A stretch of DNA of 64,000 nt from a virus (taxonomy: Duplodnaviria; Caudoviricetes). A program made the position numbers and the translations under genes. Shown here in pieces: positions 1 through 64,000 of this stretch. How positions within the stretch are numbered: position 1 is the stretch's first letter; each line of letters starts with the position of its first letter. The DNA lies in the IMG/VR virus record IMGVR_UViG_3300027533_000001, positions 3,146 through 67,145 of that record. The stretch is one strand, 5' to 3'. Under the pieces are notes generated by a model. That model made no database searches and was not told the DNA's origin. It was given only the letters and a program-made list of their open reading frames with translations.

Positions 1-2
1 TG

Positions 3-764
3 GCTGGCTATGCCGGGTTACTCCTGCAAACTGGCGGTGGGCGGCTGGTGATGGACATCAATGGCAAGACCGGCATCGGCATCGACGCGCCCACCCGCGT
101 ACTCCACGTCCACCACCCCAGCGCCACCACCCAGATGGCGGTCACAGGCTACGCGGCGAATATCATGTTAGGCGCTGCAGGCACTGACCCATCCAGCGAC
201 ACCATGGCCGCAATCTGGGCAATATCCACTTCCAACGGCCACTGGTCGCTCAACGCCGGTGACGTCCTCCTAGGCTCACTCGGCACCACTGGTGGCAACA
301 TCCACATCAACCCCAACTTCCCCAGCCTCGCTGGCTCACAGACCGTCTGCATCTACGGGAACTTGGGGGTAGGGATATTCCCGCCGACGTACCAACTCCA
401 GCTGGGCACCGACAGCGCCGCCAAGTTGAGCACCAGCACCTGGGCCGTCACGTCTGACGCCCGTACCAAGCGCAACATCCACGACCTGGAGGGGGGACTC
501 GATGTGATCACCAGATTGCGTCCTGTCACCGCCGAGTACAACGGCCTTGCCGGTACCCCCGCTGGCCACCGGGTCGTGTCATTCCTGGCCCACGAGATAC
601 GCGACATCCTGCCACATACTGTCGGGTCGGTGAGACGCAAACTACATGACGACGACCCCGCCGACACTGATATACTCGACTTCAACCTGCACGAAGTACT
701 CATGCACCTCGTTCTCGCCGTGAAACAATTAGCCCAGGAGAGACAATCCAATGACCTACAGTGA
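3..764 (+). CDS. Tail fibre C-terminus with intramolecular chaperone (peptidase S74-like) domain; 5'-truncated by the window edge
   Basis: The frame is open from base 3. WAVTSDARTKRNIHDLEGGLDVITRLRPV matches the SDxRxKxNI auto-cleavage motif. GNLGVGIFPPTYQLQL and GKTGIGIDAPTRVLHV are typical fibre repeats. Confidence 0.85.
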   Translation, partial: AGYAGLLLQTGGGRLVMDINGKTGIGIDAPTRVLHVHHPSATTQMAVTGYAANIMLGAAGTDPSSDTMAAIWAISTSNGHWSLNAGDVLLGSLGTTGGNIHINPNFPSLAGSQTVCIYGNLGVGIFPPTYQLQLGTDSAAKLSTSTWAVTSDARTKRNIHDLEGGLDVITRLRPVTAEYNGLAGTPAGHRVVSFLAHEIRDILPHTVGSVRRKLHDDDPADTDILDFNLHEVLMHLVLAVKQLAQERQSNDLQ

Positions 765-1038
765 ATCAGCCGCCCTAATGTCTGACCCCATATTCAGGGG
801 CAGGGTCCAGGTGGCCGTGCTCAAGTTCGCCGACAGCATCATGATCGAGGCTGGGTCAGTCCCGGCCCATAATACCCGCGAAAAGTGGGCACTCCAGGCC
901 ATGCAGAACCCCAACATGGTGGCAATGCAAATCCAACCCCCCACCGTGATGGACCCCGCCGTACAACAAGACGGTGCCGCAGTGACCGACGCCTCCCTCC
1001 AAGCCGCTGTCGAGGGCGTAGTCAACAAGTTACTCTAA
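751..1038 (+). CDS. Hypothetical protein (tail-fibre associated)
   Basis: 95-aa ORF overlapping the fibre stop, with phage-like codon use. Confidence 0.7.
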   Translation: MTYSESAALMSDPIFRGRVQVAVLKFADSIMIEAGSVPAHNTREKWALQAMQNPNMVAMQIQPPTVMDPAVQQDGAAVTDASLQAAVEGVVNKLL

Positions 1039-1043
1039 TCTCT

Positions 1044-1409
1044 ATGCAATCCCTATCTCTCGCCTACTACCAGCGGGTCATGCTGTGGAATATGATCGGC
1101 AACTACAGCGCCCCGAATCTCAAGGAAGCCTCGGTCTACTTACGTATCATTGAGAAAATCCGCCTCAGCGACATCGAGCAGGTGGAAACCGAGTTCACCT
1201 CCAACGGTAACCAGTACGGGTGGAAGTTACCCGCGCCCAGTTATGGCAACTGCGTCGTGGACCTGGAAAACGAGGAGGCCAAGGCCCTCGCAACCGCGAT
1301 TGAGTCAGCGACACCAGTGCGCGTCATCGACGCCGAGTGGCTATCCAACATGGTGGCCGAGTTGCGCCACCCCGTGCTGGAGTTAGTCACTAACGCCCCG
1401 TCAAATTGA
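1044..1409 (+). CDS. Hypothetical protein
   Basis: ATG at 1044 just after the previous stop (MQSLSLAYYQ...). The longer 885 start overlaps the upstream gene. Confidence 0.7.
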   Translation: MQSLSLAYYQRVMLWNMIGNYSAPNLKEASVYLRIIEKIRLSDIEQVETEFTSNGNQYGWKLPAPSYGNCVVDLENEEAKALATAIESATPVRVIDAEWLSNMVAELRHPVLELVTNAPSN

Positions 1410-1441
1410 AACGTTACAATATCCACCGTCTCACTTTGTCA

Positions 1442-1471
1442 TTGACATCCGGTGTCACCTTGGGGTACTCT
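1442..1471 (+). promoter_or_regulatory. Sigma70-like promoter with a palindrome over the -35 box
   Basis: TTGACA-18-TACTCT, followed by GAGGAG and ATG at 1494. TGACA-N5-TGTCA overlaps the -35. Confidence 0.55.
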
Positions 1472-1493
1472 ACAGCCTAGAGGAGTACCACAC

Positions 1494-1943
1494 ATGCCCA
1501 CCAGCACGATGGACATGAACGAACGTACACTATATCTCGGCCTCAAGCCCAAGGGGACCAAGGCCGAGGTGTACAGCAACCAGCGGCGCGAGGCCAAGCG
1601 CGCCTCTGCCAGCAATGCGTCCAACGGGATGCGAATCACCGACAAGGAGAACCTTGCCACCCGGACCGACAAGGTCCACGAAGCCCTGATGGAGGAAGCC
1701 CGTGCACAAGCCAAGAGCAAGACCGCCAAGAATGGAGTTTCCGGTGGTGTCAAAGGTGAATGTTGTCCCACCGGGGCGTATGAGTACTGCGAAATCGAAG
1801 CCCTTACCCCCACCCACGTCGCCTACAAGCAAGGCCCCGACCTCTTCGGGCGCACCTATATGTACGACGTCGGCACCGGGGAAGTAGAACTCGGTCCCCG
1901 CATGGTGGTTCACCAGGAGTTGGTATTCGGAAAGGACGGTTAG
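1494..1943 (+). CDS. Hypothetical protein (charged N-terminus, small beta-rich C-terminal domain)
   Basis: RBS GAGGAG precedes ATG 1494. The stop codon lies inside the palindrome at 1939. Confidence 0.7.
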   Translation: MPTSTMDMNERTLYLGLKPKGTKAEVYSNQRREAKRASASNASNGMRITDKENLATRTDKVHEALMEEARAQAKSKTAKNGVSGGVKGECCPTGAYEYCEIEALTPTHVAYKQGPDLFGRTYMYDVGTGEVELGPRMVVHQELVFGKDG

Positions 1944-1951
1944 TCACTAAC

Positions 1952-2089
1952 ATGCCGCTCAAAAAGGGGTCATCCCCGAAGACGATCTCCAAGAACATCC
2001 GTACCGAGATGGCCGCTGGGAAACCGGTGAAACAAGCAGCGGCCATCGCCTACAACGTTGCTGGCAAGGGCAAGCGCGGCAAGAAATAG
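1952..2089 (+). CDS. Small basic phage protein (MPLKKG... family), not in the ORF track
   Basis: My translation: MPLKKGSSPKTISKNIRTEMAAGKPVKQAAAIAYNVAGKGKRGKK. It resembles a recurrent small phage protein of unknown function. Confidence 0.75.
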   Translation: MPLKKGSSPKTISKNIRTEMAAGKPVKQAAAIAYNVAGKGKRGKK

Positions 2090-2107
2090 CTGATATCCTA
2101 TGTTGCG

Positions 2108-2764
2108 ATGGCACTAAAACTTCGCAATAATAGGTCACAGGCGGGTCCATCTCCGAACGGGAAAGCCACGGCAACTGCGGTCAACGGCATCGACCATCCC
2201 ATTGACAGCATCCCTCCTGGCCCCGTATGGACCCGCCTGATTGACGACTTTACCGCAGCGTACCCACCATCCAGCGACAACGTTGACGAGTACATTGCCG
2301 CCGTCGCAATCCGCTTTGCCATCCCAGAGGCCGACCTCTCCACCTACCTACGATCCCGCATACGTCGCGGCCATCTCATTGCCAGGGCCACGATGGAGAG
2401 GGCCATGTACGTCAAGGCCCAGGAGGCCGCGGCCCTGGTGGGTGTGCGCATTGCCAAAGCCTTCGCCGTCATTGACGACGGCATGAACGCCGAGAGGGTC
2501 ACCTACGACCGCGACGGCAACCCCCACTTCACTCCCGATCACCGCACCCGCATCACTGCCGCCGCCAAGTTACTCGACACCCTCGGTGCCAACCACCCGT
2601 CAAAAGCTGTTGTCGAGCACGAGATTGGTGATAAGTTGGCCGCGCTATCCACAGACGAGTTACGCCTACGTCTCGTGGAACTAGTACAACATGCCGGTGG
2701 GACATTACGCGCATCCGGAGTGAAAGGTATAATTGACATTACACATTCGCCAGTTAGTGACTAA
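2108..2764 (+). CDS. terS: Putative terminase small subunit
   Basis: Lies immediately upstream of TerL. Helical C-terminus (RITAAAKLLDTLG...LSTDELRLRL) is typical of TerS. Confidence 0.6.
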   Translation: MALKLRNNRSQAGPSPNGKATATAVNGIDHPIDSIPPGPVWTRLIDDFTAAYPPSSDNVDEYIAAVAIRFAIPEADLSTYLRSRIRRGHLIARATMERAMYVKAQEAAALVGVRIAKAFAVIDDGMNAERVTYDRDGNPHFTPDHRTRITAAAKLLDTLGANHPSKAVVEHEIGDKLAALSTDELRLRLVELVQHAGGTLRASGVKGIIDITHSPVSD

Positions 2765-2766
2765 CC

Positions 2767-4596
2767 GTGATGTCTACCGCACCTACTCAATTTATCCCAC
2801 TCCCCCACCTCGACGACGTCCGTCTCGCCAGCGAGATCGCCGAACTCACCGACGAACTCATCTACCGCGAATCCATCGACAACACCGCCAGGAGTGCAAT
2901 GTATTGGCTCCGTCACGGCACCCGCACGGTGGATGAGCAGGACGCCAACAGTCGTAAGCCCTTCCCCGCCTCCCCCTATTTTGACTACATCGCCGAGGAC
3001 ATCATGGTGCGGCCACCCCAAGGCGAGTCCATCATCCACGCCACTTACAAATCCCGCACCACCATGATGAGTTGGACCGCAGCAGGTCTAGCCGCCCACA
3101 TGATGGCGACGCAACCGGACACCCGTGTCATTGTCCAATCCGCCGACCAGCCCCGTGCCGCCAAGATCATCGAGAAGATCAAAGTTCTCCTCATGAACAG
3201 TACCGATCGTCTCCGTGGTAAATGGCTTGGCGACCTCACCCTGGACCTCTTCTCCCAGTCCTACGCCGAGTGCAACCTCCCCAATGGCTCCAGTGCCGCC
3301 GCCTTCGCCTCTGGCAGTGACAAGATCCGCTTCGAGCACGGCACCGTGTACATCTTCGACGAAGCATCCCTCGAAGACGAGTTACTCGAATGCGTCACCA
3401 ACGCTCTCGCCGCCAAGACCCCCTACATCTGGCTCATCGCCACCGCGAAGCCGGGTCCATTGAATGAAATCTGGAAGGAATGCAAGCAGATCCCCTGGAG
3501 TTATAACCCCCTCCTCCACCAGGACCTCTACGCCTACACCCACCTATTTGACCGGGGTAGCCTCGCCGACGTGGGCCTAAGTGGTCTCCAGGTACCCGTC
3601 CCCGGTGGCCTCAAGGGCGATGTGAGCGGCCCAATCCCCGGCCTCACCAAGCACCTCTCGCCGCAGGGCTGGGTGTTCATTCGCGTCCACTACTCCTGCG
3701 ACCCATCCATGCGCGACCCGGTCAAACTCAAGCGCGTCGCCAAGGTCTTCGGCGGCATGGGGTCGCCCATGTGGAAGCGCGAGATGGAAATCGACGCCGA
3801 AGCCCTCGGCGGTGCCCTAGTCCACCCGAAATACAATGAGCAAATCCACGTCATCCCCGACCGCGACATCCCATCCTACGGGTGTCTATACATGTCCATT
3901 GATCCTCATCCACGCACCGAACACGCGGCCCTTTGGATGCTGGTTACTAGAGACTACGACTTCTACTTTTACCGCGAATCCTGGCCCAGTAACGTTTACG
4001 GCACTGGACGGCGTCTCCGAGATGAAGATGAATGTAACCGTTATACTGTCCGTACATACGCAGAGTATATAGCTTTTGTCGAGGGCAACGAGATCGTCGC
4101 CACCAGCCCCGGCACCCCCTATGAAATGTACCAGTACACTCATCGCGATGGTGGCGAGAGGATCGTATCTCGTCTTATGGATCAGGCAGGCAAGGGGTTT
4201 CGCATCTCTGGCGAGGGCACCCCGGACCTATTCATCTATGACGAGTACCGCAAGTATGGGATCTATTGCGCCGACCCGCGTAAGTCACATGCGGTTGGTA
4301 ATGATAAAATCGACGAGCTACTGGAACCCAAGCCCTGGCGTCATACTACTCGACCGCGTCTCTTCATCGCCGAATCCCTACTGGAACTCCGCGCTGAGTT
4401 TCGCAATCATCGCTACGCCACGACGTCGACCTCCCTATCCAAGGATCTCAACCAGCGGGTATCGCAGTTCCGCACCCACATGCTGGACAACTGCCGCTAC
4501 CTCCTCAGTGGTAACATATTCTACACCGAGATGATGGCATCGCCGCGCTACGTCATCTCCAACCAGTTCACCGCCCCCGTGGGTGTTAGTCACTAA
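2767..4596 (+). CDS. terL: Terminase large subunit
   Basis: ATPase motifs YKSRTTMMSW and YIFDEAS; RNase H-like nuclease motifs MSIDPHPRT and HMLDNCRY; position upstream of portal. Confidence 0.9.
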   Translation: MMSTAPTQFIPLPHLDDVRLASEIAELTDELIYRESIDNTARSAMYWLRHGTRTVDEQDANSRKPFPASPYFDYIAEDIMVRPPQGESIIHATYKSRTTMMSWTAAGLAAHMMATQPDTRVIVQSADQPRAAKIIEKIKVLLMNSTDRLRGKWLGDLTLDLFSQSYAECNLPNGSSAAAFASGSDKIRFEHGTVYIFDEASLEDELLECVTNALAAKTPYIWLIATAKPGPLNEIWKECKQIPWSYNPLLHQDLYAYTHLFDRGSLADVGLSGLQVPVPGGLKGDVSGPIPGLTKHLSPQGWVFIRVHYSCDPSMRDPVKLKRVAKVFGGMGSPMWKREMEIDAEALGGALVHPKYNEQIHVIPDRDIPSYGCLYMSIDPHPRTEHAALWMLVTRDYDFYFYRESWPSNVYGTGRRLRDEDECNRYTVRTYAEYIAFVEGNEIVATSPGTPYEMYQYTHRDGGERIVSRLMDQAGKGFRISGEGTPDLFIYDEYRKYGIYCADPRKSHAVGNDKIDELLEPKPWRHTTRPRLFIAESLLELRAEFRNHRYATTSTSLSKDLNQRVSQFRTHMLDNCRYLLSGNIFYTEMMASPRYVISNQFTAPVGVSH

Positions 4597-4605
4597 CAAG
4601 GAGAC

Positions 4606-6933
4606 TTGATCGCCATGACCCAGGAAGAACAAGACTCAGTCGCAGGCGGTGGCCGGTACATCCCCACCGGCAATGACGACTTCGCCACCGGTGACCACGA
4701 CGCCGACCGGGTCAACATCATGGACACCCGCATTAGCCGCAGCGAACAGTGGCTGGAGAACAACTACTGGCGCACCTGGGAGAAGACCTGCGAGTCCTAC
4801 TACGGGTACCGGCAACCCCTGCTACTCAACGACCCCACGATTGCCACTCCCGCCACCATGGACGGGGCGTTTGCCAGTGACAGTGTCGCCATCCTGCGCG
4901 CGGCGTCGAATAGGGTAAAGAGACAAGATCGCACCGATGGTCTGCCCATCCTGTGGAATGCCTGTTCCCGCCTCGTCGCCCGGGTCAACGCCAACGTGCC
5001 CATCATCACGTGCAGGTCCCAGAATGCGGAACGCGCCGACAAGCTGGCCTCCTCGTACATGTACTTCTACGATAAAGCCCAGCGGAAGTCCCGTATCGTA
5101 AACAAGACCCTCATTAGTTCCTTTATCACCGGCTGGGGTCCCAATGCCTGGGGCTGGGACGATACGCAAATCAAACGGGTGCGTCTCGTCCGTCCCGAGC
5201 GCATGACCGACGACATGATCGCTGCCGTGCTCGACACCTACAAGCCGCAACTCGTCCCCATCATCGAGGACATCGCCACCGCCGCCAGCGTCGACCCCAA
5301 CGACGAGCAGGCCATGGATGACGTGGCATTACAAGCCATCCCAGTCCTGGCCCAAACCTATGGCCACAAGGGTCGCCTACGTCTCATCTACAGTGAACGC
5401 GGCTACGTCGGCCCGAGCGTCAAGTACCTGTTCCCGGGCGACGTCTACCCGGAACCGGAGTTCGACACCCTCGGCAACTGTGCCTATGTGGGCACCTACA
5501 TGCGGGTGGGTATCGAGTGGTTCCAGGAGCTATACGAGAGACATAAACTCCCCAACGGCGAGTACGACCCGGAACTGGCCACCCGTATCAACAAGGTCAT
5601 GGAGGAGCAGCCCAACGGGGACGTGCGCAGTATCGGCTCCCAATCCGAGCGCCTCCGCTCCAACATGTACAGCCTGCTCAAACGGGTCACCCCGCAGGAG
5701 CCGACCAACACCTCGGCCACCGCCGACGACATCGAGGTGCGGTGGGGCATACACAAGATCGAGTACCCGGGTAAAGGCGGGGACGACGCCACCGTGGAGT
5801 ATAAATGCGGGAACATCTGGCTGGGGCATTTCTATTACCCGTTTCTCATTGGCGACGGCAAGATTGCCATGACCGAGTTGCGCATCGTAGACTCCATCTT
5901 CGGCGGTCCCGGCGACTCCCCGGCCCATCGCATCGTCTCTCTCGCCGACATGTACGCCCAGAGTTTCTTTCAACGCCACGACCTGATCGACGCCATTAGT
6001 AGACCACTGCTGTGGACCGATGACGCAGCCCTCTGGTCCAACCCGGAGTTCTTCACCCGCAACACCAGCGGCTTCCGGGTCGTCTACACGCGAGGCGGCG
6101 GCAAGTCATTCGGCTTCGAGCAGAGTGGGCCAGCCATAGCGTCGGCGATGTCCACGATGAACAGCGACGACTCGGCCATGAAACTCATCCAGTCCACCAT
6201 GGGTGACTCCAACCTGGGCAACCAAGCCGAACTGGTGGGTGGTCAGAACGACACTGCGACCGGCGCGAAAATCATGGACCGCAACACCGCGATCCTCAGT
6301 GGGCAGACCACCAGTATGTTTGTCCAAAAGGTCGGGGACGACTGCGAGATGATGCGCGAGATTCTACGCAGTGAGTTAAACGAGGACCTCGACCTCGACC
6401 TTGGTCACTACCACATGCTCAACGGGCAGGCCGACCGCCTGGAGGACATGGGTAACTCCATGGTGACCATGGAACCGGAGGACTACGAGGAGGACGGGGA
6501 GATTATAGTGGATGCGTCGTCGATGTTCCCCGATGCCCGGAAGAACAAGGTGGACGACGCCAACCTAGTGTACAGTCTGGCTAAGGAGAACCCGGACAAG
6601 ATGCACATCGACGAGGCGATCAAGGACGTGTTGAAAGCTATGGGTAAGGGCAAGGACATCACCCGTCTCATGATCCCGGCACCTCCCCCAGGTTCTCCCG
6701 AGGCCAACGCCCAAGCCAACCCGATGGAAGCCCTCATGGGCGCAGTGAAAGGAAAGCAAGGCAATGCGAATGCACCAGATAGACCTGACCCCAGTGGATC
6801 ACAACCCCCGCCAGGAGGCCCAGCCACTCCAACTCCCCCTGGATCTGCAGGTGGAGGCAAATCCAATGGCCACCCTGCCCCACCACCCATGGAGGGACAG
6901 CAGGCGAGTATGGGAGGTGTACCGCTTGTTTAG
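4606..6933 (+). CDS. Portal protein
   Basis: 775 aa directly after TerL, with RBS AAGGAG (alternative start ATG 4615). It has the T/ATG(A/T) motif (NDTATGAKI) and the Pro/Gln-rich low-complexity tail typical of P22/podovirus portals. Confidence 0.8.
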   Translation: MIAMTQEEQDSVAGGGRYIPTGNDDFATGDHDADRVNIMDTRISRSEQWLENNYWRTWEKTCESYYGYRQPLLLNDPTIATPATMDGAFASDSVAILRAASNRVKRQDRTDGLPILWNACSRLVARVNANVPIITCRSQNAERADKLASSYMYFYDKAQRKSRIVNKTLISSFITGWGPNAWGWDDTQIKRVRLVRPERMTDDMIAAVLDTYKPQLVPIIEDIATAASVDPNDEQAMDDVALQAIPVLAQTYGHKGRLRLIYSERGYVGPSVKYLFPGDVYPEPEFDTLGNCAYVGTYMRVGIEWFQELYERHKLPNGEYDPELATRINKVMEEQPNGDVRSIGSQSERLRSNMYSLLKRVTPQEPTNTSATADDIEVRWGIHKIEYPGKGGDDATVEYKCGNIWLGHFYYPFLIGDGKIAMTELRIVDSIFGGPGDSPAHRIVSLADMYAQSFFQRHDLIDAISRPLLWTDDAALWSNPEFFTRNTSGFRVVYTRGGGKSFGFEQSGPAIASAMSTMNSDDSAMKLIQSTMGDSNLGNQAELVGGQNDTATGAKIMDRNTAILSGQTTSMFVQKVGDDCEMMREILRSELNEDLDLDLGHYHMLNGQADRLEDMGNSMVTMEPEDYEEDGEIIVDASSMFPDARKNKVDDANLVYSLAKENPDKMHIDEAIKDVLKAMGKGKDITRLMIPAPPPGSPEANAQANPMEALMGAVKGKQGNANAPDRPDPSGSQPPPGGPATPTPPGSAGGGKSNGHPAPPPMEGQQASMGGVPLV

Positions 6934-7129
6934 GCCGTTCCTCGAAGACTTCATCGCCAACCGCAAGGATTCCCGCATACGCGAAACGGTCAGCGCCGCC
7001 ATCGCCGGTAACGCCACCGACGCCACCGTGAGCGCCGCCCAGTACGACTTCCTCGACTCCCTGCTGGAGGACATGGAAGCCTACGCCGCACAGGAGTTGG
7101 CTATTCACGGCATCCCCCCATTCTTGTAA
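6926..7129 (+). CDS. Small hypothetical protein between portal and scaffold
   Basis: GGAGGT RBS then TTG at 6926, in frame with track ORF 6764..7129 (MFRPFLEDF...). Confidence 0.55.
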   Translation: MFRPFLEDFIANRKDSRIRETVSAAIAGNATDATVSAAQYDFLDSLLEDMEAYAAQELAIHGIPPFL

Positions 7130-7181
7130 TCGTGTTACAGTAATCCCTGTTAGTAACTAACCCCAGGAGAACAGACCACTT

Positions 7182-8423
7182 ATGGCAATGCAAACCTTCG
7201 GCAATCCCACCGGCACCATCACCATGGATGAGATCAAGCAGGCCGGTAGCGACGAAACCAACATCATGCAGGACCCCAGCGAGGAGTCCACCGGCACCAC
7301 CAGCGACACTGACGAGGCCACAGGTGAACCCAGCGAGGCTGACGAACCGGTTGAGACTGAGGAGTCGGCAGCAGCAGCACCCGCCGATGACCAACGGGCC
7401 ACCATCGCCGATGAACTCGGTTACGACCCGGCCAACCTCACCCCCAAGCAGGCCCAGATAGTCAACGAGGTGATCGCCCAGCTGGCCGAGAGCGACACCC
7501 CCGCCGCCACCACAGCCGACCCCGAGGCCAACCTCACCGAGATCGAACGCGAGGTACGCGCAGCCAAGGCCACCAGGGCCAGTGCCAGTGCCAGTGAACT
7601 TCCCCCTACCCCACCCCCGCGCCAAGCCACCACCCCCGCCGACGCCGACCCCATCGTGCTCGACCCCGCGCAACACTACACCGCGGAGGCCCAACTCTAC
7701 AGTGACTCGATGGATGCGCGTCTCAGCGAACCGCAGCGGCGGCGTGCCTTCGAAGAACTACGTGAACACCGCCGCTACGAGTTTGCCAAAGACCTTGTCT
7801 ACAACCTCAAATCCCCCGTCGTCCTGCAGTATCTACGTGACCAGTTACTCGCTGATGTCGAACCCAAGTTGGCCCAATTCGACGACTTGAATCGTAGTGC
7901 CTCTCAATATCGCAGTAGACAATCCGCCGAACGTTCTGCTATAGTGCAACTCAGCAAGTTGGACAAAACCGACCCTGACATCGCCGAGTTTGTCAAGCCT
8001 TCCAAGGACGGCAACTCCACGTATATGCAGGTAATGCGGTCGAGTCCGGCCATTGCCGCCAGAGTCAATCGTCTAGGAGAGAACCCCGATTACAGTGATC
8101 TCCCTGCCGACCGCCGGGCCGTCCTGCACGAGATAGATCGCATCCGTCTCGCCCACGACCTCGCCCCGCGCAGTACTAAGGGCAATGCCAATGCGAGTGT
8201 GAGGGTGGCTAAGGTGAAAGCCGCCGCAGCGTTAGTAAAGCGTGGGACTACGGTATCCACTGCCGCTAAGGCCGCCGCCGCCAGTATCATAGCCAAACGA
8301 GCCGCAGGCGCAGCCAATGGTGGGGGTGTCGCCTCCCGTGGCAATGGCCAACGCCGCTTCGAGAACCCCGACGCCGAGAGGTTGCGCATCGCCGCCAACA
8401 AGTCGACCAGTATTTTTGGTTAG
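7182..8423 (+). CDS. Capsid scaffolding protein
   Basis: Acidic disordered N-terminus, helical core and basic C-terminus; located between portal and capsid; RBS AGGAGA. Confidence 0.75.
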   Translation: MAMQTFGNPTGTITMDEIKQAGSDETNIMQDPSEESTGTTSDTDEATGEPSEADEPVETEESAAAAPADDQRATIADELGYDPANLTPKQAQIVNEVIAQLAESDTPAATTADPEANLTEIEREVRAAKATRASASASELPPTPPPRQATTPADADPIVLDPAQHYTAEAQLYSDSMDARLSEPQRRRAFEELREHRRYEFAKDLVYNLKSPVVLQYLRDQLLADVEPKLAQFDDLNRSASQYRSRQSAERSAIVQLSKLDKTDPDIAEFVKPSKDGNSTYMQVMRSSPAIAARVNRLGENPDYSDLPADRRAVLHEIDRIRLAHDLAPRSTKGNANASVRVAKVKAAAALVKRGTTVSTAAKAAAASIIAKRAAGAANGGGVASRGNGQRRFENPDAERLRIAANKSTSIFG

Positions 8424-8466
8424 TAACTAACCGCCACTATTTCTCACTACAAGGGAGTCTCTCGCC

Positions 8467-9705
8467 ATGCCTATTTCCTACGCCCTAGGCAACCGCCATA
8501 CCCAGCAGATGTTCGCTGCCAGCGACAATATCAGAGTCGTCGGCACCGACGCCATGCTCATTCGCCCGGACATCGCCCCATTGACCACCCTCCTCATCGA
8601 GGGATTAAAAAAGTCCCGCAAGAAGGGCCAAGCCTCGACCCTGATCGAGTGGAAAGAGGATGACTGGATGACGCAATGGGTAATTACCGCTGCTGCAGTC
8701 GCAGACGGCGTCGCCACGTCGATCACCCTCGTTGACTCCAAGCCCGTCGTCCCAGGAGACGTGCTGTACTTCCCGCCAGCGAATGCCACCGTCGCCATGG
8801 GTGAACTGGTACGTATCACCGCCAACAACCCCGCCACCAACGTCATCACCGTCACCCGTGCCTTCGCCGGTACCGTGGGCGCAGCGATTGCCTCTGGCTC
8901 TGCCCTATCCATCAACGGCCCAGCACTGAACGAAGGTGCCGCTGCCCCGGATAGCAAGTCCACCATCGCGATGACCAAGACCACGTACATGCAGCACTTC
9001 GGCAAGACCAAGCGCATCACCCTGGAGCAGGCCGCATCCAACCAGTACGCCTCGCCACAGGGTCTGCGTGACGATCTCCAGTCCAAGATGATGAACGAGA
9101 TGAAACTCGACTACAACCGCACCGCCTATTGGGGCAAGTCCTCGCAGGATCTCAACGACGTCAACGGCGAGATGCGCACCATGGCCGGGTTGCGTAGTGA
9201 AATCACCACCAACGTCGTCGACGCCGGGGGCACCCTCACCTACAAGGGGTTCCTGGGGTTCTGCGAACGGCTGTTCCAATTCCACGACTCCCAGAGCGAA
9301 CTCGGCCTCCTGTGCCCAGCTATGGTTATCAACGCCATCAACGCTTGGCAGCACCAGTTCCTGATGGTAGGGCCAACCGAGAAGATGTACGGCGTCAAGA
9401 CCAGGATGGTGCAAACCGGCTTCGGCGACCTGCGCCTCATCCATGACAAGACCCTCGAGACTCTCACGGGTCAAACTCGCGGTTTCGGTCACATCGCCTT
9501 CGGGGTGGACTTCTCCAACGTCGAGATCGTCTTCCTGCAGGGGAACGGCGCAAGTTATGGTGAACCCACGATCCTTGAGGACAACATCAAGGACGGCGCT
9601 GGCCGCATTGTCGATCAGACCCGCATGATCTGTGGACTCAAGGTACGCCATGAGAAAAAGCACGGGGTCCTGCAAAACGTCACCGATTACACGGCCCCCT
9701 TCTAG
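8467..9705 (+). CDS. Major capsid protein (HK97 fold, SU10/DUF5309-like)
   Basis: Motifs LIEWKEDD, QHFGKTKRIT, MKLDYNRTAYWG, RTMAGLRS and GLKVRHEKKHG; beta-rich insertion ELVRITAN...TVTRAFAGT; position after scaffold. Confidence 0.85.
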   Translation: MPISYALGNRHTQQMFAASDNIRVVGTDAMLIRPDIAPLTTLLIEGLKKSRKKGQASTLIEWKEDDWMTQWVITAAAVADGVATSITLVDSKPVVPGDVLYFPPANATVAMGELVRITANNPATNVITVTRAFAGTVGAAIASGSALSINGPALNEGAAAPDSKSTIAMTKTTYMQHFGKTKRITLEQAASNQYASPQGLRDDLQSKMMNEMKLDYNRTAYWGKSSQDLNDVNGEMRTMAGLRSEITTNVVDAGGTLTYKGFLGFCERLFQFHDSQSELGLLCPAMVINAINAWQHQFLMVGPTEKMYGVKTRMVQTGFGDLRLIHDKTLETLTGQTRGFGHIAFGVDFSNVEIVFLQGNGASYGEPTILEDNIKDGAGRIVDQTRMICGLKVRHEKKHGVLQNVTDYTAPF

Positions 9706-9792
9706 CCGGTAGTCAACAACCTCGCCAGACCGGACAACGCTGGACAACATGGTTCTGTTCTCCCCAGTGTTCTCCCCGGTTTTGGTTGAGCG

Positions 9793-9825
9793 GGGGTGGG
9801 TGGTAAGTGCGGTGCTGCCCACCCC
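9793..9825 (+). terminator. GC-rich stem-loop after the capsid gene
   Basis: GGGGTGGG...CCCACCCC inverted repeat, with no clear U-tract. Confidence 0.35.
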
Positions 9826-9892
9826 TACAGTGTTACGTCCACCGCATGCATCGCATTGTTAGTCACTAACTTCCAAAGGAGTCCCGCACCGC

Positions 9893-10627
9893 ATGACCGC
9901 CACCATCCCCGACCACGTCGTAGCCGAGTTTCTCGCCGACCCAACCAACGGCCTGTCACTCCTCTCCATCGGCGACCCGTTCATCCACCGTTCCGGCCTG
10001 CCCACCCGCGAGTACTACTCGCTCACCTACCCCGGTCTCACCAAGCAGGTCCACTTCGTCAACCCCCGGCCCGTCAACGGCTCCAAGGACACCATCATCA
10101 CCGCGCAGATGCGCTTCATGATCGTCCCCAAGACCATCGCCCCCGGGCATAACATCTCCCTAGGCGTGTTGCGTACCAACAATCCCCTGTGGATACGCGC
10201 CCTGGATGACTCCCGCGATGCCGAGATCGCCGAGGCCGGGTTCGCCAGCATCCTCAACGCCGAAGAAATGGTCGAGGCCACCAAGTCGCAGGCGCAACGC
10301 ATGGCCGACCGCATCGTCGACGAGACCACCGCCACCCTCAACCCCCTCATTCGCGAACAGAAGTCCCGCATCACCGCGCAGGAGGCCGAACTGTCCCGCC
10401 TACGCGCCGTGGTGGCCAAGCTCACCGCCGACAAGGCCATGACCACACCTAGTGACGAGGTGGATGCCGACGTCGACCTCGAAGCCATGGCCAGCGGCGA
10501 CGCCCTGGGAGACACCAACACCGCAGCCAGCGACGATGCCACCGCCCGTTTCCTCAAGCCTGCCCAGCCCGACGACGACGTAATGCTGGAGGAGGCACGC
10601 AAGGCCAGGGGTGGCAAGCGCAAGTAG
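9893..10627 (+). CDS. Hypothetical head-region protein with coiled coil
   Basis: RBS AAAGGAG; 244 aa directly after the capsid gene. Confidence 0.7.
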   Translation: MTATIPDHVVAEFLADPTNGLSLLSIGDPFIHRSGLPTREYYSLTYPGLTKQVHFVNPRPVNGSKDTIITAQMRFMIVPKTIAPGHNISLGVLRTNNPLWIRALDDSRDAEIAEAGFASILNAEEMVEATKSQAQRMADRIVDETTATLNPLIREQKSRITAQEAELSRLRAVVAKLTADKAMTTPSDEVDADVDLEAMASGDALGDTNTAASDDATARFLKPAQPDDDVMLEEARKARGGKRK

Positions 10628-10663
10628 TACAATAGTCCAGTCCCACAGGAGGTAGCCGCCGCC

Positions 10664-11419
10664 ATGCTGTACAGCGCCTATTGGAGATACCTAGTCAACT
10701 ATGACGAATCCGCCGTCGGCGGCTACCCCCATGAGTGGCAGTTTTGGTACATAGTCCTGCCGCAGTTCATGTCGGAGGTCTACAACCGGCACGGCAAGGG
10801 CTACTGGAATACCACCACCCTCTCTATCCCCATCCCGGCCAACGACAGCCGCATCGTCCTCCCCCAGGATGTGCTCACCATCGAACCGCATGGGGCATTC
10901 ATCACCGGCGCACCCATCATGGGTAATAACATTGTGGGCACCGGCTACGAGATCATACCTAATCACGACGTCCCGGGCATTGGCGCAGTCATGGAATACG
11001 GGGACCACGCCGACTACCCGCACCCAGGACCGGGGTACCCATCGACGTACCGCATCGCCGCCGCCTTGATCCCCGAGTTACCACCAGGAGATGACTCTGA
11101 GGGCGACTACAAGGTGATAGTGTTCAATCGCCCCGCAGTGGCCGGGTTGACCCTGCGTATCAAGTACGTCCAGCGGCCCCTCGTCCCGGCCCACCCACTA
11201 GGCGTATGGAGCGACACCAACCTCTCCCTCTACGTGCCTAATCAACTCATTCCACTATTGTCGGTATTCAATCGCGCCTTCATCTACGGCGACCGCGAGG
11301 CAGGCAACCAGGACAACCGGTTCGTGACCCAGATGAAACGCTTCTACGCCATGCTGGACACCCTCGACCCCATCATGGGGGCGTCACCTCGTGGCTATCA
11401 CATGGTTGGGTCCAACTAA
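10664..11419 (+). CDS. Putative head-tail adaptor / tail tubular protein A
   Basis: RBS AGGAGG; size and position between capsid and nozzle-like gene. Confidence 0.5.
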   Translation: MLYSAYWRYLVNYDESAVGGYPHEWQFWYIVLPQFMSEVYNRHGKGYWNTTTLSIPIPANDSRIVLPQDVLTIEPHGAFITGAPIMGNNIVGTGYEIIPNHDVPGIGAVMEYGDHADYPHPGPGYPSTYRIAAALIPELPPGDDSEGDYKVIVFNRPAVAGLTLRIKYVQRPLVPAHPLGVWSDTNLSLYVPNQLIPLLSVFNRAFIYGDREAGNQDNRFVTQMKRFYAMLDTLDPIMGASPRGYHMVGSN

Positions 11420-11442
11420 GTGACAGTTAGTAACTAACCACT

Positions 11443-13524
11443 ATGGCCGAATCCAAGCCTCCCATCTACGTGCCGCTCACGGGCGTCATCACCCAGGTCA
11501 ACCCCAGTGCGCCTCCCCCCGCCGCCGTCCACTGCCATAACTTCCGGGTCATGCCCAGTGTCGACGGCTCCCTATGGCTCCGTCTCTTCGGTGGGCGCAA
11601 GCTCCGTGCCATCTTCGCCAGCGGCCTCTGGAAGCAGTTCCAGGAATACCTCGACCCGTGGGTAGCCGGTTACCGCAACCACATGGCCCTCAAGGTGACC
11701 AGTACTACGGCCCAGTGGTGGTCGCTGTTCCTGGGCTACTGGGATGGGGTCATGGTGCTCAATATCGAGCAACTCTACGGCGGGGCATTTGTTCTCACGC
11801 ATCCGGCCCCCGTATGCAACACCAACGAGGGGATCGTCATGTACAACGGGATGGGGGTGCGCAATACCACCGCTGGCTCCTTCCCCCCATTTAGTATCTA
11901 TCTCGCCGATGTCAATCAACTCATCTACCTGGGCCTGGACTGCTTCCTCACCAATGCCAACTTCCCGCCAGTGGCTTCCGCAACCCCCGGGTCCATGACC
12001 ATCCTCAACGAGATTACCTTCTACGTCGGCCTGTTCAACACCCGTACCTACCACTTCTCCAATGTCGTCTATGTGGGTACCGTCACTGCCGGTTCGAGCC
12101 GCGGTGTGTGGATCAGCCAATTGCAGAACATCCACATGCGCAGCCACGGCACGTATGAGACCGGCTTACAAAAGTACGTGTTCTACGCCACGGTGGACCT
12201 GACCAATGCCGAAGTGGGGTACCTCATGATGGACCCCGCCGACCCCACCATGCCCATTACCGCGCCCATTACCGCCACTGAAATCACGATCCCCAACTAC
12301 GTGCTCGACGTATTCAAGGAGGCCCCGGTCGACAACTTCCCCCCACGTCCCATGCGGTGGATAGCATTTGTAGAGGGACGCATCTATGGTGCATTACTCC
12401 CCGGCGGTGGGCAATCACCAACTCGCCCCGACTTTAGCTATGTCTCACCAACCCATTATCTAAGCGGTATCGTCTGGAGTGCTGCGGCGAGTGACGTAAG
12501 TGAAACCTTCTTTCTCGGTGCCCCCGAGCACGCCTTCCCCCTGGATAACTTCCGGTCCACCCCCAGCAGTGAGCAACCCGTCTGGGGCGCGAGGTCCCCC
12601 GAGGGGAAGTCGCTGCACGTCCTCACCGAGACCACCAACTACATCGTCTACGAGGACATCGACGAGAGGCACTCATTCACCGAGATCCCGGGCCGGTACG
12701 GGATATTCAACACCTACACCTATTGTGAGAGGACCCCGCACGGCTCTATTTGGGAGACGCAGAACGGTGAGATCGTCGCCCTGGACGAGGCTGGCCGCAT
12801 CGACATCCTCTCCCGCCCGTACCAGGATAAGTTACGCGGTAAAACCTCGCGCTTCGCCACGCACACGTTCGACCCGCCCAACATGATCGACCGCTACGAG
12901 TTGTTCTTCACAGACGGCACCGAGTGGGTGCATGACTTCATCACCGGCCAGGGCTATAGTGCTGATGGGGACTTCACTGGGGGCAAGACCCTGATTGACG
13001 CATACAACAAACGTAATCACATGCTGGCCAACCGGGACTTCTTCACCGCCGCCGGTCAGCCCGATGACTCACTAGGGCGGGAGTTGGTCAAGGACGACAT
13101 TGTCACTGGCGGTATCGCCGTCCCCACCCGCCGCACTGGTGAGTACGAGTCGCACTGGATAGACTTCGGCGACCCCGCCAGTATAGGCAATGTGGCCGAG
13201 ACCCACATCCACGGCGACGTGCGTAGTGCCAACCTGTCCATCCATGCGTGGCGCGATCATGAGGAGCCGCTGGATGCGACTGGGATACCCAACCTGTTGA
13301 CTAGCGCCATCTTCAGCGCAGCCAACTACATGGTCACGGTGGGCAAGGCATTGCTAGGCACAGTATGCAATCTCAAGTTGCGTATCCGCCTAGTCGCCGA
13401 CGCGAATGAAACATTCTACCCCACGGCGTACCAGTACGCACGCATGACCCTTGCCAAAACCATGGTCGGCGTCGTGGGCAAACTGGGCTTTGTATTGACT
13501 AAGGGAAGGATAAGGTTACAGTAA
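11443..13524 (+). CDS. Putative tail nozzle / tubular protein B (DNA stabilisation protein-like)
   Basis: 693 aa, beta-rich and propeller-like; position typical of podovirus tail genes. Confidence 0.55.
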   Translation: MAESKPPIYVPLTGVITQVNPSAPPPAAVHCHNFRVMPSVDGSLWLRLFGGRKLRAIFASGLWKQFQEYLDPWVAGYRNHMALKVTSTTAQWWSLFLGYWDGVMVLNIEQLYGGAFVLTHPAPVCNTNEGIVMYNGMGVRNTTAGSFPPFSIYLADVNQLIYLGLDCFLTNANFPPVASATPGSMTILNEITFYVGLFNTRTYHFSNVVYVGTVTAGSSRGVWISQLQNIHMRSHGTYETGLQKYVFYATVDLTNAEVGYLMMDPADPTMPITAPITATEITIPNYVLDVFKEAPVDNFPPRPMRWIAFVEGRIYGALLPGGGQSPTRPDFSYVSPTHYLSGIVWSAAASDVSETFFLGAPEHAFPLDNFRSTPSSEQPVWGARSPEGKSLHVLTETTNYIVYEDIDERHSFTEIPGRYGIFNTYTYCERTPHGSIWETQNGEIVALDEAGRIDILSRPYQDKLRGKTSRFATHTFDPPNMIDRYELFFTDGTEWVHDFITGQGYSADGDFTGGKTLIDAYNKRNHMLANRDFFTAAGQPDDSLGRELVKDDIVTGGIAVPTRRTGEYESHWIDFGDPASIGNVAETHIHGDVRSANLSIHAWRDHEEPLDATGIPNLLTSAIFSAANYMVTVGKALLGTVCNLKLRIRLVADANETFYPTAYQYARMTLAKTMVGVVGKLGFVLTKGRIRLQ

Positions 13525-13721
13525 TGGATCAGTTGATTATGCTTATTGTCTACATCATCCTGTTTGCCATAGTCGCATATGGCCTCAACTGGGTGTGTGT
13601 CTCCTATGCATTGCCCCAGCCCATCCGCTGGATAGTGGGCGGGATATTGCTAATCGTCCTGCTACTGTTCCTGTCGCGCCAGCTGGGGGTCGGCAGCGGG
13701 ACTGTGTTTCACCGACCGTAG
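13524..13721 (+). CDS. Small two-TM membrane protein (possible holin; Thivi_2564-like)
   Basis: Two hydrophobic helices separated by LPQPIRW; 65 aa. Confidence 0.55.
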   Translation: MDQLIMLIVYIILFAIVAYGLNWVCVSYALPQPIRWIVGGILLIVLLLFLSRQLGVGSGTVFHRP

Positions 13722-13739
13722 CAGTTAGTCACTAACAAC

Positions 13740-14378
13740 ATGACCATCAGCCAGCGGGGGCAGGTCGAACGCCAGCTAGCCGAGTTGGACCGCGCCACCC
13801 GCCTGTCCCGCCTCGCCCCCGCCCCGCCACGTGCAGTAAAAGGCGCAGGCGGGATATTGAGTTGGAACGCCCCCCATCCCAGTAGTCCCGGGGTCTACAC
13901 TCACTTCCGGGTCTATGCCAACGGCGACGGTGACGACAAGCTGGTACGCCAACTCCCCGCTGACCAGCTATTCCTCAGTGACGGCCTCACCGGCGACAGC
14001 ATCTTTGTATCAACTTTCAATGCCACCACTGGGGCCGAATCATCCCGCATCCCCATGGTGGGGACACTCGCCGCCGCTGTCGCACCCCCAGTGACTAGTG
14101 CCGACAGCGACATCTACCCGTATCTATTGACTAGTACTGGCATCACCCTCATCACCTACGCTGCGCCTGCCAAGGACGGCGACTTCCTAACTGTCGACAT
14201 CCGCATCCCACTAGGCGTGCCGCCCACCAATATATACTGGATCGAGTGGGGCGGGACGTTCGATCTCGACGTGCCCAACGGGTTGAACGACGTACCCGGG
14301 GCGCGGAATCTATTCTTTTTCACATCAATAGGACTAAAATGGACCATGCTAAGTTATCGTGGATATGTGCCGGAATAG
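13740..14378 (+). CDS. Hypothetical tail-region protein
   Basis: 212-aa ORF right after a palindrome; Fn3-like segment (ILSWNAP...THFRVY). Confidence 0.6.
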   Translation: MTISQRGQVERQLAELDRATRLSRLAPAPPRAVKGAGGILSWNAPHPSSPGVYTHFRVYANGDGDDKLVRQLPADQLFLSDGLTGDSIFVSTFNATTGAESSRIPMVGTLAAAVAPPVTSADSDIYPYLLTSTGITLITYAAPAKDGDFLTVDIRIPLGVPPTNIYWIEWGGTFDLDVPNGLNDVPGARNLFFFTSIGLKWTMLSYRGYVPE

Positions 14379-16681
14379 CGGCATTGCTGTTAGTCACTAA
14401 CCCGCTTACCGCCCAGGGGAATGTGCAGTACTCGTGGCAGGGGCCAGCGGAGATGCTGCCCAACACCCCCACGGCTGGGGGCGACACTGGTGAGTTTAGA
14501 TACCGCGAGAGCAAGACCTTCGGGGTCGAGTACGCCTCCATACGTGCGGCCACCAGCATGTCTACGTCGTACCGCATGCGCCTCCCCCCGTCTATCGGCG
14601 TCGTCGACTACTGCGTCAAGCGCGGGGCCACCGTGGTAGACGGCGATGGGGTCAACTCGATCCCGCTGCGCTTCGACGTCTGCGCCGCCCCCGGTGGCAC
14701 CGAGTGGATTAGTGCCACTCACGACTCAGCCAATCAACACCTGTCCACCGTGTATACCAACAATGTGGTCGACTACGCCGACTGGGTGGTACGGCGATCC
14801 CGGGGCACCGAGGCCACCCCAACCGATACTGTGGTAGGTGATTTCATCGCTGGCACCAACTACCAAGCGCGGGTGGGTGGGACATTCAAGCCCCAGCTGA
14901 TTATTACCAGTAAACGTATCACTGCCACCCCCACCGCTGTCGCCGACTGGCGTCTCACCATGTACGACGCCGCCGGTGCCGCTCACGACAAACTCCTCAT
15001 CAACGACAAGGCCACCCTCGACAGCGACTTCCTCCCCGCCCAGGATGTGACCCACTCACTGGGTAGCACCGCCCTCCGCTGGAAGAAGCTCTGGGTACAG
15101 GACATTGACTGTACCGGCGCATGCGGCATAGGCAGTAACTGGTTCCGCAACACCACTGCCGGTTATGTACGTCCACTGGTGGCCACCGACGACGTGCGTA
15201 CCCGCGCCAAGTACGTCTTCGAGGATGCCGCCAGCGTGACTACTGCCGACATCGAGGTGTCGAGCGGCGCGAATGAGTCCATGCAATTCCGCGACAAGGC
15301 CGGGAACGAGATGCTCAAACTCCAGGTCCTCTTCGCTACTGTCTCCAGCAAGGAGGCGACCCTGGATGCCACCTTCATACCAAAGACCGGGAACCTGTTC
15401 AACCTGGGGATCGACTCGACCCGCATGTGGAACGGCCTGTACGTTCAAAGCGTCTACCCCGTCAACCTGCGGCCATCAGCCACCGCCGCCTCCGGTGCCA
15501 TAAAGTCATTCGCCCACCTGAACCCAGCCGCCGCCGATTCCTACGACCTGGGCACCGCCACCGACCGCTGGCGCACCCTGTTTGTCAAGGACATTGATTG
15601 CATTGGCGTATGCCCCGGCGGCAGTGGTGGGTGGACCCGTGTTACAACCCCTACCACCTTACTTACTCCTACGGTGGTTGCCGACGACGTGCGCATCACC
15701 AACAAGTTACTGTTCCAGGACCGGGCCGGTGCCGGGGTGCTTAGTGCCCTGACGTTTGACATCTACGCCGACGTGGGCGGGGCCGGGGCGCGGTACATGG
15801 TATTCCGAGACAACGGCGGGGCCGAGATGCTGAGATTAGAACGGATGGAACTCACCAGCGTCACCGACAAGGCCATATTTGACCTGCACCTCATACCCAA
15901 GGCGGCTGGTGCCCGTGACCTCGGCCTGCCCTACACCGGGGTACCCGCCACTGACCGGTACTGGCGAACCGCATACATCAACGGGGTATTCCTGGGGGCC
16001 ATGGCGAGTCTCACGGGTAATGGGCAGATACTGTCGTATTCCCACTTTATGCCGGATGCCACCACCAGCGACCGCGACCTGGGCGCAACCACCGTGCGAT
16101 GGCGCACCGCCTATGTGCAGAACATCAATGCCAGCCTCACCTGCACTGTGGCGGGGTCGTCATGTAATAGTCTACTCACTGATGCGGGGGCGACCACCTA
16201 CCTAACCGCGACCACTGACAACTTTTGTATTGGGTGTGCGACCACTACCAACAAGCTGGAAGTTGCCGGTAACTTCAGGACCACTGACGGCATCGAGTTA
16301 GGCAATAACCTCAAGTGGACGAGTGACGCTGGCGGCGACATTGGCCTACCCACCGGTAACCGCCCCGGCTCCATCTACGCCGTCTCTGCCTACTACGTCT
16401 ACAGCGGCGCTGGCCCGTCAGCCTTCGTCCGTACCTCCCTCAGCGGCGGCGGTCTCATCCTGCGGAGTAGCGTGGAATCATTCCCCGGCAGCGGTATAGC
16501 CGCTACGACCTTCTCGATCAGCGCCAACACCGGCAGTGTCATCACCAGCAGCGGCTCTGCCGACTTTGGTGGCGGGTACAAGGTGGGGGCCAACGTGGGG
16601 ATAAGCGGGACCTTTAGTGTCTCATTCATCGGCTGCACCCTGACCCTGGTAGGGGGATTAGTTACCGGGAGATCGTGTTAG
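14339..16681 (+). CDS. Tail-fibre-like repeat protein with N-terminal signal-peptide-like segment
   Basis: Start reassigned to ATG 14339 (MDHAKLSWICAGIAALLLVTNPLTAQ). About five DLG-x4-8-RW-xx-L/A-Y/F-V fibre repeats and several Cys pairs. Confidence 0.75.
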   Translation: MDHAKLSWICAGIAALLLVTNPLTAQGNVQYSWQGPAEMLPNTPTAGGDTGEFRYRESKTFGVEYASIRAATSMSTSYRMRLPPSIGVVDYCVKRGATVVDGDGVNSIPLRFDVCAAPGGTEWISATHDSANQHLSTVYTNNVVDYADWVVRRSRGTEATPTDTVVGDFIAGTNYQARVGGTFKPQLIITSKRITATPTAVADWRLTMYDAAGAAHDKLLINDKATLDSDFLPAQDVTHSLGSTALRWKKLWVQDIDCTGACGIGSNWFRNTTAGYVRPLVATDDVRTRAKYVFEDAASVTTADIEVSSGANESMQFRDKAGNEMLKLQVLFATVSSKEATLDATFIPKTGNLFNLGIDSTRMWNGLYVQSVYPVNLRPSATAASGAIKSFAHLNPAAADSYDLGTATDRWRTLFVKDIDCIGVCPGGSGGWTRVTTPTTLLTPTVVADDVRITNKLLFQDRAGAGVLSALTFDIYADVGGAGARYMVFRDNGGAEMLRLERMELTSVTDKAIFDLHLIPKAAGARDLGLPYTGVPATDRYWRTAYINGVFLGAMASLTGNGQILSYSHFMPDATTSDRDLGATTVRWRTAYVQNINASLTCTVAGSSCNSLLTDAGATTYLTATTDNFCIGCATTTNKLEVAGNFRTTDGIELGNNLKWTSDAGGDIGLPTGNRPGSIYAVSAYYVYSGAGPSAFVRTSLSGGGLILRSSVESFPGSGIAATTFSISANTGSVITSSGSADFGGGYKVGANVGISGTFSVSFIGCTLTLVGGLVTGRSC

Positions 16682-16707
16682 TTACTAACCACAAGGAGAA
16701 CCACCGC

Positions 16708-17082
16708 ATGCACCGCATTACCGTCATTGCCATCCTCATCATGTTGGCCAATATCATATTTGCCCAGTCGGCCATCCCCACGCCACTGATTGCCAAGGCC
16801 GAGTCCAGCACTGTCACTGTCTCCGAGGCCGACCAAATCAAGCATCTACGTCTCATTGACTCTATCCGCGCACTGGAGAATAACATCCACCGTCTCAAGC
16901 TGGAGTACGAGGCCAAGAAGAGTGAACTGGAGGCGTCACAACGTACCAAGATGGACGACTACACCAAGTTCATCACCGCGAAACGTGCCGAGTACAAGGT
17001 GGGTGAGAGCTATGAGATAGATATAGACAAAGGTATCTGGGTAGACCGCAAACCCCCAGTACCCCCTGCCGACAAGAAGTAA
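16708..17082 (+). CDS. Exported or membrane-anchored coiled-coil protein
   Basis: RBS AAGGAG; MHRITVIAILIMLANIIFAQ is signal-like, followed by a coiled coil. Confidence 0.7.
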   Translation: MHRITVIAILIMLANIIFAQSAIPTPLIAKAESSTVTVSEADQIKHLRLIDSIRALENNIHRLKLEYEAKKSELEASQRTKMDDYTKFITAKRAEYKVGESYEIDIDKGIWVDRKPPVPPADKK

Positions 17083-17142
17083 CGGTTAGTGACTAACTAG
17101 TACCCGTTAGTATATACTTACCCTCTAGGAGTATCCCAACCT

Positions 17143-18753
17143 ATGGCTGCGCAAGCCGTTCAACTCGCCGCCGCCGCGATCCCGTTCCTGTTCAAGCTAT
17201 TCGGCTCCGGCAAGAACAAGGAAACCAAGCAAGCCGAGGCCATGCCCGACGAGTTCATGTCGATCATGAAGCAACTGTTGGGCGATGCCAACATGGACAA
17301 GGCACGCGCCACTGCCCTATGGGATAACTACGTCCAGCGCATCCAGGACATGGCCGACCAGGGCTATGGCACCCCCGAAGACATCATGGGGCAGGGGAGC
17401 AGTGTTGTACGCGACGAAGGCCAAGGCCAAAAGCGCAAGGAGGAGACAGAGCAACTCGACGAGCGGTTCCGCAATGGGCCTAATGCCCAGACCACCTGGG
17501 GCGATGTCAGTGCCATTCTCGACCAGATGGGCATTGGCGCAGGTGCCACCTTCGATGCCGCCGAAGGTCTCATCCGCGACTCCAATGGCCGGGTCCTGGG
17601 CACCATCAATGATGTAGAGAAAAAGCTCCTGGAGATGACCGGGTCGACCTTCGACGCCGCCGGGGCAATACATCAAAAGCTCTACGGTGAACTCCGTGGC
17701 CGCATGGGGGCTGGCTTCAAGGAGCAGCGCGGCCAGCTGGGCAAGTTTGAAACCGACGCCACCCGCGCCTTAGAGGACGAGTACAAAGTCGACGCCAACG
17801 CCGCGATAGACAAGGCATTTTCACCCGATGCGACCAGTGCCCGGACAGGACGTGCATTTGCGCCAGCGGCGGCGGCAGCAGCATTTAGATCCCGCCGCGC
17901 CGGTCTCAGTGACACCGACCCCACGGCTGGGGCAATGCAATCCCGGGTCGAGGCCAGCAGGTCACGTGCGGTTGATGACGCACTCTCACTCGATGCCGAG
18001 AAGATGGCCAACGCACGTCTAGGCATTAGCGGCAGGGTACTGGACACGCGGCTAGGCATTGGCGGGAAAGTGCTCGACACCGGGCTGGGCATTAGCAGGG
18101 ACGAGATGGGCAAGGACATCAACCTGTCCACCGCCGACGAAGCAATACAACGGGGCCTCATTCTCGACCGGGGCGCTATTGACAGGGGCACCGTGGATAC
18201 TGCCGCGCAACGCCGCATCGCCGAGGATGTGCGTAACACCGGCCTCAACCTTGGCAATACCTACCGCTACCAGGATGAGTCCAACGCCGTCTACGCGGGA
18301 CGTATTGCGGCGGCAACAGATAAGTTGCAAAACAGTCGTGGTGACCTCGCCATTGCCACCGCCCTGGCTGACCGGCGCAACGAGGACCGCGAGTACCAGA
18401 ACCGGCTACGGGAACGCCAGTTCGGCGTGGGCATGCAGTTCGCCAATGCCGACTACGGGCGCAAGGACCGTGGCACCACCGCGATTGGCAATGCGTCCAA
18501 CGATGCGTTCAACCGCGCCTACCGCGATATAGTGGCCGCTGGGCAATTCGGGGAGCAGGCATCCCGTGGGTATGAACGCAATGCCGCCCGGGCCAACGAG
18601 AACAGCGGCACCTTTGCACGCCTAGCCAGCAGTGTGGGGGCAAGTGCGGCGAACTTCTTTGCCAGCAAGTATGGTAAGAAGAGTGGCGGGGGCGGCGGTA
18701 CAGACACCTATAATCCTACAGGCTGGAACCCCGGCACCGGCACCTGGGACTAG
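17143..18753 (+). CDS. Internal virion (DNA ejection/pilot) protein
   Basis: Amphipathic N-terminus (AAIPFLFKLFGSG), Ala/Gln-rich helical body, position after tail genes. Confidence 0.6.
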   Translation: MAAQAVQLAAAAIPFLFKLFGSGKNKETKQAEAMPDEFMSIMKQLLGDANMDKARATALWDNYVQRIQDMADQGYGTPEDIMGQGSSVVRDEGQGQKRKEETEQLDERFRNGPNAQTTWGDVSAILDQMGIGAGATFDAAEGLIRDSNGRVLGTINDVEKKLLEMTGSTFDAAGAIHQKLYGELRGRMGAGFKEQRGQLGKFETDATRALEDEYKVDANAAIDKAFSPDATSARTGRAFAPAAAAAAFRSRRAGLSDTDPTAGAMQSRVEASRSRAVDDALSLDAEKMANARLGISGRVLDTRLGIGGKVLDTGLGISRDEMGKDINLSTADEAIQRGLILDRGAIDRGTVDTAAQRRIAEDVRNTGLNLGNTYRYQDESNAVYAGRIAAATDKLQNSRGDLAIATALADRRNEDREYQNRLRERQFGVGMQFANADYGRKDRGTTAIGNASNDAFNRAYRDIVAAGQFGEQASRGYERNAARANENSGTFARLASSVGASAANFFASKYGKKSGGGGGTDTYNPTGWNPGTGTWD

Positions 18754-18791
18754 TGTTAGTTACTAACAGGGGTACAATAGGAGCCACCGCC

Positions 18792-20570
18792 ATGCCAGAC
18801 AGATTTGAACTATCCGATGAGGAGAAGGCCCGCCTACACCAACTCTACCCCCAGTTTAATCTCTATGGTGGTGGTGGCACTATTGACGACCCGTTACTGG
18901 GCAGTGACGAGGGCGAGGACCCCAGTGCCTTGCGTGACGAGATGACAAGCGGCGGTGGCGGCGGCGGCTACATCTCGGAGTCCGACGCACGCAAACTTGG
19001 CGAGGCCATGGCCAGGGATGGATCGTACAGCGGCAGTGGCGCAACCCCGGTGGCCACCCCGATAGCCCAGCGGGTAGCCCAGCCCACGATTGAACCCATC
19101 CCCAACTCGGTTGGCCCCACGCCCAAGCCAGCGCCTATTCCCAACTCGGACGGCACCCGGCCTCCCATGCAGCTATTGGGTGATGATGACGCCCCTCCCC
19201 CAGGTACCGGTACCCCCGTCCCACAACTCCCCCGCGCCTTCGACCCGGGCGGCAACTTCGGCAAGATGCCCATCATGGCACGCCGCCCACCGGGGCCTCT
19301 ACCCACCATCGCGCCACCTCCCCCCGCCAACCGGCTCCAACCCCCGGTCGACCGTGTGGCCCTCTACCGCCAGTTACGCCCATACCCGGGGCTGTCTAAG
19401 TCCGAGAAGATGTCGCAGATGATTGCCGATGGCTTCCGCGCCGCCGCCCAACCCGGTACTGGTAATGCCTTCCGCGATGCCGCCGCCGGTTACGCCATGG
19501 GCCACGACTCCTCGCAGGCCCTGATCGACAAGGACCGGGCACTCCAGGCCCAGTACGCGGGGCAGGTTGTCACGCACGCCGCTGGCCAGGAGGAGGCGTC
19601 ACGCAAGGCTGCGGAGACAGAGTCCAAGATCGGCAAGGAGCGGGGCGAGACCGAGCGTGCCTACGCCTACGCCGACTATCTGCGCAACCGCGGGGTCTAC
19701 TACACTCAACGGGGCGAGAACGAGTCCATGGACGCCTGGACGCGCCGCATCCTGGCCACGACCGAACCCGGCTTCACCCTATCCGAGAGCCAGACCCGCT
19801 TCGACTCGCAGGGCCGGGAGGTCGCCAAGGGCCAGCCCAAGCCAGCCGCCGCCAACGCCACCCTGGACAAGTACCAACTTGCCGAGAAGGTCAATGCCAA
19901 GCTAACGGCCATGTACGGGGCGAGGCATGGGGCAGACGCGCAGCGTGCCGTACTCATGCAAATCACCGGGGCCAACCCCCGAGCGATACCTGCCGGGTCT
20001 GCCTTTGCCAAGTACCTCGACGCCTACAGCGACCCCGACCCCAAGTCGCAAGCGGCCAAGATCGCCCTGCTCGACAAGGCCGCAGTCAAGGTTGCCGCCA
20101 TGCGCCCCGCCCCCCGCGAACAGCAGGCCCCGTACTGGGTGCGTGCCAAGGGGCCGATTGCGGATATCGTCGACTTCAACCTGTGGAAGTACAAGCTACC
20201 CAGCGGCGGCTATGATTGGGACCGGTTCAAGACCGACGCATTGAACCTCAAGCTGGATCGCAACCTGACCATCAAGGGACAGCGGGATGCCCGTGGCACC
20301 GACCTGGGCCGTGCGGTCGAGGAACTGCGGCGCGAGATATCCGAGACCGGGCCAGGGGCAAGTACGTCAGTCTATGGCCCCAACACTGACCGTGGCGCAG
20401 ATAAAGGTATAGTCGACCCCAAGGATTTTGCGGCCTTTGCAGCCGACCCCAATGCCGTAGGCCCAAAGTCACCCCGTCCCCTACCCCCGTCCACTGCACC
20501 CACTACACCGGGATCGATCATCCCGCCCAACGAGAGCATTGAAGACATCTTCGACGATAAGGTGAAATAA
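18792..20570 (+). CDS. Internal virion (ejection) protein, Pro-rich
   Basis: RBS AGGAG then ATG 18792; low-complexity Pro-rich and helical segments; translationally coupled to the next gene. Confidence 0.55.
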   Translation: MPDRFELSDEEKARLHQLYPQFNLYGGGGTIDDPLLGSDEGEDPSALRDEMTSGGGGGGYISESDARKLGEAMARDGSYSGSGATPVATPIAQRVAQPTIEPIPNSVGPTPKPAPIPNSDGTRPPMQLLGDDDAPPPGTGTPVPQLPRAFDPGGNFGKMPIMARRPPGPLPTIAPPPPANRLQPPVDRVALYRQLRPYPGLSKSEKMSQMIADGFRAAAQPGTGNAFRDAAAGYAMGHDSSQALIDKDRALQAQYAGQVVTHAAGQEEASRKAAETESKIGKERGETERAYAYADYLRNRGVYYTQRGENESMDAWTRRILATTEPGFTLSESQTRFDSQGREVAKGQPKPAAANATLDKYQLAEKVNAKLTAMYGARHGADAQRAVLMQITGANPRAIPAGSAFAKYLDAYSDPDPKSQAAKIALLDKAAVKVAAMRPAPREQQAPYWVRAKGPIADIVDFNLWKYKLPSGGYDWDRFKTDALNLKLDRNLTIKGQRDARGTDLGRAVEELRREISETGPGASTSVYGPNTDRGADKGIVDPKDFAAFAADPNAVGPKSPRPLPPSTAPTTPGSIIPPNESIEDIFDDKVK

Positions 20571-23131
20571 TGGCACAAGATTACCGCCTGCTGGTGAAGG
20601 AACTGCGCTCCCGTGACACTGGCCACCAGTACGACAATGTGGGCGATGCCACACTCGTGCGCGGGTTCCAGCGGAAACACCCCGGCAAGTACGACGACTT
20701 CGCAGTGCCGCCGGGTGCTGATGATACGCCACCATCACGCCGCCCCATCCCCCGTGGTGCCGTGGGCCAAGCGTGGGACTTCGCCACCGCCCTCCCCGCC
20801 GGGGTCATGCGCGGCGGCGGCAAGCTGATACGCGACATCGAGGCCACCACGCCCCAGGCTTTCAAGCAACTCCCCGGCGGCGACCTCAACCTCGGCCAGG
20901 GCATACTGGGCGCGAGTGACTACGTGGCCGGTACCCCCGGCCTAGCTACCGGCCAAGTCCAGCGTGAACCATCCTTGGGGAGCAAGGCCGGGTCCCTCAT
21001 TGGTGAGACGGCGTTCAACCTCCTGCCCTACATGGGTGCCACCAAGGTTGCGCGTGCCGCCTATGCCGCCCCCACGGTTGCCAAAGCCGTCATGCAGAGC
21101 GGCGCGACCCAAGGGCTGACAACCATGGTGAGGCGTGCGCTGGAACAGGGTGCAGAGCCACCACCGCCACCCGGTGTGGAACCCCAGCGAGGACCAGTGG
21201 CGGCTGGGGTTATAGACACATTAGCGGGGGCCGGGAGTGAGGTGGTTGGGGCACTTGGTGGACGTTACGGCACGGCGGCGCGTGTCATGGGCGATGCCGC
21301 GATAGGTGCCCTGGCCGCACCGTCTGGGCAGCGTGGAGAGGGGGCGTTGTTTCAAGGCGGATTGAGAGCCTTGATTGGCCGTACCCCGATACATGTGCCG
21401 GGCGCAGCGGGGGCAGCGGGGGCAGGTGCAGTACCTCCGGGTGGCGGTGGAACAGGTACCCCTCCAGGTGCCCCACCTGCCACTCCACCAAGTGCCCCTC
21501 CAGGTGCGCCACCGGCTACCCCGCCTGCCGCCGCCCGTCCCTCCCCCGCAGTGAACCCCAATGCCTACACCCCAGTGGAGTGGGCGTTCTACCCGGAGCA
21601 GCGCCCGACCATGTCCAGCTTTGGGGTGGGAGTTAGTGACCAACCGGCACCCGTGACCTCCACCACCCCGCCTGCCGTCGCCACTCCCCAAGGTCTCATG
21701 GAAGGGTTCTACCCACCAGTGGTCAAGCGGCCAGTGCCGGGACGGCCCATAAATGTGCAGGACTTCTATGGCACCGGTCCCCGCCCCGACCCCAACCGTA
21801 CCGTGACCAAACCCGGCGAAGGCGTCACCGAACTGGACCTCCCCGAGTTCCAACCCGGCGGCGGTGGCGAGACCCCGTACACGCAACCCGGGGGACGCCC
21901 ACTACCCGGACCCACCGGGCCAGAGCGCCAACCCGTTCTCTACGATGTGCCCGAAGGTCCACTCCCACGGCCAGCGGGAACCCCGCCCCCAGCGGCCACG
22001 CCCCCGCCAGCCCCCGCTCTGCCCCAGCCAGCACCCGATCTCGGTGCCGCCTTGGGACAGGTAGAACCGGGTGAGGGTTCCCGCTACCAGACTCCGCTAT
22101 TGCCCTCGTGGTCTCAAGCCGAGGATGCCGGGAGCGCGTTCTATAAGCCGCAGGCACTTCCACCGCATTTGCGTTACCCGTTTGCTACCTGGACCGCCGG
22201 TCAGGTAGGTGGACAACCCGCTGAGGTCAGCCCAACAATGGCGCAGGAGTCGTTGGACTTGGCTGGCCAGCAGGTGCAGCCCACCATCCCCAATGTGCGT
22301 GACACCTTTGGCGGATCGCCCATCAACGAGGGCGGGTTGCAGGACTTGTATAACAGGCAGAATGCGCCACCGACCCATGAGATACCGCCGTTCCAATCCG
22401 CCACCCCCGGCATTGGCAGGGAGGGTCCCGGTACACTAGGTGATGTGGGTAGAGAGGGCACCCGCACCAGTCCCTACGGCGTCCCCGGCTGGGCACCGGA
22501 TCTACCCATGGGACCGACGACAGGGGCGGCACTGGGTCTGCGCACGCCATGGAAATCTGCCCAGGAGTCGCAGCAGGCTATCCAACGCGCACGCGAGGGC
22601 ACACTAGGTAGACCGTGGAGATCGCAGGCCGACGCAGGGATTGACACCGGTACAGTGCATGACGCATTCAAGCCAATGCCCGGTGGCGAGGAGTTAGTTA
22701 CTAACCAGCCGCCGACGCGCGGTACCGCTGGCGAGGCCCGGTCCCCGGAGGAGATGATCATCTCGGAAGTGGACCGCGCCCCCGAACAGCGCACCGCCGA
22801 GCCGCCCACCGCCTCTATCTCATCCACGAATCCATCACTGGACATCCCACCAAAGCCGACCACCCGTCCCCAGTCCCGCATGGTGGACGAGACCCCGGCA
22901 CCCGACGTGCCCCCAGTGATAGCTGCACCCGATACCGGCGGGGGCCAGCCCCCAGTGCTCACGCCACCACCGCCCCCAGACTTACCGCCGCCACCCCCAC
23001 CTACCCGTGGCCGTGGTGCCCGTCGCGGTGCCCGTCCCAAGGTGGAACTCACCCCCGAGGAGATCGCCGCCCTTGGTGGGGGTGCGGCCCCACTGGTTCC
23101 CGGCAAGGGTGGAAGGGTAAAAAAAAAGTAG
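20570..23131 (+). CDS. Internal virion (ejection) protein, very Pro/Gly-rich
   Basis: 853 aa; Gly/Ala-rich membrane-like segment followed by a long Pro-rich tail. Confidence 0.5.
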   Translation: MAQDYRLLVKELRSRDTGHQYDNVGDATLVRGFQRKHPGKYDDFAVPPGADDTPPSRRPIPRGAVGQAWDFATALPAGVMRGGGKLIRDIEATTPQAFKQLPGGDLNLGQGILGASDYVAGTPGLATGQVQREPSLGSKAGSLIGETAFNLLPYMGATKVARAAYAAPTVAKAVMQSGATQGLTTMVRRALEQGAEPPPPPGVEPQRGPVAAGVIDTLAGAGSEVVGALGGRYGTAARVMGDAAIGALAAPSGQRGEGALFQGGLRALIGRTPIHVPGAAGAAGAGAVPPGGGGTGTPPGAPPATPPSAPPGAPPATPPAAARPSPAVNPNAYTPVEWAFYPEQRPTMSSFGVGVSDQPAPVTSTTPPAVATPQGLMEGFYPPVVKRPVPGRPINVQDFYGTGPRPDPNRTVTKPGEGVTELDLPEFQPGGGGETPYTQPGGRPLPGPTGPERQPVLYDVPEGPLPRPAGTPPPAATPPPAPALPQPAPDLGAALGQVEPGEGSRYQTPLLPSWSQAEDAGSAFYKPQALPPHLRYPFATWTAGQVGGQPAEVSPTMAQESLDLAGQQVQPTIPNVRDTFGGSPINEGGLQDLYNRQNAPPTHEIPPFQSATPGIGREGPGTLGDVGREGTRTSPYGVPGWAPDLPMGPTTGAALGLRTPWKSAQESQQAIQRAREGTLGRPWRSQADAGIDTGTVHDAFKPMPGGEELVTNQPPTRGTAGEARSPEEMIISEVDRAPEQRTAEPPTASISSTNPSLDIPPKPTTRPQSRMVDETPAPDVPPVIAAPDTGGGQPPVLTPPPPPDLPPPPPPTRGRGARRGARPKVELTPEEIAALGGGAAPLVPGKGGRVKKK

Positions 23132-23187
23132 AGCCTAGCGAGGAGGCGGGGTCGTTCCGCGACTGGATCAGCAAGTTCATCCCCAGC

Positions 23188-26100
23188 ATGGGGGAGCCTG
23201 TCGATTACAGCCAATTTAGTACGGCATGGCAGCGGGTGCGGGACGCCATGATCGGCGGATCGCCAACACTGCGCAAGGCCCAGGATAGTGTATTAGAGAA
23301 TATCCAGTACCGCGCCTACAACACCCCGTCGCAGACCGGCACCCTGTACGTGAACGACAACGGCATGGTGCTGTTCGACTACCTGGGGGATGTTAGGGCA
23401 GACCGTGGCGTACTGCCGGGTAAGTCACCACTTGGTGGCCGGTCCATCCCCGAGAAGTGGGACAACATCCAGCGGCGGCTGGGGAAACTCAAGTCCCTGT
23501 CGGAGAGTCCCGACATCAGTCCAGCGTCCAAGGCCAAGTTACAGGCCCTCCACAGTGACATCACCAGCCACCTCGACACGCTGGTGGCGCAGGGTAAGCA
23601 CAAGCCGTCACTAGAAGTTGTACTCATCTCACCGGACCAGCCAGCCAAGCCAGAGATACGGCCCACGGCACGCGAGGAGAAGATCCACGCCGGTCAGTGG
23701 TGGACAGCACTGCCGCAGGAAGCTATTGATGAGATGATGAAGACCCCGGTGTTTACCAAGGCACGCAAGGGCCTGCACCCAGGTTATAGTGATGCCGATG
23801 CATTCAAGGAAGTTACTGCCAAGACACTCGCCGGTAACAAGAAGCTGGGACTCGATGACGTGGAGATGGAGGAACTGGCCCGTAACTATGGCAGGATGTT
23901 GCAAAGGCATGGGTTACCATGGGTGATGGAGCACTTCGAATATGTCAAGCCGGGACCGGTAAAGGAGGCATTTTTTGGCGAAGCAAGAAGACCGCAACCT
24001 AATCGTTGGCCGGGGAAGCGTGGCGGTGCCCCCAGCCCAGGCCCAGCCCCCGGTGGCCCAGCAGCCGCAGGTGTCACCCCCGCAACGCCGCCCGGTGAGA
24101 GTCTCGGACGCCCCACCGGAGTGGAGCGAGGCGGCAGTGAACAACCACAACCTAGCGGTGTCGGCGATGGAGGACGCGAGGGTGGCGGGGCTGGACGAGA
24201 ACCAGCAGGTGGAGGCGTTCGTCCAGGCGCTGAAGAAGGCGTGGGTGGGACAGGAGCCGCAGCAGGGGTAACGCCGCAGGGGTTCAGCTTTGGTGGTGGG
24301 CGCGACACCGGCCCAACCGAGGGATCACTAGGATTCCTGGGGTCTCAAAAGGTAGGCCAAGTCCTGTCCGACAAGGCCACCCAGCTGATGGACTACCTCA
24401 ACCGCAACACCACCGACCCCACCTGGGACAAGGACCCACGGTATGAGGGCGTCATGGGACCGGCACGGGCGGCACAGCAGCAGGCCCAGCAGCAGGCGCA
24501 GGGGGACAGTTTCATACGCAGGGCCGTGGACAAGGTTATTGTTAACCCTACGTCGCGGTGGATCTCCACAGTACGGAGTGTACAGGGACTGCAACGGGAG
24601 GCTGACAAGGCCGAGGGGCCGCGCGGTCCAGGCGCAGGGGTAGGTGGTACCCGCCATGCCCACACTGACAAGGCACGGGCCATATTTGACGAGGCGGGTG
24701 CGGCGAATGAGCGTGCCGAGCAGCAGTTGAACGGGTTCCTGGACCCACTCATACGGGACGAAACCGCCGGTCTCAGCGCCGCCAATGCCGGTATCAAGCT
24801 GCGCGATCTCGGCACCTACGGGCAGGCGTTGCAACAGCGGGACTTCGACATCCACGACATGGGTAGCGACAAGTGGAATGCGACGGTCAAGACCGACCCG
24901 GCTATGGCCGACATTGATGCTGCCGCCAACAAGGGGGATAGCAATGCTCTACAGATGCGTGCTAATCATATGCAAATCATGGGTATCGAGGAGTGGCAGC
25001 GGAAGTTAGTCACTAACGAGGAGTCCACGAATTACAAGGGGCTGGGTACTAAGGACATCCAGGATCGCATCGAGGTAGGCGAACCCCATCACCAGGGGGC
25101 GGTGGATAAGATACAGCAGTACTTTCGTACTATGCTCAACGAAGCGGAGGCCGATGGGCGCATCTCCCAGGAGTTGGGCGATACGTTACGCAAGATGTAT
25201 CCACGGTATGTGCCGGTTGCACGCATCATGGACAACATCGCCAACCACGACACCTGGGGCAGTACGCAACCGGTTGGCTCACTAACTAAGCAAGGTACGA
25301 TACGGCAACGCGGTGGGCCGTCCAGCCTGGGCACCGAGAACTTATTGGAGACTGTGGTATCGCGCACTTTCCAAAACCAGCGCGAAGCCCACCGCAATGC
25401 CGTGGGACGTGAACTACTGCGGGTCGCCTCGAACTATCCAGGGTGGGAGAACTACGTGCGGCGCGTGTCGCCAGAGGAGATCAAGAAGGGGACGTTCAAG
25501 CCGGACGAGACCAACAGCATCTCGTTCCTGGAGAATGGGGATCAGGTTATCCTTGCGGTCGACCCCATTATTGCCACTGCCGCACGCAACCTCCAACCCC
25601 GGCAGTTCGGTATGTTCGTCGAAGGAGGACGCCTGCTGTCGAGAGTATTGCGTACCACCGCGACCGGCCCATTGAATCCCGTATTCCAGCTGTCCAACCT
25701 CGCCATGGACGCCCTGACCAACGTGGAGAACACCGGGTGGCGCACCCTGGCCAACGCCCCCCGTACCGCCTGGGCCGTCGCCAAGGACACTGCCGCCGAC
25801 ATCGTGGGCAAGAAGGGCGGCAAGTGGCGGGACAAGGACCTGGAGGAATTGAAGGCACATGGGGCAGCATTTACCAGCGCCGAGGCGTACCGCAACCGGG
25901 CCGGGTCGCAGATCGACTACACAGTGGCCAAGTCGCGCACGGGGGTTGGGCCAAAGGCGGCAGGCATGGCTGGCTATGTTGCCAAGCACCCCATTGATGC
26001 CGCGAACAGGTCGTGGTCCTACGTCGAGGATCTGTTTGCCAAGAGCGAGATGGCCTCGCGGTTACGGGTGTATGTGACGGCACGCGACGAGGGATTGAGA

Positions 26101-27399
26101 CAGGGCCTATCACAACAGGAGGCGCAGGCCAAGGGGATTGATGCGGCCCGTAACCAGATGGCAAATTATCGTCATAGTGGGAGTGAGATGGCGGCGTTCA
26201 ATGCGGTGACCCCGTACTTCAATGCGCGATTGCAAAACCTCGCCAGTGCCTGGGATGCGGGGCGGGATGACCCACGGCGATTTGGGATGGCGATCATGGG
26301 CACCATTATTGCGCCTGCGGTTGCCGCTACTATATACAACCTGTCCAGCCCCGAGAAGCAGCGGATATACTTTGATACCCCCGACGATGTCAAGGATGAC
26401 TACCTGTTCTTCACCGGGAGTGATGAGGTACTGAACGACAACGGCAGGAGGGAAGTATTCAAGTGGCCCATACCTGGACAATATAGCCGCCTATCCAAGG
26501 CAGTGCGCATGGGTGTGGAGTCGCTGTGGCGCAACAGTCCAGAGCAGTTCCAGAAACTCGCCGAGGAGATGGGGTTCCAGGGCATGGATTTCACCCCAGT
26601 TGTCGACCCCAAGTACGGCACCACCCTGGACAGCCTGTGGAAGAATGTGGGGGAACTGGGCGAGACGGCGCTGCCGCAGGGCACCAAGTTTATCACCGAC
26701 GTCGTCAGCGGTGTGCACCAGTACAGTGGCAGGCCGTTTGTCTCCAAGGGCCTCGAAGGGGTGCCCACCAGCCAGCAGATCGACAAGGATACCGGGCTGG
26801 CGATTACCAAGACGGCACAGGCACTGGGGCTGTCCCCGGCGTATGTGCAAGGGGTGATCACGTCACTTGGTGGGCAGGGGATACCTATTACGATCAATGC
26901 GTTTGACCAAGTACTGCAACAGGCGGGGCTACTGCCAAGCGATGCGAAACCCGGTGGTGTGAGTACCCCCGAGTCGGCGAGTGCGCGGTTCCTGGAGGGC
27001 AGGGGCGGGAGGATGAAAACTATCGACAAGGAGGGCGAGGCAGGCAAGCAGGAGGCGGATTACGGGGAACTGATGTCGCAGATGACCGATGGCCAGCGGG
27101 AACTGCTGCGGCAGATGAGGTTACCTGTCAAGCCAGTGACGCCGCAGGAGGGGGATACGCCAGAGGTGATTGCATTGCGGCACCAACTCAAGGGGAGGTT
27201 AGTGGGCAGGATGATCGACAAGGTTACCAGTGCCCCGGGGTGGGAGACGCTAAGCCCGGGGGACAAGAGGATTAAGTTACAACAGGAGGCGCTGGTGGTC
27301 AGCCGGTTCCTGAGCAACCGTACCACTGAGAGCGGCAGGCTGAACCCGCGCCAGCGCATGGGCTACTGGCAGAGCCAGCTGAATGCCCACCGGCGATAA
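23188..27399 (+). CDS. Large polyvalent-type internal virion protein with LPD38-like C-terminal region
   Basis: 1403 aa. NPVFQLSNLAMD, PYFNARLQ, and YFDTPDDVKDDYLFF...FKWPIP resemble the LPD38 pattern of large phage polyvalent proteins. Confidence 0.65.
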   Translation: MGEPVDYSQFSTAWQRVRDAMIGGSPTLRKAQDSVLENIQYRAYNTPSQTGTLYVNDNGMVLFDYLGDVRADRGVLPGKSPLGGRSIPEKWDNIQRRLGKLKSLSESPDISPASKAKLQALHSDITSHLDTLVAQGKHKPSLEVVLISPDQPAKPEIRPTAREEKIHAGQWWTALPQEAIDEMMKTPVFTKARKGLHPGYSDADAFKEVTAKTLAGNKKLGLDDVEMEELARNYGRMLQRHGLPWVMEHFEYVKPGPVKEAFFGEARRPQPNRWPGKRGGAPSPGPAPGGPAAAGVTPATPPGESLGRPTGVERGGSEQPQPSGVGDGGREGGGAGREPAGGGVRPGAEEGVGGTGAAAGVTPQGFSFGGGRDTGPTEGSLGFLGSQKVGQVLSDKATQLMDYLNRNTTDPTWDKDPRYEGVMGPARAAQQQAQQQAQGDSFIRRAVDKVIVNPTSRWISTVRSVQGLQREADKAEGPRGPGAGVGGTRHAHTDKARAIFDEAGAANERAEQQLNGFLDPLIRDETAGLSAANAGIKLRDLGTYGQALQQRDFDIHDMGSDKWNATVKTDPAMADIDAAANKGDSNALQMRANHMQIMGIEEWQRKLVTNEESTNYKGLGTKDIQDRIEVGEPHHQGAVDKIQQYFRTMLNEAEADGRISQELGDTLRKMYPRYVPVARIMDNIANHDTWGSTQPVGSLTKQGTIRQRGGPSSLGTENLLETVVSRTFQNQREAHRNAVGRELLRVASNYPGWENYVRRVSPEEIKKGTFKPDETNSISFLENGDQVILAVDPIIATAARNLQPRQFGMFVEGGRLLSRVLRTTATGPLNPVFQLSNLAMDALTNVENTGWRTLANAPRTAWAVAKDTAADIVGKKGGKWRDKDLEELKAHGAAFTSAEAYRNRAGSQIDYTVAKSRTGVGPKAAGMAGYVAKHPIDAANRSWSYVEDLFAKSEMASRLRVYVTARDEGLRQGLSQQEAQAKGIDAARNQMANYRHSGSEMAAFNAVTPYFNARLQNLASAWDAGRDDPRRFGMAIMGTIIAPAVAATIYNLSSPEKQRIYFDTPDDVKDDYLFFTGSDEVLNDNGRREVFKWPIPGQYSRLSKAVRMGVESLWRNSPEQFQKLAEEMGFQGMDFTPVVDPKYGTTLDSLWKNVGELGETALPQGTKFITDVVSGVHQYSGRPFVSKGLEGVPTSQQIDKDTGLAITKTAQALGLSPAYVQGVITSLGGQGIPITINAFDQVLQQAGLLPSDAKPGGVSTPESASARFLEGRGGRMKTIDKEGEAGKQEADYGELMSQMTDGQRELLRQMRLPVKPVTPQEGDTPEVIALRHQLKGRLVGRMIDKVTSAPGWETLSPGDKRIKLQQEALVVSRFLSNRTTESGRLNPRQRMGYWQSQLNAHRR

Positions 27400-27437
27400 C
27401 GCCCGGATGGTAAACTGACCGGTTAGTGACTAACAGA

Positions 27438-29303
27438 ATGAGGCAATCTATGAAACTTGCTATGATCCTGGTCCTGGTAGCCCTGGTGTCGTTGGCCCAG
27501 ACCACGGGCAACAGCCGGTACTACACAGGTACTACACCTCCTGTGGGGTGCGTTGCGGGGCGTGACTTCTGGCTAAACACAACTGTTGGGGTGAATGATG
27601 CACTGCGGTTGGCGTCATGCACTTCCAATAACGTCTGGACCGTGCTGAGCGGGGCAGGCGGGGCAGGGACAGGGAACGTGGTGGGACCGGCACCTGGGAC
27701 GGCAGGTGTACTTACCACTGTTGACGCCGCTGGCACTGCCCTGTCGCGCACTGCCCTGACCGGCGTGATCAAGACCGCCAGTGGGGTACCTGCTGTGGTT
27801 ACGGGCACCGCTACTGACTTCGTGAGAGTAGATGGTACCAGTGCCCCAGCCGGGGTGGGTAGTGGGAATGTCACTGGTCCTGGGGTTGGCACGAGCGGGG
27901 CGGGGACGACTATTGACGCGGCAGGCACGACCCTCACCCGGTCTACGCTAACGGGGGTGATCAAGGCGACTGGTGGGGTGCCCAGCGTCGTCACGGGCAC
28001 TGCGACAGACTTTGTACGAGTAGACGGTACCAGCGCCCCTGGTGGTACTGGCGGGGTCGCTGGTCCCAGTGCCGGGGCCGGGGGTGAGGGGATGACCATT
28101 AATGCTGCCGGTACGGTACTTACCCGGTCCAACCTAACGGGGGTAATCAAGGCCACTGCTGGGGTACCCAGTATCGTCACGGGGGCGGGGACTAACTTTG
28201 TACGGGTGGACGGGACAAGTGCGGCGGCGGGGGGTACCGGGGATGTGACTGGTGCGTCTAACCTAACCACGGCCAACAAGGTGGTGATCGTCAACTCGGC
28301 GGGGGCAGTGACGCAGGGGACGGGATGTACGTATGCGACCAACGGCATCACCTGCACCGGGGGTTTCACATCTGGGGATGGCACGGCACAATCCGGGGTC
28401 ATCCTACCGGAACTCACCGCTAATGGCACCAATGACTTCCGCATGTACGGGGCGGCCAACCAGACTGCAGATGGCTGTGTCGTATTCACTGGTACCCTAG
28501 CCAGCGGGGAGTCGTGGCGCGGGTCGGCCACCACCACGGTGGTCAATGGCAAGACCTGCCGGGTCATGGAGACCTATACGCCAAGTGCCGGTGGCCCGGC
28601 TGGCCTTGACCTGTTCGATCCCGGGGTGTTTGTGATGTACGAGGAGTTCATTGAGGGGCCAGCAGTTAATATAGGCTCGGTATTTGGAGGTACCTCCGGG
28701 CTTAGGACCGGTACGTGGAATGGGGCAAGCGGATCGGTTACGGCTGGTGCTTCCTCACTTGGCCATCCCGGCATATTCCTGACCAACCCCGGCGTGACCA
28801 CTGGGCGCGGAACCATCCTGCACTACCAGTTCCTCAACGTCTATGGGCAGTTTGCCCTTTCCACGGCGGTCTTTGACAGTTACTGGATCTGGTCCAATGT
28901 GGCTACGATAGCCAACCAGGGCAACTATACCGGGTTCCTGGCGGCGGGTGAGAGTTCGGCTGCGCCGCCAACCACCAATAACGGCTGCTGGTGGCGGCGG
29001 CTGGCCACCGATACTAACTTTCAATGCGTATGTTCCGCAGCAGGTACCGCCACGGTGGTGGACTATGGGTTGCCGCCAGTGGCTGACAGGTTCTACCGGA
29101 CGGCGATCTATGCCACGACCCCGGGGACGATTAAGTTCCGGCTGTACGACAATGGGGTGGCGGTGGGGACTGAGGTTAGCATTTCCACCAATGTGCCGAC
29201 CGCTAACCTGGAGCCGTTCTACCTGCACCTGGGGGTGGGGGTGTCGGTGAACTCGGCGGTGGATAAGTTTGCACTTAAGCAGACCGGGATCACCAACCGT
29301 TAG
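27438..29303 (+). CDS. Exported fibre/adhesin-like protein with three internal repeats and a beta-sandwich C-terminal domain
   Basis: Signal-like MKLAMILVLVALVSLAQ (alternative start 27450); three 62-63 aa Gly/Thr-rich repeats; lectin-like C-terminus. Confidence 0.7.
   Translation: MRQSMKLAMILVLVALVSLAQTTGNSRYYTGTTPPVGCVAGRDFWLNTTVGVNDALRLASCTSNNVWTVLSGAGGAGTGNVVGPAPGTAGVLTTVDAAGTALSRTALTGVIKTASGVPAVVTGTATDFVRVDGTSAPAGVGSGNVTGPGVGTSGAGTTIDAAGTTLTRSTLTGVIKATGGVPSVVTGTATDFVRVDGTSAPGGTGGVAGPSAGAGGEGMTINAAGTVLTRSNLTGVIKATAGVPSIVTGAGTNFVRVDGTSAAAGGTGDVTGASNLTTANKVVIVNSAGAVTQGTGCTYATNGITCTGGFTSGDGTAQSGVILPELTANGTNDFRMYGAANQTADGCVVFTGTLASGESWRGSATTTVVNGKTCRVMETYTPSAGGPAGLDLFDPGVFVMYEEFIEGPAVNIGSVFGGTSGLRTGTWNGASGSVTAGASSLGHPGIFLTNPGVTTGRGTILHYQFLNVYGQFALSTAVFDSYWIWSNVATIANQGNYTGFLAAGESSAAPPTTNNGCWWRRLATDTNFQCVCSAAGTATVVDYGLPPVADRFYRTAIYATTPGTIKFRLYDNGVAVGTEVSISTNVPTANLEPFYLHLGVGVSVNSAVDKFALKQTGITNR
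27667..28240 (+). repeat. Three tandem coding repeats of about 187 bp
   Basis: The unit G(N/G)V.GP....G...T.DAAGT.L.R..LTGVIKAT.GVP.VVTG..TDFVRVDGTSAP occurs three times. Confidence 0.9.
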
Positions 29304-29315
29304 TGACTAACTGCC

Positions 29316-32300
29316 ATGCGACAACTCTATCTCCTTGCCATATTGACATTTCCACTGACCAGTGCCGTCGTCCCCATACGGACGCACGACAACAAGAACT
29401 GCCACATCACCGGGGCCACCAATGCGACACCCATCGTACTCACCTGCGGGGTGGCCCATCACATGGCAACCAACGACATGATCCAGGTGGCCAACGTTGC
29501 GGGGACCACCAATGCCAATGGGTTACGTTATGTCGACGTCCTGTCCCCCACGACTATTGCCCTGTACAGTGCGCCTGGACCTACAACTCCAGTGGCGGGT
29601 AACGGGGTGTGGAGCAACGGCACCATCACCCACCCAGGCCCCCCAGTCGCCACCTATTCCGGGGGGATACAACTGGCCGGGTTAGTGACTAACTACACCA
29701 CCCAACCGCACCCGCGTCTCGCCTGGAACCCTGCGGGGGAGTTGATCGAGTTCGCCGCCAGTATCGAGAACGGCCTGCTCACCAGCATCCAGGTCGCCAG
29801 TGGTATTGCCACCGCCACCTATACCCGGGCACATGGACTGGCAGTGGGTAATAAGATATGCATCTTCGGGGCTGTTGCCACCAACCTCAACTGTTCCAGT
29901 ACCGCCGGTCCAACCGTGTACTTTACGATCACAGCGGTCCCCTCGCCGACCACCATCCAGTGGACTAACGGATTGGTTCTGGACGCCACATTCAACAGTA
30001 CCAATCTCACCGTCTCCAGCTGGGCGCAGGGCGGGAATGTCGCATGGGTCGCCGTGAATAACTTTAGATCCTACCTCACTGCCGGGACCCCACCCGCGTA
30101 CACGCTTGGCCGTCTCAACTACCTCAAGGATAAGAGTGCGAACATGGCCACGATATGCTATGTCAACCGGAGTGACACCGAGGCGTGTACGATTGCGGAA
30201 CATGCGATTAATAATCCTGGGACGTTCTTCAACAACGGTGCCTGCGTCGAGACCTACCCCAGCGTTACTAATAATAATTGCGATGACGACCAGGGGGATT
30301 ATGCCAGTTTCAGTGCCGTCCACATGGCCTACATCTACGACCTGATGAAGCCTACCGGTTACCTGGACGCCGGGGAACGCGCCGCCTTTGCCAATGCCAT
30401 GCTCAACGACCTGGGCGATGGGTGCACCAAGATGGTGAGGACCAACCGGAGCGGGACCATCAGTGTCGTGGCCAACGAGGGGGCGAATGTGACACTGACC
30501 GGCATTGGGACGTCGTTTCTATCGCAGGTCGTCGTGGGATCACTAATTGTCGGCCAGGGCTACCTCGGCGCTGGCACGACGATCTATGTCAACGGCGTCA
30601 CCAACGACACTACCCTCACGGTCAACAACAACTCGGCCCGTACCAATGCCACCTTCGCCACCATCGACCCGCGCACCTCCACCTCCTGCGGCGTCTGGTG
30701 GTACCTGAAACATCACGCTGGCTCCCCGCTGTCGCAACCATCCCTCTACCCGCCGCAGGGGGGCACCACCACGAGTAGCTCGTCAGAGCCGATTAATAAT
30801 ATGACGAGGTCCAAGCTGGGGGCGGCAGTGGCACTGGGGATTGTACTCGCCGATGATGACCCCCGGGCAGTGGCACTGTTGAGTGATACGAGCCTGTTCT
30901 GGTTCGACTACACCCATGCCGGTGAGCGGGGACATTATACCGGGATGACTAATGGTGGGCCTAATTACTACTTTGCCCGGGTCGCCCACTATGCAATTGA
31001 CATAACCCTCTACTGGAGGAATGCGTTCATCAATGGCCCAGATTTAACCGATGCTGGGTACATGAATAGTTTCAACGACGCCTTACGCTTCCTCTGGCAC
31101 CCCAACGCCGCCGTGGGTACACGGGAGTGGTGCACGTATGCGTTTGGGGCAGACGCGGACGGTACTAACTGCTTTGATGGGGCCGGTGGGCGGATGGCCG
31201 GGTTTGCCGGGAGCAGCAGGGTATTTCCCAAGTCGATGGAGACATCCAAGTTCATGCACTGGTTCCTCAATGTGGCCGGGTTCAACACCGATACCATTGA
31301 CAGCACTAACTCGTATGAGTCGACCAACATGTTCAAGCGGTTGCCAGCTAATGTGACGGCCACCAGCTACACCAGTGACCCGACCCAGCGGGTGTTTAGG
31401 ACGACGGCGGCAGATACGGCATGGTGCCTAGTCCCCGGGACGTATGGGTGCCCAACGACGGGTGGTGGGATGGCGTATGTGTTCTCACGTACTGGGTGGA
31501 CCAGCCCCAGCGACACGGCATTTACCTACTCGTCGGCGAGTTTCAATGGCGACCACGATAGTCCCCGGGCGACCGATTACTGCATTGTCAAGGGGAATGG
31601 GCTGGTGTGCGGCGATAGCTTTGAACCCAACCAGTCGCTGGGGTCGATGGGGGCGGCGGGTGGGACGAATGAGGCTGAGACCAACATGGGGCAGATGGGC
31701 GGGTTACTGCTCAACCGGGGGCTGGTGTCGATGATACGCGGCGACTTTGTCTATGAGTTGTTCCATGCGCCGATACTGCGATGGGCCGGGGGCGCGGATA
31801 ATAACGGGAGAAGTGATAGCGCATTTGCCTATGCCCTGTCCAATGTACTCATATGGAGGACCGGGATTACCAGACAGCACCGGGGGGTGTTGCACTACAA
31901 GCGTGCTGGTAAACAGGAGTACGTGATTCTATGGGATGACGTAGTGCGGAGTGCGGCAGGGACAGTGAAGTTGTATACTCATTACCCCCAAAACGGCGAG
32001 GGTGGCGTCGAGGGGATCACTACATGCCCCAGTGGCGACACTGCCTGTGCCAATATCAATACGTCCAAGCAGGTTACCAGTGCGACGAGTGGGACCATCT
32101 ACAGTGTCAATACGACGTGGGTCGCGCCCACCGGGTCTGACCTGTACCTGATGGTGGACAACCCCGACGGGACGTATCCCACCGGGGCGGGGCATAGTTA
32201 CAGGGTCACTGGCTGTGGCGGGACAAGTAGTTGTGCGAGTGTTACGGCGCTGGAGATGTTCACCGTGCACAAGATCTCCACCGGGGCAGTGACCACGATC

Positions 32301-32639
32301 AGTGCGCTGCCGTTGAACCCGAGTGCGAATTGGTCTGGGGCACAGTATGTCGATCTCACGTACCTCCATGCGCGGGGCGGGGGGACGTTTGGCAGTGTGC
32401 CAGCGGTGACCACGACATTGACTACTGATTACATTGCGGCGGGACTGGACCCGGGGGCGTATGATGTGAAGCTCGGCGGGAGTACCGTGTGTGGCGTCGT
32501 TGCCGTGGGGGCCGGGGATAATACCATCTACTGTCCCAATGTGGGGGCGGGGGCGATCACGGTGACACCGGCAGCAACTGGGACTGGGGTGTCGATTAGT
32601 GGCAGTGCGTCTATCACCGGGCAAGCGCGAGTGCAGTAG
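29316..32639 (+). CDS. Large exported protein with heparinase II/III-like (polysaccharide lyase-like) C-terminal region
   Basis: Signal-like MRQLYLLAILTFPLTSA; ITGATNATPIVLT...HHMATND beta-domain; FSRTGWTSPSDT...GDHDSPR...IVKG resembles the heparinase II/III R.GW...H.H motif region; many Cys. Confidence 0.6.
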   Translation: MRQLYLLAILTFPLTSAVVPIRTHDNKNCHITGATNATPIVLTCGVAHHMATNDMIQVANVAGTTNANGLRYVDVLSPTTIALYSAPGPTTPVAGNGVWSNGTITHPGPPVATYSGGIQLAGLVTNYTTQPHPRLAWNPAGELIEFAASIENGLLTSIQVASGIATATYTRAHGLAVGNKICIFGAVATNLNCSSTAGPTVYFTITAVPSPTTIQWTNGLVLDATFNSTNLTVSSWAQGGNVAWVAVNNFRSYLTAGTPPAYTLGRLNYLKDKSANMATICYVNRSDTEACTIAEHAINNPGTFFNNGACVETYPSVTNNNCDDDQGDYASFSAVHMAYIYDLMKPTGYLDAGERAAFANAMLNDLGDGCTKMVRTNRSGTISVVANEGANVTLTGIGTSFLSQVVVGSLIVGQGYLGAGTTIYVNGVTNDTTLTVNNNSARTNATFATIDPRTSTSCGVWWYLKHHAGSPLSQPSLYPPQGGTTTSSSSEPINNMTRSKLGAAVALGIVLADDDPRAVALLSDTSLFWFDYTHAGERGHYTGMTNGGPNYYFARVAHYAIDITLYWRNAFINGPDLTDAGYMNSFNDALRFLWHPNAAVGTREWCTYAFGADADGTNCFDGAGGRMAGFAGSSRVFPKSMETSKFMHWFLNVAGFNTDTIDSTNSYESTNMFKRLPANVTATSYTSDPTQRVFRTTAADTAWCLVPGTYGCPTTGGGMAYVFSRTGWTSPSDTAFTYSSASFNGDHDSPRATDYCIVKGNGLVCGDSFEPNQSLGSMGAAGGTNEAETNMGQMGGLLLNRGLVSMIRGDFVYELFHAPILRWAGGADNNGRSDSAFAYALSNVLIWRTGITRQHRGVLHYKRAGKQEYVILWDDVVRSAAGTVKLYTHYPQNGEGGVEGITTCPSGDTACANINTSKQVTSATSGTIYSVNTTWVAPTGSDLYLMVDNPDGTYPTGAGHSYRVTGCGGTSSCASVTALEMFTVHKISTGAVTTISALPLNPSANWSGAQYVDLTYLHARGGGTFGSVPAVTTTLTTDYIAAGLDPGAYDVKLGGSTVCGVVAVGAGDNTIYCPNVGAGAITVTPAATGTGVSISGSASITGQARVQ

Positions 32640-32643
32640 TAGT

Positions 32644-32672
32644 TAGTCACTAACAAGACGTGGTGGTATACT
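32644..32672 (+). promoter_or_regulatory. Putative promoter of the PEP-CTERM gene; -35 overlapped by the palindrome
   Basis: TAGTCA-17-TATACT with an extended -10 TG. Confidence 0.45.
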
Positions 32673-32743
32673 ATCTGCATCGTGGCTGGGACGCCCAGTG
32701 AACGTTCGGTTTCCCGGCCATGTGATCAATAGAAGGGAAACGT

Positions 32744-33445
32744 ATGAAACGAATAGTACTTGTGATCACGGTGCTGGCTCTATCCAGTGCCCAGTTGGGG
32801 GCGACCCTGCTAAGTGTGCTGGTCGCTGGCGGATCGCTGTCCAACTCCTATATCACTGTCGATGACTTCTCATTTACCCGCACCTGCGGCGGGATTGGGG
32901 TGTGTGCGCCGCTGGATGCGAGTGGGATAGATGTAACGCTTGCCAACAACCAGATTCGATTTGCCGGTGGGTTTACCGCGCTGTCCAACAGTGGGTTTGC
33001 CTCGTCCGACTTCCTCATCGCCTATGACATTTCGGTGAACCCGCTGTTCCCAGCGATTGGCGGGGTGGGGCTGCTGTTTAATGGCGCTGTCGTTGGAGAC
33101 CAGAGTTTTGCACAGGTTGTCGAGACCATCATTGGGACGGTGCCTTTTCTCCACGTCGCAGGGCAGGCGCAGGTCGATGCCCCCGGTGGGCCGTTGCAGG
33201 ATGTGGCCATTCTCGATGCCCCTTACCGTGACCTGCGGATAGTCAAGGATATCTTCCTGGTGGGCAGTGATAGTGAGGGGCTGGGGTATGCGACGATCTC
33301 GCTGATTGACCAGTTCTACGCAGGGCCGGGGGTTGATCCATTCTGTGTCGGGGCTGAGTGCGACGTGCCGGAACCTGCCACGTATGCGATGCTGGGCATG
33401 GGCCTGCTGGGGATTGCCCTTGCAAAGCGCCGCCGCTTGGTGTAG
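32744..33445 (+). CDS. PEP-CTERM sorting domain protein
   Basis: N-terminal signal peptide, and C-terminal VPEPATYAMLGMGLLGIALAKRRRLV (PEP, TM helix, basic tail). Confidence 0.92.
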   Translation: MKRIVLVITVLALSSAQLGATLLSVLVAGGSLSNSYITVDDFSFTRTCGGIGVCAPLDASGIDVTLANNQIRFAGGFTALSNSGFASSDFLIAYDISVNPLFPAIGGVGLLFNGAVVGDQSFAQVVETIIGTVPFLHVAGQAQVDAPGGPLQDVAILDAPYRDLRIVKDIFLVGSDSEGLGYATISLIDQFYAGPGVDPFCVGAECDVPEPATYAMLGMGLLGIALAKRRRLV

Positions 33446-33496
33446 TATAGGCCAACCACCACTCCTCCAGGTGTGGTTTTCTTAACAACAACCATT

Positions 33497-33531
33497 GGGC
33501 ACCGGGGTTTACCTCATACTCCCTGGTGCCC
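33497..33531. terminator. Stem-loop between the convergent late and replication arms
   Basis: GGGCACCGGGG...CCCTGGTGCCC inverted repeat in the convergent intergenic gap. Confidence 0.6.
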
Positions 33532-33548
33532 ACTTTGTTAGTCACTAA

Positions 33549-35060
33549 CTACTTCGCCCACCGTGACATAACCTTGCCCTCGGCTGCGACCGGTACCAGC
33601 AGCTGGGTGTACTGGTTGACGTCAGCCATGCACTTGACAGTGGCCACCTTGAGTTCCTCCGCTATGTCACTGTCGCATTCTGATACAATCTCGTCATGGA
33701 CCGGCATAAGAAAGTTCACCGCATAGCCCTCGTCCCTAAACTTGTCGTAGACGCCCCGCAGGGTCCACATGGCGATCTTGAGAAACGCCGACCCCGCACT
33801 TTGAATGGGCATATTACCAGCCTGTCTCACACTCTCAGCGACGACACGCTTGACGGCACTGCGGATGCCGTGTATGTATCGAATACTCCCCATGAAGTCC
33901 CAGGTGAACCCGTACTTCCTGGCTCGGTACTCCTGTTCCCGCATGTAGGGCCGAATGTACGCGAACACCTTGTGCCAGGTCTCCTCGATGAAAGCGATGG
34001 TCTGCTCTTTAGACCAGTAGATACCTATAAGGACAAGTTGCGCCTGCAAGCCCATCCAGGTGATCCCATAGACTATGCCAAAGTTGGCGTTCTTCATCCC
34101 TGCGCGCATTGTCATGAACTCCTGAATGGTAGGGACAGTGCCACCGGGGACCAGTGGATAGATGGCCTTGGACTTGGGATCGAACCCTACCTTATCACGG
34201 ATACCCATTGCTTCCAGGGTGGACTCCGCATGTATATCGCGGCCCTCCAGGAAGCACTGCATCATGAACGGGTCGGCGGCTTCGCTGGCGAGGATGCGTA
34301 ACTCGATTTGACTATAGTCTGCACCAACCATGGACATGCCGTAGCTGGGGATGAAGGCGGCACGGACCCGCGCCCCAAGGGGTGACCGGATGGGGATGTT
34401 CATCAGGTTAGGTCGCCGTCCAGCTAACCTCCCAGTGTCAGTCCTGGTGGCAACTATCGTGCTATGGACCCTATTAGATGACTGACGATGACTGCGACCA
34501 CATACAGGACAAACCCGGCCAGCAGGATGGTATCGGGCGATCCTGGGTAGTTTGAGTACGTACGTCGTATAGAGTTTATGGACCTCACGAAACTGCAGAA
34601 TCTCCTGTATAGCTTCGTGCTCACTCTTGAGTGCCTCTAGCTGCTTTTTACCTGTCGATATACGACTGCCATCTGGGGTGGTGACCAGTGCCTTGCCCTT
34701 GCCTATGCCGAGGGTGTCAAATAAAAACCAGGCCACCTGTTCGGGGGAGGTGACCTTGAAACGGCTGGCTACTGTGACCGCGTCACTGCCCACTCCCCCG
34801 TCACTGGACCCGGTATCGTCATCGTCGGGATCGACACCGAGGAACTCTGCTAGTTTGTCGTGCGGAACCCGTCGCCGTACTCTAGCGGAGAGATCCTCCA
34901 TCATATCACGCATCTCCACAGCGAGAGACTCCAGGTACGGGACGTCGATGGCGACGCCGAGGTTCATCATGTCCTCGATAGTGGGCATTGGTAACCTGTC
35001 GAGCGCCTGGGTGTTGGCGAAGCTGGGGTGCCTAACTCTACTTGGTATGTGCATAGCCAC
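33549..35060 (-). CDS. polA: Family A DNA polymerase, polymerase domain only
   Basis: Motifs TGRLAGRRPNLMNIP, DYSQIELRILA, KNANFGIVYG, NMPIQS and VHDEIV. No exonuclease domain; CxxC insertion (CPVC). Confidence 0.95.
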   Translation of the reverse strand: MAMHIPSRVRHPSFANTQALDRLPMPTIEDMMNLGVAIDVPYLESLAVEMRDMMEDLSARVRRRVPHDKLAEFLGVDPDDDDTGSSDGGVGSDAVTVASRFKVTSPEQVAWFLFDTLGIGKGKALVTTPDGSRISTGKKQLEALKSEHEAIQEILQFREVHKLYTTYVLKLPRIARYHPAGRVCPVCGRSHRQSSNRVHSTIVATRTDTGRLAGRRPNLMNIPIRSPLGARVRAAFIPSYGMSMVGADYSQIELRILASEAADPFMMQCFLEGRDIHAESTLEAMGIRDKVGFDPKSKAIYPLVPGGTVPTIQEFMTMRAGMKNANFGIVYGITWMGLQAQLVLIGIYWSKEQTIAFIEETWHKVFAYIRPYMREQEYRARKYGFTWDFMGSIRYIHGIRSAVKRVVAESVRQAGNMPIQSAGSAFLKIAMWTLRGVYDKFRDEGYAVNFLMPVHDEIVSECDSDIAEELKVATVKCMADVNQYTQLLVPVAAEGKVMSRWAK

Positions 35061-35289
35061 GGGTAACAGTGACGGTACGGTTATGCGGGTCCACGGCGGT
35101 GACCGTGATTAGTTCCCCGGTTGGTGGTTCCACGGCTGGGTCAAACCCTGGCACATCTATTGGGTAGGCGTCCACCAGTACCAAGCGGCCCGACTTCATC
35201 CACTTCTTGGCAAGGCGTTTGCGTATGTTGCGGTTGAGCGGCTGTCCATCCAGGTACCAGCGTTGATAGGTCCAGGTAATGCCACCCAT
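35038..35289 (-). CDS. Hypothetical protein
   Basis: ATG directly after the palindrome at 35290; its stop overlaps the pol start. Confidence 0.55.
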   Translation of the reverse strand: MGGITWTYQRWYLDGQPLNRNIRKRLAKKWMKSGRLVLVDAYPIDVPGFDPAVEPPTGELITVTAVDPHNRTVTVTRGYAHTK

Positions 35290-35290
35290 G

Positions 35291-35866
35291 TTAGTCACTA
35301 ACTCCGCTGTCAACCACTGGGCACTTCCAGATTGAGACCTGTTTCATGTTCAGGCACTCCTCCAGGACTGGGCGCACCTCATCCTCGCTGAGGCCCCCGT
35401 TGCCAATCCCGGGGTAGTTGAGCCGCACTTTCGCACGGGGGTGGGCGCGGCACCAGCGGTCGAGCATGACACAGCTACGTTCAATGAGATCCAGTGATGC
35501 CTTGTCTTTGAAGGAGCGTTTCACCTGGAATGCCCCCAGGTACGGCACGTTCCACTCACCAATGTCCAGTTCATACTTACTCCACACTATGCCATAGGGC
35601 TTGAGGTGGTCGATCTGCCTGCCGAAGTCCACGTCGATGCCGTCCACCATCAGGGCCAGTTGCTTGGCTGCGCCCCGGCCCATGACTATGGATTGGTCGG
35701 TGCGCTTGTGGGCGTTAGTGGTTACGAGCAGGGCATCGCACCGCTCCCAGTTGGCGTTGAACATCTCCCCCGTGATGGGGAATAGACCATTCGTTGGACG
35801 CACTCCATAGGCGGCAACCTGTGCGAGGTGGGCCTTTTGGTCCTTGTCTAGATTGTTCCAGTTCAT
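35291..35866 (-). CDS. Macrodomain (ADP-ribose binding/hydrolase-like) protein
   Basis: LLVTTN...VMGRGAAKQL and YPGIGNGGLSEDEVRPVL match the two glycine-rich macrodomain loops. Confidence 0.75.
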   Translation of the reverse strand: MNWNNLDKDQKAHLAQVAAYGVRPTNGLFPITGEMFNANWERCDALLVTTNAHKRTDQSIVMGRGAAKQLALMVDGIDVDFGRQIDHLKPYGIVWSKYELDIGEWNVPYLGAFQVKRSFKDKASLDLIERSCVMLDRWCRAHPRAKVRLNYPGIGNGGLSEDEVRPVLEECLNMKQVSIWKCPVVDSGVSD

Positions 35867-36078
35867 ACGCGGCCACCCTTGAGTAACTTCTTGAGATTGT
35901 CGGCAGCAACTATCCCTGCCTGTATCTCCTCGCGTACCCCGACCAGACCGTCACTGGCATCCTGGATACGGGCATGCAACTTACGGGCGATACCGCTCTC
36001 GATTGAGATGTAGTTGGCGGCTTCGTCGAGGCAGGCGATTGCTTCACGGATACGTTGTAGTGTTTCTTCCAAGTCCAT
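35863..36078 (-). CDS. Hypothetical protein
   Basis: RBS AAGGAG; 71 aa, helical. Confidence 0.65.
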   Translation of the reverse strand: MDLEETLQRIREAIACLDEAANYISIESGIARKLHARIQDASDGLVGVREEIQAGIVAADNLKKLLKGGRV

Positions 36079-36171
36079 AACTGTTCTCCTTGATTGGCAG
36101 TGGCCGACCAGCCGGGGGTAAACCCCCGTACCCCCAGCGGGTAGGCCGGTCGGCCAGTGGTTGGTTGGTTA

Positions 36172-36642
36172 CTAACTGGCGTTGACCATCCGTATATTGA
36201 CACTGTCACTGGTGCTGGTCTTGACTACTTGAGTGAGGGTCAACTTCCCGGTCTCCTCGTCCACGACCTGCACTTCATAGTCCAGTATGTCGTCGATCTT
36301 GGCCGGTTGTATCCCATGGGCCAGCATGGACATCTTGAGCGCAGATAGGTTCACTGTCGTCCGGGTCGCCCCTCCCAGTACTGCCTTCCATACCTTGCCC
36401 TCTGGCAACCTGGAGTCAGTGACCAGGATTTGTACCCCATCCTCCATGCGTGCCATGTGACTATAGATGACAGGGTTGATCTTGGCGATCAGGGCCAGCG
36501 CCACCTTCTCCTGGGCCTTGTACCCCTGGCGTTCCCGTATCATACTCTCCATCTCGCGGCTGGTGGCCAGTGCGACCTTGGGTTGGGCCAGCACCTCCAG
36601 TGGACGGACCGGCTCTGGTGTGACGAATGCTTTCTTGGTCAT
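36172..36642 (-). CDS. Hypothetical protein
   Basis: RBS AAAGGAGAACCAATC before ATG; 156 aa. Confidence 0.7.
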   Translation of the reverse strand: MTKKAFVTPEPVRPLEVLAQPKVALATSREMESMIRERQGYKAQEKVALALIAKINPVIYSHMARMEDGVQILVTDSRLPEGKVWKAVLGGATRTTVNLSALKMSMLAHGIQPAKIDDILDYEVQVVDEETGKLTLTQVVKTSTSDSVNIRMVNAS

Positions 36643-36674
36643 GATTGGTTCTCCTTTGTTATCAACTACTTAGA

Positions 36675-36965
36675 CTAGTCTACCACGGGGGCTTCGGCGA
36701 TGGCTTGCATCAGGGCCAGCATCTCGGCGGCGTGGCGTTTACGTTCCGCATCCATCCCGGCCTGAATGGCAATCTCCATCATGGTGTGCATGGTGGCCAG
36801 CACGTCGGTCTTGGTCCTGGCGTCCACCATGCGTTGCATGACATCCAGCAGGTACAGTTCCAACCCCATGGTTACCTCTACGTACGGTACGCGGTTGGCC
36901 CGGTTGATGGACGCCTGTTTAATGTCGCCCATCGTGATTACGATCTTATCTTGCATTCCAGTCAT
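36675..36965 (-). CDS. Hypothetical protein
   Basis: 96 aa, coupled to the upstream gene, with GGTAAGAGA upstream. Confidence 0.6.
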   Translation of the reverse strand: MTGMQDKIVITMGDIKQASINRANRVPYVEVTMGLELYLLDVMQRMVDARTKTDVLATMHTMMEIAIQAGMDAERKRHAAEMLALMQAIAEAPVVD

Positions 36966-38415
36966 ATTCTCTTACCTTCCATAGACTATCCAGATCCTTA
37001 CCTATCGTGTAGTACACCCGGCACGTAGCATCAGCATCTCTACAGGCGTACCACTTGGCAATGGTTGGCTCTACATGGCGTAGGCCCCGTTGCGGCATGT
37101 CACTGCCCACGTGATCGAGGAGCCACTCCCGCCAGTACCATTGCTTCTTCTTTGTCTCAATCGCCGCTGGTGTCGCGGCAGTGGGTAACTCCTCGCGATG
37201 CTCTCTCCAGCGTTTCCATGGGTCGTACTTGGGGTTAGTGTGCATTGACCGCAGTATCCCATCCAGCACTGCCACCATGGGGTTCTCCTTTCTACTTGGT
37301 TTCAAATACTTACCTGTCTTCTCACTCACCCGGTTAGTGACTAACGGCGGGAGATGATCCACCACCTCTACGATCCACTCCTTGACCTTGCGCTTACTGG
37401 CTTGGTTGGTTACCTCCAGGTAGGATTGCATTGACATCCCACAGTGGCGACGGGCCAGTGGCTTCAAGCCCTGTGACATCGCACGCCGGTAGGCGATCTG
37501 CATCGTATCAGTTACCTTGGCCCAGTCGACATGGATGCCCAGTGCCCGGAACGCTGCCACTTCCACTATCGCGTTCTGCATCACTATCGACTGGCACTCA
37601 TTGAGCACCCGTTGCAGGTACCTCCTCTTCTCCTTGATATGATCACCGCTGTCCCCGTGCTCCTTGACCATGATTCCAACTCCCGGCAACTGGGTGTACT
37701 GCCAGGAGTACAACTCCCCGTACTCGCTCTCACTGTCAATGAACACCGGCTTCCTGGGCCAGAGCCGCCCGACCCCCTGCTCCAGGTAGATGTACTCCTC
37801 GTCACCGGCCCACTCATCGACCGGCTCACTGTACGTCCCGGCAAGCCAGCGTCCCACATTGGCAAACCCCTCCTCGATGGCGTCAATGCGATTACTCACA
37901 TGCAGGCCCAGCGCCGGGTGGTACGTGGGCATGATGTCATACGGGCCACGGCCTAGTATCGTCCCCCGGTAGTGTCTCCCATGATCTGACTCTAGATCTA
38001 CCGGGTTGCCATCGACTATACTGGAAGCGGTGCCGCCCATGAGGACAACCAGCTTAGGGTTTAGCCGGTCGAGTTCCCGTACCAGGAAGTGCTGGGCACA
38101 GGCGTTAATCTCACTCACGTTTGGGGTCCGGTTACTGGGTGGGCGGCACTTGCAGACATTAGTGATATACACTTCAGACCGTTCCAGCTTGGCCAGTGGG
38201 AGATAGTGGTTGTCGAGTTCCTGCCCAGCGTTGCCCTGGAACGGCTCGTCCCGCTCCTGCCCACCGGGGGCCTCGCCAACGAATACCACTTCCGCATCCG
38301 CTGGTCCTGCCGGTGGTACGACGTGACTGAACTGGCTGGGGTCGAGACGGGCAATGCACTGACTGCACCGCGCCCCGACGCCCCTGGTTAGGTACGGCCA
38401 GAAGTCTACAGCCAT
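36946..38415 (-). CDS. Family 4 uracil-DNA glycosylase-like domain fused to a PolA-type 3'-5' exonuclease domain
   Basis: UDG4 motifs VFVGEAPG, YITNVCKCRPPSNRTP, EINAC and PTYHPA; exonuclease motifs FIDSESE, QNAIVE, DTMQIAY, GLKPLA and YACRDADAT. Confidence 0.88.
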   Translation of the reverse strand: MAVDFWPYLTRGVGARCSQCIARLDPSQFSHVVPPAGPADAEVVFVGEAPGGQERDEPFQGNAGQELDNHYLPLAKLERSEVYITNVCKCRPPSNRTPNVSEINACAQHFLVRELDRLNPKLVVLMGGTASSIVDGNPVDLESDHGRHYRGTILGRGPYDIMPTYHPALGLHVSNRIDAIEEGFANVGRWLAGTYSEPVDEWAGDEEYIYLEQGVGRLWPRKPVFIDSESEYGELYSWQYTQLPGVGIMVKEHGDSGDHIKEKRRYLQRVLNECQSIVMQNAIVEVAAFRALGIHVDWAKVTDTMQIAYRRAMSQGLKPLARRHCGMSMQSYLEVTNQASKRKVKEWIVEVVDHLPPLVTNRVSEKTGKYLKPSRKENPMVAVLDGILRSMHTNPKYDPWKRWREHREELPTAATPAAIETKKKQWYWREWLLDHVGSDMPQRGLRHVEPTIAKWYACRDADATCRVYYTIGKDLDSLWKVREYDWNAR

Positions 38416-38418
38416 ACG

Positions 38419-38565
38419 TCACCGTGCACCGTGTACGTTGATGGCCTTGTGTACTTCCCATAGGAGGGGCATTAGATACGTCACCAGGGCACTGATCCAC
38501 AGCATATGGATAACGATGTCGGCGAGGCCCCGCACCCAGGCGTACCACATGTTTCTATCGTTCAT
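38419..38565 (-). CDS. Small membrane protein
   Basis: RBS GGAGA; 48 aa with one hydrophobic helix. Confidence 0.5.
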   Translation of the reverse strand: MNDRNMWYAWVRGLADIVIHMLWISALVTYLMPLLWEVHKAINVHGAR

Positions 38566-38935
38566 GGTTCTCGATTCTCCTTTCGGTGGCGCGGATCGCC
38601 TTGTCCAGCAGCCGGATGACATCAGCCAGTACCACCACCTCACCTCCGGTCTCCAGGCGGCGGTGCCAATCGTGGAGATTCCCTTTCATCCCCAGTTCCC
38701 GGCAGATGTACTGGCATAGGGCGTACAGTTCGTTGGGGTCATCCAGTGCCCATTCGAGTGCACCAGTGAGACTGTACCGGGTGGCCTCGCCGACGTTGCA
38801 TGGCATGCCGTTACGACTCAAGCTCATGGTGCTGCGGGACCACTTGCCGGGTTTGCTTAGCAGCCGTCGTGCGGTACACAGCGCCTCCATCCACCTGCCA
38901 TGTGCGGTGGCCAGTTGTTTCATTGATACTTGCAT
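38555..38935 (-). CDS. Hypothetical protein (DUF6197-like)
   Basis: ARRLL..PGKWSR...YSLTGAL...LHDWH...DVIRLLDKAI pattern; RBS AAGGAG. Confidence 0.55.
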   Translation of the reverse strand: MQVSMKQLATAHGRWMEALCTARRLLSKPGKWSRSTMSLSRNGMPCNVGEATRYSLTGALEWALDDPNELYALCQYICRELGMKGNLHDWHRRLETGGEVVVLADVIRLLDKAIRATERRIENHER

Positions 38936-38962
38936 GGTTCGTTCTCCTTGTTAGTTACTAAC

Positions 38963-39760
38963 CTATCTCTCGCGTAACCACTTGTGGATGGTGCGTGCCC
39001 TCCACTTCTGCTTAGCGGGTAACACTGCCTCCCAGGATTCCACGCTGGCGGTGACCATCTCGTATGGCGTGTCGAACCCATGTTCTGTGTAACTTGCCAA
39101 GCTACCCAGCCCGTCGATCTGCGCGGCCATCCGCCAGCACTTACCCGGGGTCAGGAACCGGGGGCCACCGCTGGGCGTGGACTTCTCCACCTTGGCACCC
39201 ACCACCCCGTCTACTCCCAGTGCGTCGTGCTCCTTCCACGACTTCCACTCCAGGCGGCAGGCTTGCGATACCAGTGCCGCGCTCTCATCCTTGGACATGG
39301 ACCTCCAGATTTGGAAGCCTGCGATGTACTGCAGTTCCCAGAGGAAGCCAGATAGTTCGGCAAACGTCGGCGGTCTTGCCGTCCCGGTCAGGGGCACTTG
39401 GTACCGCCCTTCCGGGTATCCCTTCCAAGGCTTACCTCGTACCACTGCCAGCCCCCGTGGGCCAAGTCCCCAGTCCCCCTCGATGAGGAGTATGTTACGG
39501 TCGCCAAACTCCAGCATGTTGACGACCTGTTCGAGTAGACGGCCATCTCGTTTGCTAGTGAGGAAGTCGGCGAAGGTCTTGTATTCGCATAGCGTCTTGA
39601 CCGTTGATCCATCGCGGAGACGGGACCGCCACATGAAGTCCCCGGCGGGTAGCATGGGTACCTGTATGACATTGCATGTGTTCTCCAGTAGCGGGACGAG
39701 AGTTTTACTACCCTCGCGCATGTCAACCCTGATCGTCGGCAGGTCGAGCGTCATGCCCAT
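38963..39760 (-). CDS. ERCC4/XPF-family nuclease
   Basis: RVDMREG, LPAGDF, EYKTFADFLTS..DGRL.EQ and LLIEG match ERCC4 motifs. Confidence 0.85.
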   Translation of the reverse strand: MGMTLDLPTIRVDMREGSKTLVPLLENTCNVIQVPMLPAGDFMWRSRLRDGSTVKTLCEYKTFADFLTSKRDGRLLEQVVNMLEFGDRNILLIEGDWGLGPRGLAVVRGKPWKGYPEGRYQVPLTGTARPPTFAELSGFLWELQYIAGFQIWRSMSKDESAALVSQACRLEWKSWKEHDALGVDGVVGAKVEKSTPSGGPRFLTPGKCWRMAAQIDGLGSLASYTEHGFDTPYEMVTASVESWEAVLPAKQKWRARTIHKWLRER

Positions 39761-40187
39761 AGGTTCCCTCCAGGTATGGTTGGCGCACGATGGCCTGGAT
39801 CTTGGCCAACTGGTCGGTGAGGTCCATCCGCTTGAGCTTGAGGTCCTCCAGGTGGGCGCTGTCAGGTGACGATACGAGGCATTCCATGCACAGGACGTTC
39901 AACTCCCGCACGATACTCAACAGTGGCGGGGGTAGCAGTACGGTAGAGATTAACTTTCGCACTGCGGTGTCCTCGGCCTTGCGTACCAACTCCTTGCCCA
40001 TCTTGTCGTGCATGAGCAGGGCGTCGGCATGGACAGTGACCTTGGTTTTCATAGTGGCGGTCACCTCCAGGCTGTGGTCGGGTTTCTCCACGGTGTACAG
40101 GTGGATGACACCTGCCGGGGTTTCGATGAGCCGTTCGGCTATGGGTCTATTCAGTCCCTGTGTTGCTGGTGTCATTGGTGTTGACAT
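39723..40187 (-). CDS. Hypothetical protein
   Basis: 154 aa, overlapping its neighbours in operon fashion. Confidence 0.6.
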   Translation of the reverse strand: MSTPMTPATQGLNRPIAERLIETPAGVIHLYTVEKPDHSLEVTATMKTKVTVHADALLMHDKMGKELVRKAEDTAVRKLISTVLLPPPLLSIVRELNVLCMECLVSSPDSAHLEDLKLKRMDLTDQLAKIQAIVRQPYLEGTYGHDARPADDQG

Positions 40188-40416
40188 TGATCTCCATTCC
40201 TTTCGTGAAGGCTAACCACATTGTGCCTTTGGCGTGCTGCTCTATCTGGATCGGATTGATAGGGCGTCCGTCGTCATAGTGCGTCTTGGTTGCCCACATG
40301 AGAGCGGTTTTGAACTCGTCTGTGGCGCACCACTTATTCCATGCCTTCATCATCGGATGATCGTCGGGCAGGGCCATCTGTGCGGTTGACATGTAACTTG
40401 TAGTCCTCGCTTCCAT
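40147..40416 (-). CDS. Hypothetical protein
   Basis: 89-aa ORF; the true start may be 40392 or 40377. Confidence 0.5.
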   Translation of the reverse strand: MEARTTSYMSTAQMALPDDHPMMKAWNKWCATDEFKTALMWATKTHYDDGRPINPIQIEQHAKGTMWLAFTKGMEINVNTNDTSNTGTE

Positions 40417-40852
40417 AGGTTTGGTAGTAGAAGTATTCCATCATGGCGTTGTACGCGATTGCCAACAGGTGGCTCTCCACGTTGCCAAAGTGATCATGCT
40501 CCTCGCCGGTAATGTACTGCCCGATGTGGCGCAGCATGTGATTGACAGGTGACTTCTCCCCGGCGAGACGGCTGTCGGCATACTGCTGCACCGACCCATA
40601 CTTCCCTTGGGCATAGCTGGCGATCTGGGCTAGGCCGTGGATGAAGTCCCAGTTCAACTGGTGGTAGATGTAGTCCACGGGTACCCGCTTCGCCTCCACT
40701 GGCTGGTGGTCTACTACATTGGTCTCTACCACGTCATACGATCCCTCGCACATGTCGTCCCCATCCATGTGGTCCCGGTACAGTAACTGTCCCTCCTTCT
40801 CGACACAGGCTACTATCGTCTTGCATACGTGGCACGCGGCCATCTTGGTCAT
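40334..40852 (-). CDS. dATP/dGTP diphosphohydrolase-like (DUF5664) protein with N-terminal Cys motif
   Basis: FIHGLAQIASYAQGKYG...NHMLRHI...GEEHD...HLLAIAYNAMM is the characteristic family pattern. Confidence 0.8.
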   Translation of the reverse strand: MTKMAACHVCKTIVACVEKEGQLLYRDHMDGDDMCEGSYDVVETNVVDHQPVEAKRVPVDYIYHQLNWDFIHGLAQIASYAQGKYGSVQQYADSRLAGEKSPVNHMLRHIGQYITGEEHDHFGNVESHLLAIAYNAMMEYFYYQTYGSEDYKLHVNRTDGPARRSSDDEGME

Positions 40853-41214
40853 TGCTTTAACTTCCCCCTTGCTTTTAACTTGGCACAGACATTCCTTACC
40901 AATTCCCTGGTGCAGCCTACCTTGTGCGCGATGTCGGTATGGGACAAGCGCATGGGGTTGTTCCTATGGAGCGGGTGGTTAGTGACTAACAACTGGGCCA
41001 CCTGATCGCTCTTGGACCCCGCGAGAAACCCAATACGTACCGGCCCCTGCGGTCGGCGTCTCACTCCCTTGCGTTTCAATGCCCTGTACACCACGCTGTA
41101 GCCGACCCCAAGCTGGCTAGCGATGGTGCCCACAGTGGGTTGGGTGATGTCGTCGTACATGGTGGCGACCAGGGAGTCGAACTGGTCAACCGTCAATTCC
41201 CTGGTGTCACTCAT
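40849..41214 (-). CDS. Tandem helix-turn-helix DNA-binding protein
   Basis: Two HTH-like motifs: VGTIASQLGVGYSVVYRAL and HTDIAHKVGCTRELVRNV. Confidence 0.75.
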   Translation of the reverse strand: MSDTRELTVDQFDSLVATMYDDITQPTVGTIASQLGVGYSVVYRALKRKGVRRRPQGPVRIGFLAGSKSDQVAQLLVTNHPLHRNNPMRLSHTDIAHKVGCTRELVRNVCAKLKARGKLKQ

Positions 41215-42262
41215 CGTCGAGTTCCCTGTCCCAGATGCGGCGATACAATTCGGGGAAGGTGATCTCCTTGTTGACAAACACACTCCACTCCCGCTCCCCA
41301 ATGAGGAGATCGACGTTGTCCTTGGACTGTTGCAGTATGAGGAGGAAGTCCCCCACTACACAGCTGTCCACTGACCTTGGGTTACGTTTGCGTACCCGCT
41401 TCCAGAACTCCGCACCGCTGGCGACGAAGCCGTCGAAGTGATCCTCCAGGATGAAGTTGGCCCGGTCCACCATGAGGTTGTCGTTGCAGAACATCGACAT
41501 CGCCTCGACACGTACCGTGCCACCTAGTCCACTCCAGCCGCCACGCTTGAGGAACTGGGTCTCCACTGACTTGGTCTGCGACTGCCCATCACGACCCCGG
41601 CCAGTGACATCCACGTATCTACTCTGGGCCTCGGCAGTGATGATGGTATGTTTACCAGCGAGGTCGGGGGCTTGCATGATGTCAGTGAGTATGCGATTCA
41701 TCTCACCGCGTTCGCGTTGCATCACCTTCTCGATCCGACCGTGTTCAGCGAATGACGCCGACTGGTGGATCTTATTCGCCCCGTCAATGAGTATGGTGCG
41801 TACCCTATCATCCACGCACAGGTCACCCATCGCCGCCTGCACCCGTTGCATATGTTCCCTATGTATAAGCTGGGTGGGGTCCTTCTCGCCCCTGGCCACC
41901 GCCTCCTCGGCCTCCTTGATCAGTTTGCCCAGCCGTATGGGATTGAACAGCGGCGCACGCAGGTCGTCCTTGGGTATGAAGATACGACGAGGCTTACCTT
42001 TCCATTCGCCTCTCCCCTTCACTGCGGCCATCACGGTGTCGTGCCCATTGGGGTCAACGAGGATAGCGCCGATGGCTTCCTCCGCTGTGAGTGCTATGCG
42101 TGTCTTGCCACTGCCGGTGAGTCCAGCAATGGCTAGTTTCAGTCTCGGCTTCTCATCCGGCACATCCTCCTGGTCATCCCAGAAACCGGCTAGCCTCGTA
42201 TCGCCTGCTGCTGACGATGCTTGTGAAAAGCCTTGCGTAGTGTTGCGCGTTCTTGTAGCCAT
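41207..42262 (-). CDS. AAA ATPase (Sak4/AAA_24-like recombination protein)
   Basis: Walker A GLTGSGKT and Walker B ILIDG; adjacent to nuclease and SSB-like genes. Confidence 0.75.
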   Translation of the reverse strand: MATRTRNTTQGFSQASSAAGDTRLAGFWDDQEDVPDEKPRLKLAIAGLTGSGKTRIALTAEEAIGAILVDPNGHDTVMAAVKGRGEWKGKPRRIFIPKDDLRAPLFNPIRLGKLIKEAEEAVARGEKDPTQLIHREHMQRVQAAMGDLCVDDRVRTILIDGANKIHQSASFAEHGRIEKVMQRERGEMNRILTDIMQAPDLAGKHTIITAEAQSRYVDVTGRGRDGQSQTKSVETQFLKRGGWSGLGGTVRVEAMSMFCNDNLMVDRANFILEDHFDGFVASGAEFWKRVRKRNPRSVDSCVVGDFLLILQQSKDNVDLLIGEREWSVFVNKEITFPELYRRIWDRELDDE

Positions 42263-42924
42263 CCGTTGATTAACTCCTCTTGCATATCGAAGTCTGCGCG
42301 GGTGAACTCGATCCAGTGGCGTTTCAATACTGGCACACCCACGACGTTTTTCTCATAATGCCCATTGACGTAGACCACGGTGAGCCGTCCCCGGAACACC
42401 CCCATCGCCATGCAGTATGACTTCAACTGGGTCACCGCTAACCACCAGTCGGCAATAGATTTGTTAGCCGATCGCCACGTGCACTTACACTCGTCGAGGC
42501 ACGGCACCATCTTGCCCTTGAGGTGGACCATGTCACCGTTGGCGTCGGGCCATGCGGTTAACTTGGTCGCCCAGTCGGGGCTGAAGTACACTGTCTCGCC
42601 GCAGTCGAACTCATACGATTGCTCGGGTACGGCATGACCATCTGGTGCGGTGGCCGGGAGTATCATTGCCTCCCATGCGAGGCCCATGAGGGGCCAGAGG
42701 GGCGCGGCCCAGGTACAGGTCTCGCCCACGTTGGCCCCCTCAGAGCCACTGGTTGTCGACCATCCACTTGTGGGGCGTTCCCACGGATCGAGTAACCCGG
42801 CTTGTTCACCAATGGCCTGGAGGACAGCCTTCATGTGCCACCCCCCAGAGCGTATGGCGTATGGCGTATACGAGTAAGGGACAGGGTTAACTGTCGGTAT
42901 GGTTTCTACTAGTACTACTTTCAT
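42190..42924 (-). CDS. PD-(D/E)XK exonuclease (Cas4/lambda-exo-like)
   Basis: FSPDW, LDECKCTW and QLKSYC motifs; start reassigned to ATG 42924 with GGAGG. Confidence 0.75.
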   Translation of the reverse strand: MKVVLVETIPTVNPVPYSYTPYAIRSGGWHMKAVLQAIGEQAGLLDPWERPTSGWSTTSGSEGANVGETCTWAAPLWPLMGLAWEAMILPATAPDGHAVPEQSYEFDCGETVYFSPDWATKLTAWPDANGDMVHLKGKMVPCLDECKCTWRSANKSIADWWLAVTQLKSYCMAMGVFRGRLTVVYVNGHYEKNVVGVPVLKRHWIEFTRADFDMQEELINGWLQERATLRKAFHKHRQQQAIRG

Positions 42925-43061
42925 CCTGCCTCCATCCCTTGGTATAGGCCGGGTGTTGGGGTGTCCTGGACTGCGGCTTGCGCTCCAGACCTTCGTGCCA
43001 CGGTATCTCGCCCGGCTTGTCTCCCGTGACACCCTCGTGGTTAGTGACTAACTGCTATGCA

Positions 43062-44030
43062 CTACTCGGGCATCTGCTTGGTGATCCACTTCACATTGGC
43101 CAGCAGATCCATGACGTCGTCGCTGAGGTCCGGGTTGGCCTCGAGTTGATCGTCCATCGTCGCATTACGCTTAGAGGACTTGGCCAGTTTCGCCGCATCG
43201 TACTCGGTGCCCTTCGCATTGAGACTCTCGATGGTCTCCTCCACGATGCGGGTGGCGATGGCCTCGGCAGTGAGGGCGACCTTGCCAGCCTTCTTGGTGG
43301 TTGCCTTGGCTGGGGCGGGTGCCTCCTCCTCGACTTCGACCGGCGCTGCCTTCTTGGCGGGGGCCTTCTTAGCCGGTGCCACCTCCTCGGGTTCCTCCTC
43401 CTGCTCTGCGGCTTGCTTGGTTGCGGGTTGCCCATTCACTGACGCGCCGCCGGGACCGGCGAGGATCTTGGACGGCACCGAGAGGAGCTTGGGCTTCTTG
43501 TTCTTGTCCAGCTTGCCCGTGTCCACCTGGGTAAAGGTACACACTATGCCGGACAGTTCATCCAGGTAGTCGACGTTGAAGTCCACGCCCATCTGGATAG
43601 CCGACATTAACAGCGCCGCCTCGCCCCCCTTGAGAAACCCCGTATCCTCTCCCTTCTGGGTGGCCAGGGTGCGGTAGCCAACGAGGGCCTTCTCGCTGGG
43701 CTGCGCCTTTAGTGCCAGCTTGTCGAGATCCCCATCCACGACGTTAGCCGGTACAAAGTGGGTGAGGTCCCAACCGGCGCGGTAGTACTGGGTCATGGAG
43801 TCGGCCCCAGTGATTGGCTTGTGCGTCTTGGGGTTCACTGGGGTGGCGGTGACGTAGATGAACGGCGCGTCGGCGGGTTGCGCCGGGTTGCCGTCGAAGT
43901 CCTTGTCACCGGGGCGCGGCTCGTAGTGACGGAGTGCGCCACCGATTTGCAGTTTGTACACGGTGTCGTCGGCGGTGATTTGGAAACCGCCACCAAGTAC
44001 CTGATCTTCTACACGTGCTTTCAATGCCAT
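43062..44030 (-). CDS. Putative ssDNA-binding protein
   Basis: Beta-rich N-terminal domain, Ala/Lys/Pro/Glu linker and small helical C-terminus; typical position before exonuclease and Sak4; strong promoter upstream. Confidence 0.5.
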   Translation of the reverse strand: MALKARVEDQVLGGGFQITADDTVYKLQIGGALRHYEPRPGDKDFDGNPAQPADAPFIYVTATPVNPKTHKPITGADSMTQYYRAGWDLTHFVPANVVDGDLDKLALKAQPSEKALVGYRTLATQKGEDTGFLKGGEAALLMSAIQMGVDFNVDYLDELSGIVCTFTQVDTGKLDKNKKPKLLSVPSKILAGPGGASVNGQPATKQAAEQEEEPEEVAPAKKAPAKKAAPVEVEEEAPAPAKATTKKAGKVALTAEAIATRIVEETIESLNAKGTEYDAAKLAKSSKRNATMDDQLEANPDLSDDVMDLLANVKWITKQMPE

Positions 44031-44131
44031 TTGAGTTACTCTCCTTGAGTATTAGTTGATTGCCTATTGCCACACACCGGGGACAGAACCCCTGCGTTTT
44101 CATAGAGATGCGATGCACTGCGACCTCTACT

Positions 44132-44160
44132 ATGATACTAAGAAATGGTGCTGTTGTCAA
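44132..44160 (-). promoter_or_regulatory. Sigma70-like promoter
   Basis: TTGACA-17-TATCAT on the minus strand. Confidence 0.75.
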
Positions 44161-44168
44161 GTGAGATT

Positions 44169-44474
44169 TTACTTTACGTGGTTAGTCACTAACGTGTGAC
44201 ATTTTGGGCAACGCTCGTCCACTAGTACCAGTACGTGGCAGTGCCGTATGACTATCGGTGGTATTGTCGTTGCCACTATCTGCCCGATGCACGACACCCC
44301 CTCGGCGACGTGTTCGGGGTTGGTGTGGTATTCATTACACTTCGCATCCAACCACCTCTCGGCGTCCTCCCGGTGACTAAACGGTGACGACTTGCCAATG
44401 CCCATGGGTTTCTCGTCACCACGTACTGCGGCCTGTTTCGATATCGCTCTCCAGTAGGCGATGTAGCTAGGCAT
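44169..44474 (-). CDS. Hypothetical protein
   Basis: 101 aa, coupled to the helicase stop; C-terminal CPKC. Confidence 0.6.
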   Translation of the reverse strand: MPSYIAYWRAISKQAAVRGDEKPMGIGKSSPFSHREDAERWLDAKCNEYHTNPEHVAEGVSCIGQIVATTIPPIVIRHCHVLVLVDERCPKCHTLVTNHVK

Positions 44475-46074
44475 TGGGGACCTCCATCAACTTGGGCAAC
44501 CAGTCCACCGCCTTGATACCCCGGTGCTCAAACAGGGGGAACCAGTCCACCATGAGGTCACGGTTCCTATTGACAAACGGCTGGATCAGGTCGTCGAGTA
44601 CGAACACCTCGCACCAGTCGGCGGGACCGCGCATGCACCGGCTCACCATCTGGGCAAGTTCCTGGGCAACGAGGCCATCACTGTACCGGCCATCACGCTC
44701 CTGCCGTGCCTTCGTCAGTGGGTCTCCGTGGTATGTGTATGGAACTTTAGGAACAACAACCCACCGACCAGTATCCCCTGGGAAGTCATAACCTGTGCCG
44801 ATAGCGGGACTACACAGAACTGCCCCACGACATAGATTGGCGGGTGACTTGAACTTGTCCACCTCCATTCGGGTAGTAGCAGTTGTAGGGACGACAATGC
44901 GCTGGCCATGTTGGGACTCCTTCTTGATCCAGTTGGCTAGCTCATAGGATGGCGTGATGATGATACCATTGCGGTTACCATCGACAGCGCGAGTACGTAT
45001 GATCTGGTCAATGGTATTCAACAGCTTGGCCTTGGCGTGGCTGGGCATGGACTGTTTCACTTGGCACGTCTTCAGCCATACGGCAGGCCACCTACGGGGA
45101 TCGAACTGCCCACCAGTACGACGCCAGTACACCTTGTCGGCAGCAATGCCCAGCTGCGATAGGCTCTTGGCGGTAATGGTCGCACTGGTGAGCAGCACTT
45201 TGCCACCTGGGTACAGGGCACTCTTCGCATATAACCCTGGCCAGATGACGTCTAGGTACAGGGTATCATCACCGTCCCTATGGTAGGTCAACCAATTATC
45301 TGTCCCGCTGCACTTGGCTATGCGTGCCACCTTGTCCCGCAGGTCATGGGTCTCGGCATCGGCGCTGTCCTCATCCCCCTCCATGTACTCACTGGCGTAC
45401 CACGACATCCACCGGCTGGCCATCTCCCGCCAGGATGTCAATGCCTTGGGGGTGGGTGAGTCAATGTCGTTGAGTATGCGTGCCTGCTCACGGGCGTCCA
45501 GTTCTACAGACATGGCTCTCGTTATCTCATCAGGTACAAGGTGCGCCTCGTCCAGTATGTTGAGGTCGAAGTTGCCCACGCCTACCGCATTGGGGTAGAG
45601 GGACATTGACAACCGACATGCATAATTAGTAACTACCGTGTGGTGGTTGGCACAGATACGCTTGCGGTTGGTATAGGTACAGGTGTCCTCGATGGTACAC
45701 CCATGATCCGGGCCAGTCTTGCAGGTGAGGAACTTGGTGCGCGACCCCTGGTACTGGCATGGGTAGTTGGCCCTGCCCTTGAGATCCTGGCTGAACTGGG
45801 CGTCGCGACCTATTTGATCCTGCAGGCCACGACTCTGGGTCATGATCACGGTGCGGTTGACACTACCGGAGCGGCGTAGTAGTTGGGATACCCCAAGGTA
45901 TACGCCGCTCTTGCCAAACCCTGCTTGGTCAGGTAGTACCACGTAGTCGTAGCCCCCACCCCCATCCTCCACAGGGGTGAGGGCGTCGATGAGTTCTACT
46001 ATAGCTCCTGGTTGCGCGTCGCGCCAGCTGGTGAACTGGGGCAGGTCTAGTTTGGTTGGGGTAAGTAGTGGCAT
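44467..46074 (-). CDS. DinG/XPD-family SF2 helicase
   Basis: AGFGKS, ILDEAH, LTSAT, GTGYDFP, KVPY and QMVSRCMRG; Fe-S-type Cys cluster after GRANYPC. Confidence 0.85.
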   Translation of the reverse strand: MPLLTPTKLDLPQFTSWRDAQPGAIVELIDALTPVEDGGGGYDYVVLPDQAGFGKSGVYLGVSQLLRRSGSVNRTVIMTQSRGLQDQIGRDAQFSQDLKGRANYPCQYQGSRTKFLTCKTGPDHGCTIEDTCTYTNRKRICANHHTVVTNYACRLSMSLYPNAVGVGNFDLNILDEAHLVPDEITRAMSVELDAREQARILNDIDSPTPKALTSWREMASRWMSWYASEYMEGDEDSADAETHDLRDKVARIAKCSGTDNWLTYHRDGDDTLYLDVIWPGLYAKSALYPGGKVLLTSATITAKSLSQLGIAADKVYWRRTGGQFDPRRWPAVWLKTCQVKQSMPSHAKAKLLNTIDQIIRTRAVDGNRNGIIITPSYELANWIKKESQHGQRIVVPTTATTRMEVDKFKSPANLCRGAVLCSPAIGTGYDFPGDTGRWVVVPKVPYTYHGDPLTKARQERDGRYSDGLVAQELAQMVSRCMRGPADWCEVFVLDDLIQPFVNRNRDLMVDWFPLFEHRGIKAVDWLPKLMEVPNA

Positions 46075-46076
46075 GG

Positions 46077-46634
46077 TTAGTCACTAACTCCAATGTCGTT
46101 GTCGGCACGCAGGGCGGCGTCCAGCATGCGGCAGGCATCCACGCCCAGCAGTAGACGTATCGCTGAGTAGTGGATGTTGTTGCGGATGTGACGAGCGAGG
46201 CGCACGTCGGCGTACGTCAACACGGGTCCAGTACGTTCCAACCTCTCGGCCTCGTATGGGTGGGACAGGCCGGGGTCGCCACTCCCCGTGGACACAGTAC
46301 CGGTGGTGCGGCGGTTCTGCTGTTCCAACCTGTGGTCGAGGGTGGCGTTGGCCTCACGCGCCTGGGCCAGTGCCTCGTCCAGTAGCGTGATGTGCTTGAG
46401 CTTGGCCGCGACGGTGGCGTCCAGCCCAGCGATAGTGCCATCCTTCTCGGCCAACAGGTTCTGGTATGCCTGCCTCGTGATCGCCTGTTGATCCTCCAGT
46501 TCCCGTACTGCCTTGGTGAGATCCTGCACCTCGTTGCCAAGGTTCTGGTTCTCCTCCAGCAGGTTGGCATAGCCGTCCTCCAGTGAGGCGACCTGCATTG
46601 ATAGTGTGTCGGCTGTCGTGGTTGTTGCGTTCAT
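46077..46634 (-). CDS. Coiled-coil hypothetical protein
   Basis: Heptad-rich helix; RBS GGAGAATGAACCAATC; stop inside the palindrome. Confidence 0.65.
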   Translation of the reverse strand: MNATTTTADTLSMQVASLEDGYANLLEENQNLGNEVQDLTKAVRELEDQQAITRQAYQNLLAEKDGTIAGLDATVAAKLKHITLLDEALAQAREANATLDHRLEQQNRRTTGTVSTGSGDPGLSHPYEAERLERTGPVLTYADVRLARHIRNNIHYSAIRLLLGVDACRMLDAALRADNDIGVSD

Positions 46635-46654
46635 GATTGGTTCATTCTCCTTGT

Positions 46655-47944
46655 CTATAGTAGTCTCAGCTGTCGGCACAACTCGGTGTCATCGGTGGAC
46701 AGCGCCCACTCGATACGCTTGCCGCGCTTGCCATGCACGCCGTTGACCTGCTTGATAATGCCCAGGTGTTCGATGTCCTCCATGTTGCGCCTAATAGTCT
46801 GGGTGCTGGTCATGCGATACCCATCCACCTCTGCCCTGGCCAGTACCCCGGCGTCGATGTCCTCGTTGGTGAAGCGGTTCCGGTGGTAGGGTTCACCCTT
46901 GCCACGCATCGCCGACAGTACGCACTGCAGGATGTTGCTACGGATGGATGGCATAGACCCCCAGAGCATGGAGGACAACGCCTTATGCGCATCCGCGTCC
47001 TCTACGCCTGCAACCTGCATGCCCAGGAACAGGGACTTGAACTCCCCCGCGAGACGAGTGGGACCTTCGGGGGGCGGGATGAACTCGATGATGTCGGACT
47101 TGAACTTGTCCCGCTTCACTACACTGCGTGCCTTGGATATGAACTGCGCGGCGAAGGTGGTCCACTGCGACTCGTAGACCTCTAGCTCAAACGGGATGTC
47201 CCCCTTGGCTATGACATCGAGGGTACGGTTGAGGTGTTCACCAACAGCACTGGCGATGGCCATGTCCATGTCCCGCTTGGACTTAACCGCCAGCATCTTG
47301 AGACATTCACTATGGCCACGGGTGGGGGCGAACCGCCACATGATGAACCGCTGGCCCATCTCGCCAATGACAGCATGGTGAGATTCAATGGCACCCGTGG
47401 ATTTAGTGATGCATCCCACCTTGCCATGCCATGTCATGACCTTGGCACCATCGGTACCCACGGCGCGAACAAACTTCCCATCGTAGATCATGCGGAGGCA
47501 GGCGATGACCTCGGCTTGTTGTTCGTTGCGGAGGTTGAGGATGTTAGTGAAGTCAGACATGACCAGTACGCCGGTCCCACCCTCGGCGCGTATCTGTGGG
47601 AGGATACCACCTGTCGCATCCTTGGCCTTGTCCTTCTTGGGCGAGGCAGAGATGAAGGCGGCGGCACCCTTGACACTATCTATTGCATAGGTGTTGCGCA
47701 CCGGCTGGACCAGCACCTCGTCGTCGGTCATGCTGGTATAGCCGAGCAGGGATGTGACCAGTGTGGAGCCACCGGCACTGGGTCCACCAATGAGCATGGT
47801 CCACACCGGGGGTCCGGGGAGGTGGTTGCCTGCGACTGTGCCGAGTACCACGTACAGTACCTGGGGGTCGGGGAGGTGGAGGTACTGGCGTAGTACACGG
47901 GTGATATGAGACAGGGATTCGTGGGGGCGAAAGCGTAATGCCAT
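46655..47944 (-). CDS. AAA+ (MCM-like) replication protein with degenerate Walker A and C-terminal winged helix
   Basis: GGPSAGGST at the P-loop position, VLVMSDF, IYDG, MGQRF (Arg-finger-like); RBS AGGAGAACCAATC. Confidence 0.55.
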   Translation of the reverse strand: MALRFRPHESLSHITRVLRQYLHLPDPQVLYVVLGTVAGNHLPGPPVWTMLIGGPSAGGSTLVTSLLGYTSMTDDEVLVQPVRNTYAIDSVKGAAAFISASPKKDKAKDATGGILPQIRAEGGTGVLVMSDFTNILNLRNEQQAEVIACLRMIYDGKFVRAVGTDGAKVMTWHGKVGCITKSTGAIESHHAVIGEMGQRFIMWRFAPTRGHSECLKMLAVKSKRDMDMAIASAVGEHLNRTLDVIAKGDIPFELEVYESQWTTFAAQFISKARSVVKRDKFKSDIIEFIPPPEGPTRLAGEFKSLFLGMQVAGVEDADAHKALSSMLWGSMPSIRSNILQCVLSAMRGKGEPYHRNRFTNEDIDAGVLARAEVDGYRMTSTQTIRRNMEDIEHLGIIKQVNGVHGKRGKRIEWALSTDDTELCRQLRLL

Positions 47945-48071
47945 TGATTGGTTCTCCTGAGTTAGTAACTAACAACCGGGGCAGGGTACCGCACTGTCCG
48001 TCTGTGCCATACCCCACCCCGGTGCCACCCCACCCCGCTGTCTAGGCCAGGGTGGGTGAGCCGGTGCTACA

Positions 48072-49304
48072 CTACTCCTCCGTCGCGGGGAGGCAGTGCT
48101 TCTCGAACTGCTTGATCAACTCCGGTCCAAGGATCTTGCCGTCCATGAACTTGAAGATGGCCGCGCCCAGCTTGGCGATGTGGTGGTTGGTGTCGTTGAT
48201 GAGATCCTCGCAGACATCATCCAAGTGTTTCAGCCGCAGGGTCATGGCCTTGGCATCAGCCGAGATACCCGCACCCTTGCCACTCGCCTCGGCGACAGCG
48301 GCACTGGCCTTGCTGGTAAGTTTACCCTCCGCTGCCAGCTTAGCCGCCGCCGCCTTGAGATCACCCTTGGATACGGCGATGGTATCCTCCTCTACTTCCT
48401 CGCCGCCACCATTGGCACTGCCGTTGGCCTTCGCTGCCTTGCGCTTGGCCAGCTTACGCTTACGCTCCAGGTTATCGAGGCGTATCTGGTCCGGGGTACG
48501 GGTATCGGGTGCGTTGGGGTCGCGCTTGTTGTCGACCTTGGCCTTCTTGGCATTGGCATCGAAGGCTTCCTCGAATACCAACGTCGCCTGCTCCTCGGTG
48601 AGGAACCCGTTGGCTACCAGCCCACCCATGTCACGGGCGGCGTCGGCACCGACGACTTTGTTGTGCACCTTCTTGAGTATCTCCTTGTCGAGCAGGCCCA
48701 TGCGGAGGGTGCGATAGATAGTTGCTTTGCTCGTCTCAGTGTAACGGGCGAGCTTCTCGACGTCCTTGCCGCACGCGCCGATGCCCTTGTCTCCCGCTTT
48801 GGGGATCTTCACATCCCAGTCGAGGTCATCGGCCAGGGCGAGGAAGGCGTTGAGCATCTCCGGTACAGTGAGGCTGCGGTTCGCGAGGTTGGCGAGGATC
48901 GCACCCTGTACCGTGGTGATACGGTCCTTGCCCTTGCCTGGATTCCATAACACCACCGGCACCGTCTTGAATCCCAAGGACTTAGCGCAGCGGAAGCGGC
49001 GACGGCCATCGACGATTGCGTACCTGCCCTCGGCGAAGGCATCGCCATCCTCCTCGGTGGTGGGGCGAATCGAGAGGGGTTGGAGTACCTGCCCTGCCTG
49101 CTCGATGGCGTGGCGCAGCATCTCCAGCTTGTTGTCACCATCCATGCGCCCTGGATTATCTACCAGGACGAGATCCTTTACCGGTATCTGTTGCGCCGCC
49201 TGGAGTACGACGGGGGTGGCAGTGACATCCACTCGGGTACCCTTCGCCACCACTGCGGCGGGGGTCGACTTGGTCTTGGTTACTACTGACGTTTCGGTTG
49301 CCAT
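48072..49304 (-). CDS. parB: ParB/Spo0J/KorB-family protein (ParB N-terminal domain plus HTH)
   Basis: LVDNPGR, VLQPLSIR, YAIVDGRRRFRCAK..G...VPV (GxxR CTP-binding box), ANLANRSLTVPE, and HTH VEKLARYTETSKATIYRTLR. Confidence 0.88.
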   Translation of the reverse strand: MATETSVVTKTKSTPAAVVAKGTRVDVTATPVVLQAAQQIPVKDLVLVDNPGRMDGDNKLEMLRHAIEQAGQVLQPLSIRPTTEEDGDAFAEGRYAIVDGRRRFRCAKSLGFKTVPVVLWNPGKGKDRITTVQGAILANLANRSLTVPEMLNAFLALADDLDWDVKIPKAGDKGIGACGKDVEKLARYTETSKATIYRTLRMGLLDKEILKKVHNKVVGADAARDMGGLVANGFLTEEQATLVFEEAFDANAKKAKVDNKRDPNAPDTRTPDQIRLDNLERKRKLAKRKAAKANGSANGGGEEVEEDTIAVSKGDLKAAAAKLAAEGKLTSKASAAVAEASGKGAGISADAKAMTLRLKHLDDVCEDLINDTNHHIAKLGAAIFKFMDGKILGPELIKQFEKHCLPATEE

Positions 49305-49337
49305 AACGATTATCTATTCTCCTTGATTGGTTAGTTA

Positions 49338-49562
49338 CTAACTGCGGCGGCGTCGCCTCTTGCTACGTCCCGCCCGTTTCCTCAGCTGAGTCATCGCTGC
49401 CTTGTCTATGACAGTGAGTAGTTCATCCATGGACAGGCCCATGGCTGCGGAGAGTTTACCTAGTACTGTTACGCTAGGTCTACTGCCCTCGTTCAATATG
49501 CGGTAGAGGTGGCGTGTTGAGATGCCCACCTCAGCGGCGAGGGTTTCATATTGGTGCGCCAC
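49338..49562 (-). CDS. XRE-family HTH regulator (Cro/CI-like)
   Basis: LAAEVGISTRHLYRILNEGSRPSVTVLGKLSAAMGLSMDEL is a canonical HTH_XRE. Confidence 0.85.
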   Translation of the reverse strand: MAHQYETLAAEVGISTRHLYRILNEGSRPSVTVLGKLSAAMGLSMDELLTVIDKAAMTQLRKRAGRSKRRRRRS

Positions 49563-49568
49563 TACATG

Positions 49569-49597
49569 ATGGTACTACGATTGACGTGGCGTGTCAA
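49569..49597 (-). promoter_or_regulatory. Sigma70-like promoter of the XRE gene with a palindrome over the -35 box
   Basis: TTGACA-17-TACCAT; TTGACACGCCACGTCAA overlaps the -35; the GTG start follows 6 nt after the -10. Confidence 0.75.
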
Positions 49598-49663
49598 CCA
49601 CTGAATGAAAAATAAAATCTCCCTTCTATATACGGGCGCGTGCGCGAGGCGGCGAGTTGGTGA

Positions 49664-51475
49664 CTAACCGCCAGCCGACACCTCCATCGTGAGTTCCAGC
49701 CACCGTGCCTCCAGTACCTGGGGTACCGCCACCTCCTTGCCCTTCTTGGTAATGAACGGCACGAAGTACAGTGCACCCTTGGCACGGGTGAGCATGACGT
49801 TGAGCACGTTGGACTCTTGCATTGTATCCTCGTCATTGCGCCCCGCCATGCCCAGCCGGTCGGGCCTCAAGAGTACCAATCTATTGTCGGGGGTGTCAAC
49901 CTCAAGACCTTTGAACTTGTGACCAGTGCTCAATGTTACCTTGCCATTGCGTGCGCCGTCGCCGAAGACAAAGCGTATTGTATTCTTGATCTTACCCGCA
50001 TCCATCCCTTCCATTGCGAGTATGTTCAAGCAGTCGTATTGATCCTGGAGTGTAGCCAATCGCCGCTCGGCATCGTCACCCTCCATCAACAGTGGCCGTC
50101 GCTTCTCCATGTACCAGTCACGCAGCGACAGGCCAAACGACGAGGCATCCCCGGCCCAGTCCTTGCCGTTCACCTCATCGACCAAGTCGCACAGCTTGTC
50201 GCCTATGTCCCGCCCCTTGATCATGCAGGGGATGGACTTGGACAGTAACCGGTATGCCAGTGCCACTAGGTCTGCGTTGTTCCTGCAGAGCACCACGTCA
50301 CCGGGCTTGAGCCAGCCCACCAGTTGGCCATCATCCACTGTACCCAGTGCCCCCTTGGCAGTACCGGGCAGGCACTCGAAGTCAGGGACAATGGCCTGTG
50401 TCAAGCGTACTACCATCTCAGAGCATCGCCTCGTCTGCGTGAGTGGCAGTACCGTCAGGCCCCGGTCATCTGTGCCCCGGAGGAGTACCTCGCCGTTGTC
50501 CATGGCACGGGTATCGGCTCCGCGGAATCCAAAGATCGCCTGTCTCTCATCCCCTACCACCACCACCCGTGAGCCAGCGACGATGAGCTTCCTCACCATC
50601 TCGGCCTGTGGTTGGTTCGTATCCTGGTACTCATCGACGAAGACCAGTGACGGTGCAGTATCCAACTGTGCCCTGGTCTCGGCCTGCCACCAGAGTTGGT
50701 CATCAAACCCAATGCCCCACTTGCGTAGATCCAGTGACATGACGAGCAGTTCACGCAGTGCCGCACACACCTCGTCTAGTGTGCCGTTGTCCAGCGTCAC
50801 ATCATAGCGGTCACACAGGGCCTTGACATTGGCATCTGTTGGCGTGCGCCACTCGTTCTTGCAATACCCCAGCAGGCGGCGAAGGTTCACACGCATCTTG
50901 CGTACCCGTGCCTTGGTCAGCTGGTCGTCGTTGGTGTTGGCCTTGATACCCAGTGCATCGAGCATGGCCCAGATGCCGCCAGCGTTTGATTTGCCAAGCT
51001 CTATGAGGCGTCCAATGTCCCGCCCCTCGACCCCGTTATCCCTCATGAACTCAATCCCAAGCTGGTGATAGGACAGTGCACTGTACGATGGGGCTTGACG
51101 TCCCATTGCCCTGGCCAGGAGTACCAGCCATGCGATGCACTCATTTATCAGCGTCGTCTTGCCCGTACCCGCACGCGCACGCACCATAATGTGATGCGAG
51201 TTGGTCACTAACTCCATGAGTACTGCGAGTTGCTGGCCGGTGAGTTGCAGTCTCGGCCTGTCCATGAGGGTTAGTAACTTCTCCCTCTCCTCATCCCTCG
51301 CGTCTGCGCCGAATGCCACATACCGTATCGAGGTGATGCCCGGTATAGACGGGTGCATCGACTGCATCAGTGAGTCAAGCATAGTCTCTGGACAGTGACC
51401 ACCGTGCTCCGCCGGTCGGTCGATCAGTCCAGTTGTGATTGGTTGTTGTCTAGTGTTGTTTAGTTTCAATGCCAT
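49664..51475 (-). CDS. UvrD/Rep-family SF1 helicase
   Basis: RAGTGKTT, VDEYQDTN, VGDERQAIFGFRGAD, LTQTRRC, LCRNNA, HKFKGLE and MLTRAK. Confidence 0.92.
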   Translation of the reverse strand: MALKLNNTRQQPITTGLIDRPAEHGGHCPETMLDSLMQSMHPSIPGITSIRYVAFGADARDEEREKLLTLMDRPRLQLTGQQLAVLMELVTNSHHIMVRARAGTGKTTLINECIAWLVLLARAMGRQAPSYSALSYHQLGIEFMRDNGVEGRDIGRLIELGKSNAGGIWAMLDALGIKANTNDDQLTKARVRKMRVNLRRLLGYCKNEWRTPTDANVKALCDRYDVTLDNGTLDEVCAALRELLVMSLDLRKWGIGFDDQLWWQAETRAQLDTAPSLVFVDEYQDTNQPQAEMVRKLIVAGSRVVVVGDERQAIFGFRGADTRAMDNGEVLLRGTDDRGLTVLPLTQTRRCSEMVVRLTQAIVPDFECLPGTAKGALGTVDDGQLVGWLKPGDVVLCRNNADLVALAYRLLSKSIPCMIKGRDIGDKLCDLVDEVNGKDWAGDASSFGLSLRDWYMEKRRPLLMEGDDAERRLATLQDQYDCLNILAMEGMDAGKIKNTIRFVFGDGARNGKVTLSTGHKFKGLEVDTPDNRLVLLRPDRLGMAGRNDEDTMQESNVLNVMLTRAKGALYFVPFITKKGKEVAVPQVLEARWLELTMEVSAGG

Positions 51476-51596
51476 AACTTATTACTCTCCTTGCGTTTCA
51501 TATCAATCGTCGACGGTACCCACAGCGGTTACTCCATGGGTACCGCCTCGTCATCAGGTAATGACTGGCTACAGTGTGTCTCTGTCTGCTATCCCA

Positions 51597-52055
51597 TCAC
51601 CTCCTTTCCTTGAGTAGTTGGAGCAGGGACATGAGCACCGTGTCCTCAGCTGGCGTCTCGACCAGTCCCCAGCCCTGGCGCAGCGACAGCCCCTTGTACT
51701 CCTTGGCTGGGGGGTAGGTGTCGTGGACGCTGGCCCAGAACATGTTGCGGTAGACGTCGGCCCTCTCCTTAGCCAGGGTACCCAGTGTCATGGCAACCTG
51801 CTCCGCTTTACTGCCATCCGCCGAGAACTCATAGGCAATCTTCTGCTCGGCAGAGATGTGATCGTAGTAGCGGGATACCAGATACAGTACACGGGTCATG
51901 CCGGGAGGGACGGTGCCTATGAACTTCTCGTCATCTCCCAGTGGGGATATCCCACCGGTGCAGTCCCCGTCGAGTGATAGTCCGTGCTTATCACCAAGTA
52001 CCTGTTCCAACTCGGCCACAAAGTCGGGTAGCTTAACAGCTGTAGTGTTCTTCAT
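51597..52055 (-). CDS. Hypothetical protein
   Basis: Likely leaderless start ATG 52055, 7 nt after a -10 box. Confidence 0.6.
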   Translation of the reverse strand: MKNTTAVKLPDFVAELEQVLGDKHGLSLDGDCTGGISPLGDDEKFIGTVPPGMTRVLYLVSRYYDHISAEQKIAYEFSADGSKAEQVAMTLGTLAKERADVYRNMFWASVHDTYPPAKEYKGLSLRQGWGLVETPAEDTVLMSLLQLLKERR

Positions 52056-52062
52056 GTTGTCC

Positions 52063-52091
52063 ATTGTACCACACAAGTCCTTTCGAATCAA
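52063..52091 (-). promoter_or_regulatory. Sigma70-like promoter
   Basis: TTGATT-17-TACAAT with an extended -10 TG. Confidence 0.65.
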
Positions 52092-52095
52092 TAGC

Positions 52096-52443
52096 TTACT
52101 TGACCATCCGTTTCGTGCACACCAGGGCATGGCCAGCGATGTAGTCACCGGGGAGTAGCCACTTCTCCACCAGTGCAGTAGCCACGGGGTTGGGTTCCTT
52201 GCCCGTGAGTTTCCCTTCCTCGTCCATCCACATCAACCTACCATCCGGCATGTCGATCATCTGCACAGTGGTGGACTGGGTGTGGGTGTACAACTCCTGC
52301 AATTTGAAGTCCCGGCCATTGAGTGGTTCCACGGTGGTGATCGTGCCATCGGGGGCGATGACCTGCGTCACGGGTGGTACCATCGCCTTGGCCAGCGGGT
52401 CGTTCATCGTCGCTGACACCGTGCGTCGGCTTGTCTTTTCCAT
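52096..52443 (-). CDS. DUF3846-like protein
   Basis: LQELY...VQMI...LMWMDEEGKL...PNPVAT...DYIAGHALV pattern. Confidence 0.75.
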   Translation of the reverse strand: MEKTSRRTVSATMNDPLAKAMVPPVTQVIAPDGTITTVEPLNGRDFKLQELYTHTQSTTVQMIDMPDGRLMWMDEEGKLTGKEPNPVATALVEKWLLPGDYIAGHALVCTKRMVK

Positions 52444-52444
52444 G

Positions 52445-53683
52445 TTAGTCACTAACTCCTTGCTGTAGTATCGGTCGCAATTCCTCAGCCAGTATGTCAT
52501 CCTCCCGTGTGTCCATCTGGCGTAGCCGTGCCGCGTGCTCCATGAACACGGGCTTGAATGCCTCGATTGTGGTACGCAATAGAGTATGACACCCTATCAC
52601 TACCTCGGTCTGGTTGATGTACTGCAACTGGTACACCCCAACCTTGGGACCGGGGTTCTCCCAGGTGTAGATGAGATCCACGCCTGTCGCCCATACCCTC
52701 TCGCACAGGTCGAGCAGACGTTTCGCCGCCCGTATCCCAACCCTTGCCCCGCGTGACGTCTCCACCTCGTTGCCACTGATACGCAACAGGGTGATCTTCA
52801 TCGCCTCGTTAGTTACCCAGTAGGGTACCGGTCCAGTCCAGTCGATGAACTTCCCGGTCGTGGTACCCCCATCCTTCCATGCCTGGGTGATCTGGGCAAT
52901 GCGATCTGGTGTCCAGTACTCCCTCTCCTTCTCCTCCTTTGCCTTGCTCTCGGCATAGCGTGCCTCGTCCCGCCTGCGCCTCTCGGCCCATGACCGGCGA
53001 CCGAAGGCACCGTGCTCACTGACCCGTGCCTCATCCACCTCCCTCCACCTGTCACTATATACCTGGGCCACCTCCAACTCAGCGTCGGTCCACCTGCCAT
53101 TGATCAGGGCCATGCGGTACACCCGGAGTTCCGGCACTGCCCCCATCATGGACCCACTGTCATACCCACTGCCGCCCGTGCCGCCCAGCAGCATCTCGAT
53201 CTGGCGCAATGTAGTTTCCCGCTCATCGGCCTCGGCTTGGTGGCTGGTCATGGTGATGTACCGCTTGGCTTTCATCTTGCCCAGCTTGGCATCATCCCTG
53301 CCACACTCACCCCAGTGGTACACCATGCGCCACCCCAGGTTGCGTAGTATCTGCATGTCATCACCCTTGGTGACCCAGTACATGTTGTATCCCATGACAT
53401 GCTTGGATATGCGTACTGCGTGATGCTGGGCAGTGGGCATGCCGCGCCGTATCTCACCGGGTATCCAGTGCGGGGAGACGCGGGACCGGTAGGGTTTGTC
53501 CACGTGATCCGCGAACAGGGTGATGAGTACCCCGCCCACATCAAGGTGCAGCCCTACGAGTGAGCCGTCGTAGAGTATAGCCTTGCCGTTGTTGGATACG
53601 GCAAGGTTACCAGAGCGTAGATACTCTGTCACCCCCCGGTTGCACCACTGGTGCAGTAAGTCTGCTTGCGTTAGTCTAGCCAT
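52445..53683 (-). CDS. Hypothetical phage protein
   Basis: 412 aa; GGAGG RBS; C-terminal ETSRGARV...VIGCH segment; stop inside the palindrome. Confidence 0.75.
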   Translation of the reverse strand: MARLTQADLLHQWCNRGVTEYLRSGNLAVSNNGKAILYDGSLVGLHLDVGGVLITLFADHVDKPYRSRVSPHWIPGEIRRGMPTAQHHAVRISKHVMGYNMYWVTKGDDMQILRNLGWRMVYHWGECGRDDAKLGKMKAKRYITMTSHQAEADERETTLRQIEMLLGGTGGSGYDSGSMMGAVPELRVYRMALINGRWTDAELEVAQVYSDRWREVDEARVSEHGAFGRRSWAERRRRDEARYAESKAKEEKEREYWTPDRIAQITQAWKDGGTTTGKFIDWTGPVPYWVTNEAMKITLLRISGNEVETSRGARVGIRAAKRLLDLCERVWATGVDLIYTWENPGPKVGVYQLQYINQTEVVIGCHTLLRTTIEAFKPVFMEHAARLRQMDTREDDILAEELRPILQQGVSD

Positions 53684-53753
53684 AGTCGAACCTCCACCAC
53701 ACTGGATAGGTAGTTGGTTACTAACTATCCAGGTGGTCAGTGCTCAGCCTATG

Positions 53754-54077
53754 CTACCCCTTGGGGTAGGGGCGCGGGGCGAAGTAGCAGTCCGTCTCCA
53801 CCCCATCCTTGACCAGCGTGACATCCAGTCCCGCCAGTGAGCCGGTCGGTTGGCGTGAGCAGGTGCAGTACTCACGGTAGATACGGGTAGCGTGGTTGTG
53901 GTCACGTCCCTGGTGCACCTTGCCTATGCCCTCGACCACCACCCAGTAGAGGGAGATCTTGACTGGTACCTGCCGCTGCGTGGACTCCTCGCGATGGAGC
54001 CTGTCTATAATGTCCATCTGCTCCTCGGTTAGGGCAGTGCGTGCAATGGCCTTGATCCACGCGGTGTGGTTAGCCAT
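53754..54077 (-). CDS. Hypothetical early protein
   Basis: MANHTAWIKA...; its C-terminal domain is shared with 55580..56062. Confidence 0.6.
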   Translation of the reverse strand: MANHTAWIKAIARTALTEEQMDIIDRLHREESTQRQVPVKISLYWVVVEGIGKVHQGRDHNHATRIYREYCTCSRQPTGSLAGLDVTLVKDGVETDCYFAPRPYPKG

Positions 54078-54213
54078 TGGCTTGCACCTTGGCGAGTGCG
54101 GCGGTGATGGCGGCGTTGAGTTTCGCTTGGCACCCGTTGCACCGCACCCCCTGCAATGCCCTGCCCCGCCTGCAGATGCGGCAGGCACGCTGATTGGTTC
54201 TCTGTTTGGTCAT
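54070..54213 (-). CDS. Small Cys-motif protein, not in the ORF track
   Basis: MTKQRTNQRACRICRRGRALQGVRCNGCQAKL...; RBS AAGGAG; two CxxC motifs. Confidence 0.55.
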   Translation of the reverse strand: MTKQRTNQRACRICRRGRALQGVRCNGCQAKLNAAITAALAKVQANG

Positions 54214-54237
54214 GTAGTGTTCTCCTTTGTCACTGTC

Positions 54238-54417
54238 CTACTTGCTGTCGTTCGGCGCGTCGTCGCTCTCGACCACCCGCCATTCACGCACTGCGGTCCA
54301 GCGCCATGACAGGGATTGACCTGCGTCCTTGGCCGCAGCCTCGGACGAGTACCGCATCCCATTGCTGGCCCACTTGCCGCTGTTGTCAGCGATGACTTCG
54401 ACTTTGTATGATCCCAT
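54238..54417 (-). CDS. Small hypothetical phage protein, not in the ORF track
   Basis: MGSYKVEVIADNSGKWASNGMRYSSEAAAKDAGQSLSWRWTAVREWRVVESDD...; RBS AAGGAG. Confidence 0.7.
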   Translation of the reverse strand: MGSYKVEVIADNSGKWASNGMRYSSEAAAKDAGQSLSWRWTAVREWRVVESDDAPNDSK

Positions 54418-54439
54418 GTTGTTTCTCCTTGGTTAGTTA

Positions 54440-54610
54440 CTAACGTTTCAAAAACAGTTGGCCAATCTCTACCCCATCGAAGTAGACAGTGACCAGCACC
54501 TCGTCAGACGGGCCAAGCGACGGGAGGTAGTACTCGTGGAAGTCCCGTTCGCTTGACTCGTAGGACTGGATGACCAGCCCGTTGCGCTTGATTGTGTATC
54601 GCAGCCTCAT
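54440..54610 (-). CDS. Small hypothetical protein, not in the ORF track
   Basis: MRLRYTIKRNGLVIQSYESS...; RBS AAAGGAG; stop inside the palindrome. Confidence 0.6.
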   Translation of the reverse strand: MRLRYTIKRNGLVIQSYESSERDFHEYYLPSLGPSDEVLVTVYFDGVEIGQLFLKR

Positions 54611-54627
54611 CGTAACTCCTTTGTCTA

Positions 54628-55083
54628 CTATAACTTACCAGTGGGGTGGATGCTCTCTCCCTTCTTGTTGAGATAGTCCATGAACGCATCCCAACTGGAC
54701 CACATCTCGGACAGGCACCGTCTCACTATGCCGATGGGTTCGGCTACCATGTGGTCAGACAGGAACCACCGGAGGGTAGAGGTCTGGTTGCGTATCTCCT
54801 CCACCTTGGTCACGTCCTCCGGGTTCACCCAGAACTCAGAGACGTAGGTCATGTCGCTGGACAGCCTGCCTACCAGGATGTACCGCTCGATTGGACCCTT
54901 GTCACCATCCAGGGCTGGAGCATGCCGTACCCTGCCTACCATGCGGCCAACCTGTAGATCCCCTTGATGGCCGGTGCGCCACCAGATGAGGTCACCCAGC
55001 TTGGCATCCACCTTGCCGTAGCCTGTCCGGTCGGCATTGCGGCAGAGGACTTGACCCCTGTCTATCGTTGCGTCTGTTCGCAT
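54628..55083 (-). CDS. Hypothetical early protein
   Basis: RBS AAGGAG; MRTDATIDRGQVLCRNA... Confidence 0.7.
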   Translation of the reverse strand: MRTDATIDRGQVLCRNADRTGYGKVDAKLGDLIWWRTGHQGDLQVGRMVGRVRHAPALDGDKGPIERYILVGRLSSDMTYVSEFWVNPEDVTKVEEIRNQTSTLRWFLSDHMVAEPIGIVRRCLSEMWSSWDAFMDYLNKKGESIHPTGKL

Positions 55084-55166
55084 TGCTGTTCTCCTTCCAT
55101 CCAAGTGCATGATCCAGCCACCGGGTTAGTGACTAACTCATGCACTTGATGACAGTAGACTAGCCT

Positions 55167-55475
55167 CTACTCGCTGGTGGTGGTCACCTTCATGCCCCGG
55201 ACCCTCAATGCCCTTACCATGCGGCACAGGTCTACCCCGCCGTTGATGTCCTGGAAGTACTCCAGGAACTCCCGGCAGACACGGTCGGTTTCGATAGCGT
55301 TGAGGTTGTCCTTCACGCTATCGACCATGACCTTGACCGTGGGTAGGCTGGGCCGTGCCCCCATCACCTCCTCGCACATCGCCATGACAGCGAGTATAGC
55401 CCTGGCCTTGCTCGTCTTGAGGTTGAGCTTCTCCAGCGTGGAGTAGGTCACCCGCGTCGTCGGATTAATTGCCAT
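55167..55475 (-). CDS. Hypothetical early protein
   Basis: RBS AAGGGAG; MAINPTTRV... Confidence 0.6.
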   Translation of the reverse strand: MAINPTTRVTYSTLEKLNLKTSKARAILAVMAMCEEVMGARPSLPTVKVMVDSVKDNLNAIETDRVCREFLEYFQDINGGVDLCRMVRALRVRGMKVTTTSE

Positions 55476-55579
55476 AGTGATTAGTTCTCCCTTGTCACTG
55501 CCTGTATCCCAGCCAGCTACGCCACAGCATGGACACTGACCTGTCACTGCCCATGCTATGTCTAGTTGTCTGCGCTACG

Positions 55580-56062
55580 CTACTCCATGCGGCTCTCGAT
55601 ATCTATCAGCCGCTGTTCCCCGCCGTCGTACTCGTTGACGGTGTCGCCATCCCGCAGCAGGGTCACGTCCTCGTACCCGGCAATGCCCTGGCCAGCGGCA
55701 GAGAGTTTGACATAGCTGTCGTACTTCATCTCGGCAATGCCCTGGTCCATCCCGCTGTAGATGGTGCCAATGTTGCTCACTACAACCTCGTAGTGGTGAT
55801 GGCCATCGCCGGATGACTGCGCCAGTTCATGGCACGCCTTCTCTGCCGCCTCATAGCTCTCATGCAGCGTGCTGCCACAGCCATTCAACTCACACAGTTT
55901 GAGCAGGAACAGCGTGACAATGGGATGGCTGTTCCTGTCCCGTGTGGCCATGGTGTGTTCGCAGAGTACGCCCATCACACGGTGGAAGGACGCTACCACG
56001 CCTGATAGATTACAGGCGTCCTGCACGTCGATGGCCTGTTGAGCGGCCTGTTGTATTGTCAT
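55580..56062 (-). CDS. Two-domain hypothetical early protein
   Basis: RBS AAGGAG; N-terminal AIDVQDACNLSGVV...HPI module plus a domain shared with 53754..54077. Confidence 0.7.
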   Translation of the reverse strand: MTIQQAAQQAIDVQDACNLSGVVASFHRVMGVLCEHTMATRDRNSHPIVTLFLLKLCELNGCGSTLHESYEAAEKACHELAQSSGDGHHHYEVVVSNIGTIYSGMDQGIAEMKYDSYVKLSAAGQGIAGYEDVTLLRDGDTVNEYDGGEQRLIDIESRME

Positions 56063-56150
56063 AGTCTAGTTCTCCTTCGTCGTTGACATCTAGCCAACTA
56101 AGCAGCACGGCCACTACCCCGATGGGCATTGACCGTGCCTCCCTAGCAGT

Positions 56151-56480
56151 CTACTTGCCTAACTTGCCAGCCTTGGCCAACTCGCGGCCACCGCCGCCAT
56201 AGCTAGCCAACTGTCTCTCCTGCGCCACTGCCTTGACAGCGGCATCCTCGGCCATCATGCATTCAGTGTCTGTCGCGCATCCCCCCAGCGTGCCAGCAAA
56301 CGATGACTCATCTGCCTTGGCCTGGATGTCTGCGGTTTCGACATCGCAGTACTTGCCGTAGACACTGTCCACCGTGTAGATGGCATAGGTGATAAGGCCA
56401 GTGAATGCGGCCACCCTGACCAGGGTATCCAGGAACGGGATGATCCGGTCACTGATCAGGGTATAGGTTGTTAGTTTCAT
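56151..56480 (-). CDS. Hypothetical membrane-anchored protein
   Basis: RBS AGGAGAGAACCAATC; one TM helix. Confidence 0.65.
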   Translation of the reverse strand: MKLTTYTLISDRIIPFLDTLVRVAAFTGLITYAIYTVDSVYGKYCDVETADIQAKADESSFAGTLGGCATDTECMMAEDAAVKAVAQERQLASYGGGGRELAKAGKLGK

Positions 56481-56581
56481 GATTGGTTCTCTCCTAAGTT
56501 GTTGATATCACTGGGGTTAGCCAGCTAGTGGGCCAGGGCAAACATGTCGTATGCTTGCCCTGCCTATAGCCGCCCCACTGT

Positions 56582-56920
56582 CTAGTGGGGAACGTGGCCG
56601 AGCCGCTCGAACTCGGTCTTGGAGTCGGTCGACAGAGTCAATGTCTCCGACAACATGACGCAATCGACACTGACATCGTCCATGCCGTTGATATAGACAT
56701 GTGGCCGGAACAGATACACCTTACTGTGGGCGAAGTCAATCCGCTGGACCATGGCAGTGTCGAACATGACCGATGCCTGCGGCACACGAATCACGTCCCC
56801 GACATACATGTCCTGCGGCTTGACCATGACACGATCTGTTAACACGGCTGGCGGTCTAGTGCCAGTGTCGTAGTAGTGGCTGACGATGTCATCAACCTGA
56901 TCGTTCGTCAAAGTTGGCAT
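56582..56920 (-). CDS. Hypothetical early protein
   Basis: RBS AGGAG; 112 aa. Confidence 0.65.
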   Translation of the reverse strand: MPTLTNDQVDDIVSHYYDTGTRPPAVLTDRVMVKPQDMYVGDVIRVPQASVMFDTAMVQRIDFAHSKVYLFRPHVYINGMDDVSVDCVMLSETLTLSTDSKTEFERLGHVPH

Positions 56921-57014
56921 AGATACAATTCTCCTGTCTGCTTGGGATTAGTCCGAGTGGACAAACATGCCGTCTGGCCCGATGGTACAGACGGCATGGC
57001 TTGACGACTCGCGG

Positions 57015-57236
57015 CTAGTGGGTAATGCTCGCCCAGAGCGGCCCGTGATACAAGTCCAGGGTACGCTTGTCGTCGATCAGTTCGACGGACTTGGCTTTCC
57101 CTTCACGCCAGTAGACACGTTCCGCTTTGGACACGGCTTCCTCGGCGGTTCTCGCGCTAACTGTCGCGAATTGCTTGGGCTTGCTAAAGCCTACCTGGAA
57201 CAGAGTGTAGGCGTAGCTATCGGTCAGGTTTGGCAT
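57015..57236 (-). CDS. Hypothetical early protein
   Basis: RBS AGGAG; 73 aa. Confidence 0.65.
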   Translation of the reverse strand: MPNLTDSYAYTLFQVGFSKPKQFATVSARTAEEAVSKAERVYWREGKAKSVELIDDKRTLDLYHGPLWASITH

Positions 57237-57357
57237 GTGATGGTTCTCCTGTCTGTCGCGTCTGGTAGTCCAGAAACACGAATAGCCAGCCTAGACAATG
57301 CCTAGACTGGCTATTAGCGGGGCGTGTTTCCGGCACACGCCCAAGCCGCTTGGCGAA

Positions 57358-57711
57358 CTAGTCCTTGTCGCTCTTGTTTTTCAAGAGCTTGTCATTGTCC
57401 ACGAGGAATTTCTCGATGGACTTGGCGAACTTGAGCAGGCGAACCCATTGCGACTTGTACAACGTGAACGGGAATCGGCCCAAGCCATAGACCGACAATG
57501 CGCCTTTCAGAGACACTTGCATTGTCAGCGGTACTTCCACGACGGGCTTGACGGGAGCCGTAGCGAGCTTCGCGTTTTCGGCTTTCAGACGGGCTACCTC
57601 GGCTGCAAGCGGAGCCGTGGATTGCGCGACGGCTTGCGAGACAGCTTGGGCGATGATCGCCTGAATGTCAACTCCGTTGATGGGAGTGGTCACGGTCTTG
57701 TTGATTGCCAT
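57358..57711 (-). CDS. Conserved hypothetical protein (first gene of the leftward arm)
   Basis: RBS AAAGGTAG; short coiled coil followed by VSLKGALSVYGLGRFPFTLYKSQW. Confidence 0.75.
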   Translation of the reverse strand: MAINKTVTTPINGVDIQAIIAQAVSQAVAQSTAPLAAEVARLKAENAKLATAPVKPVVEVPLTMQVSLKGALSVYGLGRFPFTLYKSQWVRLLKFAKSIEKFLVDNDKLLKNKSDKD

Positions 57712-58894
57712 AGTCTAATGTCTACCTTTCGAATCGCTACCAGTATCTCTGGCAGCTATGGCGAGACACACGTATCGTATATGTCTCGCCATAGCTGTAC
57801 CGCCAGCATAGCTAGTCACTTGACGGATTGGATAACCTTGTCTCGAAACCCAATTTTTAGACACAACTCTCGTGGAGTTAGCGTGTTCGTTAGTAACTAA
57901 CTATCTGGCGGTATAGCCGATTGCACTGGTACTACATTGCTACCAGCGTATGGTAGGCCATCTTGGCTATCCAGCACGCCTACCATGTTTTCCGCCTATA
58001 ACCCTAGTCTCATCTATCACGCCTACCAGTGGTCAATACCCACGCTGGACTTGTTAGGGACTTGTTTCTAGCACGGCATAGCATAGCTAGGGTTCATGAG
58101 AATAAATTCTAGATCCTAGCCAATGTTTAGCGGCCGATTCAGCGGATTGCTTCCAGTGGTCAATTGAACTGATACCCACGCTGGACTTTCCACGCTGCCG
58201 GAGTCGGTTTTCCCCGCTATGCAAACATGCGATAAACTGACGTATCGTTATGGCAACCATTAACTTTTACCGGACCTTTAACGTTTCCCAACGTTACTCT
58301 ACTAATGGGCAAGTGAGTTTAAGATATTGGCTTATGTCTTACTTCGCTGGTACTCGTTTCCCCTAACCATTCTGGCCTTTAATGGCCTACACTGCATCCG
58401 CTAGTGTGGTTATCTACCAGGGTACTCCGCTACAGCAATAGCATGTGCTATCTATCCGAGTCCGGTATAACATGTCAAAGATCGTTTCGATCCCGTCAAT
58501 TCGAGTGGTCACGTTCGTGAGAACTTCGCGGGGTATTAGGTTGCGGCTACTTTCCCATATGAGCTTTCGCCGAGTGGACTTTCGTCCTAAGCTTCGCTCT
58601 CTGCATGGGAGCTTTCGCCCCGCCCCGCCCCGCCCCGCCTCGAATATCAAAGATCGAAGTCCAACTATATGCAATCCCATGGTATGGCACAAGCGAAATT
58701 TGTATGCATAGCGGCTAGCCTATAGGAAACAAAGGTTGAAAATAAATATTGTTATCCATGTCTACATTGAGGCGTAGAAAAGGCGAAAATGTAATCGCCC
58801 TTTGTTATCAATGCCTTGCACTGGTTTCGCCATCTATTCCCCTAGTCTATGGCGTATAGGCTATAGGACATTGCCATAGAATCATTGGGTTAGC

Positions 58895-59036
58895 GGCTCC
58901 CGGCTCCCGGCTCACATATATATGGGACTCCCGGCTCCGCCCCGCCTAAACTCCCGGCTCCCGGCTCCGCCTGTTAGTGACTAACTCCCGGCTCCCGGCT
59001 CCGCCTGATAGGCTCCCGGCTAGGCTCCCGGCTCCG
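58895..59036 (+). repeat. CTCCCGG heptamer repeat cluster
   Basis: Nine exact CTCCCGG copies plus CTCCG variants, interrupted by one 13-bp palindrome at 58973. Confidence 0.9.
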
Positions 59037-59047
59037 CTATAGGTAAT

Positions 59048-59071
59048 GTCTACGTCTACGTCTACGTCTAT
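59048..59071 (+). repeat. GTCTAC tandem repeat (3 exact plus GTCTAT)
   Basis: Read directly from the sequence. Confidence 0.9.
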
Positions 59072-59540
59072 GGCAATGACTCGCGCGAGATGCTCCCCTA
59101 CCCCCTGACTCGCGCGGGGGGCGGGCCGGTTGGGTCCCATGCGACGTTCTCGACGAGACCAAAATTGGCACTTTTAGGGCATAAAAAAGTATGCTATACT
59201 GAAGAAAAACAGTTAGTTACTAACCAGAAAAGGCGAAAATCAGGCGAAAACCGGTTAGTGACTAACAAAATGGCGAATATATGGCGAAAATGGCCCAGGA
59301 CAGCGCAAAACTGGGGTCCCACGGGGGGGGGTACGGGGGTATGGTGGATTTACGGCCTGCGCCAACGTCGACACAATTGAGATTGAGGCAAATTCATGAA
59401 GTTTTGTACTTTCGACAGCAACTTTCGCAATAAATGTCATGTTATCACCAACTTACCGTCATTTTCACCCTCATTCCCGGTGATATACACATAATTATTA
59501 GAAGTAACTATACTATACTGTACTTTGCCGGAACCCCAAA

Positions 59541-60515
59541 ATGACCCACCTCGAAAAGTTAGCCAAGGGCACCATCGCCATCGACCCCAGTAGGCTCATA
59601 CTGGAGCTTGGCGGGGGGTACACGCTGGAAAACCTCACCGCCGGGTGTGCCATACTGCCTCCCCGGGATCAACTCGTCCTGCGCCATTTGCTGCGCAAAC
59701 CCATCCTTTGGCTGAAAAGCCGGGGGTTAGTCACTAAGGATGAGTTCGCCGCACTCTGGCAGTTCGCGACCACTACCACCACCACCGACCCAGTCTCCCC
59801 ATTGAGTAGAGCGAGACTCGAATACCACCTCTCGCACCTCAACCGGTCCAACCACTACCACGCCGTTCGCTGTAACGCCCTCCTCATGTTGGCACTAGGT
59901 CTAGGTATCCACCCGCGCCACGCCTACGCACTCAAGGTCCAGGACGTGAAGGCCATACGTGCACTGTTATTGAAACACAACTGCTACACCCGCTGGGCCT
60001 GGGCCTATATTGAGAAGCTGATGGTTAATCGACGCATCCACATCAAGCCATACGGCTATGCCCACCAACAACTATTCATCAACCTGGACGGCACCCCGAT
60101 GGATATCGGCATGGCCCACAGCTTTGTCAACCGCTGGCCAGCTTACTATCACCTCGACTACCGCCAAGCTCTCGTTGCCCATCGCACCATGGCCGTAGAA
60201 CTCGCCGGGGTCAAGCCGCAACTCGACGCATTATATAAGGAGATATTCACCCGCAATGGAACCATTACACCCACTGTCACCCCCGCGCAACGACCGCAGC
60301 CTGCGCCAGTACTCCCGCCCCCAGACGACACCACCGCAGTCACTAACTACTGGTCCTGCACCCGCCTCACCCCCGCTCCGCGCCCACCACTTGTCAACCG
60401 CTACCGTTCCTACATCACCAACCACTGGCTCGATGCGCGACGAAATCAAGCAGTTCACCGATACCTGTCTGAGCACCGTCCCCAGCCGGTCGATAGCGAT
60501 CCTGGCCCAGCGTAG
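59541..60515 (+). CDS. Degenerate tyrosine-recombinase-like protein
   Basis: RCNALLMLALGLGIHPRHAYALKVQDV parallels Box I (R..AL..LL..TGLR.SE...L...DI) with His in place of the catalytic Arg. QLFINLDGTPM parallels the LF.N..G..L patch. Confidence 0.5.
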   Translation: MTHLEKLAKGTIAIDPSRLILELGGGYTLENLTAGCAILPPRDQLVLRHLLRKPILWLKSRGLVTKDEFAALWQFATTTTTTDPVSPLSRARLEYHLSHLNRSNHYHAVRCNALLMLALGLGIHPRHAYALKVQDVKAIRALLLKHNCYTRWAWAYIEKLMVNRRIHIKPYGYAHQQLFINLDGTPMDIGMAHSFVNRWPAYYHLDYRQALVAHRTMAVELAGVKPQLDALYKEIFTRNGTITPTVTPAQRPQPAPVLPPPDDTTAVTNYWSCTRLTPAPRPPLVNRYRSYITNHWLDARRNQAVHRYLSEHRPQPVDSDPGPA

Positions 60516-60648
60516 TGGAGTGAATGTCCAAACTATTCGGCACATGCTCAATCGCGGCAAGCTGGTCAACCTCACCACCGTGATCGCCCTTGCCAACGCC
60601 GCCAACTTACGTATCCAGTTAGTCACTACCGCCAAGGACGTCGCATAG
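60433..60648 (+). CDS. XRE-like HTH protein
   Basis: IAILAQRSGVNVQTIRHML..G...NLTTVIALANAANLRI; overlaps the tail of the upstream ORF. Confidence 0.7.
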   Translation: MRDEIKQFTDTCLSTVPSRSIAILAQRSGVNVQTIRHMLNRGKLVNLTTVIALANAANLRIQLVTTAKDVA

Positions 60649-60650
60649 CC

Positions 60651-61394
60651 ATGGCCCAGCGCAAGATCCGCATCAACGACCGCACCACCCCCGTGCCACA
60701 CCCGGCACCCGCCTATATGGCAAGCCCGGTCGACGCCAAGGCTGCTGCCGACCGGCGCACCAAGGCCAACCGCACCGCCGCCTTACGCAAAGCCGTTATC
60801 GCCAAGTCGCGGTCCTACCGGGTGCCGCAGCCCATACGTGACGACATCGGCCTCACCCGCGACGAGATCCTGGCCAGCGCCCCCGTACTCGCCGCCGCCG
60901 TGCGCCCCCTACCCCCCGCCGACCCACTCCCACCCCATTGGCGCAAGTACTTCGCCCAGTGCTGCCGCTACGCCCAGGCCATCCAGTACCGCCATCGCCT
61001 TGCCACCAAGCACGACCTGCCCAGCGACTGGTGGGATATACCGCCGCGGGGTGGGCTGAGTGACGTGATCAACGCGGTATTCCTCGACGTCGACGCCGTC
61101 TCCACCATCCTCAACATCCCCAGCACCAGCGCCAGCCGTCTCATGTCCAGTGGCCTCATCCCCAGCTTCAAAGGCCCATCCCTGCCATTGATGACCACGG
61201 TCCACGACCTCACCATCTACTTATCCATGAACCGCCTCATCGACTGGCGGGTCGTCATGTACCAAGCGGGGTGGAAAGCCGGTCTCGGTGGCCTGTGGCG
61301 CGACCCCAGTACCGGTGACTACATTCCCCTCACTGCCGCCCTGGCCAAAGTAAAGTCCCAGGTAGACGTGAAATTCGGTGCCAAACTTGCCTAG
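60651..61394 (+). CDS. Protein with excisionase/MerR-like HTH in its C-terminal half
   Basis: LDVDAVSTILNIPSTSASRLMSSGLIPSFK...TTVHDLTIYL resembles HTH_17. Confidence 0.55.
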   Translation: MAQRKIRINDRTTPVPHPAPAYMASPVDAKAAADRRTKANRTAALRKAVIAKSRSYRVPQPIRDDIGLTRDEILASAPVLAAAVRPLPPADPLPPHWRKYFAQCCRYAQAIQYRHRLATKHDLPSDWWDIPPRGGLSDVINAVFLDVDAVSTILNIPSTSASRLMSSGLIPSFKGPSLPLMTTVHDLTIYLSMNRLIDWRVVMYQAGWKAGLGGLWRDPSTGDYIPLTAALAKVKSQVDVKFGAKLA

Positions 61395-61447
61395 CTGTGT
61401 GTCACATATATACATAAGGATACCGGTATACAGTATATTGCGGTCGC

Positions 61448-61477
61448 TTGACATCACACGTCAACCCATGGTATACT
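61448..61477 (+). promoter_or_regulatory. Sigma70-like promoter with a palindrome over the -35 box
   Basis: TTGACA-18-TATACT with extended TG; TTGACATCACACGTCAA overlaps the -35. Confidence 0.7.
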
Positions 61478-61626
61478 GGTATCTAGCTGTAGTGTTCCAG
61501 TCTGAGTCTAGTTGATGCCATACGAGCCAGCAGCGTGCTGACAGTGGGAAGTTCAGTGATTGGTTCTCACCACTGTCGGCACGTCTGGTGGTGCGTTAGT
61601 TACTAACCAAGGAGAACCATTCACCC

Positions 61627-62160
61627 ATGTCGTCCCCAGCGTCCCCGTCCATTCCATCCCCACCACCTCCTGTGCCTTCGGCACCCGGTACTGGCGCTGC
61701 ACCCAACCCACCGGCTATGCGCGACCCAACCACCCTCCTGGTACGTGCATTCAAGGGCTTCCTGTACTCGCCAATAACCAAGCAGCTGTACTACACCAAT
61801 AACCGCGAAAGTGTCGGCCCATCAACCTACGAGCGCCCATGGTCGGTCAACCCCAACTACGGCTACGAGCACCCCATCTACCCACTAAACCCGGTTGACT
61901 ACTGCACCGCCGACACTGCCGACGCCGTGTTGTCATGGGCAAAGGACAACTGGCCATCCCTGGTCTTCGACATCATCGTCCCCATCCCCGAAGGCTTCGT
62001 CACCCAGGCCCAGTACTGGCTGTTAGTCACCAACCACGAGCAGTCCATCATCGAGGTCTACGGGGCTGGCCTGTGGGCATTCGACCACGACAAGGACGGC
62101 GATGCCTCTGCCACCGAGCAACGCACCGCCGAATTGAGACAGGCAGGATTCTCGGTCTAA
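61627..62160 (+). CDS. Hypothetical protein
   Basis: RBS AAGGAG just after a palindrome; Pro-rich N-terminus. Confidence 0.7.
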   Translation: MSSPASPSIPSPPPPVPSAPGTGAAPNPPAMRDPTTLLVRAFKGFLYSPITKQLYYTNNRESVGPSTYERPWSVNPNYGYEHPIYPLNPVDYCTADTADAVLSWAKDNWPSLVFDIIVPIPEGFVTQAQYWLLVTNHEQSIIEVYGAGLWAFDHDKDGDASATEQRTAELRQAGFSV

Positions 62161-62164
62161 CCCC

Positions 62165-62368
62165 ATGGAACCCATCCTCCAGTTCTTCTCCTACACCCAT
62201 CTCCCGGCCCACCTCCAACTGGTCAGCCAACCCTTCTGTGACCTAGCCAACGCCATCGTAGAGAACCTCCCGCGCAACCCGGAGCGCACCGTGGCCCTCC
62301 GCAAGTTGCTCGAATCCAAGGACGCCGCCGTGCGTGCCAAGCTCTACGTTGACCCAGTTAGTGTATAG
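62165..62368 (+). CDS. Small conserved phage helical-hairpin protein (possible Acb2/Tad1-like)
   Basis: FFSYTHLPAHLQLVSQPF...LPRNPERTVALRKLLESKDAAVRA. Confidence 0.6.
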   Translation: MEPILQFFSYTHLPAHLQLVSQPFCDLANAIVENLPRNPERTVALRKLLESKDAAVRAKLYVDPVSV

Positions 62369-62390
62369 TTAGCAAAGGAGTAACTCCCAC

Positions 62391-63173
62391 ATGTCAACCA
62401 CATCCACTACCCATACCCCGGCACCCGTTGCCACTGCCCCCACTCCCCCAGCCCCCACCAAACTCGCCCCCTGGCCAGCAGTGCGGCTCAGTGACGGCCC
62501 CGACCCCTACGCCCTCCCCGAACCCAAGGAAGGCGAGGAGATCCCCCCGGTCATGATCACGCAGGACGTCGCCGGTTCCCGCACCATCTCCACCATGTAC
62601 AAGCCCAGCGACCAGGAACCCCCGGTAGTCACTCCCCCAGGCGGCTCCACTGGCGAGACCCCGGTGACCACCACTGTCGCCATCGACGCCGCCACCATCG
62701 CTGGCCTATCCACCACCCCGAAGTTATTGGTTGCCGTACCTGCTGGCGCATCCCTGGAGTTCCAGGGAGCCACCGGCCAGTACACCTACGGCACCGCCAC
62801 CTACACCGGGTCCGGCATACTGCAGATCAAGTGTGGCGGTGTAGTCGTCTCCGATGACGTCGCGGTCACCCCCCTCACCGGCGCTGTCAGCGGCCCCATC
62901 ACCTTCACTGCCCTCCCCGGTATCGCCCTCGCCCCCGACCAGCCCATTACCTTGACTCAATCTGGTGGCTCACTCGTTGGCGGCGACGGCACCATCTCCC
63001 TCGACGTCACCACGTCCACCCACCTCCCCGACCCACCAGCTGGTGACGCTGCCAGTGCCAGTGCCTACAGTGCTGCCCCCAGTGTCCAATCCGCCTCGGC
63101 CCCACCATCCACCCTCGCCCCGCGCTCGGCCCAACCCGGCCACGCCCTCGGCATACGCAAGGGGTCGCGCTAG
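62391..63173 (+). CDS. Putative minor virion/decoration protein
   Basis: RBS AAAGGAG; Pro/Thr-rich termini around a beta-sandwich-like core (IAGLSTTPKLLVAVP...GGDGTISLDV). Confidence 0.5.
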   Translation: MSTTSTTHTPAPVATAPTPPAPTKLAPWPAVRLSDGPDPYALPEPKEGEEIPPVMITQDVAGSRTISTMYKPSDQEPPVVTPPGGSTGETPVTTTVAIDAATIAGLSTTPKLLVAVPAGASLEFQGATGQYTYGTATYTGSGILQIKCGGVVVSDDVAVTPLTGAVSGPITFTALPGIALAPDQPITLTQSGGSLVGGDGTISLDVTTSTHLPDPPAGDAASASAYSAAPSVQSASAPPSTLAPRSAQPGHALGIRKGSR

Positions 63174-63222
63174 GCAGGCATAGGCATTACCAAGTCCTAG
63201 TCTGTTGTTCATTCACTCTTAC

Positions 63223-63263
63223 GGGCGCATAGGTTTATTAGATTTTCCTATGCGCCCTTTTTT
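63223..63263 (+). terminator. Rho-independent terminator
   Basis: GGGCGCATAGG...CCTATGCGCCC followed by TTTTTT. Confidence 0.85.
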
Positions 63264-63294
63264 CGATATAATCACCCTTTGTTAGTGACTAACC

Positions 63295-64000
63295 ATGCTA
63301 GACACCACCATCGAGGAACGGTCCATTGAGTCCACCAGCGTCGAATACCCGTCCCGCCCCCAGGAGGTGATCGTATTTACCCCAGTCGGCACCGACGTAA
63401 TCACCGGTATCCCCAGCCCAGCCCTGTCCAGTTACGACCAACTCACCGACATCTTACCCTTTATCCAGATCGGCTTCTACGCATCTGGCCCAAATACGGG
63501 TCCAGTCACCATCAACCTAAACGACCTCGGCCCCATCCCATTAACTAAGGTTGACGGTGTGATAGATGTCCCCCTCGACGCTGGCGACATCGCCCTCCAT
63601 CAATACGTCCAAGCCGCCTACTACCCGTGGACCCCATCGTTTCAACTCGTTACCGGCACCGCGAGTATGCAAGGGCCAGCTGGACCCCCAGGCCCGGAGG
63701 GACCCCCCGGCCCCCCAGGCGTGGGGCTGGCAATCAAAGGCGCAGTCGATACCGTGGGCGACCTCCCCCCGACCGGCGAGGAGGGTGATGCATGGGTTGT
63801 CGAGAATACTGGCCACCTCTGGGTATGGGACCCCACGACGTCAACCTGGGTCGACAGCGGCCTCATCCAAGGACCCCCCGGTGTCCCCGGCCCAGTCGGC
63901 CCCGCCGGTCCCGCAGGCGTCGACGGCACCAATGGCGTCCAGGGCCTGCCAGGATTACCCGGCCTTGAAGGCGAAAAGGGCGACCAAGGCGACCCCGGTC
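63295..64000 (+). CDS. Collagen-like tail fibre protein, 3'-truncated by the window edge (not in the ORF track)
   Basis: ATG right after the palindrome, frame open to the end. Gly-X-Y runs (GPAGPPGPEGPPG; GPPGVPGPVGPAG...GEKGDQGDPG) flank IKGAVDTVGDLPPTGEEGDAWVV...GHLWVWD. Confidence 0.85.
   Translation, partial: MLDTTIEERSIESTSVEYPSRPQEVIVFTPVGTDVITGIPSPALSSYDQLTDILPFIQIGFYASGPNTGPVTINLNDLGPIPLTKVDGVIDVPLDAGDIALHQYVQAAYYPWTPSFQLVTGTASMQGPAGPPGPEGPPGPPGVGLAIKGAVDTVGDLPPTGEEGDAWVVENTGHLWVWDPTTSTWVDSGLIQGPPGVPGPVGPAGPAGVDGTNGVQGLPGLPGLEGEKGDQGDPG

Follow-up and report, generated by a model that had tools for sequence, protein, structure and literature searches.

Among published systems, the repeat described here comes closest to the dyad repeats of Cluster O and EG actinophages, themselves unexplained, and to KorB-OB of plasmid RK2, where the reach of KorB clamps is 1.5 kb (PMC11790492). 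Proteins with a ParB fold are widespread in phages (PMC12704722). The 64,000-nt stretch analysed here (the window, with a GC content of 0.595) comes from an uncultured phage and covers bases 3146-67145 of its virus record. That record is 67,145 bp long but its two ends share 127 bp, giving a true genome length of ∼67,018 bp. Our recount located the 38 exact copies of the 13-bp palindrome GTTAGTNACTAAC (the 13-mer; span 1382..63293) and the eight one-mismatch copies (starting at 21632, 36164, 49656, 51200, 53713, 59726, 60618, and 62022) that the initial annotation had reported, with a mean of 0.01 copies expected from 100 dinucleotide-preserving shuffles. One further copy lies in the first 3.1 kb of the record, outside the window. 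The dispersal described earlier was also evident, with copies in the structural, replication, and right-hand blocks and in a 1.6-kb non-coding stretch.

The proposed likeness to the RK2 KorB operator goes no further than the geometry, both sites having adjacent half-sites in a 6-N-6 arrangement, and 8 of 12 identical positions. A half-site match of 4/6 to the KorB operator has about a 4% chance of occurring, and we treat the likeness as a lead, not as homology. In our reading, in which we place about even confidence, the 13-mers mark places throughout the genome where a single sequence-specific, two-fold symmetric protein would bind double-stranded DNA, most likely the phage's own ParB/Noc/KorB-type protein. 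Such a lattice may serve to silence the whole genome, to compact it or form condensates, or to protect it; the initial annotation also proposed segregation.

Placement and spacing of the 13-mers

Gene junctions hold ∼78% of the exact copies, and ∼48% of junctions bear a 13-mer. This preference is explained by the word itself, since two of the three frames contain a stop codon whichever strand is read. Its TAG is the stop of ORFs 1452-1943 (1939..1951, abutted by an ATG), 7182-8423 (8419..8431, ahead of the capsid gene), 14246-16681 (16677..16689, followed by a Shine-Dalgarno sequence), and 27426-29303 (29299..29311, with an ATG at 4 nt), and its TAA ends 2108-2764 (2753..2765, with the terminase start 1-4 nt later), the terminase gene 2767-4596 (4585..4597, a Shine-Dalgarno sequence following directly), and 57298-57900 (57889..57901). 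Copies also coincide with the stops of 52445-53683 (52444..52456, where the next ATG abuts, replaced by a Shine-Dalgarno sequence in relative g2) and of the XRE gene (49330..49342, 25 nt before the parB start), and the one-mismatch copy 49656..49668 overlaps the stop of helicase 49664-51475. Two copies begin 2 nt past a stop, at 17085..17097 (stop 17082) and 32642..32654 (stop 32639).

Further junction copies are 11426..11438, which fills junction 11419/11443 with the next start at +4 nt and no Shine-Dalgarno sequence (likewise in both relatives); 13724..13736, with an ATG at 3 nt; 18755..18767 (18753/next gene); 27422..27434 (27399/27426); 43040..43052, below 43062-44030 and kept in both relatives; 46076..46088, with the start of helicase 44467-46074 1 nt after; 54432..54444, followed by a Shine-Dalgarno sequence; and 55125..55137 (55110/55167). 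Copy 14389..14401 lies either at the junction past 13740-14378 or in the 5' part of ORF 14246-16681. Copy 35290..35302 is abutted by the ATG of a minus-strand gene, also in both relatives; junction copy 38950..38962 precedes a minus-strand Shine-Dalgarno sequence; and 47961..47973, between parB and the next gene, is followed by a Shine-Dalgarno sequence. Intergenic copies are found at 7149..7161 (20 nt 5' of start 7182, with a conserved -10-like box 6-8 nt upstream), 9858..9870 (22 nt 5' of start 9893), 40978..40990 (between 40852 and 41207), and 53713..53725 (one mismatch; exact in g1). Other copies ahead of genes are 60618..60630 (one mismatch; 20 nt 5' of start 60651), 61595..61607 (in the leader, directly 5' of the Shine-Dalgarno sequence of 61627-62160), and 63281..63293 (9 nt 3' of a TATAAT box, with ATG 63295 following at 1 nt). 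A TATAAT box conserved in the relatives also lies upstream of 2753..2765, and a -10-like box lies downstream of 32642..32654 at a distance that varies among them.

The remaining exact copies lie within genes and encode Leu-Val-Thr-Asn. Each proteome has this tetrapeptide 9-10 times, where 0.3 would be expected, and its Leu is invariably encoded by TTA, a rare codon (6% of Leu codons). Such copies include 1382..1394 (final 27 nt of ORF 885-1409; orthologous copy in g1, variant in g2), 22693..22705 (deep in ORF 20570-23131), 25005..25017 (deep in the 1,403-aa ORF 23188-27399), 29681..29693 (in the 1,107-aa ORF 29316-32639), 37333..37345 (deep in the UDG-exonuclease ORF 36946-38415; kept in g1, variant in g2), and 44181..44193 (last codons of 44169-44474; a strong promoter-like site has its -35 box 20 nt downstream).

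On the circular genome, copies that are exact or differ at one position number 47; the gap between neighbors averages 1,426 bp and is nowhere larger than 3,303 bp. Their spacing is more even than random placement, with a coefficient of variation of 0.55 versus 0.97 and none of 5,000 simulations as even. The gaps show a ceiling: junction copies alone resemble a random choice of junctions (coefficient of variation, 0.86; largest gap, 8.7 kb), and it is the addition of in-gene copies that lowers the values to 0.55 and 3.3 kb. Internal copies occur at 0.35 per kb in genes of at least 2.4 kb versus 0.15 per kb in shorter genes, and the denser long genes include the fibre genes of the three phages, whose DNA similarity is absent or fragmentary. 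From the uniform codon use, the density in long genes, and the reduction in gap size by in-gene copies, we conclude that what is selected is the word as DNA and the distance between its copies, rather than a promoter, a terminator, or an RNA hairpin. Promoter-like sites in the 44-64 kb region, which holds 17 copies, were no commoner than in shuffles, -10 boxes near 13-mers stood at variable distances on either side, and no terminator coincided with a 13-mer.

That the 13-mer acts in the transcript, as a signal for mRNA processing or translational coupling or for a global RNA-binding regulator near ribosome-binding sites, we regard as unlikely. The junction preference would fit such a role, as would the start codons and Shine-Dalgarno sequences closely 3' of many copies: both elements follow within about 30 nt of 38 of 145 copies, and a start codon without a Shine-Dalgarno sequence follows ∼30 copies at 0-5 nt, an arrangement kept in the relatives. 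The tight coupling to starts, however, arises because the TAA or TAG of the word doubles as a stop codon, and stops alone explain the junction preference. Nor would a transcript signal have to be perfectly palindromic around an unconstrained central base. The hairpin is marginal (-1.1 kcal/mol or nothing), its arms are invariant rather than compensatory, and copies also occur at a convergent junction between plus and minus gene blocks that has no start codon nearby (33537..33549), in the non-coding stretch, and deep within long genes. A further observation favors transcript-level action: in sense orientation, one-mismatch variants are skewed 27 to 9 toward the 3' half. Together with the copies directly before ribosome-binding sites, this skew indicates that transcript-level or coding effects also shape the sites. 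The sense-oriented central base (C 66, G 51, A 15, T 13) gives the word no orientation.

The variants themselves are partly a matter of coding. As noted in the initial annotation, six of the eight in the window carry the same symmetric change (A4G/T10C), from which a GTTRGT/ACYAAC binding consensus had been suggested. Of the 14 T10C variants in the three genomes, six either remove an in-frame stop (two) or change ACT to ACC synonymously (four), so that this consensus partly reflects coding; the other eight, with no same-strand ORF of at least 300 nt across the site, are unexplained. Stop-removing changes in frame 0 are seen at 21632..21644 (T10C, deep in ORF 20570-23131) and 36164..36176 (small ORF 35910-36209; exact in g1), and synonymous ACC changes at 51200..51212 (deep in helicase ORF 49664-51475; exact in both relatives) and 62022..62034 (inside ORF 61627-62160; exact in g2, absent from g1). 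Copy 59726..59738, inside ORF 59541-60515, differs in its last base.

Under the reading that we favor, sites would be maintained at no fewer than one per roughly 3 kb and put where they are cheapest, at gene junctions, with the word's own TAG or TAA often serving as the stop codon; in overlong genes the site would be written inside, in the only open frame, as Leu-Val-Thr-Asn.

Conservation in relatives

The studied phage (g0) was compared with two complete relatives, g1 and g2, which are ∼75% identical to it in DNA. Occurrence of the motif in related phages, raised with its first description, is borne out by 43 and 27 exact copies in the two relatives and by its presence in 16 of 16 related loci. 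The copies occupy orthologous positions in g1 and g2, and their 12 fixed bases are constant, in contrast to flanks with 68-88% identity and a freely varying central base; the arms keep an invariant sequence without compensatory change. The phage and its relatives keep one exact 13-mer about every 1.4 kb around the whole genome, even inside long genes. It is the sole over-represented palindrome in all three genomes; no other palindrome with 5-7 bp arms and a 0-8 bp gap exceeded five copies, and isolated half-sites were not above the chance level.

It is very unlikely that the 13-mers are recombination linkers at module borders, promoting gene shuffling among related phages, even though 20% of BLAST homology-block ends fall within 15 nt of a copy versus 3% of random points and large replaced fibre segments end exactly at 13-mers in both genomes. 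Two segments that g1 has replaced, one with fibre genes and one of 13 kb, have their right edges at copies 16677..16689 and 32642..32654, respectively. Block ends that fall at junctions would meet a copy at least this often by chance because so many junctions carry one, and a conserved island within a variable spacer also halts BLAST extension. In addition, homologous exchange would have little to work with in 13 bp, the phage genome yielded no site-specific recombinase, and for the comparable repeats of Cluster O the authors did not see an association with rearrangements (PMC4351075).

Candidate readers of the 13-mer

The ParB that had been named among the possible binders is an orphan ParB/Noc/KorB-type protein of 410 aa (48072..49304, minus strand) with an N-terminal ParB domain and a helix-turn-helix (HTH) DNA-binding domain; no ParA, integrase, or methylase was found in the phage genome. 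It has a ParB-type fold, with matches to Pfam ParB_N (5e-10) and a ParB-like PHROG (5e-19), PDB sequence matches to Caulobacter ParB and Noc, and a model (pLDDT 78) whose Foldseek matches to Noc, ParB, and KorB extend over 200-256 columns. The arginine box residues G100, R102, and R103 are conserved, as is N139. Where the canonical GERRxRA box has its catalytic Glu, however, the phage protein has Arg, and the box III residues Gln and Arg are missing, which makes CTP use uncertain. Its only distant homologue is P0009 (39-45% identical). We know of no lattice for most phage ParB-fold proteins.

The HTH of this protein is invariant among relatives sharing the 13-mer, and we regard it as the best candidate reader, although the link is circumstantial. 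Protein binding at the 13-mers, the identity of the binder, and any role of CTP are what we infer here. In the proposed mechanism, the ParB-type protein, with no ParA partner and co-transcribed with a small XRE repressor, would read the 13-mer. By analogy with KorB on RK2, its dimers would load at each copy and then slide or spread across the 1-2 kb that separates it from the next, until the whole chromosome was covered.

A different reader is a possibility we take seriously though we judge it doubtful. It could be the XRE repressor or some phage protein without annotation, or else a DNA-binding protein of the host, for example an SlmA-like member of the TetR family, which the phage would borrow or titrate. 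Of the XRE proteins proposed earlier, only one was found, a 74-aa HTH protein (49338..49562, minus strand; Pfam HTH_3, 5e-9) encoded directly upstream of parB as the first gene of the xre-parB pair. Its identity is 92% to the g1 protein and 72% to that of g2, the HTH being unchanged in both, and it is a candidate either for the alternative reader or for a KorA-like partner. The xre-parB promoter-like site (49569..49597, minus strand; 10/12 consensus positions) has its -35 box within a 17-bp palindrome of a second family with three copies. The half-sites of this palindrome lie one helical turn apart, the usual XRE geometry, and it is a more natural XRE operator than the 13-mer. The tandem-HTH protein and degenerate recombinase also suggested as binders received no support in Pfam, NCBIfam, or PHROGs. 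Most early phage proteins are without a family assignment, leaving room for an unannotated reader.

In favor of a host factor, four actinobacterial loci have paired copies of the identical 13-mer, and in two or more of these loci a TetR-family (MftR-type) gene lies next to the pair. The pairs show that dimeric HTH proteins use the word as a site, and more than one HTH family can thus read it. The SlmA site GTGAGTACTCAC has what we take to be a similar half-site, but without the central base. Against this, the phage encodes no TetR domain, the bacterial genomes with paired 13-mers have only those two copies, and the presence of a PEP-CTERM gene indicates that the host is Gram-negative rather than actinobacterial.

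Modification, nicking, and the non-coding stretch

Phage ParB-like proteins can activate thymine dioxygenases (PMC13229309), and the 13-mers might then be targets of a DNA-modifying or nicking enzyme, as in ParB-assisted thymine oxidation or T5-type nicks. The activators in that study (PMC13229309) have no DNA-binding domain, whereas the ParB of the present phage has one. The 13-mer is T-rich within a GC-rich genome, but the genome encodes neither a Tet/JBP dioxygenase nor a methylase domain of the N6/N4 or C5 type, and we consider this explanation highly improbable. Known nick consensus sequences are, to our knowledge, asymmetric and strand specific, and at a palindrome both strands would be nicked, which would sever the genome.

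In the non-coding stretch, copy 58973..58985 lies between two 97%-identical 29-nt direct repeats, and copies 59212..59224 (11 nt after a TATACT box) and 59254..59266 form a tandem pair 42 bp apart. This pair is kept in 12 metagenome contigs of the phage family and is interleaved with GGCGAAAA repeats.

Conservation of a dispersed 13-bp palindrome

The genome-wide 6-N-6 palindrome GTTAGTNACTAAC, hereafter the 13-mer, is present in the window in 38 exact copies, compared to 0.01 in shuffled sequence, and in 8 further copies with one mismatch, as the initial annotation had claimed. One more exact copy lies in the first 3.1 kb of the record, outside the window. In a blind count of all palindromes with arms of 5 to 7 bp and gaps of 0 to 8 bp, only the 13-mer was enriched, its signal stopped at 6-N-6 with no extension past it, and isolated half-sites occurred at about the number expected by chance. 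The ends of the 67,145-bp phage record share a 127-bp repeat, and the genome is complete and circularly assembled, with a length of ∼67.0 kb, a GC content of 59.5%, and no host DNA attached to the record. The 127-bp overlap falls within a collagen-like Gly-X-Y repeat gene (1,157 amino acids; first and last 200 bases of the record), so that what was called a "direct terminal repeat" may instead reflect assembly overlap in a genome that is circular or permuted.

Searches of cultured phages gave no blastn match, PolA tblastn matches of at most about 33% identity, and no tblastn match for either the ParB-type protein or its XRE neighbor. The expectation that related phages would carry the 13-mer held for all 16 IMG/VR loci with a terminase 85 to 100% identical to that of the focal phage. 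Two complete relatives, g1 and g2, with ∼75% DNA identity in the alignable parts only, contain 43 and 27 exact copies, respectively, rising to 48 and 50 when up to one mismatch is allowed. Most alignable copies of the focal phage have an orthologous copy in the relatives, in which the 12 fixed bases are kept while the flanks are 68 to 88% identical and the central base varies among all four letters. When JGI metagenomes were searched for paired copies separated by 5 to 35 bp, 12 further contigs of the phage's family were recovered, all with the tandem pair upstream of the homologue of the gene at 59541-60515. A terminase search of 185,579 species genomes found no prophage or metagenome-assembled copy. 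Six other contigs carrying the 13-mer (L045, L048, L051, L063, L071, and L086; GC, 0.35 to 0.44) were rejected as kin and are unrelated satellites, in which the 13-mer is included by chance in tandem arrays of 30- to 34-bp units.

Placement, spacing, and rejected roles

On either strand, two of the three frames of the 13-mer include a stop codon, TAG or TAA, and the sole frame compatible with a gene, xxG TTA GTN ACT AAC, encodes Leu-Val-Thr-Asn (LVTN). Among the 109 exact copies of the three genomes, 85 are not spanned by an open reading frame and 24 are (about 22% in genes); all 24 lie in the LVTN frame, 17 of them deep inside genes. LVTN occurs 9 to 10 times per proteome, compared to an expected 0.3, and its leucine is encoded by TTA in every instance even though TTA makes up only 6% of leucine codons. 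This excess and the invariable TTA show that the DNA word determines the peptide rather than being determined by it. The threonine is encoded by ACT, 16% of threonine codons, in most instances. One-mismatch variants, read in the sense orientation, favor changes in the 3′ half (27 versus 9), and 6 of the 14 variants in the T10C class can be explained by coding, since the change either removes a stop or converts the codon synonymously to the preferred ACC, while the other 8 cannot.

Spacing statistics show that the copies are far more evenly placed than random sites, with a coefficient of variation (CV) of 0.55 to 0.66 compared to 0.97 and a largest gap of 3.2 to 4.4 kb when all copies are counted. 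The possibility that gene boundaries explain the spacing, raised in the initial annotation as grounds for refutation together with a lack of conservation in relatives, did not survive this analysis: junction copies taken alone have a CV of 0.86 and a largest gap of 8.7 kb and are spaced no more evenly than junctions picked at random (P = 0.1), and the evenness comes from the in-gene copies instead. These lie mostly in long genes (13 copies across the 37 kb of genes that reach 2.4 kb or more, compared to 16 across 106 kb of shorter genes) and include copies in the fiber genes of the three phages, which have no or only fragmentary DNA similarity. The pattern argues for a function on DNA with a limited reach of ∼1.5 kb to either side.

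At junctions, the stop codon of the upstream gene is often the TAG or TAA of the 13-mer itself. The next gene either has a Shine-Dalgarno sequence or, in ∼9 orthologous cases, starts 0 to 4 nucleotides (nt) after the word without one. In the window, starts of this kind lie at 11443, 13740, 29316, 35289, 46074, 52443, and 63295. The lack of a Shine-Dalgarno sequence is kept in the orthologues of the four starts checked (11443, 13740, 35289, and 46074), while for 52443 and 63295 one relative has a Shine-Dalgarno sequence instead. The abutting starts suggest termination-reinitiation coupling across the word, and we read the adjacency as tight packing with translational coupling and not as the function of the 13-mer. 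The start-associated sequences of Cluster K phages lie at a fixed 3 to 8 bp before the start and include the ribosome-binding site; the 13-mer lies from 0 to more than 30 nt from the start codon, contains no Shine-Dalgarno sequence, and in 75 of 145 copies has no start codon nearby.

A promoter role was rejected since the 44- to 64-kb region has 17 copies but only ∼3 strong promoter-like sites, such sites being no more common there than in shuffles, and since −10 boxes near copies are on either side of them, with a spacing that differs from one relative to another. None of the copies in the same region coincides with a terminator-like hairpin, and an intrinsic terminator or structured RNA was also rejected given a hairpin energy of −1.1 or 0 kcal/mol and arms without compensatory changes; an Rfam scan gave no match and a tRNA scan found nothing. 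The 13-mer is not evidently a modification target because no Tet/JBP dioxygenase, N6/N4 methylase, or C5 methylase domain was found in the whole genome. A role as a recombination linker could not be demonstrated. Copies lie near 20% of homology-block ends compared to 3% of random points, but this excess is not evidence for linkers because 48% of gene junctions carry a copy anyway, and the rate at which block ends meet copies does not exceed that of gene junctions.

Candidate readers of the palindrome

A perfect palindrome that has a free center and no orientation points to recognition of duplex DNA by a dimeric protein, and we consider it likely that the 13-mer copies are protein-binding sites on DNA. 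The reading in the initial annotation, of a sequence-specific protein that coats the whole genome, is supported in part. The putative reader is the phage ParB-type protein (48072-49304, minus strand; 410 amino acids), an assignment for which we see the chances as evenly balanced. Its N-terminal, CTPase-fold domain matches PF02195 (E value of 5e-10; 39.7 bits against a Pfam cutoff of 26.3). A structural model built from 6 sequences was unusable (pLDDT of 44), while one built from 40 sequences was usable (pLDDT of 78) and matched Noc, chromosomal ParB, and KorB with a Foldseek probability of 1.0 over 200 to 256 columns, spanning both the N-terminal domain and the helix-turn-helix (HTH) DNA-binding domain. 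The HTH segment is invariant in homologues. In the nucleotide-binding boxes, Gly100, Arg102, Arg103, and Asn139 are conserved in the 40-sequence alignment, the GERRxRA box has an arginine in place of the catalytic glutamate, and box III (ENxQR) is degenerate, with its glutamine and arginine missing. Residues 313 to 403, at the C terminus, form confidently predicted helices, and the matched PDB chains are truncated at that end.

No match to AAA_31, and thus no ParA, was found in the whole genome, leaving the protein without the partner of a ParABS system; no LG(K/R)GL-type motif was seen in its N terminus, and no tyrosine integrase was found in the phage genome. The family is isolated, with only two clusters at 50% identity and an E value below 1e-10 among 1.84 billion representatives. 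An exhaustive HMMER search gave one distant full-length homologue (P0009), the locus of which was absent from the viral and JGI metagenome contigs searched. The gene downstream of parB matched only viral hypothetical proteins in the protein atlas.

Directly upstream of parB lies a gene for a 74-amino-acid XRE HTH protein (49338-49562, minus strand), separated from it only by a copy of the 13-mer that supplies the XRE stop codon. A second palindrome family, the 17-bp TTGAC-N7-GTCA(A/C), has three copies (1442-1458, 49581-49597, and 61448-61464) and overlaps the −35 box at at least two of the three, those of xre-parB and of the gene at 61627 (61448 site). The promoter-like site of xre has its −35 box within the 17-mer and a GTG start at about the predicted transcript start, and this arrangement of promoter, palindrome, and GTG start is kept in g1 and g2. 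In all three genomes the GTG lies ∼7 nt past the −10 box (49338-49597, minus strand), and the transcript seems to be leaderless or nearly so. The XRE protein probably has the 17-mer as its operator, since half-sites spaced by one helical turn would fit an XRE dimer. On the basis of site geometry and the order of genes, we infer that the 13-mer would be read by the ParB-type protein and the 17-mer by the XRE protein.

Some caution comes from bacterial genomes. The identical 13-mer is found as a pair with a separation of 5 to 20 bp in four actinobacterial genomes (L031, L033, L035, and L038), each with two copies and no more, and two of these genomes, L035 and L038, have the pair immediately upstream of genes for regulators with a TetR_N domain and an MftR-type C-terminal domain. 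The paired 13-mer is likely the operator of one TetR subfamily, and its position beside TetR-family genes means that other HTH families can read the word. A reading in which a host factor recognizes the phage copies is kept alive by these pairs. The phage itself has no TetR_N domain, and its gene for a protein with a PEP-CTERM sorting domain (32744-33445; TIGR02595, 24.8 bits against a cutoff of 16) implies a Gram-negative host with an exosortase. For these two reasons we take the TetR-side 13-mer as convergence.

Comparison with known systems and other genome features

The phage lattice is one of an already recorded but unexplained kind of dispersed palindrome, described with no assigned function in Cluster O phages by 2015 at the latest and subsequently in Cluster EG. 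Cluster O mycobacteriophages (Corndog and relatives) have a 17-bp dyad repeat in more than 30 copies in a ∼70-kb genome, with invariant arms and a variable center; the copies are unoriented and show no association with predicted promoters, and many fall between genes, with roughly one third within them (PMC4351075). These phages lack both an integrase and parAB yet encode an orphan ParB-like protein, and the authors predict a dimeric DNA-binding protein while giving no function (PMC4351075). The 13-mer likewise has more than 30 genome-wide copies, with fixed arms and a free center, partly genic, unoriented, and away from promoters. It differs in its geometry (6-N-6 compared to 7-N3-7), sequence, host, and phage lineage, in its lower in-gene share (about 22% compared to about one third), and in tiling the whole circle with a ceiling of ∼3 kb, whereas Cluster O copies are denser toward one genome end. 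In Microbacterium Cluster EG phages, 18-bp inverted repeats lie in short intergenic gaps, typically 14 to 22 bp before start codons, and are kept in relatives despite flank divergence (PMC7302621). The 13-mer is similarly a short palindrome conserved in short intergenic gaps while its flanks diverge, but the Cluster EG repeats number only 8 to 10, lie at one genome end, and have not been reported in genes.

The stoperators of Cluster A and the conserved inverted repeats of Streptomyces phage phiC31 are dispersed intergenic repressor sites that silence the whole genome, and these phages are temperate with an immunity repressor, the Cluster A phages also having an integrase or parAB. The 13-mer resembles them in that many of its copies are scattered genome-wide among short intergenic gaps. 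Cluster A stoperators are, however, asymmetric and oriented with transcription (PMC4351075). The 13-mer is palindromic with an unbiased center and, unlike stoperators, is also found inside genes, and neither integrase nor ParA was found in the phage genome, so the stoperator comparison in the initial annotation does not hold.

The RK2 operator OB, a 13-bp palindrome of 6-N-6 form, has its copies scattered across a ∼60-kb IncP replicon; the ParB-family protein KorB loads at OB and slides up to 1.5 kb from it, acting at promoters with the small HTH repressor KorA (PMC11790492). The proposed likeness to the KorB operator holds for the shared geometry, whereas the OB core agrees with the 13-mer at only 8 of 12 positions (PMC11790492). 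Here the genes for a ParB-type protein and a small XRE repressor form one operon, and at least two of the three 17-mer copies overlap a −35 box. RK2, a plasmid, carries 12 OB sites compared to ∼47 copies in the phage, which also has no IncC/ParA, and in both sequence and structure searches chromosomal ParB and Noc come closer to the phage protein than KorB does. The best structural match is Noc of Bacillus (PDB 7nfu and 7ol9), an orphan paralogue of ParB whose targets are scattered palindromes and not a centromere. Noc differs in being a membrane-binding host chromosomal protein, and its ∼70 sites over 4 Mb are far sparser than the 13-mer copies. A survey of ParB folds found the canonical architecture of HTH and dimerization domains almost exclusively on chromosomes and plasmids (PMC12704722), and in the literature we found no paper tying such dispersed repeats to a ParB-type protein.

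In a bolder model, a partnerless ParB-type clamp would load at ∼47 evenly spaced sites and coat the entire phage chromosome, while the cotranscribed XRE protein, bound to its 17-bp operators, would act as a KorA-like clamp stop at promoters. The outcome would be a virus-wide, plasmid-style silencing system or the formation of a condensate, and how far the clamp slides would be reflected in the ∼3-kb spacing ceiling. We hold this model, in which a ParB clamp coats the whole chromosome of a phage that is not evidently temperate with XRE as the stop, only tentatively. Compared to earlier dispersed palindromes, what is new is that the lattice spans the whole genome, that selection writes the 13-mer into long genes and keeps the spacing below about 3 kb, and that a ParB of canonical architecture (N-terminal domain and HTH, no ParA) lies in an operon with a small repressor. 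A "repeat of unknown function" thereby becomes a testable hypothesis, that ParB-type clamps tile a viral chromosome. If true, CTP-clamp biology would extend beyond chromosomes and plasmids to phages, and a sequence rule readable from genomes would result, with lattice spacing about equal to clamp sliding range.

Other features were noticed in the genome. A noncoding, lower-GC stretch of 1.6 kb (57900-59540) is packed with direct repeats, comprising CTCCCGGCTCCCGGCTCCGCC units, iteron-like GGCGAAAA units interleaved with two 13-mer copies, and four copies of GTCTAC, and is probably an origin or control region. The adjacent gene at 59541-60515 is far more divergent among relatives (42 to 63% amino acid identity) than its neighbors (65 to 96%), as might be expected of an initiator coevolving with its iterons. 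The family A DNA polymerase is apparently split between 33549-35060, the polymerase domain gene, and 36946-38415, which has a UDG-superfamily domain in its N-terminal third and no annotation over the remainder, with several small genes in between. The N-terminal domain of dATP/dGTP diphosphohydrolase has a borderline match at 40334-40852 (27.1 bits against a cutoff of 27).

What the first reader, a model, noticed from the sequence alone, without database searches (positions are those of the whole stretch)
14339..16681. Tail-fibre-repeat protein that starts with a Sec-type signal peptide and is rich in Cys pairs
Seen: the N-terminus MDHAKLSWICAGIAALLLVTNPLTA|Q looks like a cleavable signal peptide. 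The body has classic fibre repeats (SLGSTALRWKKLWVQ, YDLGTATDRWRTLFVK, RDLGATTVRWRTAYVQ) and close Cys pairs (CTGAC, CIGVC, CTVAGSSC, CIGC). Established: tailed-phage virions assemble in the reducing cytoplasm and their fibres normally lack signal peptides. Inference: receptor-binding proteins may be exported, disulfide-folded in the periplasm and attached to virions during or after lysis, or displayed on the infected cell. Either would be an unusual assembly route.
Basis: partly seen in the sequence, partly recalled or inferred. Interest (0 to 1): 0.8.

Follow-up and report, generated by a model that had tools for sequence, protein, structure and literature searches.

The report
Phage fibre protein with export signal
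An uncultured 67-kb bacteriophage encodes a three-stranded, tail-fibre-like protein that starts with a bacterial secretion signal and carries paired cysteines, so it probably folds outside the cytoplasm where phage particles are built; whether it then joins the virus particle or acts on the cell envelope is still open.

Summary
ORF 14339-16681 (780 aa) lies in the late operon of a complete 67,145-bp uncultured phage. It begins with a Sec/SPase-I-type signal (K5, 14-residue hydrophobic core, L-T-A|Q26).

The same N-terminus, with in-frame indels, occurs in three relatives of about 40% identity. SP-like N-termini occur in 34 of 130 full-length homologues. Those homologues are richer in Cys, and the mature part holds an even Cys number in 29 against 3; SP-less homologues give 36 against 35. 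Cys pairs appear and vanish together.

The body is a fibre. A ~170-aa module is duplicated in tandem, the LGxxxxRWxxxYV motifs are real, and a homotrimer model of residues 226-420 scored 0.89 (best control 0.00). No Pfam or PHROG family matches.

Caveats: no trained signal-peptide predictor was available. The start overlaps the upstream gene by 40 nt. The "LVTN" of the signal is the phage's 13-bp junction palindrome read in frame.

Export and disulfide folding are well supported by inference (about 0.7). Attachment to virions after export is untested (about 0.3). The phage also has a canonical signal-less collagen/S74 fibre and a PEP-CTERM protein, so an envelope-acting, Bdellovibrio-MAT-like role is at least as likely.

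This scan has noted signal peptides on phage fibres before, on other DNA.

The parts
14339..16681 (+). Whole gene: 780-aa signal-bearing fibre-like protein (P0001), stop codon included
   Evidence: homologues
14339..14413 (+). Signal peptide, residues 1-25: n-region MDHAK, h-region of 14 aa, c-region TNPLTA. Predicted SPase I cut is A25|Q26.
   Evidence: conserved in P0003/L002, P0008 and P0010
14339..14378 (+). 40-nt overlap with the 3' end of upstream gene 13740-14378, in another frame
   Evidence: The same overlap (43 nt) occurs in L002.
14389..14401 (.). Copy of the genome-wide junction palindrome GTTAGTCACTAAC, read in its only open frame as L-V-T-N inside the signal peptide
   Evidence: Same placement in L002 5994-6006. 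Absent from P0008, which keeps the hydrophobic stretch.
14414..15034 (+). Mature N-terminal domain, residues 26-232, with the Cys92-Cys115 pair. Homologous to the N-terminal 'NYVGF..AP...LP..DG' domain of signal-less phage fibres.
   Evidence: C92 and C115 invariant in 15 sequences
15035..15523 (+). Fibre module 1, residues 233-395: LGSTALRWKKLWV, DIDCTGAC (C258, C262), and a beta domain
   Evidence: trimer model
15524..16048 (+). Fibre module 2, residues 396-570: LGTATDRWRTLFV, DIDCIGVC (C421, C425), and a beta domain. Tandem duplicate of module 1.
   Evidence: 34% identity, E 2e-23
16049..16678 (+). Third LG...RW motif and Gly/Ser-rich C-terminal region, with Cys pairs 602/609, 630/633 and 766/780. 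C780 is the last residue and is nearly invariant in the family.
16708..17082 (+). Downstream 124-aa protein with its own signal-like N-terminus (…IIFA|QS) and a coiled-coil body. Syntenic and conserved in L002 8817-9206.
13740..14378 (+). Upstream 212-aa protein with no signal and no Cys. Its conserved C-terminus (WTMLSYRGY) overlaps the fibre start.
13524..13721 (+). 65-aa protein with two hydrophobic segments, conserved in L002 (5089-5292)
11443..13524 (+). 693-aa signal-less protein, probably a P22-gp10-like tail hub (language-model lead only)
   Evidence: Phage_stabilise cluster, score 0.94, 201 shared features. No Pfam, PHROG or PDB sequence hit.
27426..33445 (+). Three further signal-bearing, Cys-rich late proteins: 625 aa, 1107 aa, and a 233-aa PEP-CTERM protein
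   Evidence: (PF07589, 30.1 bits against a cut-off of 20.7). The first two are absent from relative G001; the third is present there.
63295..63999 (+). Start of the phage's canonical signal-less fibre (collagen repeats plus Peptidase_S74). It runs on across the record's end into L008 1-3909.
   Evidence: homologue in G001

Best explanation
The gene encodes a tail-fibre-family protein that leaves the cytoplasm.

Inferred steps:
- Translation starts at ATG 14339.
- The 25-residue N-terminus directs the chain through the host Sec translocon.
- Signal peptidase I cuts after L-T-A, exposing Gln26.
- In the oxidising periplasm the chain forms an intertwined homotrimeric fibre. Six short-range disulfides staple it: 92-115, 258-262, 421-425, 602-609, 630-633 and 766-780.

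Shown here: the anatomy, its conservation, the family-wide coupling of signal with cysteines, and a confident trimer model.

Inferred, not shown: actual export, cleavage and disulfide formation.

The destination is unresolved. My odds, given export, are:
- about 0.5 that it acts as a free or envelope-bound adhesin of the infected cell, like Bdellovibrio MAT fibres or a receptor mask;
- about 0.4 that it docks on finished particles when lysis mixes the compartments;
- about 0.1 for something else.
For: 1. Signal anatomy. There is a K in the n-region, a 14-aa uncharged h-region, a helix-breaking TNP, and A at -1. Among 30 signal-like N-termini of the family, -1 is A, G or S by the way the sites were picked, and L at -3 occurs in 11. 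The -3 residue is always A, L, V, T, C or I, the median length is 18, and 29 of 30 have K or R in the first 8 residues.

2. The long N-terminus is kept in relatives of about 40% identity (P0003/L002, P0008, P0010). The hydrophobic sequences differ, the indels are in frame (15 nt in L002), and the boundary A|QG(N/T)(V/I)(Q/R)(Y/W)xWQGP is conserved. P0008 lacks the palindrome but keeps the hydrophobic stretch.

3. No alternative start is conserved. M39 is Y in P0008 and L in P0010. V29 is ATC (Ile) in L002.

4. Of 130 full-length homologues, 34 have signal-like N-termini. They sit at the same distance before a homologous N-domain.

5. Cysteine signature.
- The mature part has an even Cys number in 29 signal-bearing homologues and an odd number in 3 (binomial p 2.6e-6). 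Signal-less homologues give 36 even, 35 odd and 25 with none.
- Median Cys content is 1.09% against 0.32% (Mann-Whitney p 4e-6).
- The CxxxC pairs co-occur: 25 both, 139 neither, 11 single.
- C92 and C115 are invariant in signal-bearing N-domains and both absent from the signal-less homologues P0147 and P0153.

6. Within this phage, the five signal-bearing late proteins hold 48 Cys in 2,869 aa. The fourteen signal-less late proteins hold 23 in 7,289 aa, and eight of them, including a 1,403-aa protein, have none.

7. A homotrimer of residues 226-420 scored 0.89 (best of 3 controls 0.00). The mark was reached by 20 of 30 proteins solved as pairs of one chain and by 1 of 23 solved as single chains. 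The runs agree in at least 94% of contacts and partner pLDDT is at least 87. The counts hold only roughly here, because my own alignment and three copies were used. The monomer model of the same stretch was poor, as expected for an obligate trimer.

8. The operon also encodes a bona fide PEP-CTERM protein, so this phage does use the host's export route.
Against: - No trained predictor (SignalP, DeepTMHMM) and no experiment was available. My signal calls rest on a hand-written rule, which also chose Q at +1.
- The n-region is weakly basic (D2, K5). In P0008 and P0010 the h-region is only moderately hydrophobic (maximum KD of about 2.0 over 11 residues).
- Conservation of the ATG and of 'MDxAxxS' may be a by-product of the upstream gene. 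Its conserved (K/R)-W-T-M-L-S-Y-R-G-Y codons cover the same bases.
- Part of the signal is the junction palindrome, which is conserved for its own reasons.
- Two gene calls start at M39.
- The homologues are phylogenetically related, so the p-values overstate independence.
- Disulfide pairings are guessed from spacing and co-occurrence, not from a structure.
Confidence: 0.7

Rival explanations
1. Sub-case of export. The exported, disulfide-stapled trimer is a true virion fibre. It waits in the periplasm and docks by its conserved N-domain onto fibre-less particles when holin, endolysin and spanin lysis mixes periplasm and cytoplasm.
For: - The gene sits inside the virion module, between the probable tail hub and the Cys-free internal-protein-like genes. 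It keeps that place in the 40%-identical complete phage G001. In contrast, the distal signal-bearing 625-aa and 1107-aa genes are not conserved.
- The N-terminal ~230 aa are the best conserved part among relatives while distal modules are swapped. That is the usual pattern of virion-docked receptor-binding proteins.
- The N-domain is homologous to the extreme N-terminus of signal-less phage fibres.
- No homologue was found in 185,579 bacterial species genomes by two pattern scans. The homologues sit on contigs of 24-76 kb.
- Own knowledge: P22 tailspikes and T4 and T7 fibres can be added to particles in vitro.
Against: - No tailed phage is known to assemble this way, and none turned up in three literature searches.
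- The hub-like protein and all head and internal proteins lack signals, so the parts are made in different compartments.
- The phage already has a canonical signal-less collagen/S74 fibre, which G001 also keeps.
- No virion proteome exists, and there is no cultured relative.
Confidence: 0.28
2. Sub-case of export. The trimer is not a virion part. It is a phage-made adhesin that stays in or on the envelope of the infected cell, or is released free. It could be a MAT-like surface fibre, a mask for the receptor that spares progeny from debris and blocks superinfection, or a matrix-binding factor.
For: - There is a published precedent for phage-fibre-like trimers with a signal peptide, a conserved beta-rich N-domain right after it, disulfides in the tips and proven surface display: the Bdellovibrio MAT family (PMC10769870).
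- The same operon ends with a PEP-CTERM protein, which is an envelope-sorted cargo.
- A canonical signal-less fibre is available for the virion.
- Signal-bearing 'Q-rule' proteins of unknown function in Porphyromonas phages have been read as envelope modifiers (PMC10367356).
- This reading avoids the problem that virion parts would be made in separate compartments.
Against: - A conserved core position inside the virion module is unusual for an accessory gene.
- A long, duplicated shaft has no obvious use for a receptor mask.
- The N-domain is related to fibre N-termini rather than to any known envelope anchor.
- Homology to the MAT N-domain could not be tested. Fold matches to Bd2133 and Bd2439 are below noise (Z 4.9 and 4.6).
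Confidence: 0.36
3. Not exported. The real start is downstream of the junction palindrome (GTG 14423 or ATG 14453), as at almost every other junction of this genome. The product would be an ordinary cytoplasmic fibre, and the open hydrophobic reading upstream would be an accident of the overlap and the palindrome.
For: - In nearly all other junctions the order is stop, then palindrome, then start. Here the palindrome lies 10 nt after the upstream stop.
- Two gene calls start at M39.
- The ATG and first residues are constrained by the upstream gene's frame.
- A 25-38-codon open stretch is not improbable at 60% GC.
Against: - The peptide QG.(V/I)QYSWQGP is conserved upstream of M39, with synonymous and conservative changes.
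- M39 and V29 are not conserved as starts.
- The indels are in frame and hydrophobicity is maintained in four lineages, including one without the palindrome.
- GGAG abuts ATG 14453 with no spacer.
- Distant homologues have unambiguous MR/MK-type signals at the same place.
- The even-Cys signature would be left unexplained.
Confidence: 0.12
4. Translated but not cleaved. The N-terminal hydrophobic segment tethers the fibre to the inner membrane as a type II anchor, or as a SAR-like releasable anchor freed when the membrane is depolarised at lysis.
For: - The h-regions of P0008 and P0010 are rich in Gly, Ala, Ser and Thr and only weakly hydrophobic, as in SAR domains (own knowledge).
- Flanking genes encode a 65-aa two-segment membrane protein and a signal- or anchor-bearing coiled-coil protein.
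Against: - The h-region is 8-16 residues, short for a stable span.
- A helix breaker followed by (A/L)-x-(A/G/S)|Q is available in every one of the 30 signal-like N-termini examined, although the sites were chosen by that rule. This fits cleavage.
- Gln at +1 is nearly invariant, as for processed proteins.
Confidence: 0.1

Closest known systems
Bdellovibrio bacteriovorus MAT (mosaic adhesive trimer) fibres, Caulton et al. 2024 (PMC10769870)
   Same: Both are phage-fibre-like homotrimers with an N-terminal signal peptide, a conserved beta-rich domain directly after it, a modular shaft, swappable tips and disulfides. The MAT fibres are exported and work outside the cytoplasm.
   Different: MAT fibres are chromosomal genes of a predatory bacterium and are displayed on its own surface. 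This gene is a core late gene of a tailed phage. Sequence homology was not shown, and fold matches are below noise. There is no S74 domain here.
Canonical tailed-phage fibres (T4 gp34/gp37, lambda Stf with Pfam Phage_fiber_2, BPP-1 Mtd, S74-capped fibres)
   Same: It has a trimeric, repetitive beta shaft with LGxxxxRWxxxYV-type junction motifs, sits in the structural operon, and has a conserved N-part with variable distal parts. Its nearest language-model and structure neighbours are viral clusters carrying Mtd_N, Peptidase_S74 and Phage_fiber_2 (leads only). T4 gp34 is the top but weak fold hit (Z 6.4, rmsd 12.1 over 132 residues).
   Different: Those fibres have no signal peptide, are Cys-poor, and fold in the cytoplasm, some with chaperones. 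No Pfam or PHROG fibre model matches this protein.
Signal-peptide 'Q-rule' proteins of Porphyromonas gingivalis phages, Matrishin et al. 2023 (PMC10367356), and the Bacteroidetes Q-rule (PMC5837995)
   Same: These are phage-encoded proteins with SPase I signals that expose Gln at +1. In this family a Gln directly after an A, G or S was available at the end of the signal in 33 of 34 N-termini. My rule looked for that Gln first, so this is availability, not an unbiased count.
   Different: Those genes have unknown function, are not fibres, and were read as envelope modifiers. The host phylum here is unknown, and the PEP-CTERM neighbour does not point clearly to Bacteroidota.
Filamentous-phage adsorption protein g3p (own knowledge, not tested here)
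   Same: It is a phage receptor-binding protein made with a Sec signal peptide, disulfide-bonded in the periplasm, and added to the particle outside the cytoplasm.
   Different: Ff phages assemble by extrusion through the envelope. This phage has terminase, portal and an HK97-type capsid, so its particles are built in the cytoplasm.

Membership tests
Sec/SPase I (type I) signal peptide | Positively charged n-region | tested here: met
   K5, but D2 makes the net charge about 0. Of 30 family N-termini, 29 have K or R in the first 8 residues.
Sec/SPase I (type I) signal peptide | Uncharged hydrophobic h-region of about 7-15 residues, shorter than a membrane span | tested here: met
   LSWICAGIAALLLV is 14 aa, with a maximum KD of 2.92 over 11 residues.
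Sec/SPase I (type I) signal peptide | Small or aliphatic uncharged residues at -3 and -1 after a helix breaker | tested here: met
   T-N-P-L-T-A|Q. L at -3 is unusual in general but occurs in 11 of 30 family members.
Sec/SPase I (type I) signal peptide | Positive call by a trained predictor (SignalP or DeepTMHMM) | not testable with these tools
Sec/SPase I (type I) signal peptide | Experimentally processed N-terminus | not testable with these tools
Lipoprotein (SPase II) signal | Lipobox L-[AS]-[GA]-C at the end of the h-region | tested here: not met
   C10 lies in S-W-I-C near the start of the h-region, so it is not a lipobox. Homologues P0053 (LAGC) and P0056 (FSGC) do have lipobox-like strings.
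Tailed-phage tail fibre | Match to a curated fibre family (for example Pfam Phage_fiber_2, or PHROG tail fibre) | tested here: not met
   No family at E <= 0.1 in Pfam or <= 0.01 in PHROGs. Signal-bearing homologues give only sub-threshold End_tail_spike, BppL_N and Phage_depo_C hits.
Tailed-phage tail fibre | Homotrimeric, intertwined beta shaft | tested here: met
   A model only: trimer of 226-420 scored 0.89 against 0.00 for the best control, with about 930 contacts and pLDDT of at least 87.
Tailed-phage tail fibre | Encoded in the virion module of a tailed phage | tested here: met
   It lies between the MCP and hub-like genes and the internal-protein-like genes, and is syntenic in G001.
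Tailed-phage tail fibre | Present in purified virions and needed for adsorption | not testable with these tools
   No cultured relative.
Bdellovibrio MAT superfamily | Signal peptide followed directly by a conserved beta-rich N-domain of about 130 aa | tested here: inconclusive
   The architecture is analogous. Homology to the MAT N-domain was not testable because that part has no solved structure. My N-domain model was poor (pLDDT 53).
Bdellovibrio MAT superfamily | Surface display on the producing cell | not testable with these tools
   Needs an experiment.

The most novel reading that the evidence does not exclude
In this phage lineage the distal fibre is built in a different compartment from the rest of the particle. 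It is Sec-exported, cut after Ala25, oxidised into a disulfide-stapled trimer in the periplasm, and docked through its conserved N-domain onto cytoplasm-built, fibre-less particles only when lysis merges the compartments. That would be a two-compartment assembly route for a tailed phage.
Probability: 0.28. Interest if true: 0.9.

Novelty: new variant of a known kind. Interest (0 to 1): 0.6.

Why it matters
Textbook tailed-phage assembly takes place wholly in the reducing cytoplasm.

A conserved, core, fibre-family gene built for export and disulfide folding means one of two things. Either some tailed phages finish their particles outside the cytoplasm, or phages deploy fibre-like adhesins on or in the envelope of the cell they are killing. 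I found neither described in print.

It also matters in practice. Gene callers truncate such genes at internal Met codons. Recombinant fibres of this class would need periplasmic expression. Host-range prediction from "tail fibre" annotations would misread proteins that may never sit on the virion.

The even-cysteine signature gives a cheap computational marker for finding the whole class.

Tried and rejected
The contigs of P0008, P0010, P0011, P0012 and the other Logan or ENA homologues could therefore not be read.
It was rerun from files.

Context searches for distant signal-bearing homologues:
- Two alignments were too diverse to search with.
- Two genome-contig scans found no relative.
- Of three further viral-contig scans, two found nothing. 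The third found only L004, a myovirus whose 848-aa fibre-like P0141 also has a signal.
- Of two metagenome scans, the first found nothing and the second gave only unrelated giant proteins sharing one junction motif (L007).

Searches against known phages and structures:
- tblastn against 50,697 cultured phages gave no match for the fibre or the portal, and only about 24% identity for the MCP.
- PDB sequence and profile searches gave nothing real. The flavodoxin hits at E of about 0.5 are noise.
- There was no PDB hit for the 693-aa or 212-aa neighbours.

Structure modelling:
- The AlphaFold2 monomer of the whole protein was poor (pLDDT 51), and so was the N-domain alone (pLDDT 53). No disulfide geometry could be read from either.
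- The fold search of the whole model stayed below the noise level of Z 8.

Other checks:
- Self-BLAST did not show the internal repeat until the segments were compared directly.
- An N-domain search with P0022 residues 1-170 gave only 12 hits. It did reveal the signal-less homologues P0147 and P0153.
- A dual-start model, with an exported long form and a cytoplasmic M39 form, was considered and set aside. M39 and V29 are not conserved, and GGAG abuts ATG 14453.
- The tail-needle position analogy (P22 gp26) was set aside as incompatible with export.
- No endolysin was found among ten further ORFs.


Full report
**What the window is.** The window is bases 3146-67145 of a complete 67,145-bp IMG/VR virus record with direct terminal repeats. 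GC content is about 59% and there are no tRNAs. PHROG hits mark a large terminase and an HK97-type major head protein, so this is a tailed phage. The late genes run rightward from about 2.1 to 33.4 kb. No cultured phage is close. The fibre and portal have no tblastn match, and the capsid protein reaches only 24% identity.

**The observation.** ORF 14339-16681 encodes 780 aa. AGGA lies 5 nt before the ATG. The three quoted motifs and a fourth are present. They belong to a tandem duplication of a ~170-aa module: 233-395 against 396-570, 34% identity, E 2e-23. The 13 Cys sit at 10, 92, 115, 258, 262, 421, 425, 602, 609, 630, 633, 766 and 780. That is one in the signal and six close pairs in the mature part.

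**Is the start real?** Three things complicate it.
- The first 40 nt overlap the upstream gene 13740-14378.
- The codons for L-V-T-N (14389-14401) are one of 46 copies (one mismatch allowed) of the palindrome GTTAGTNACTAAC. About 0.05 copies are expected by chance. The palindrome sits at nearly every gene junction, normally between stop and start. Here it lies 10 nt after the upstream stop but 50 nt after the proposed ATG.
- Some gene calls (P0002, P0007) begin at M39.

A relative of about 40% identity, in a second complete phage (L002 in G001, 65,851 bp, syntenic), has the same layout: a 43-nt overlap, then the palindrome, then the boundary LAA|QG. The DNA alignment shows that the ATG and the first residues are constrained by the upstream protein's conserved C-terminus. 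Their conservation is therefore not independent evidence.

The rest is independent evidence:
- A 15-nt in-frame insertion of hydrophobic codons separates the upstream stop from the palindrome in L002.
- P0010 has an in-frame insertion after LVTN that ends in A-H-A|Q.
- P0008 has no palindrome yet keeps a hydrophobic stretch and L-S-A|Q.
- All four share QG(N/T)(V/I)(Q/R)(Y/W)xWQGP immediately after the boundary, with synonymous and conservative codon changes.
- The alternative starts are not conserved. M39 is Y or L in P0008 and P0010. V29 is ATC in L002.

I put the long form at about 0.85.

**The family.** An exhaustive phmmer search of 1.84 billion representatives gave 136 hits. Among 130 full-length sequences, 34 have signal-like N-termini of the MR/MK, hydrophobic core, (A/G/S)|Q type, with a median length of 18. 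The -3 residue is always A, L, V, T, C or I. K or R occurs early in 29 of 30. The signals stand at a fixed distance before a conserved N-domain. That domain is itself homologous to the extreme N-terminus of signal-less phage fibres, the 'NYVGF.AP … LP..DG..GQ.L..DG.G.LSW' type seen in P0147 and P0153. In signal-bearing members the Q/L and W positions of that domain are replaced by a Cys pair (C92 and C115 here). The pair is invariant in a 15-sequence alignment and is either both present or both absent.

**Cysteine signature.**
- Signal-bearing homologues have a median of 1.09% Cys against 0.32% for the others (p 4e-6).
- Their mature parts hold an even number of Cys in 29 cases and an odd number in 3 (p 2.6e-6). 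Signal-less homologues split 36 to 35, with 25 having none.
- The CxxxC pairs after V.DID co-occur: 25 both, 139 neither, 11 single.
- Inside this phage the same split holds. The five signal-bearing late proteins have 48 Cys in 2,869 aa. The fourteen signal-less ones have 23 in 7,289 aa, and eight of them, including proteins of 853 and 1,403 aa, have none.

Even Cys numbers in exported proteins are an established mark of disulfide bonding (own knowledge, Dutton et al. 2008). The tests are not corrected for shared ancestry.

**Fibre nature.** Pfam, PHROGs and PDB sequence searches find nothing. Signal-bearing homologues give only sub-threshold tailspike and fibre hits. Language-model neighbours are viral clusters with Mtd_N, Peptidase_S74 and Phage_fiber_2 (leads only). 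The AlphaFold2 monomer was poor (pLDDT 51). Three copies of residues 226-420, however, gave an intertwined trimer. The score was 0.89 against 0.00 for the best of 3 controls. The mark was reached by 20 of 30 proteins solved as pairs of one chain and by 1 of 23 solved as single chains, counts that hold only roughly here. The runs agree in at least 94% of contacts, and pLDDT is at least 87. The fold search stayed below noise. T4 gp34 was top (Z 6.4, rmsd 12.1 over 132 residues), with the Bdellovibrio fibres Bd2133 and Bd2439 at Z 4.9 and 4.6.

**Context that bears on the destination.**
- The 693-aa protein upstream is probably a P22-gp10-like hub (language-model score 0.94, 201 shared features) and has no signal.
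- The fibre and the 124-aa signal-bearing coiled-coil protein after it are conserved and syntenic in G001.
- The signal-bearing 625-aa and 1107-aa proteins are not conserved there.
- The 233-aa signal-bearing protein is a true PEP-CTERM protein (30.1 bits) and is conserved in G001.
- Both phages also carry a long signal-less fibre with collagen repeats and a Peptidase_S74 chaperone, spanning the genome ends.

The virion therefore has at least one ordinary fibre, and the phage demonstrably sends non-virion cargo to the envelope.

**Interpretation.** Export, cleavage at A25|Q26 and disulfide-stapled trimer formation are the best-supported reading (about 0.7). None of these steps is shown directly.

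For the fate I can only give odds. A virion fibre added at lysis is at about 0.28 overall. It is favoured by the core, syntenic position, by the conserved N-part with variable C-part, and by homology of the N-domain to fibre N-termini. An envelope-acting or free adhesin is at about 0.36. It is favoured by the compartment problem, by the canonical fibre, by the PEP-CTERM neighbour, and by the MAT precedent (PMC10769870). The remaining readings are a downstream start (0.12) and an uncleaved or SAR-like tether (0.10).

**What is known.** Three literature searches found no description of Sec signals on tail fibres of tailed phages. The nearest in print are the MAT fibres and the Q-rule signal proteins of Porphyromonas phages (PMC10367356, PMC5837995). 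Earlier notes of this scan report the same theme many times on other DNA, with later checks pricing the virion-export reading at 6-30%. I treated these as leads only.

Noticed in passing
window 1382-63293 (46 sites); L002 (8 sites in 14.7 kb): The palindrome GTTAGTNACTAAC marks almost every gene junction on both arms. It often supplies the upstream gene's TAG or TAA stop. It is shared with the 40%-identical phage G001. A few copies lie deep inside long ORFs: 25005, 29681 and 37333.
   Followed up: partly
window 16708-17082; L002 8817-9206: A 124-aa protein with a signal- or anchor-like N-terminus (…A|Q) and a coiled-coil body follows the fibre directly and is conserved in the relative. It has no family hit. 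It could be a periplasmic partner of the fibre or an i-spanin-like protein.
   Followed up: partly
window 13524-13721; L002 5089-5292: A conserved 65-67-aa protein with two hydrophobic segments sits between the hub-like gene and the fibre block. It is holin-sized, but no endolysin was found nearby.
   Followed up: no
window 17143-27399: Four consecutive large late proteins (536, 605, 853 and 1,403 aa; 3,397 aa in all) contain no cysteine at all. They are Pro/Gly/Ala-rich, and the last carries an LPD38 domain. They look like internal or ejection proteins. G001 has a 1,686-aa Cys-free counterpart.
   Followed up: partly
window 63295-63999 continuing in L008 1-3909: A very long signal-less fibre (more than 1,300 aa) with collagen triple-helix repeats and a C-terminal Peptidase_S74 chaperone runs across the ends of the record. 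A 1,599-aa open frame in G001 matches it.
   Followed up: partly
window 27426-32639 compared with G001 (L009): The signal-bearing, Cys-rich 625-aa and 1107-aa proteins at the end of the late operon have no counterpart in the otherwise syntenic relative. The PEP-CTERM protein that follows them is kept.
   Followed up: partly
L004 9323-11869 (IMGVR_UViG_3300002093_000025, 59 kb): An unrelated phage with a tail sheath (a myovirus) encodes an 848-aa fibre-like protein, P0141. It has a Bacteroidota-style signal (…SASS|QNN) and a sub-threshold Phage_depo_C end, and it lies among structural genes.
   Followed up: partly
homologues P0053, P0056, P0014: Three signal-bearing homologues have lipobox-like strings (LAGC, FSGC, WAGC) a few residues before a G/S|Q site. 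Some family members may therefore be lipoproteins. Their Cys counts stay even once that Cys is set aside.
   Followed up: no
window 22693-23188: A palindrome copy lies inside the 853-aa ORF, and the stop-to-stop frame of the next gene opens right after it (22705), 483 nt before its first ATG (23188). The 1,403-aa protein may start earlier at a non-ATG codon.
   Followed up: no
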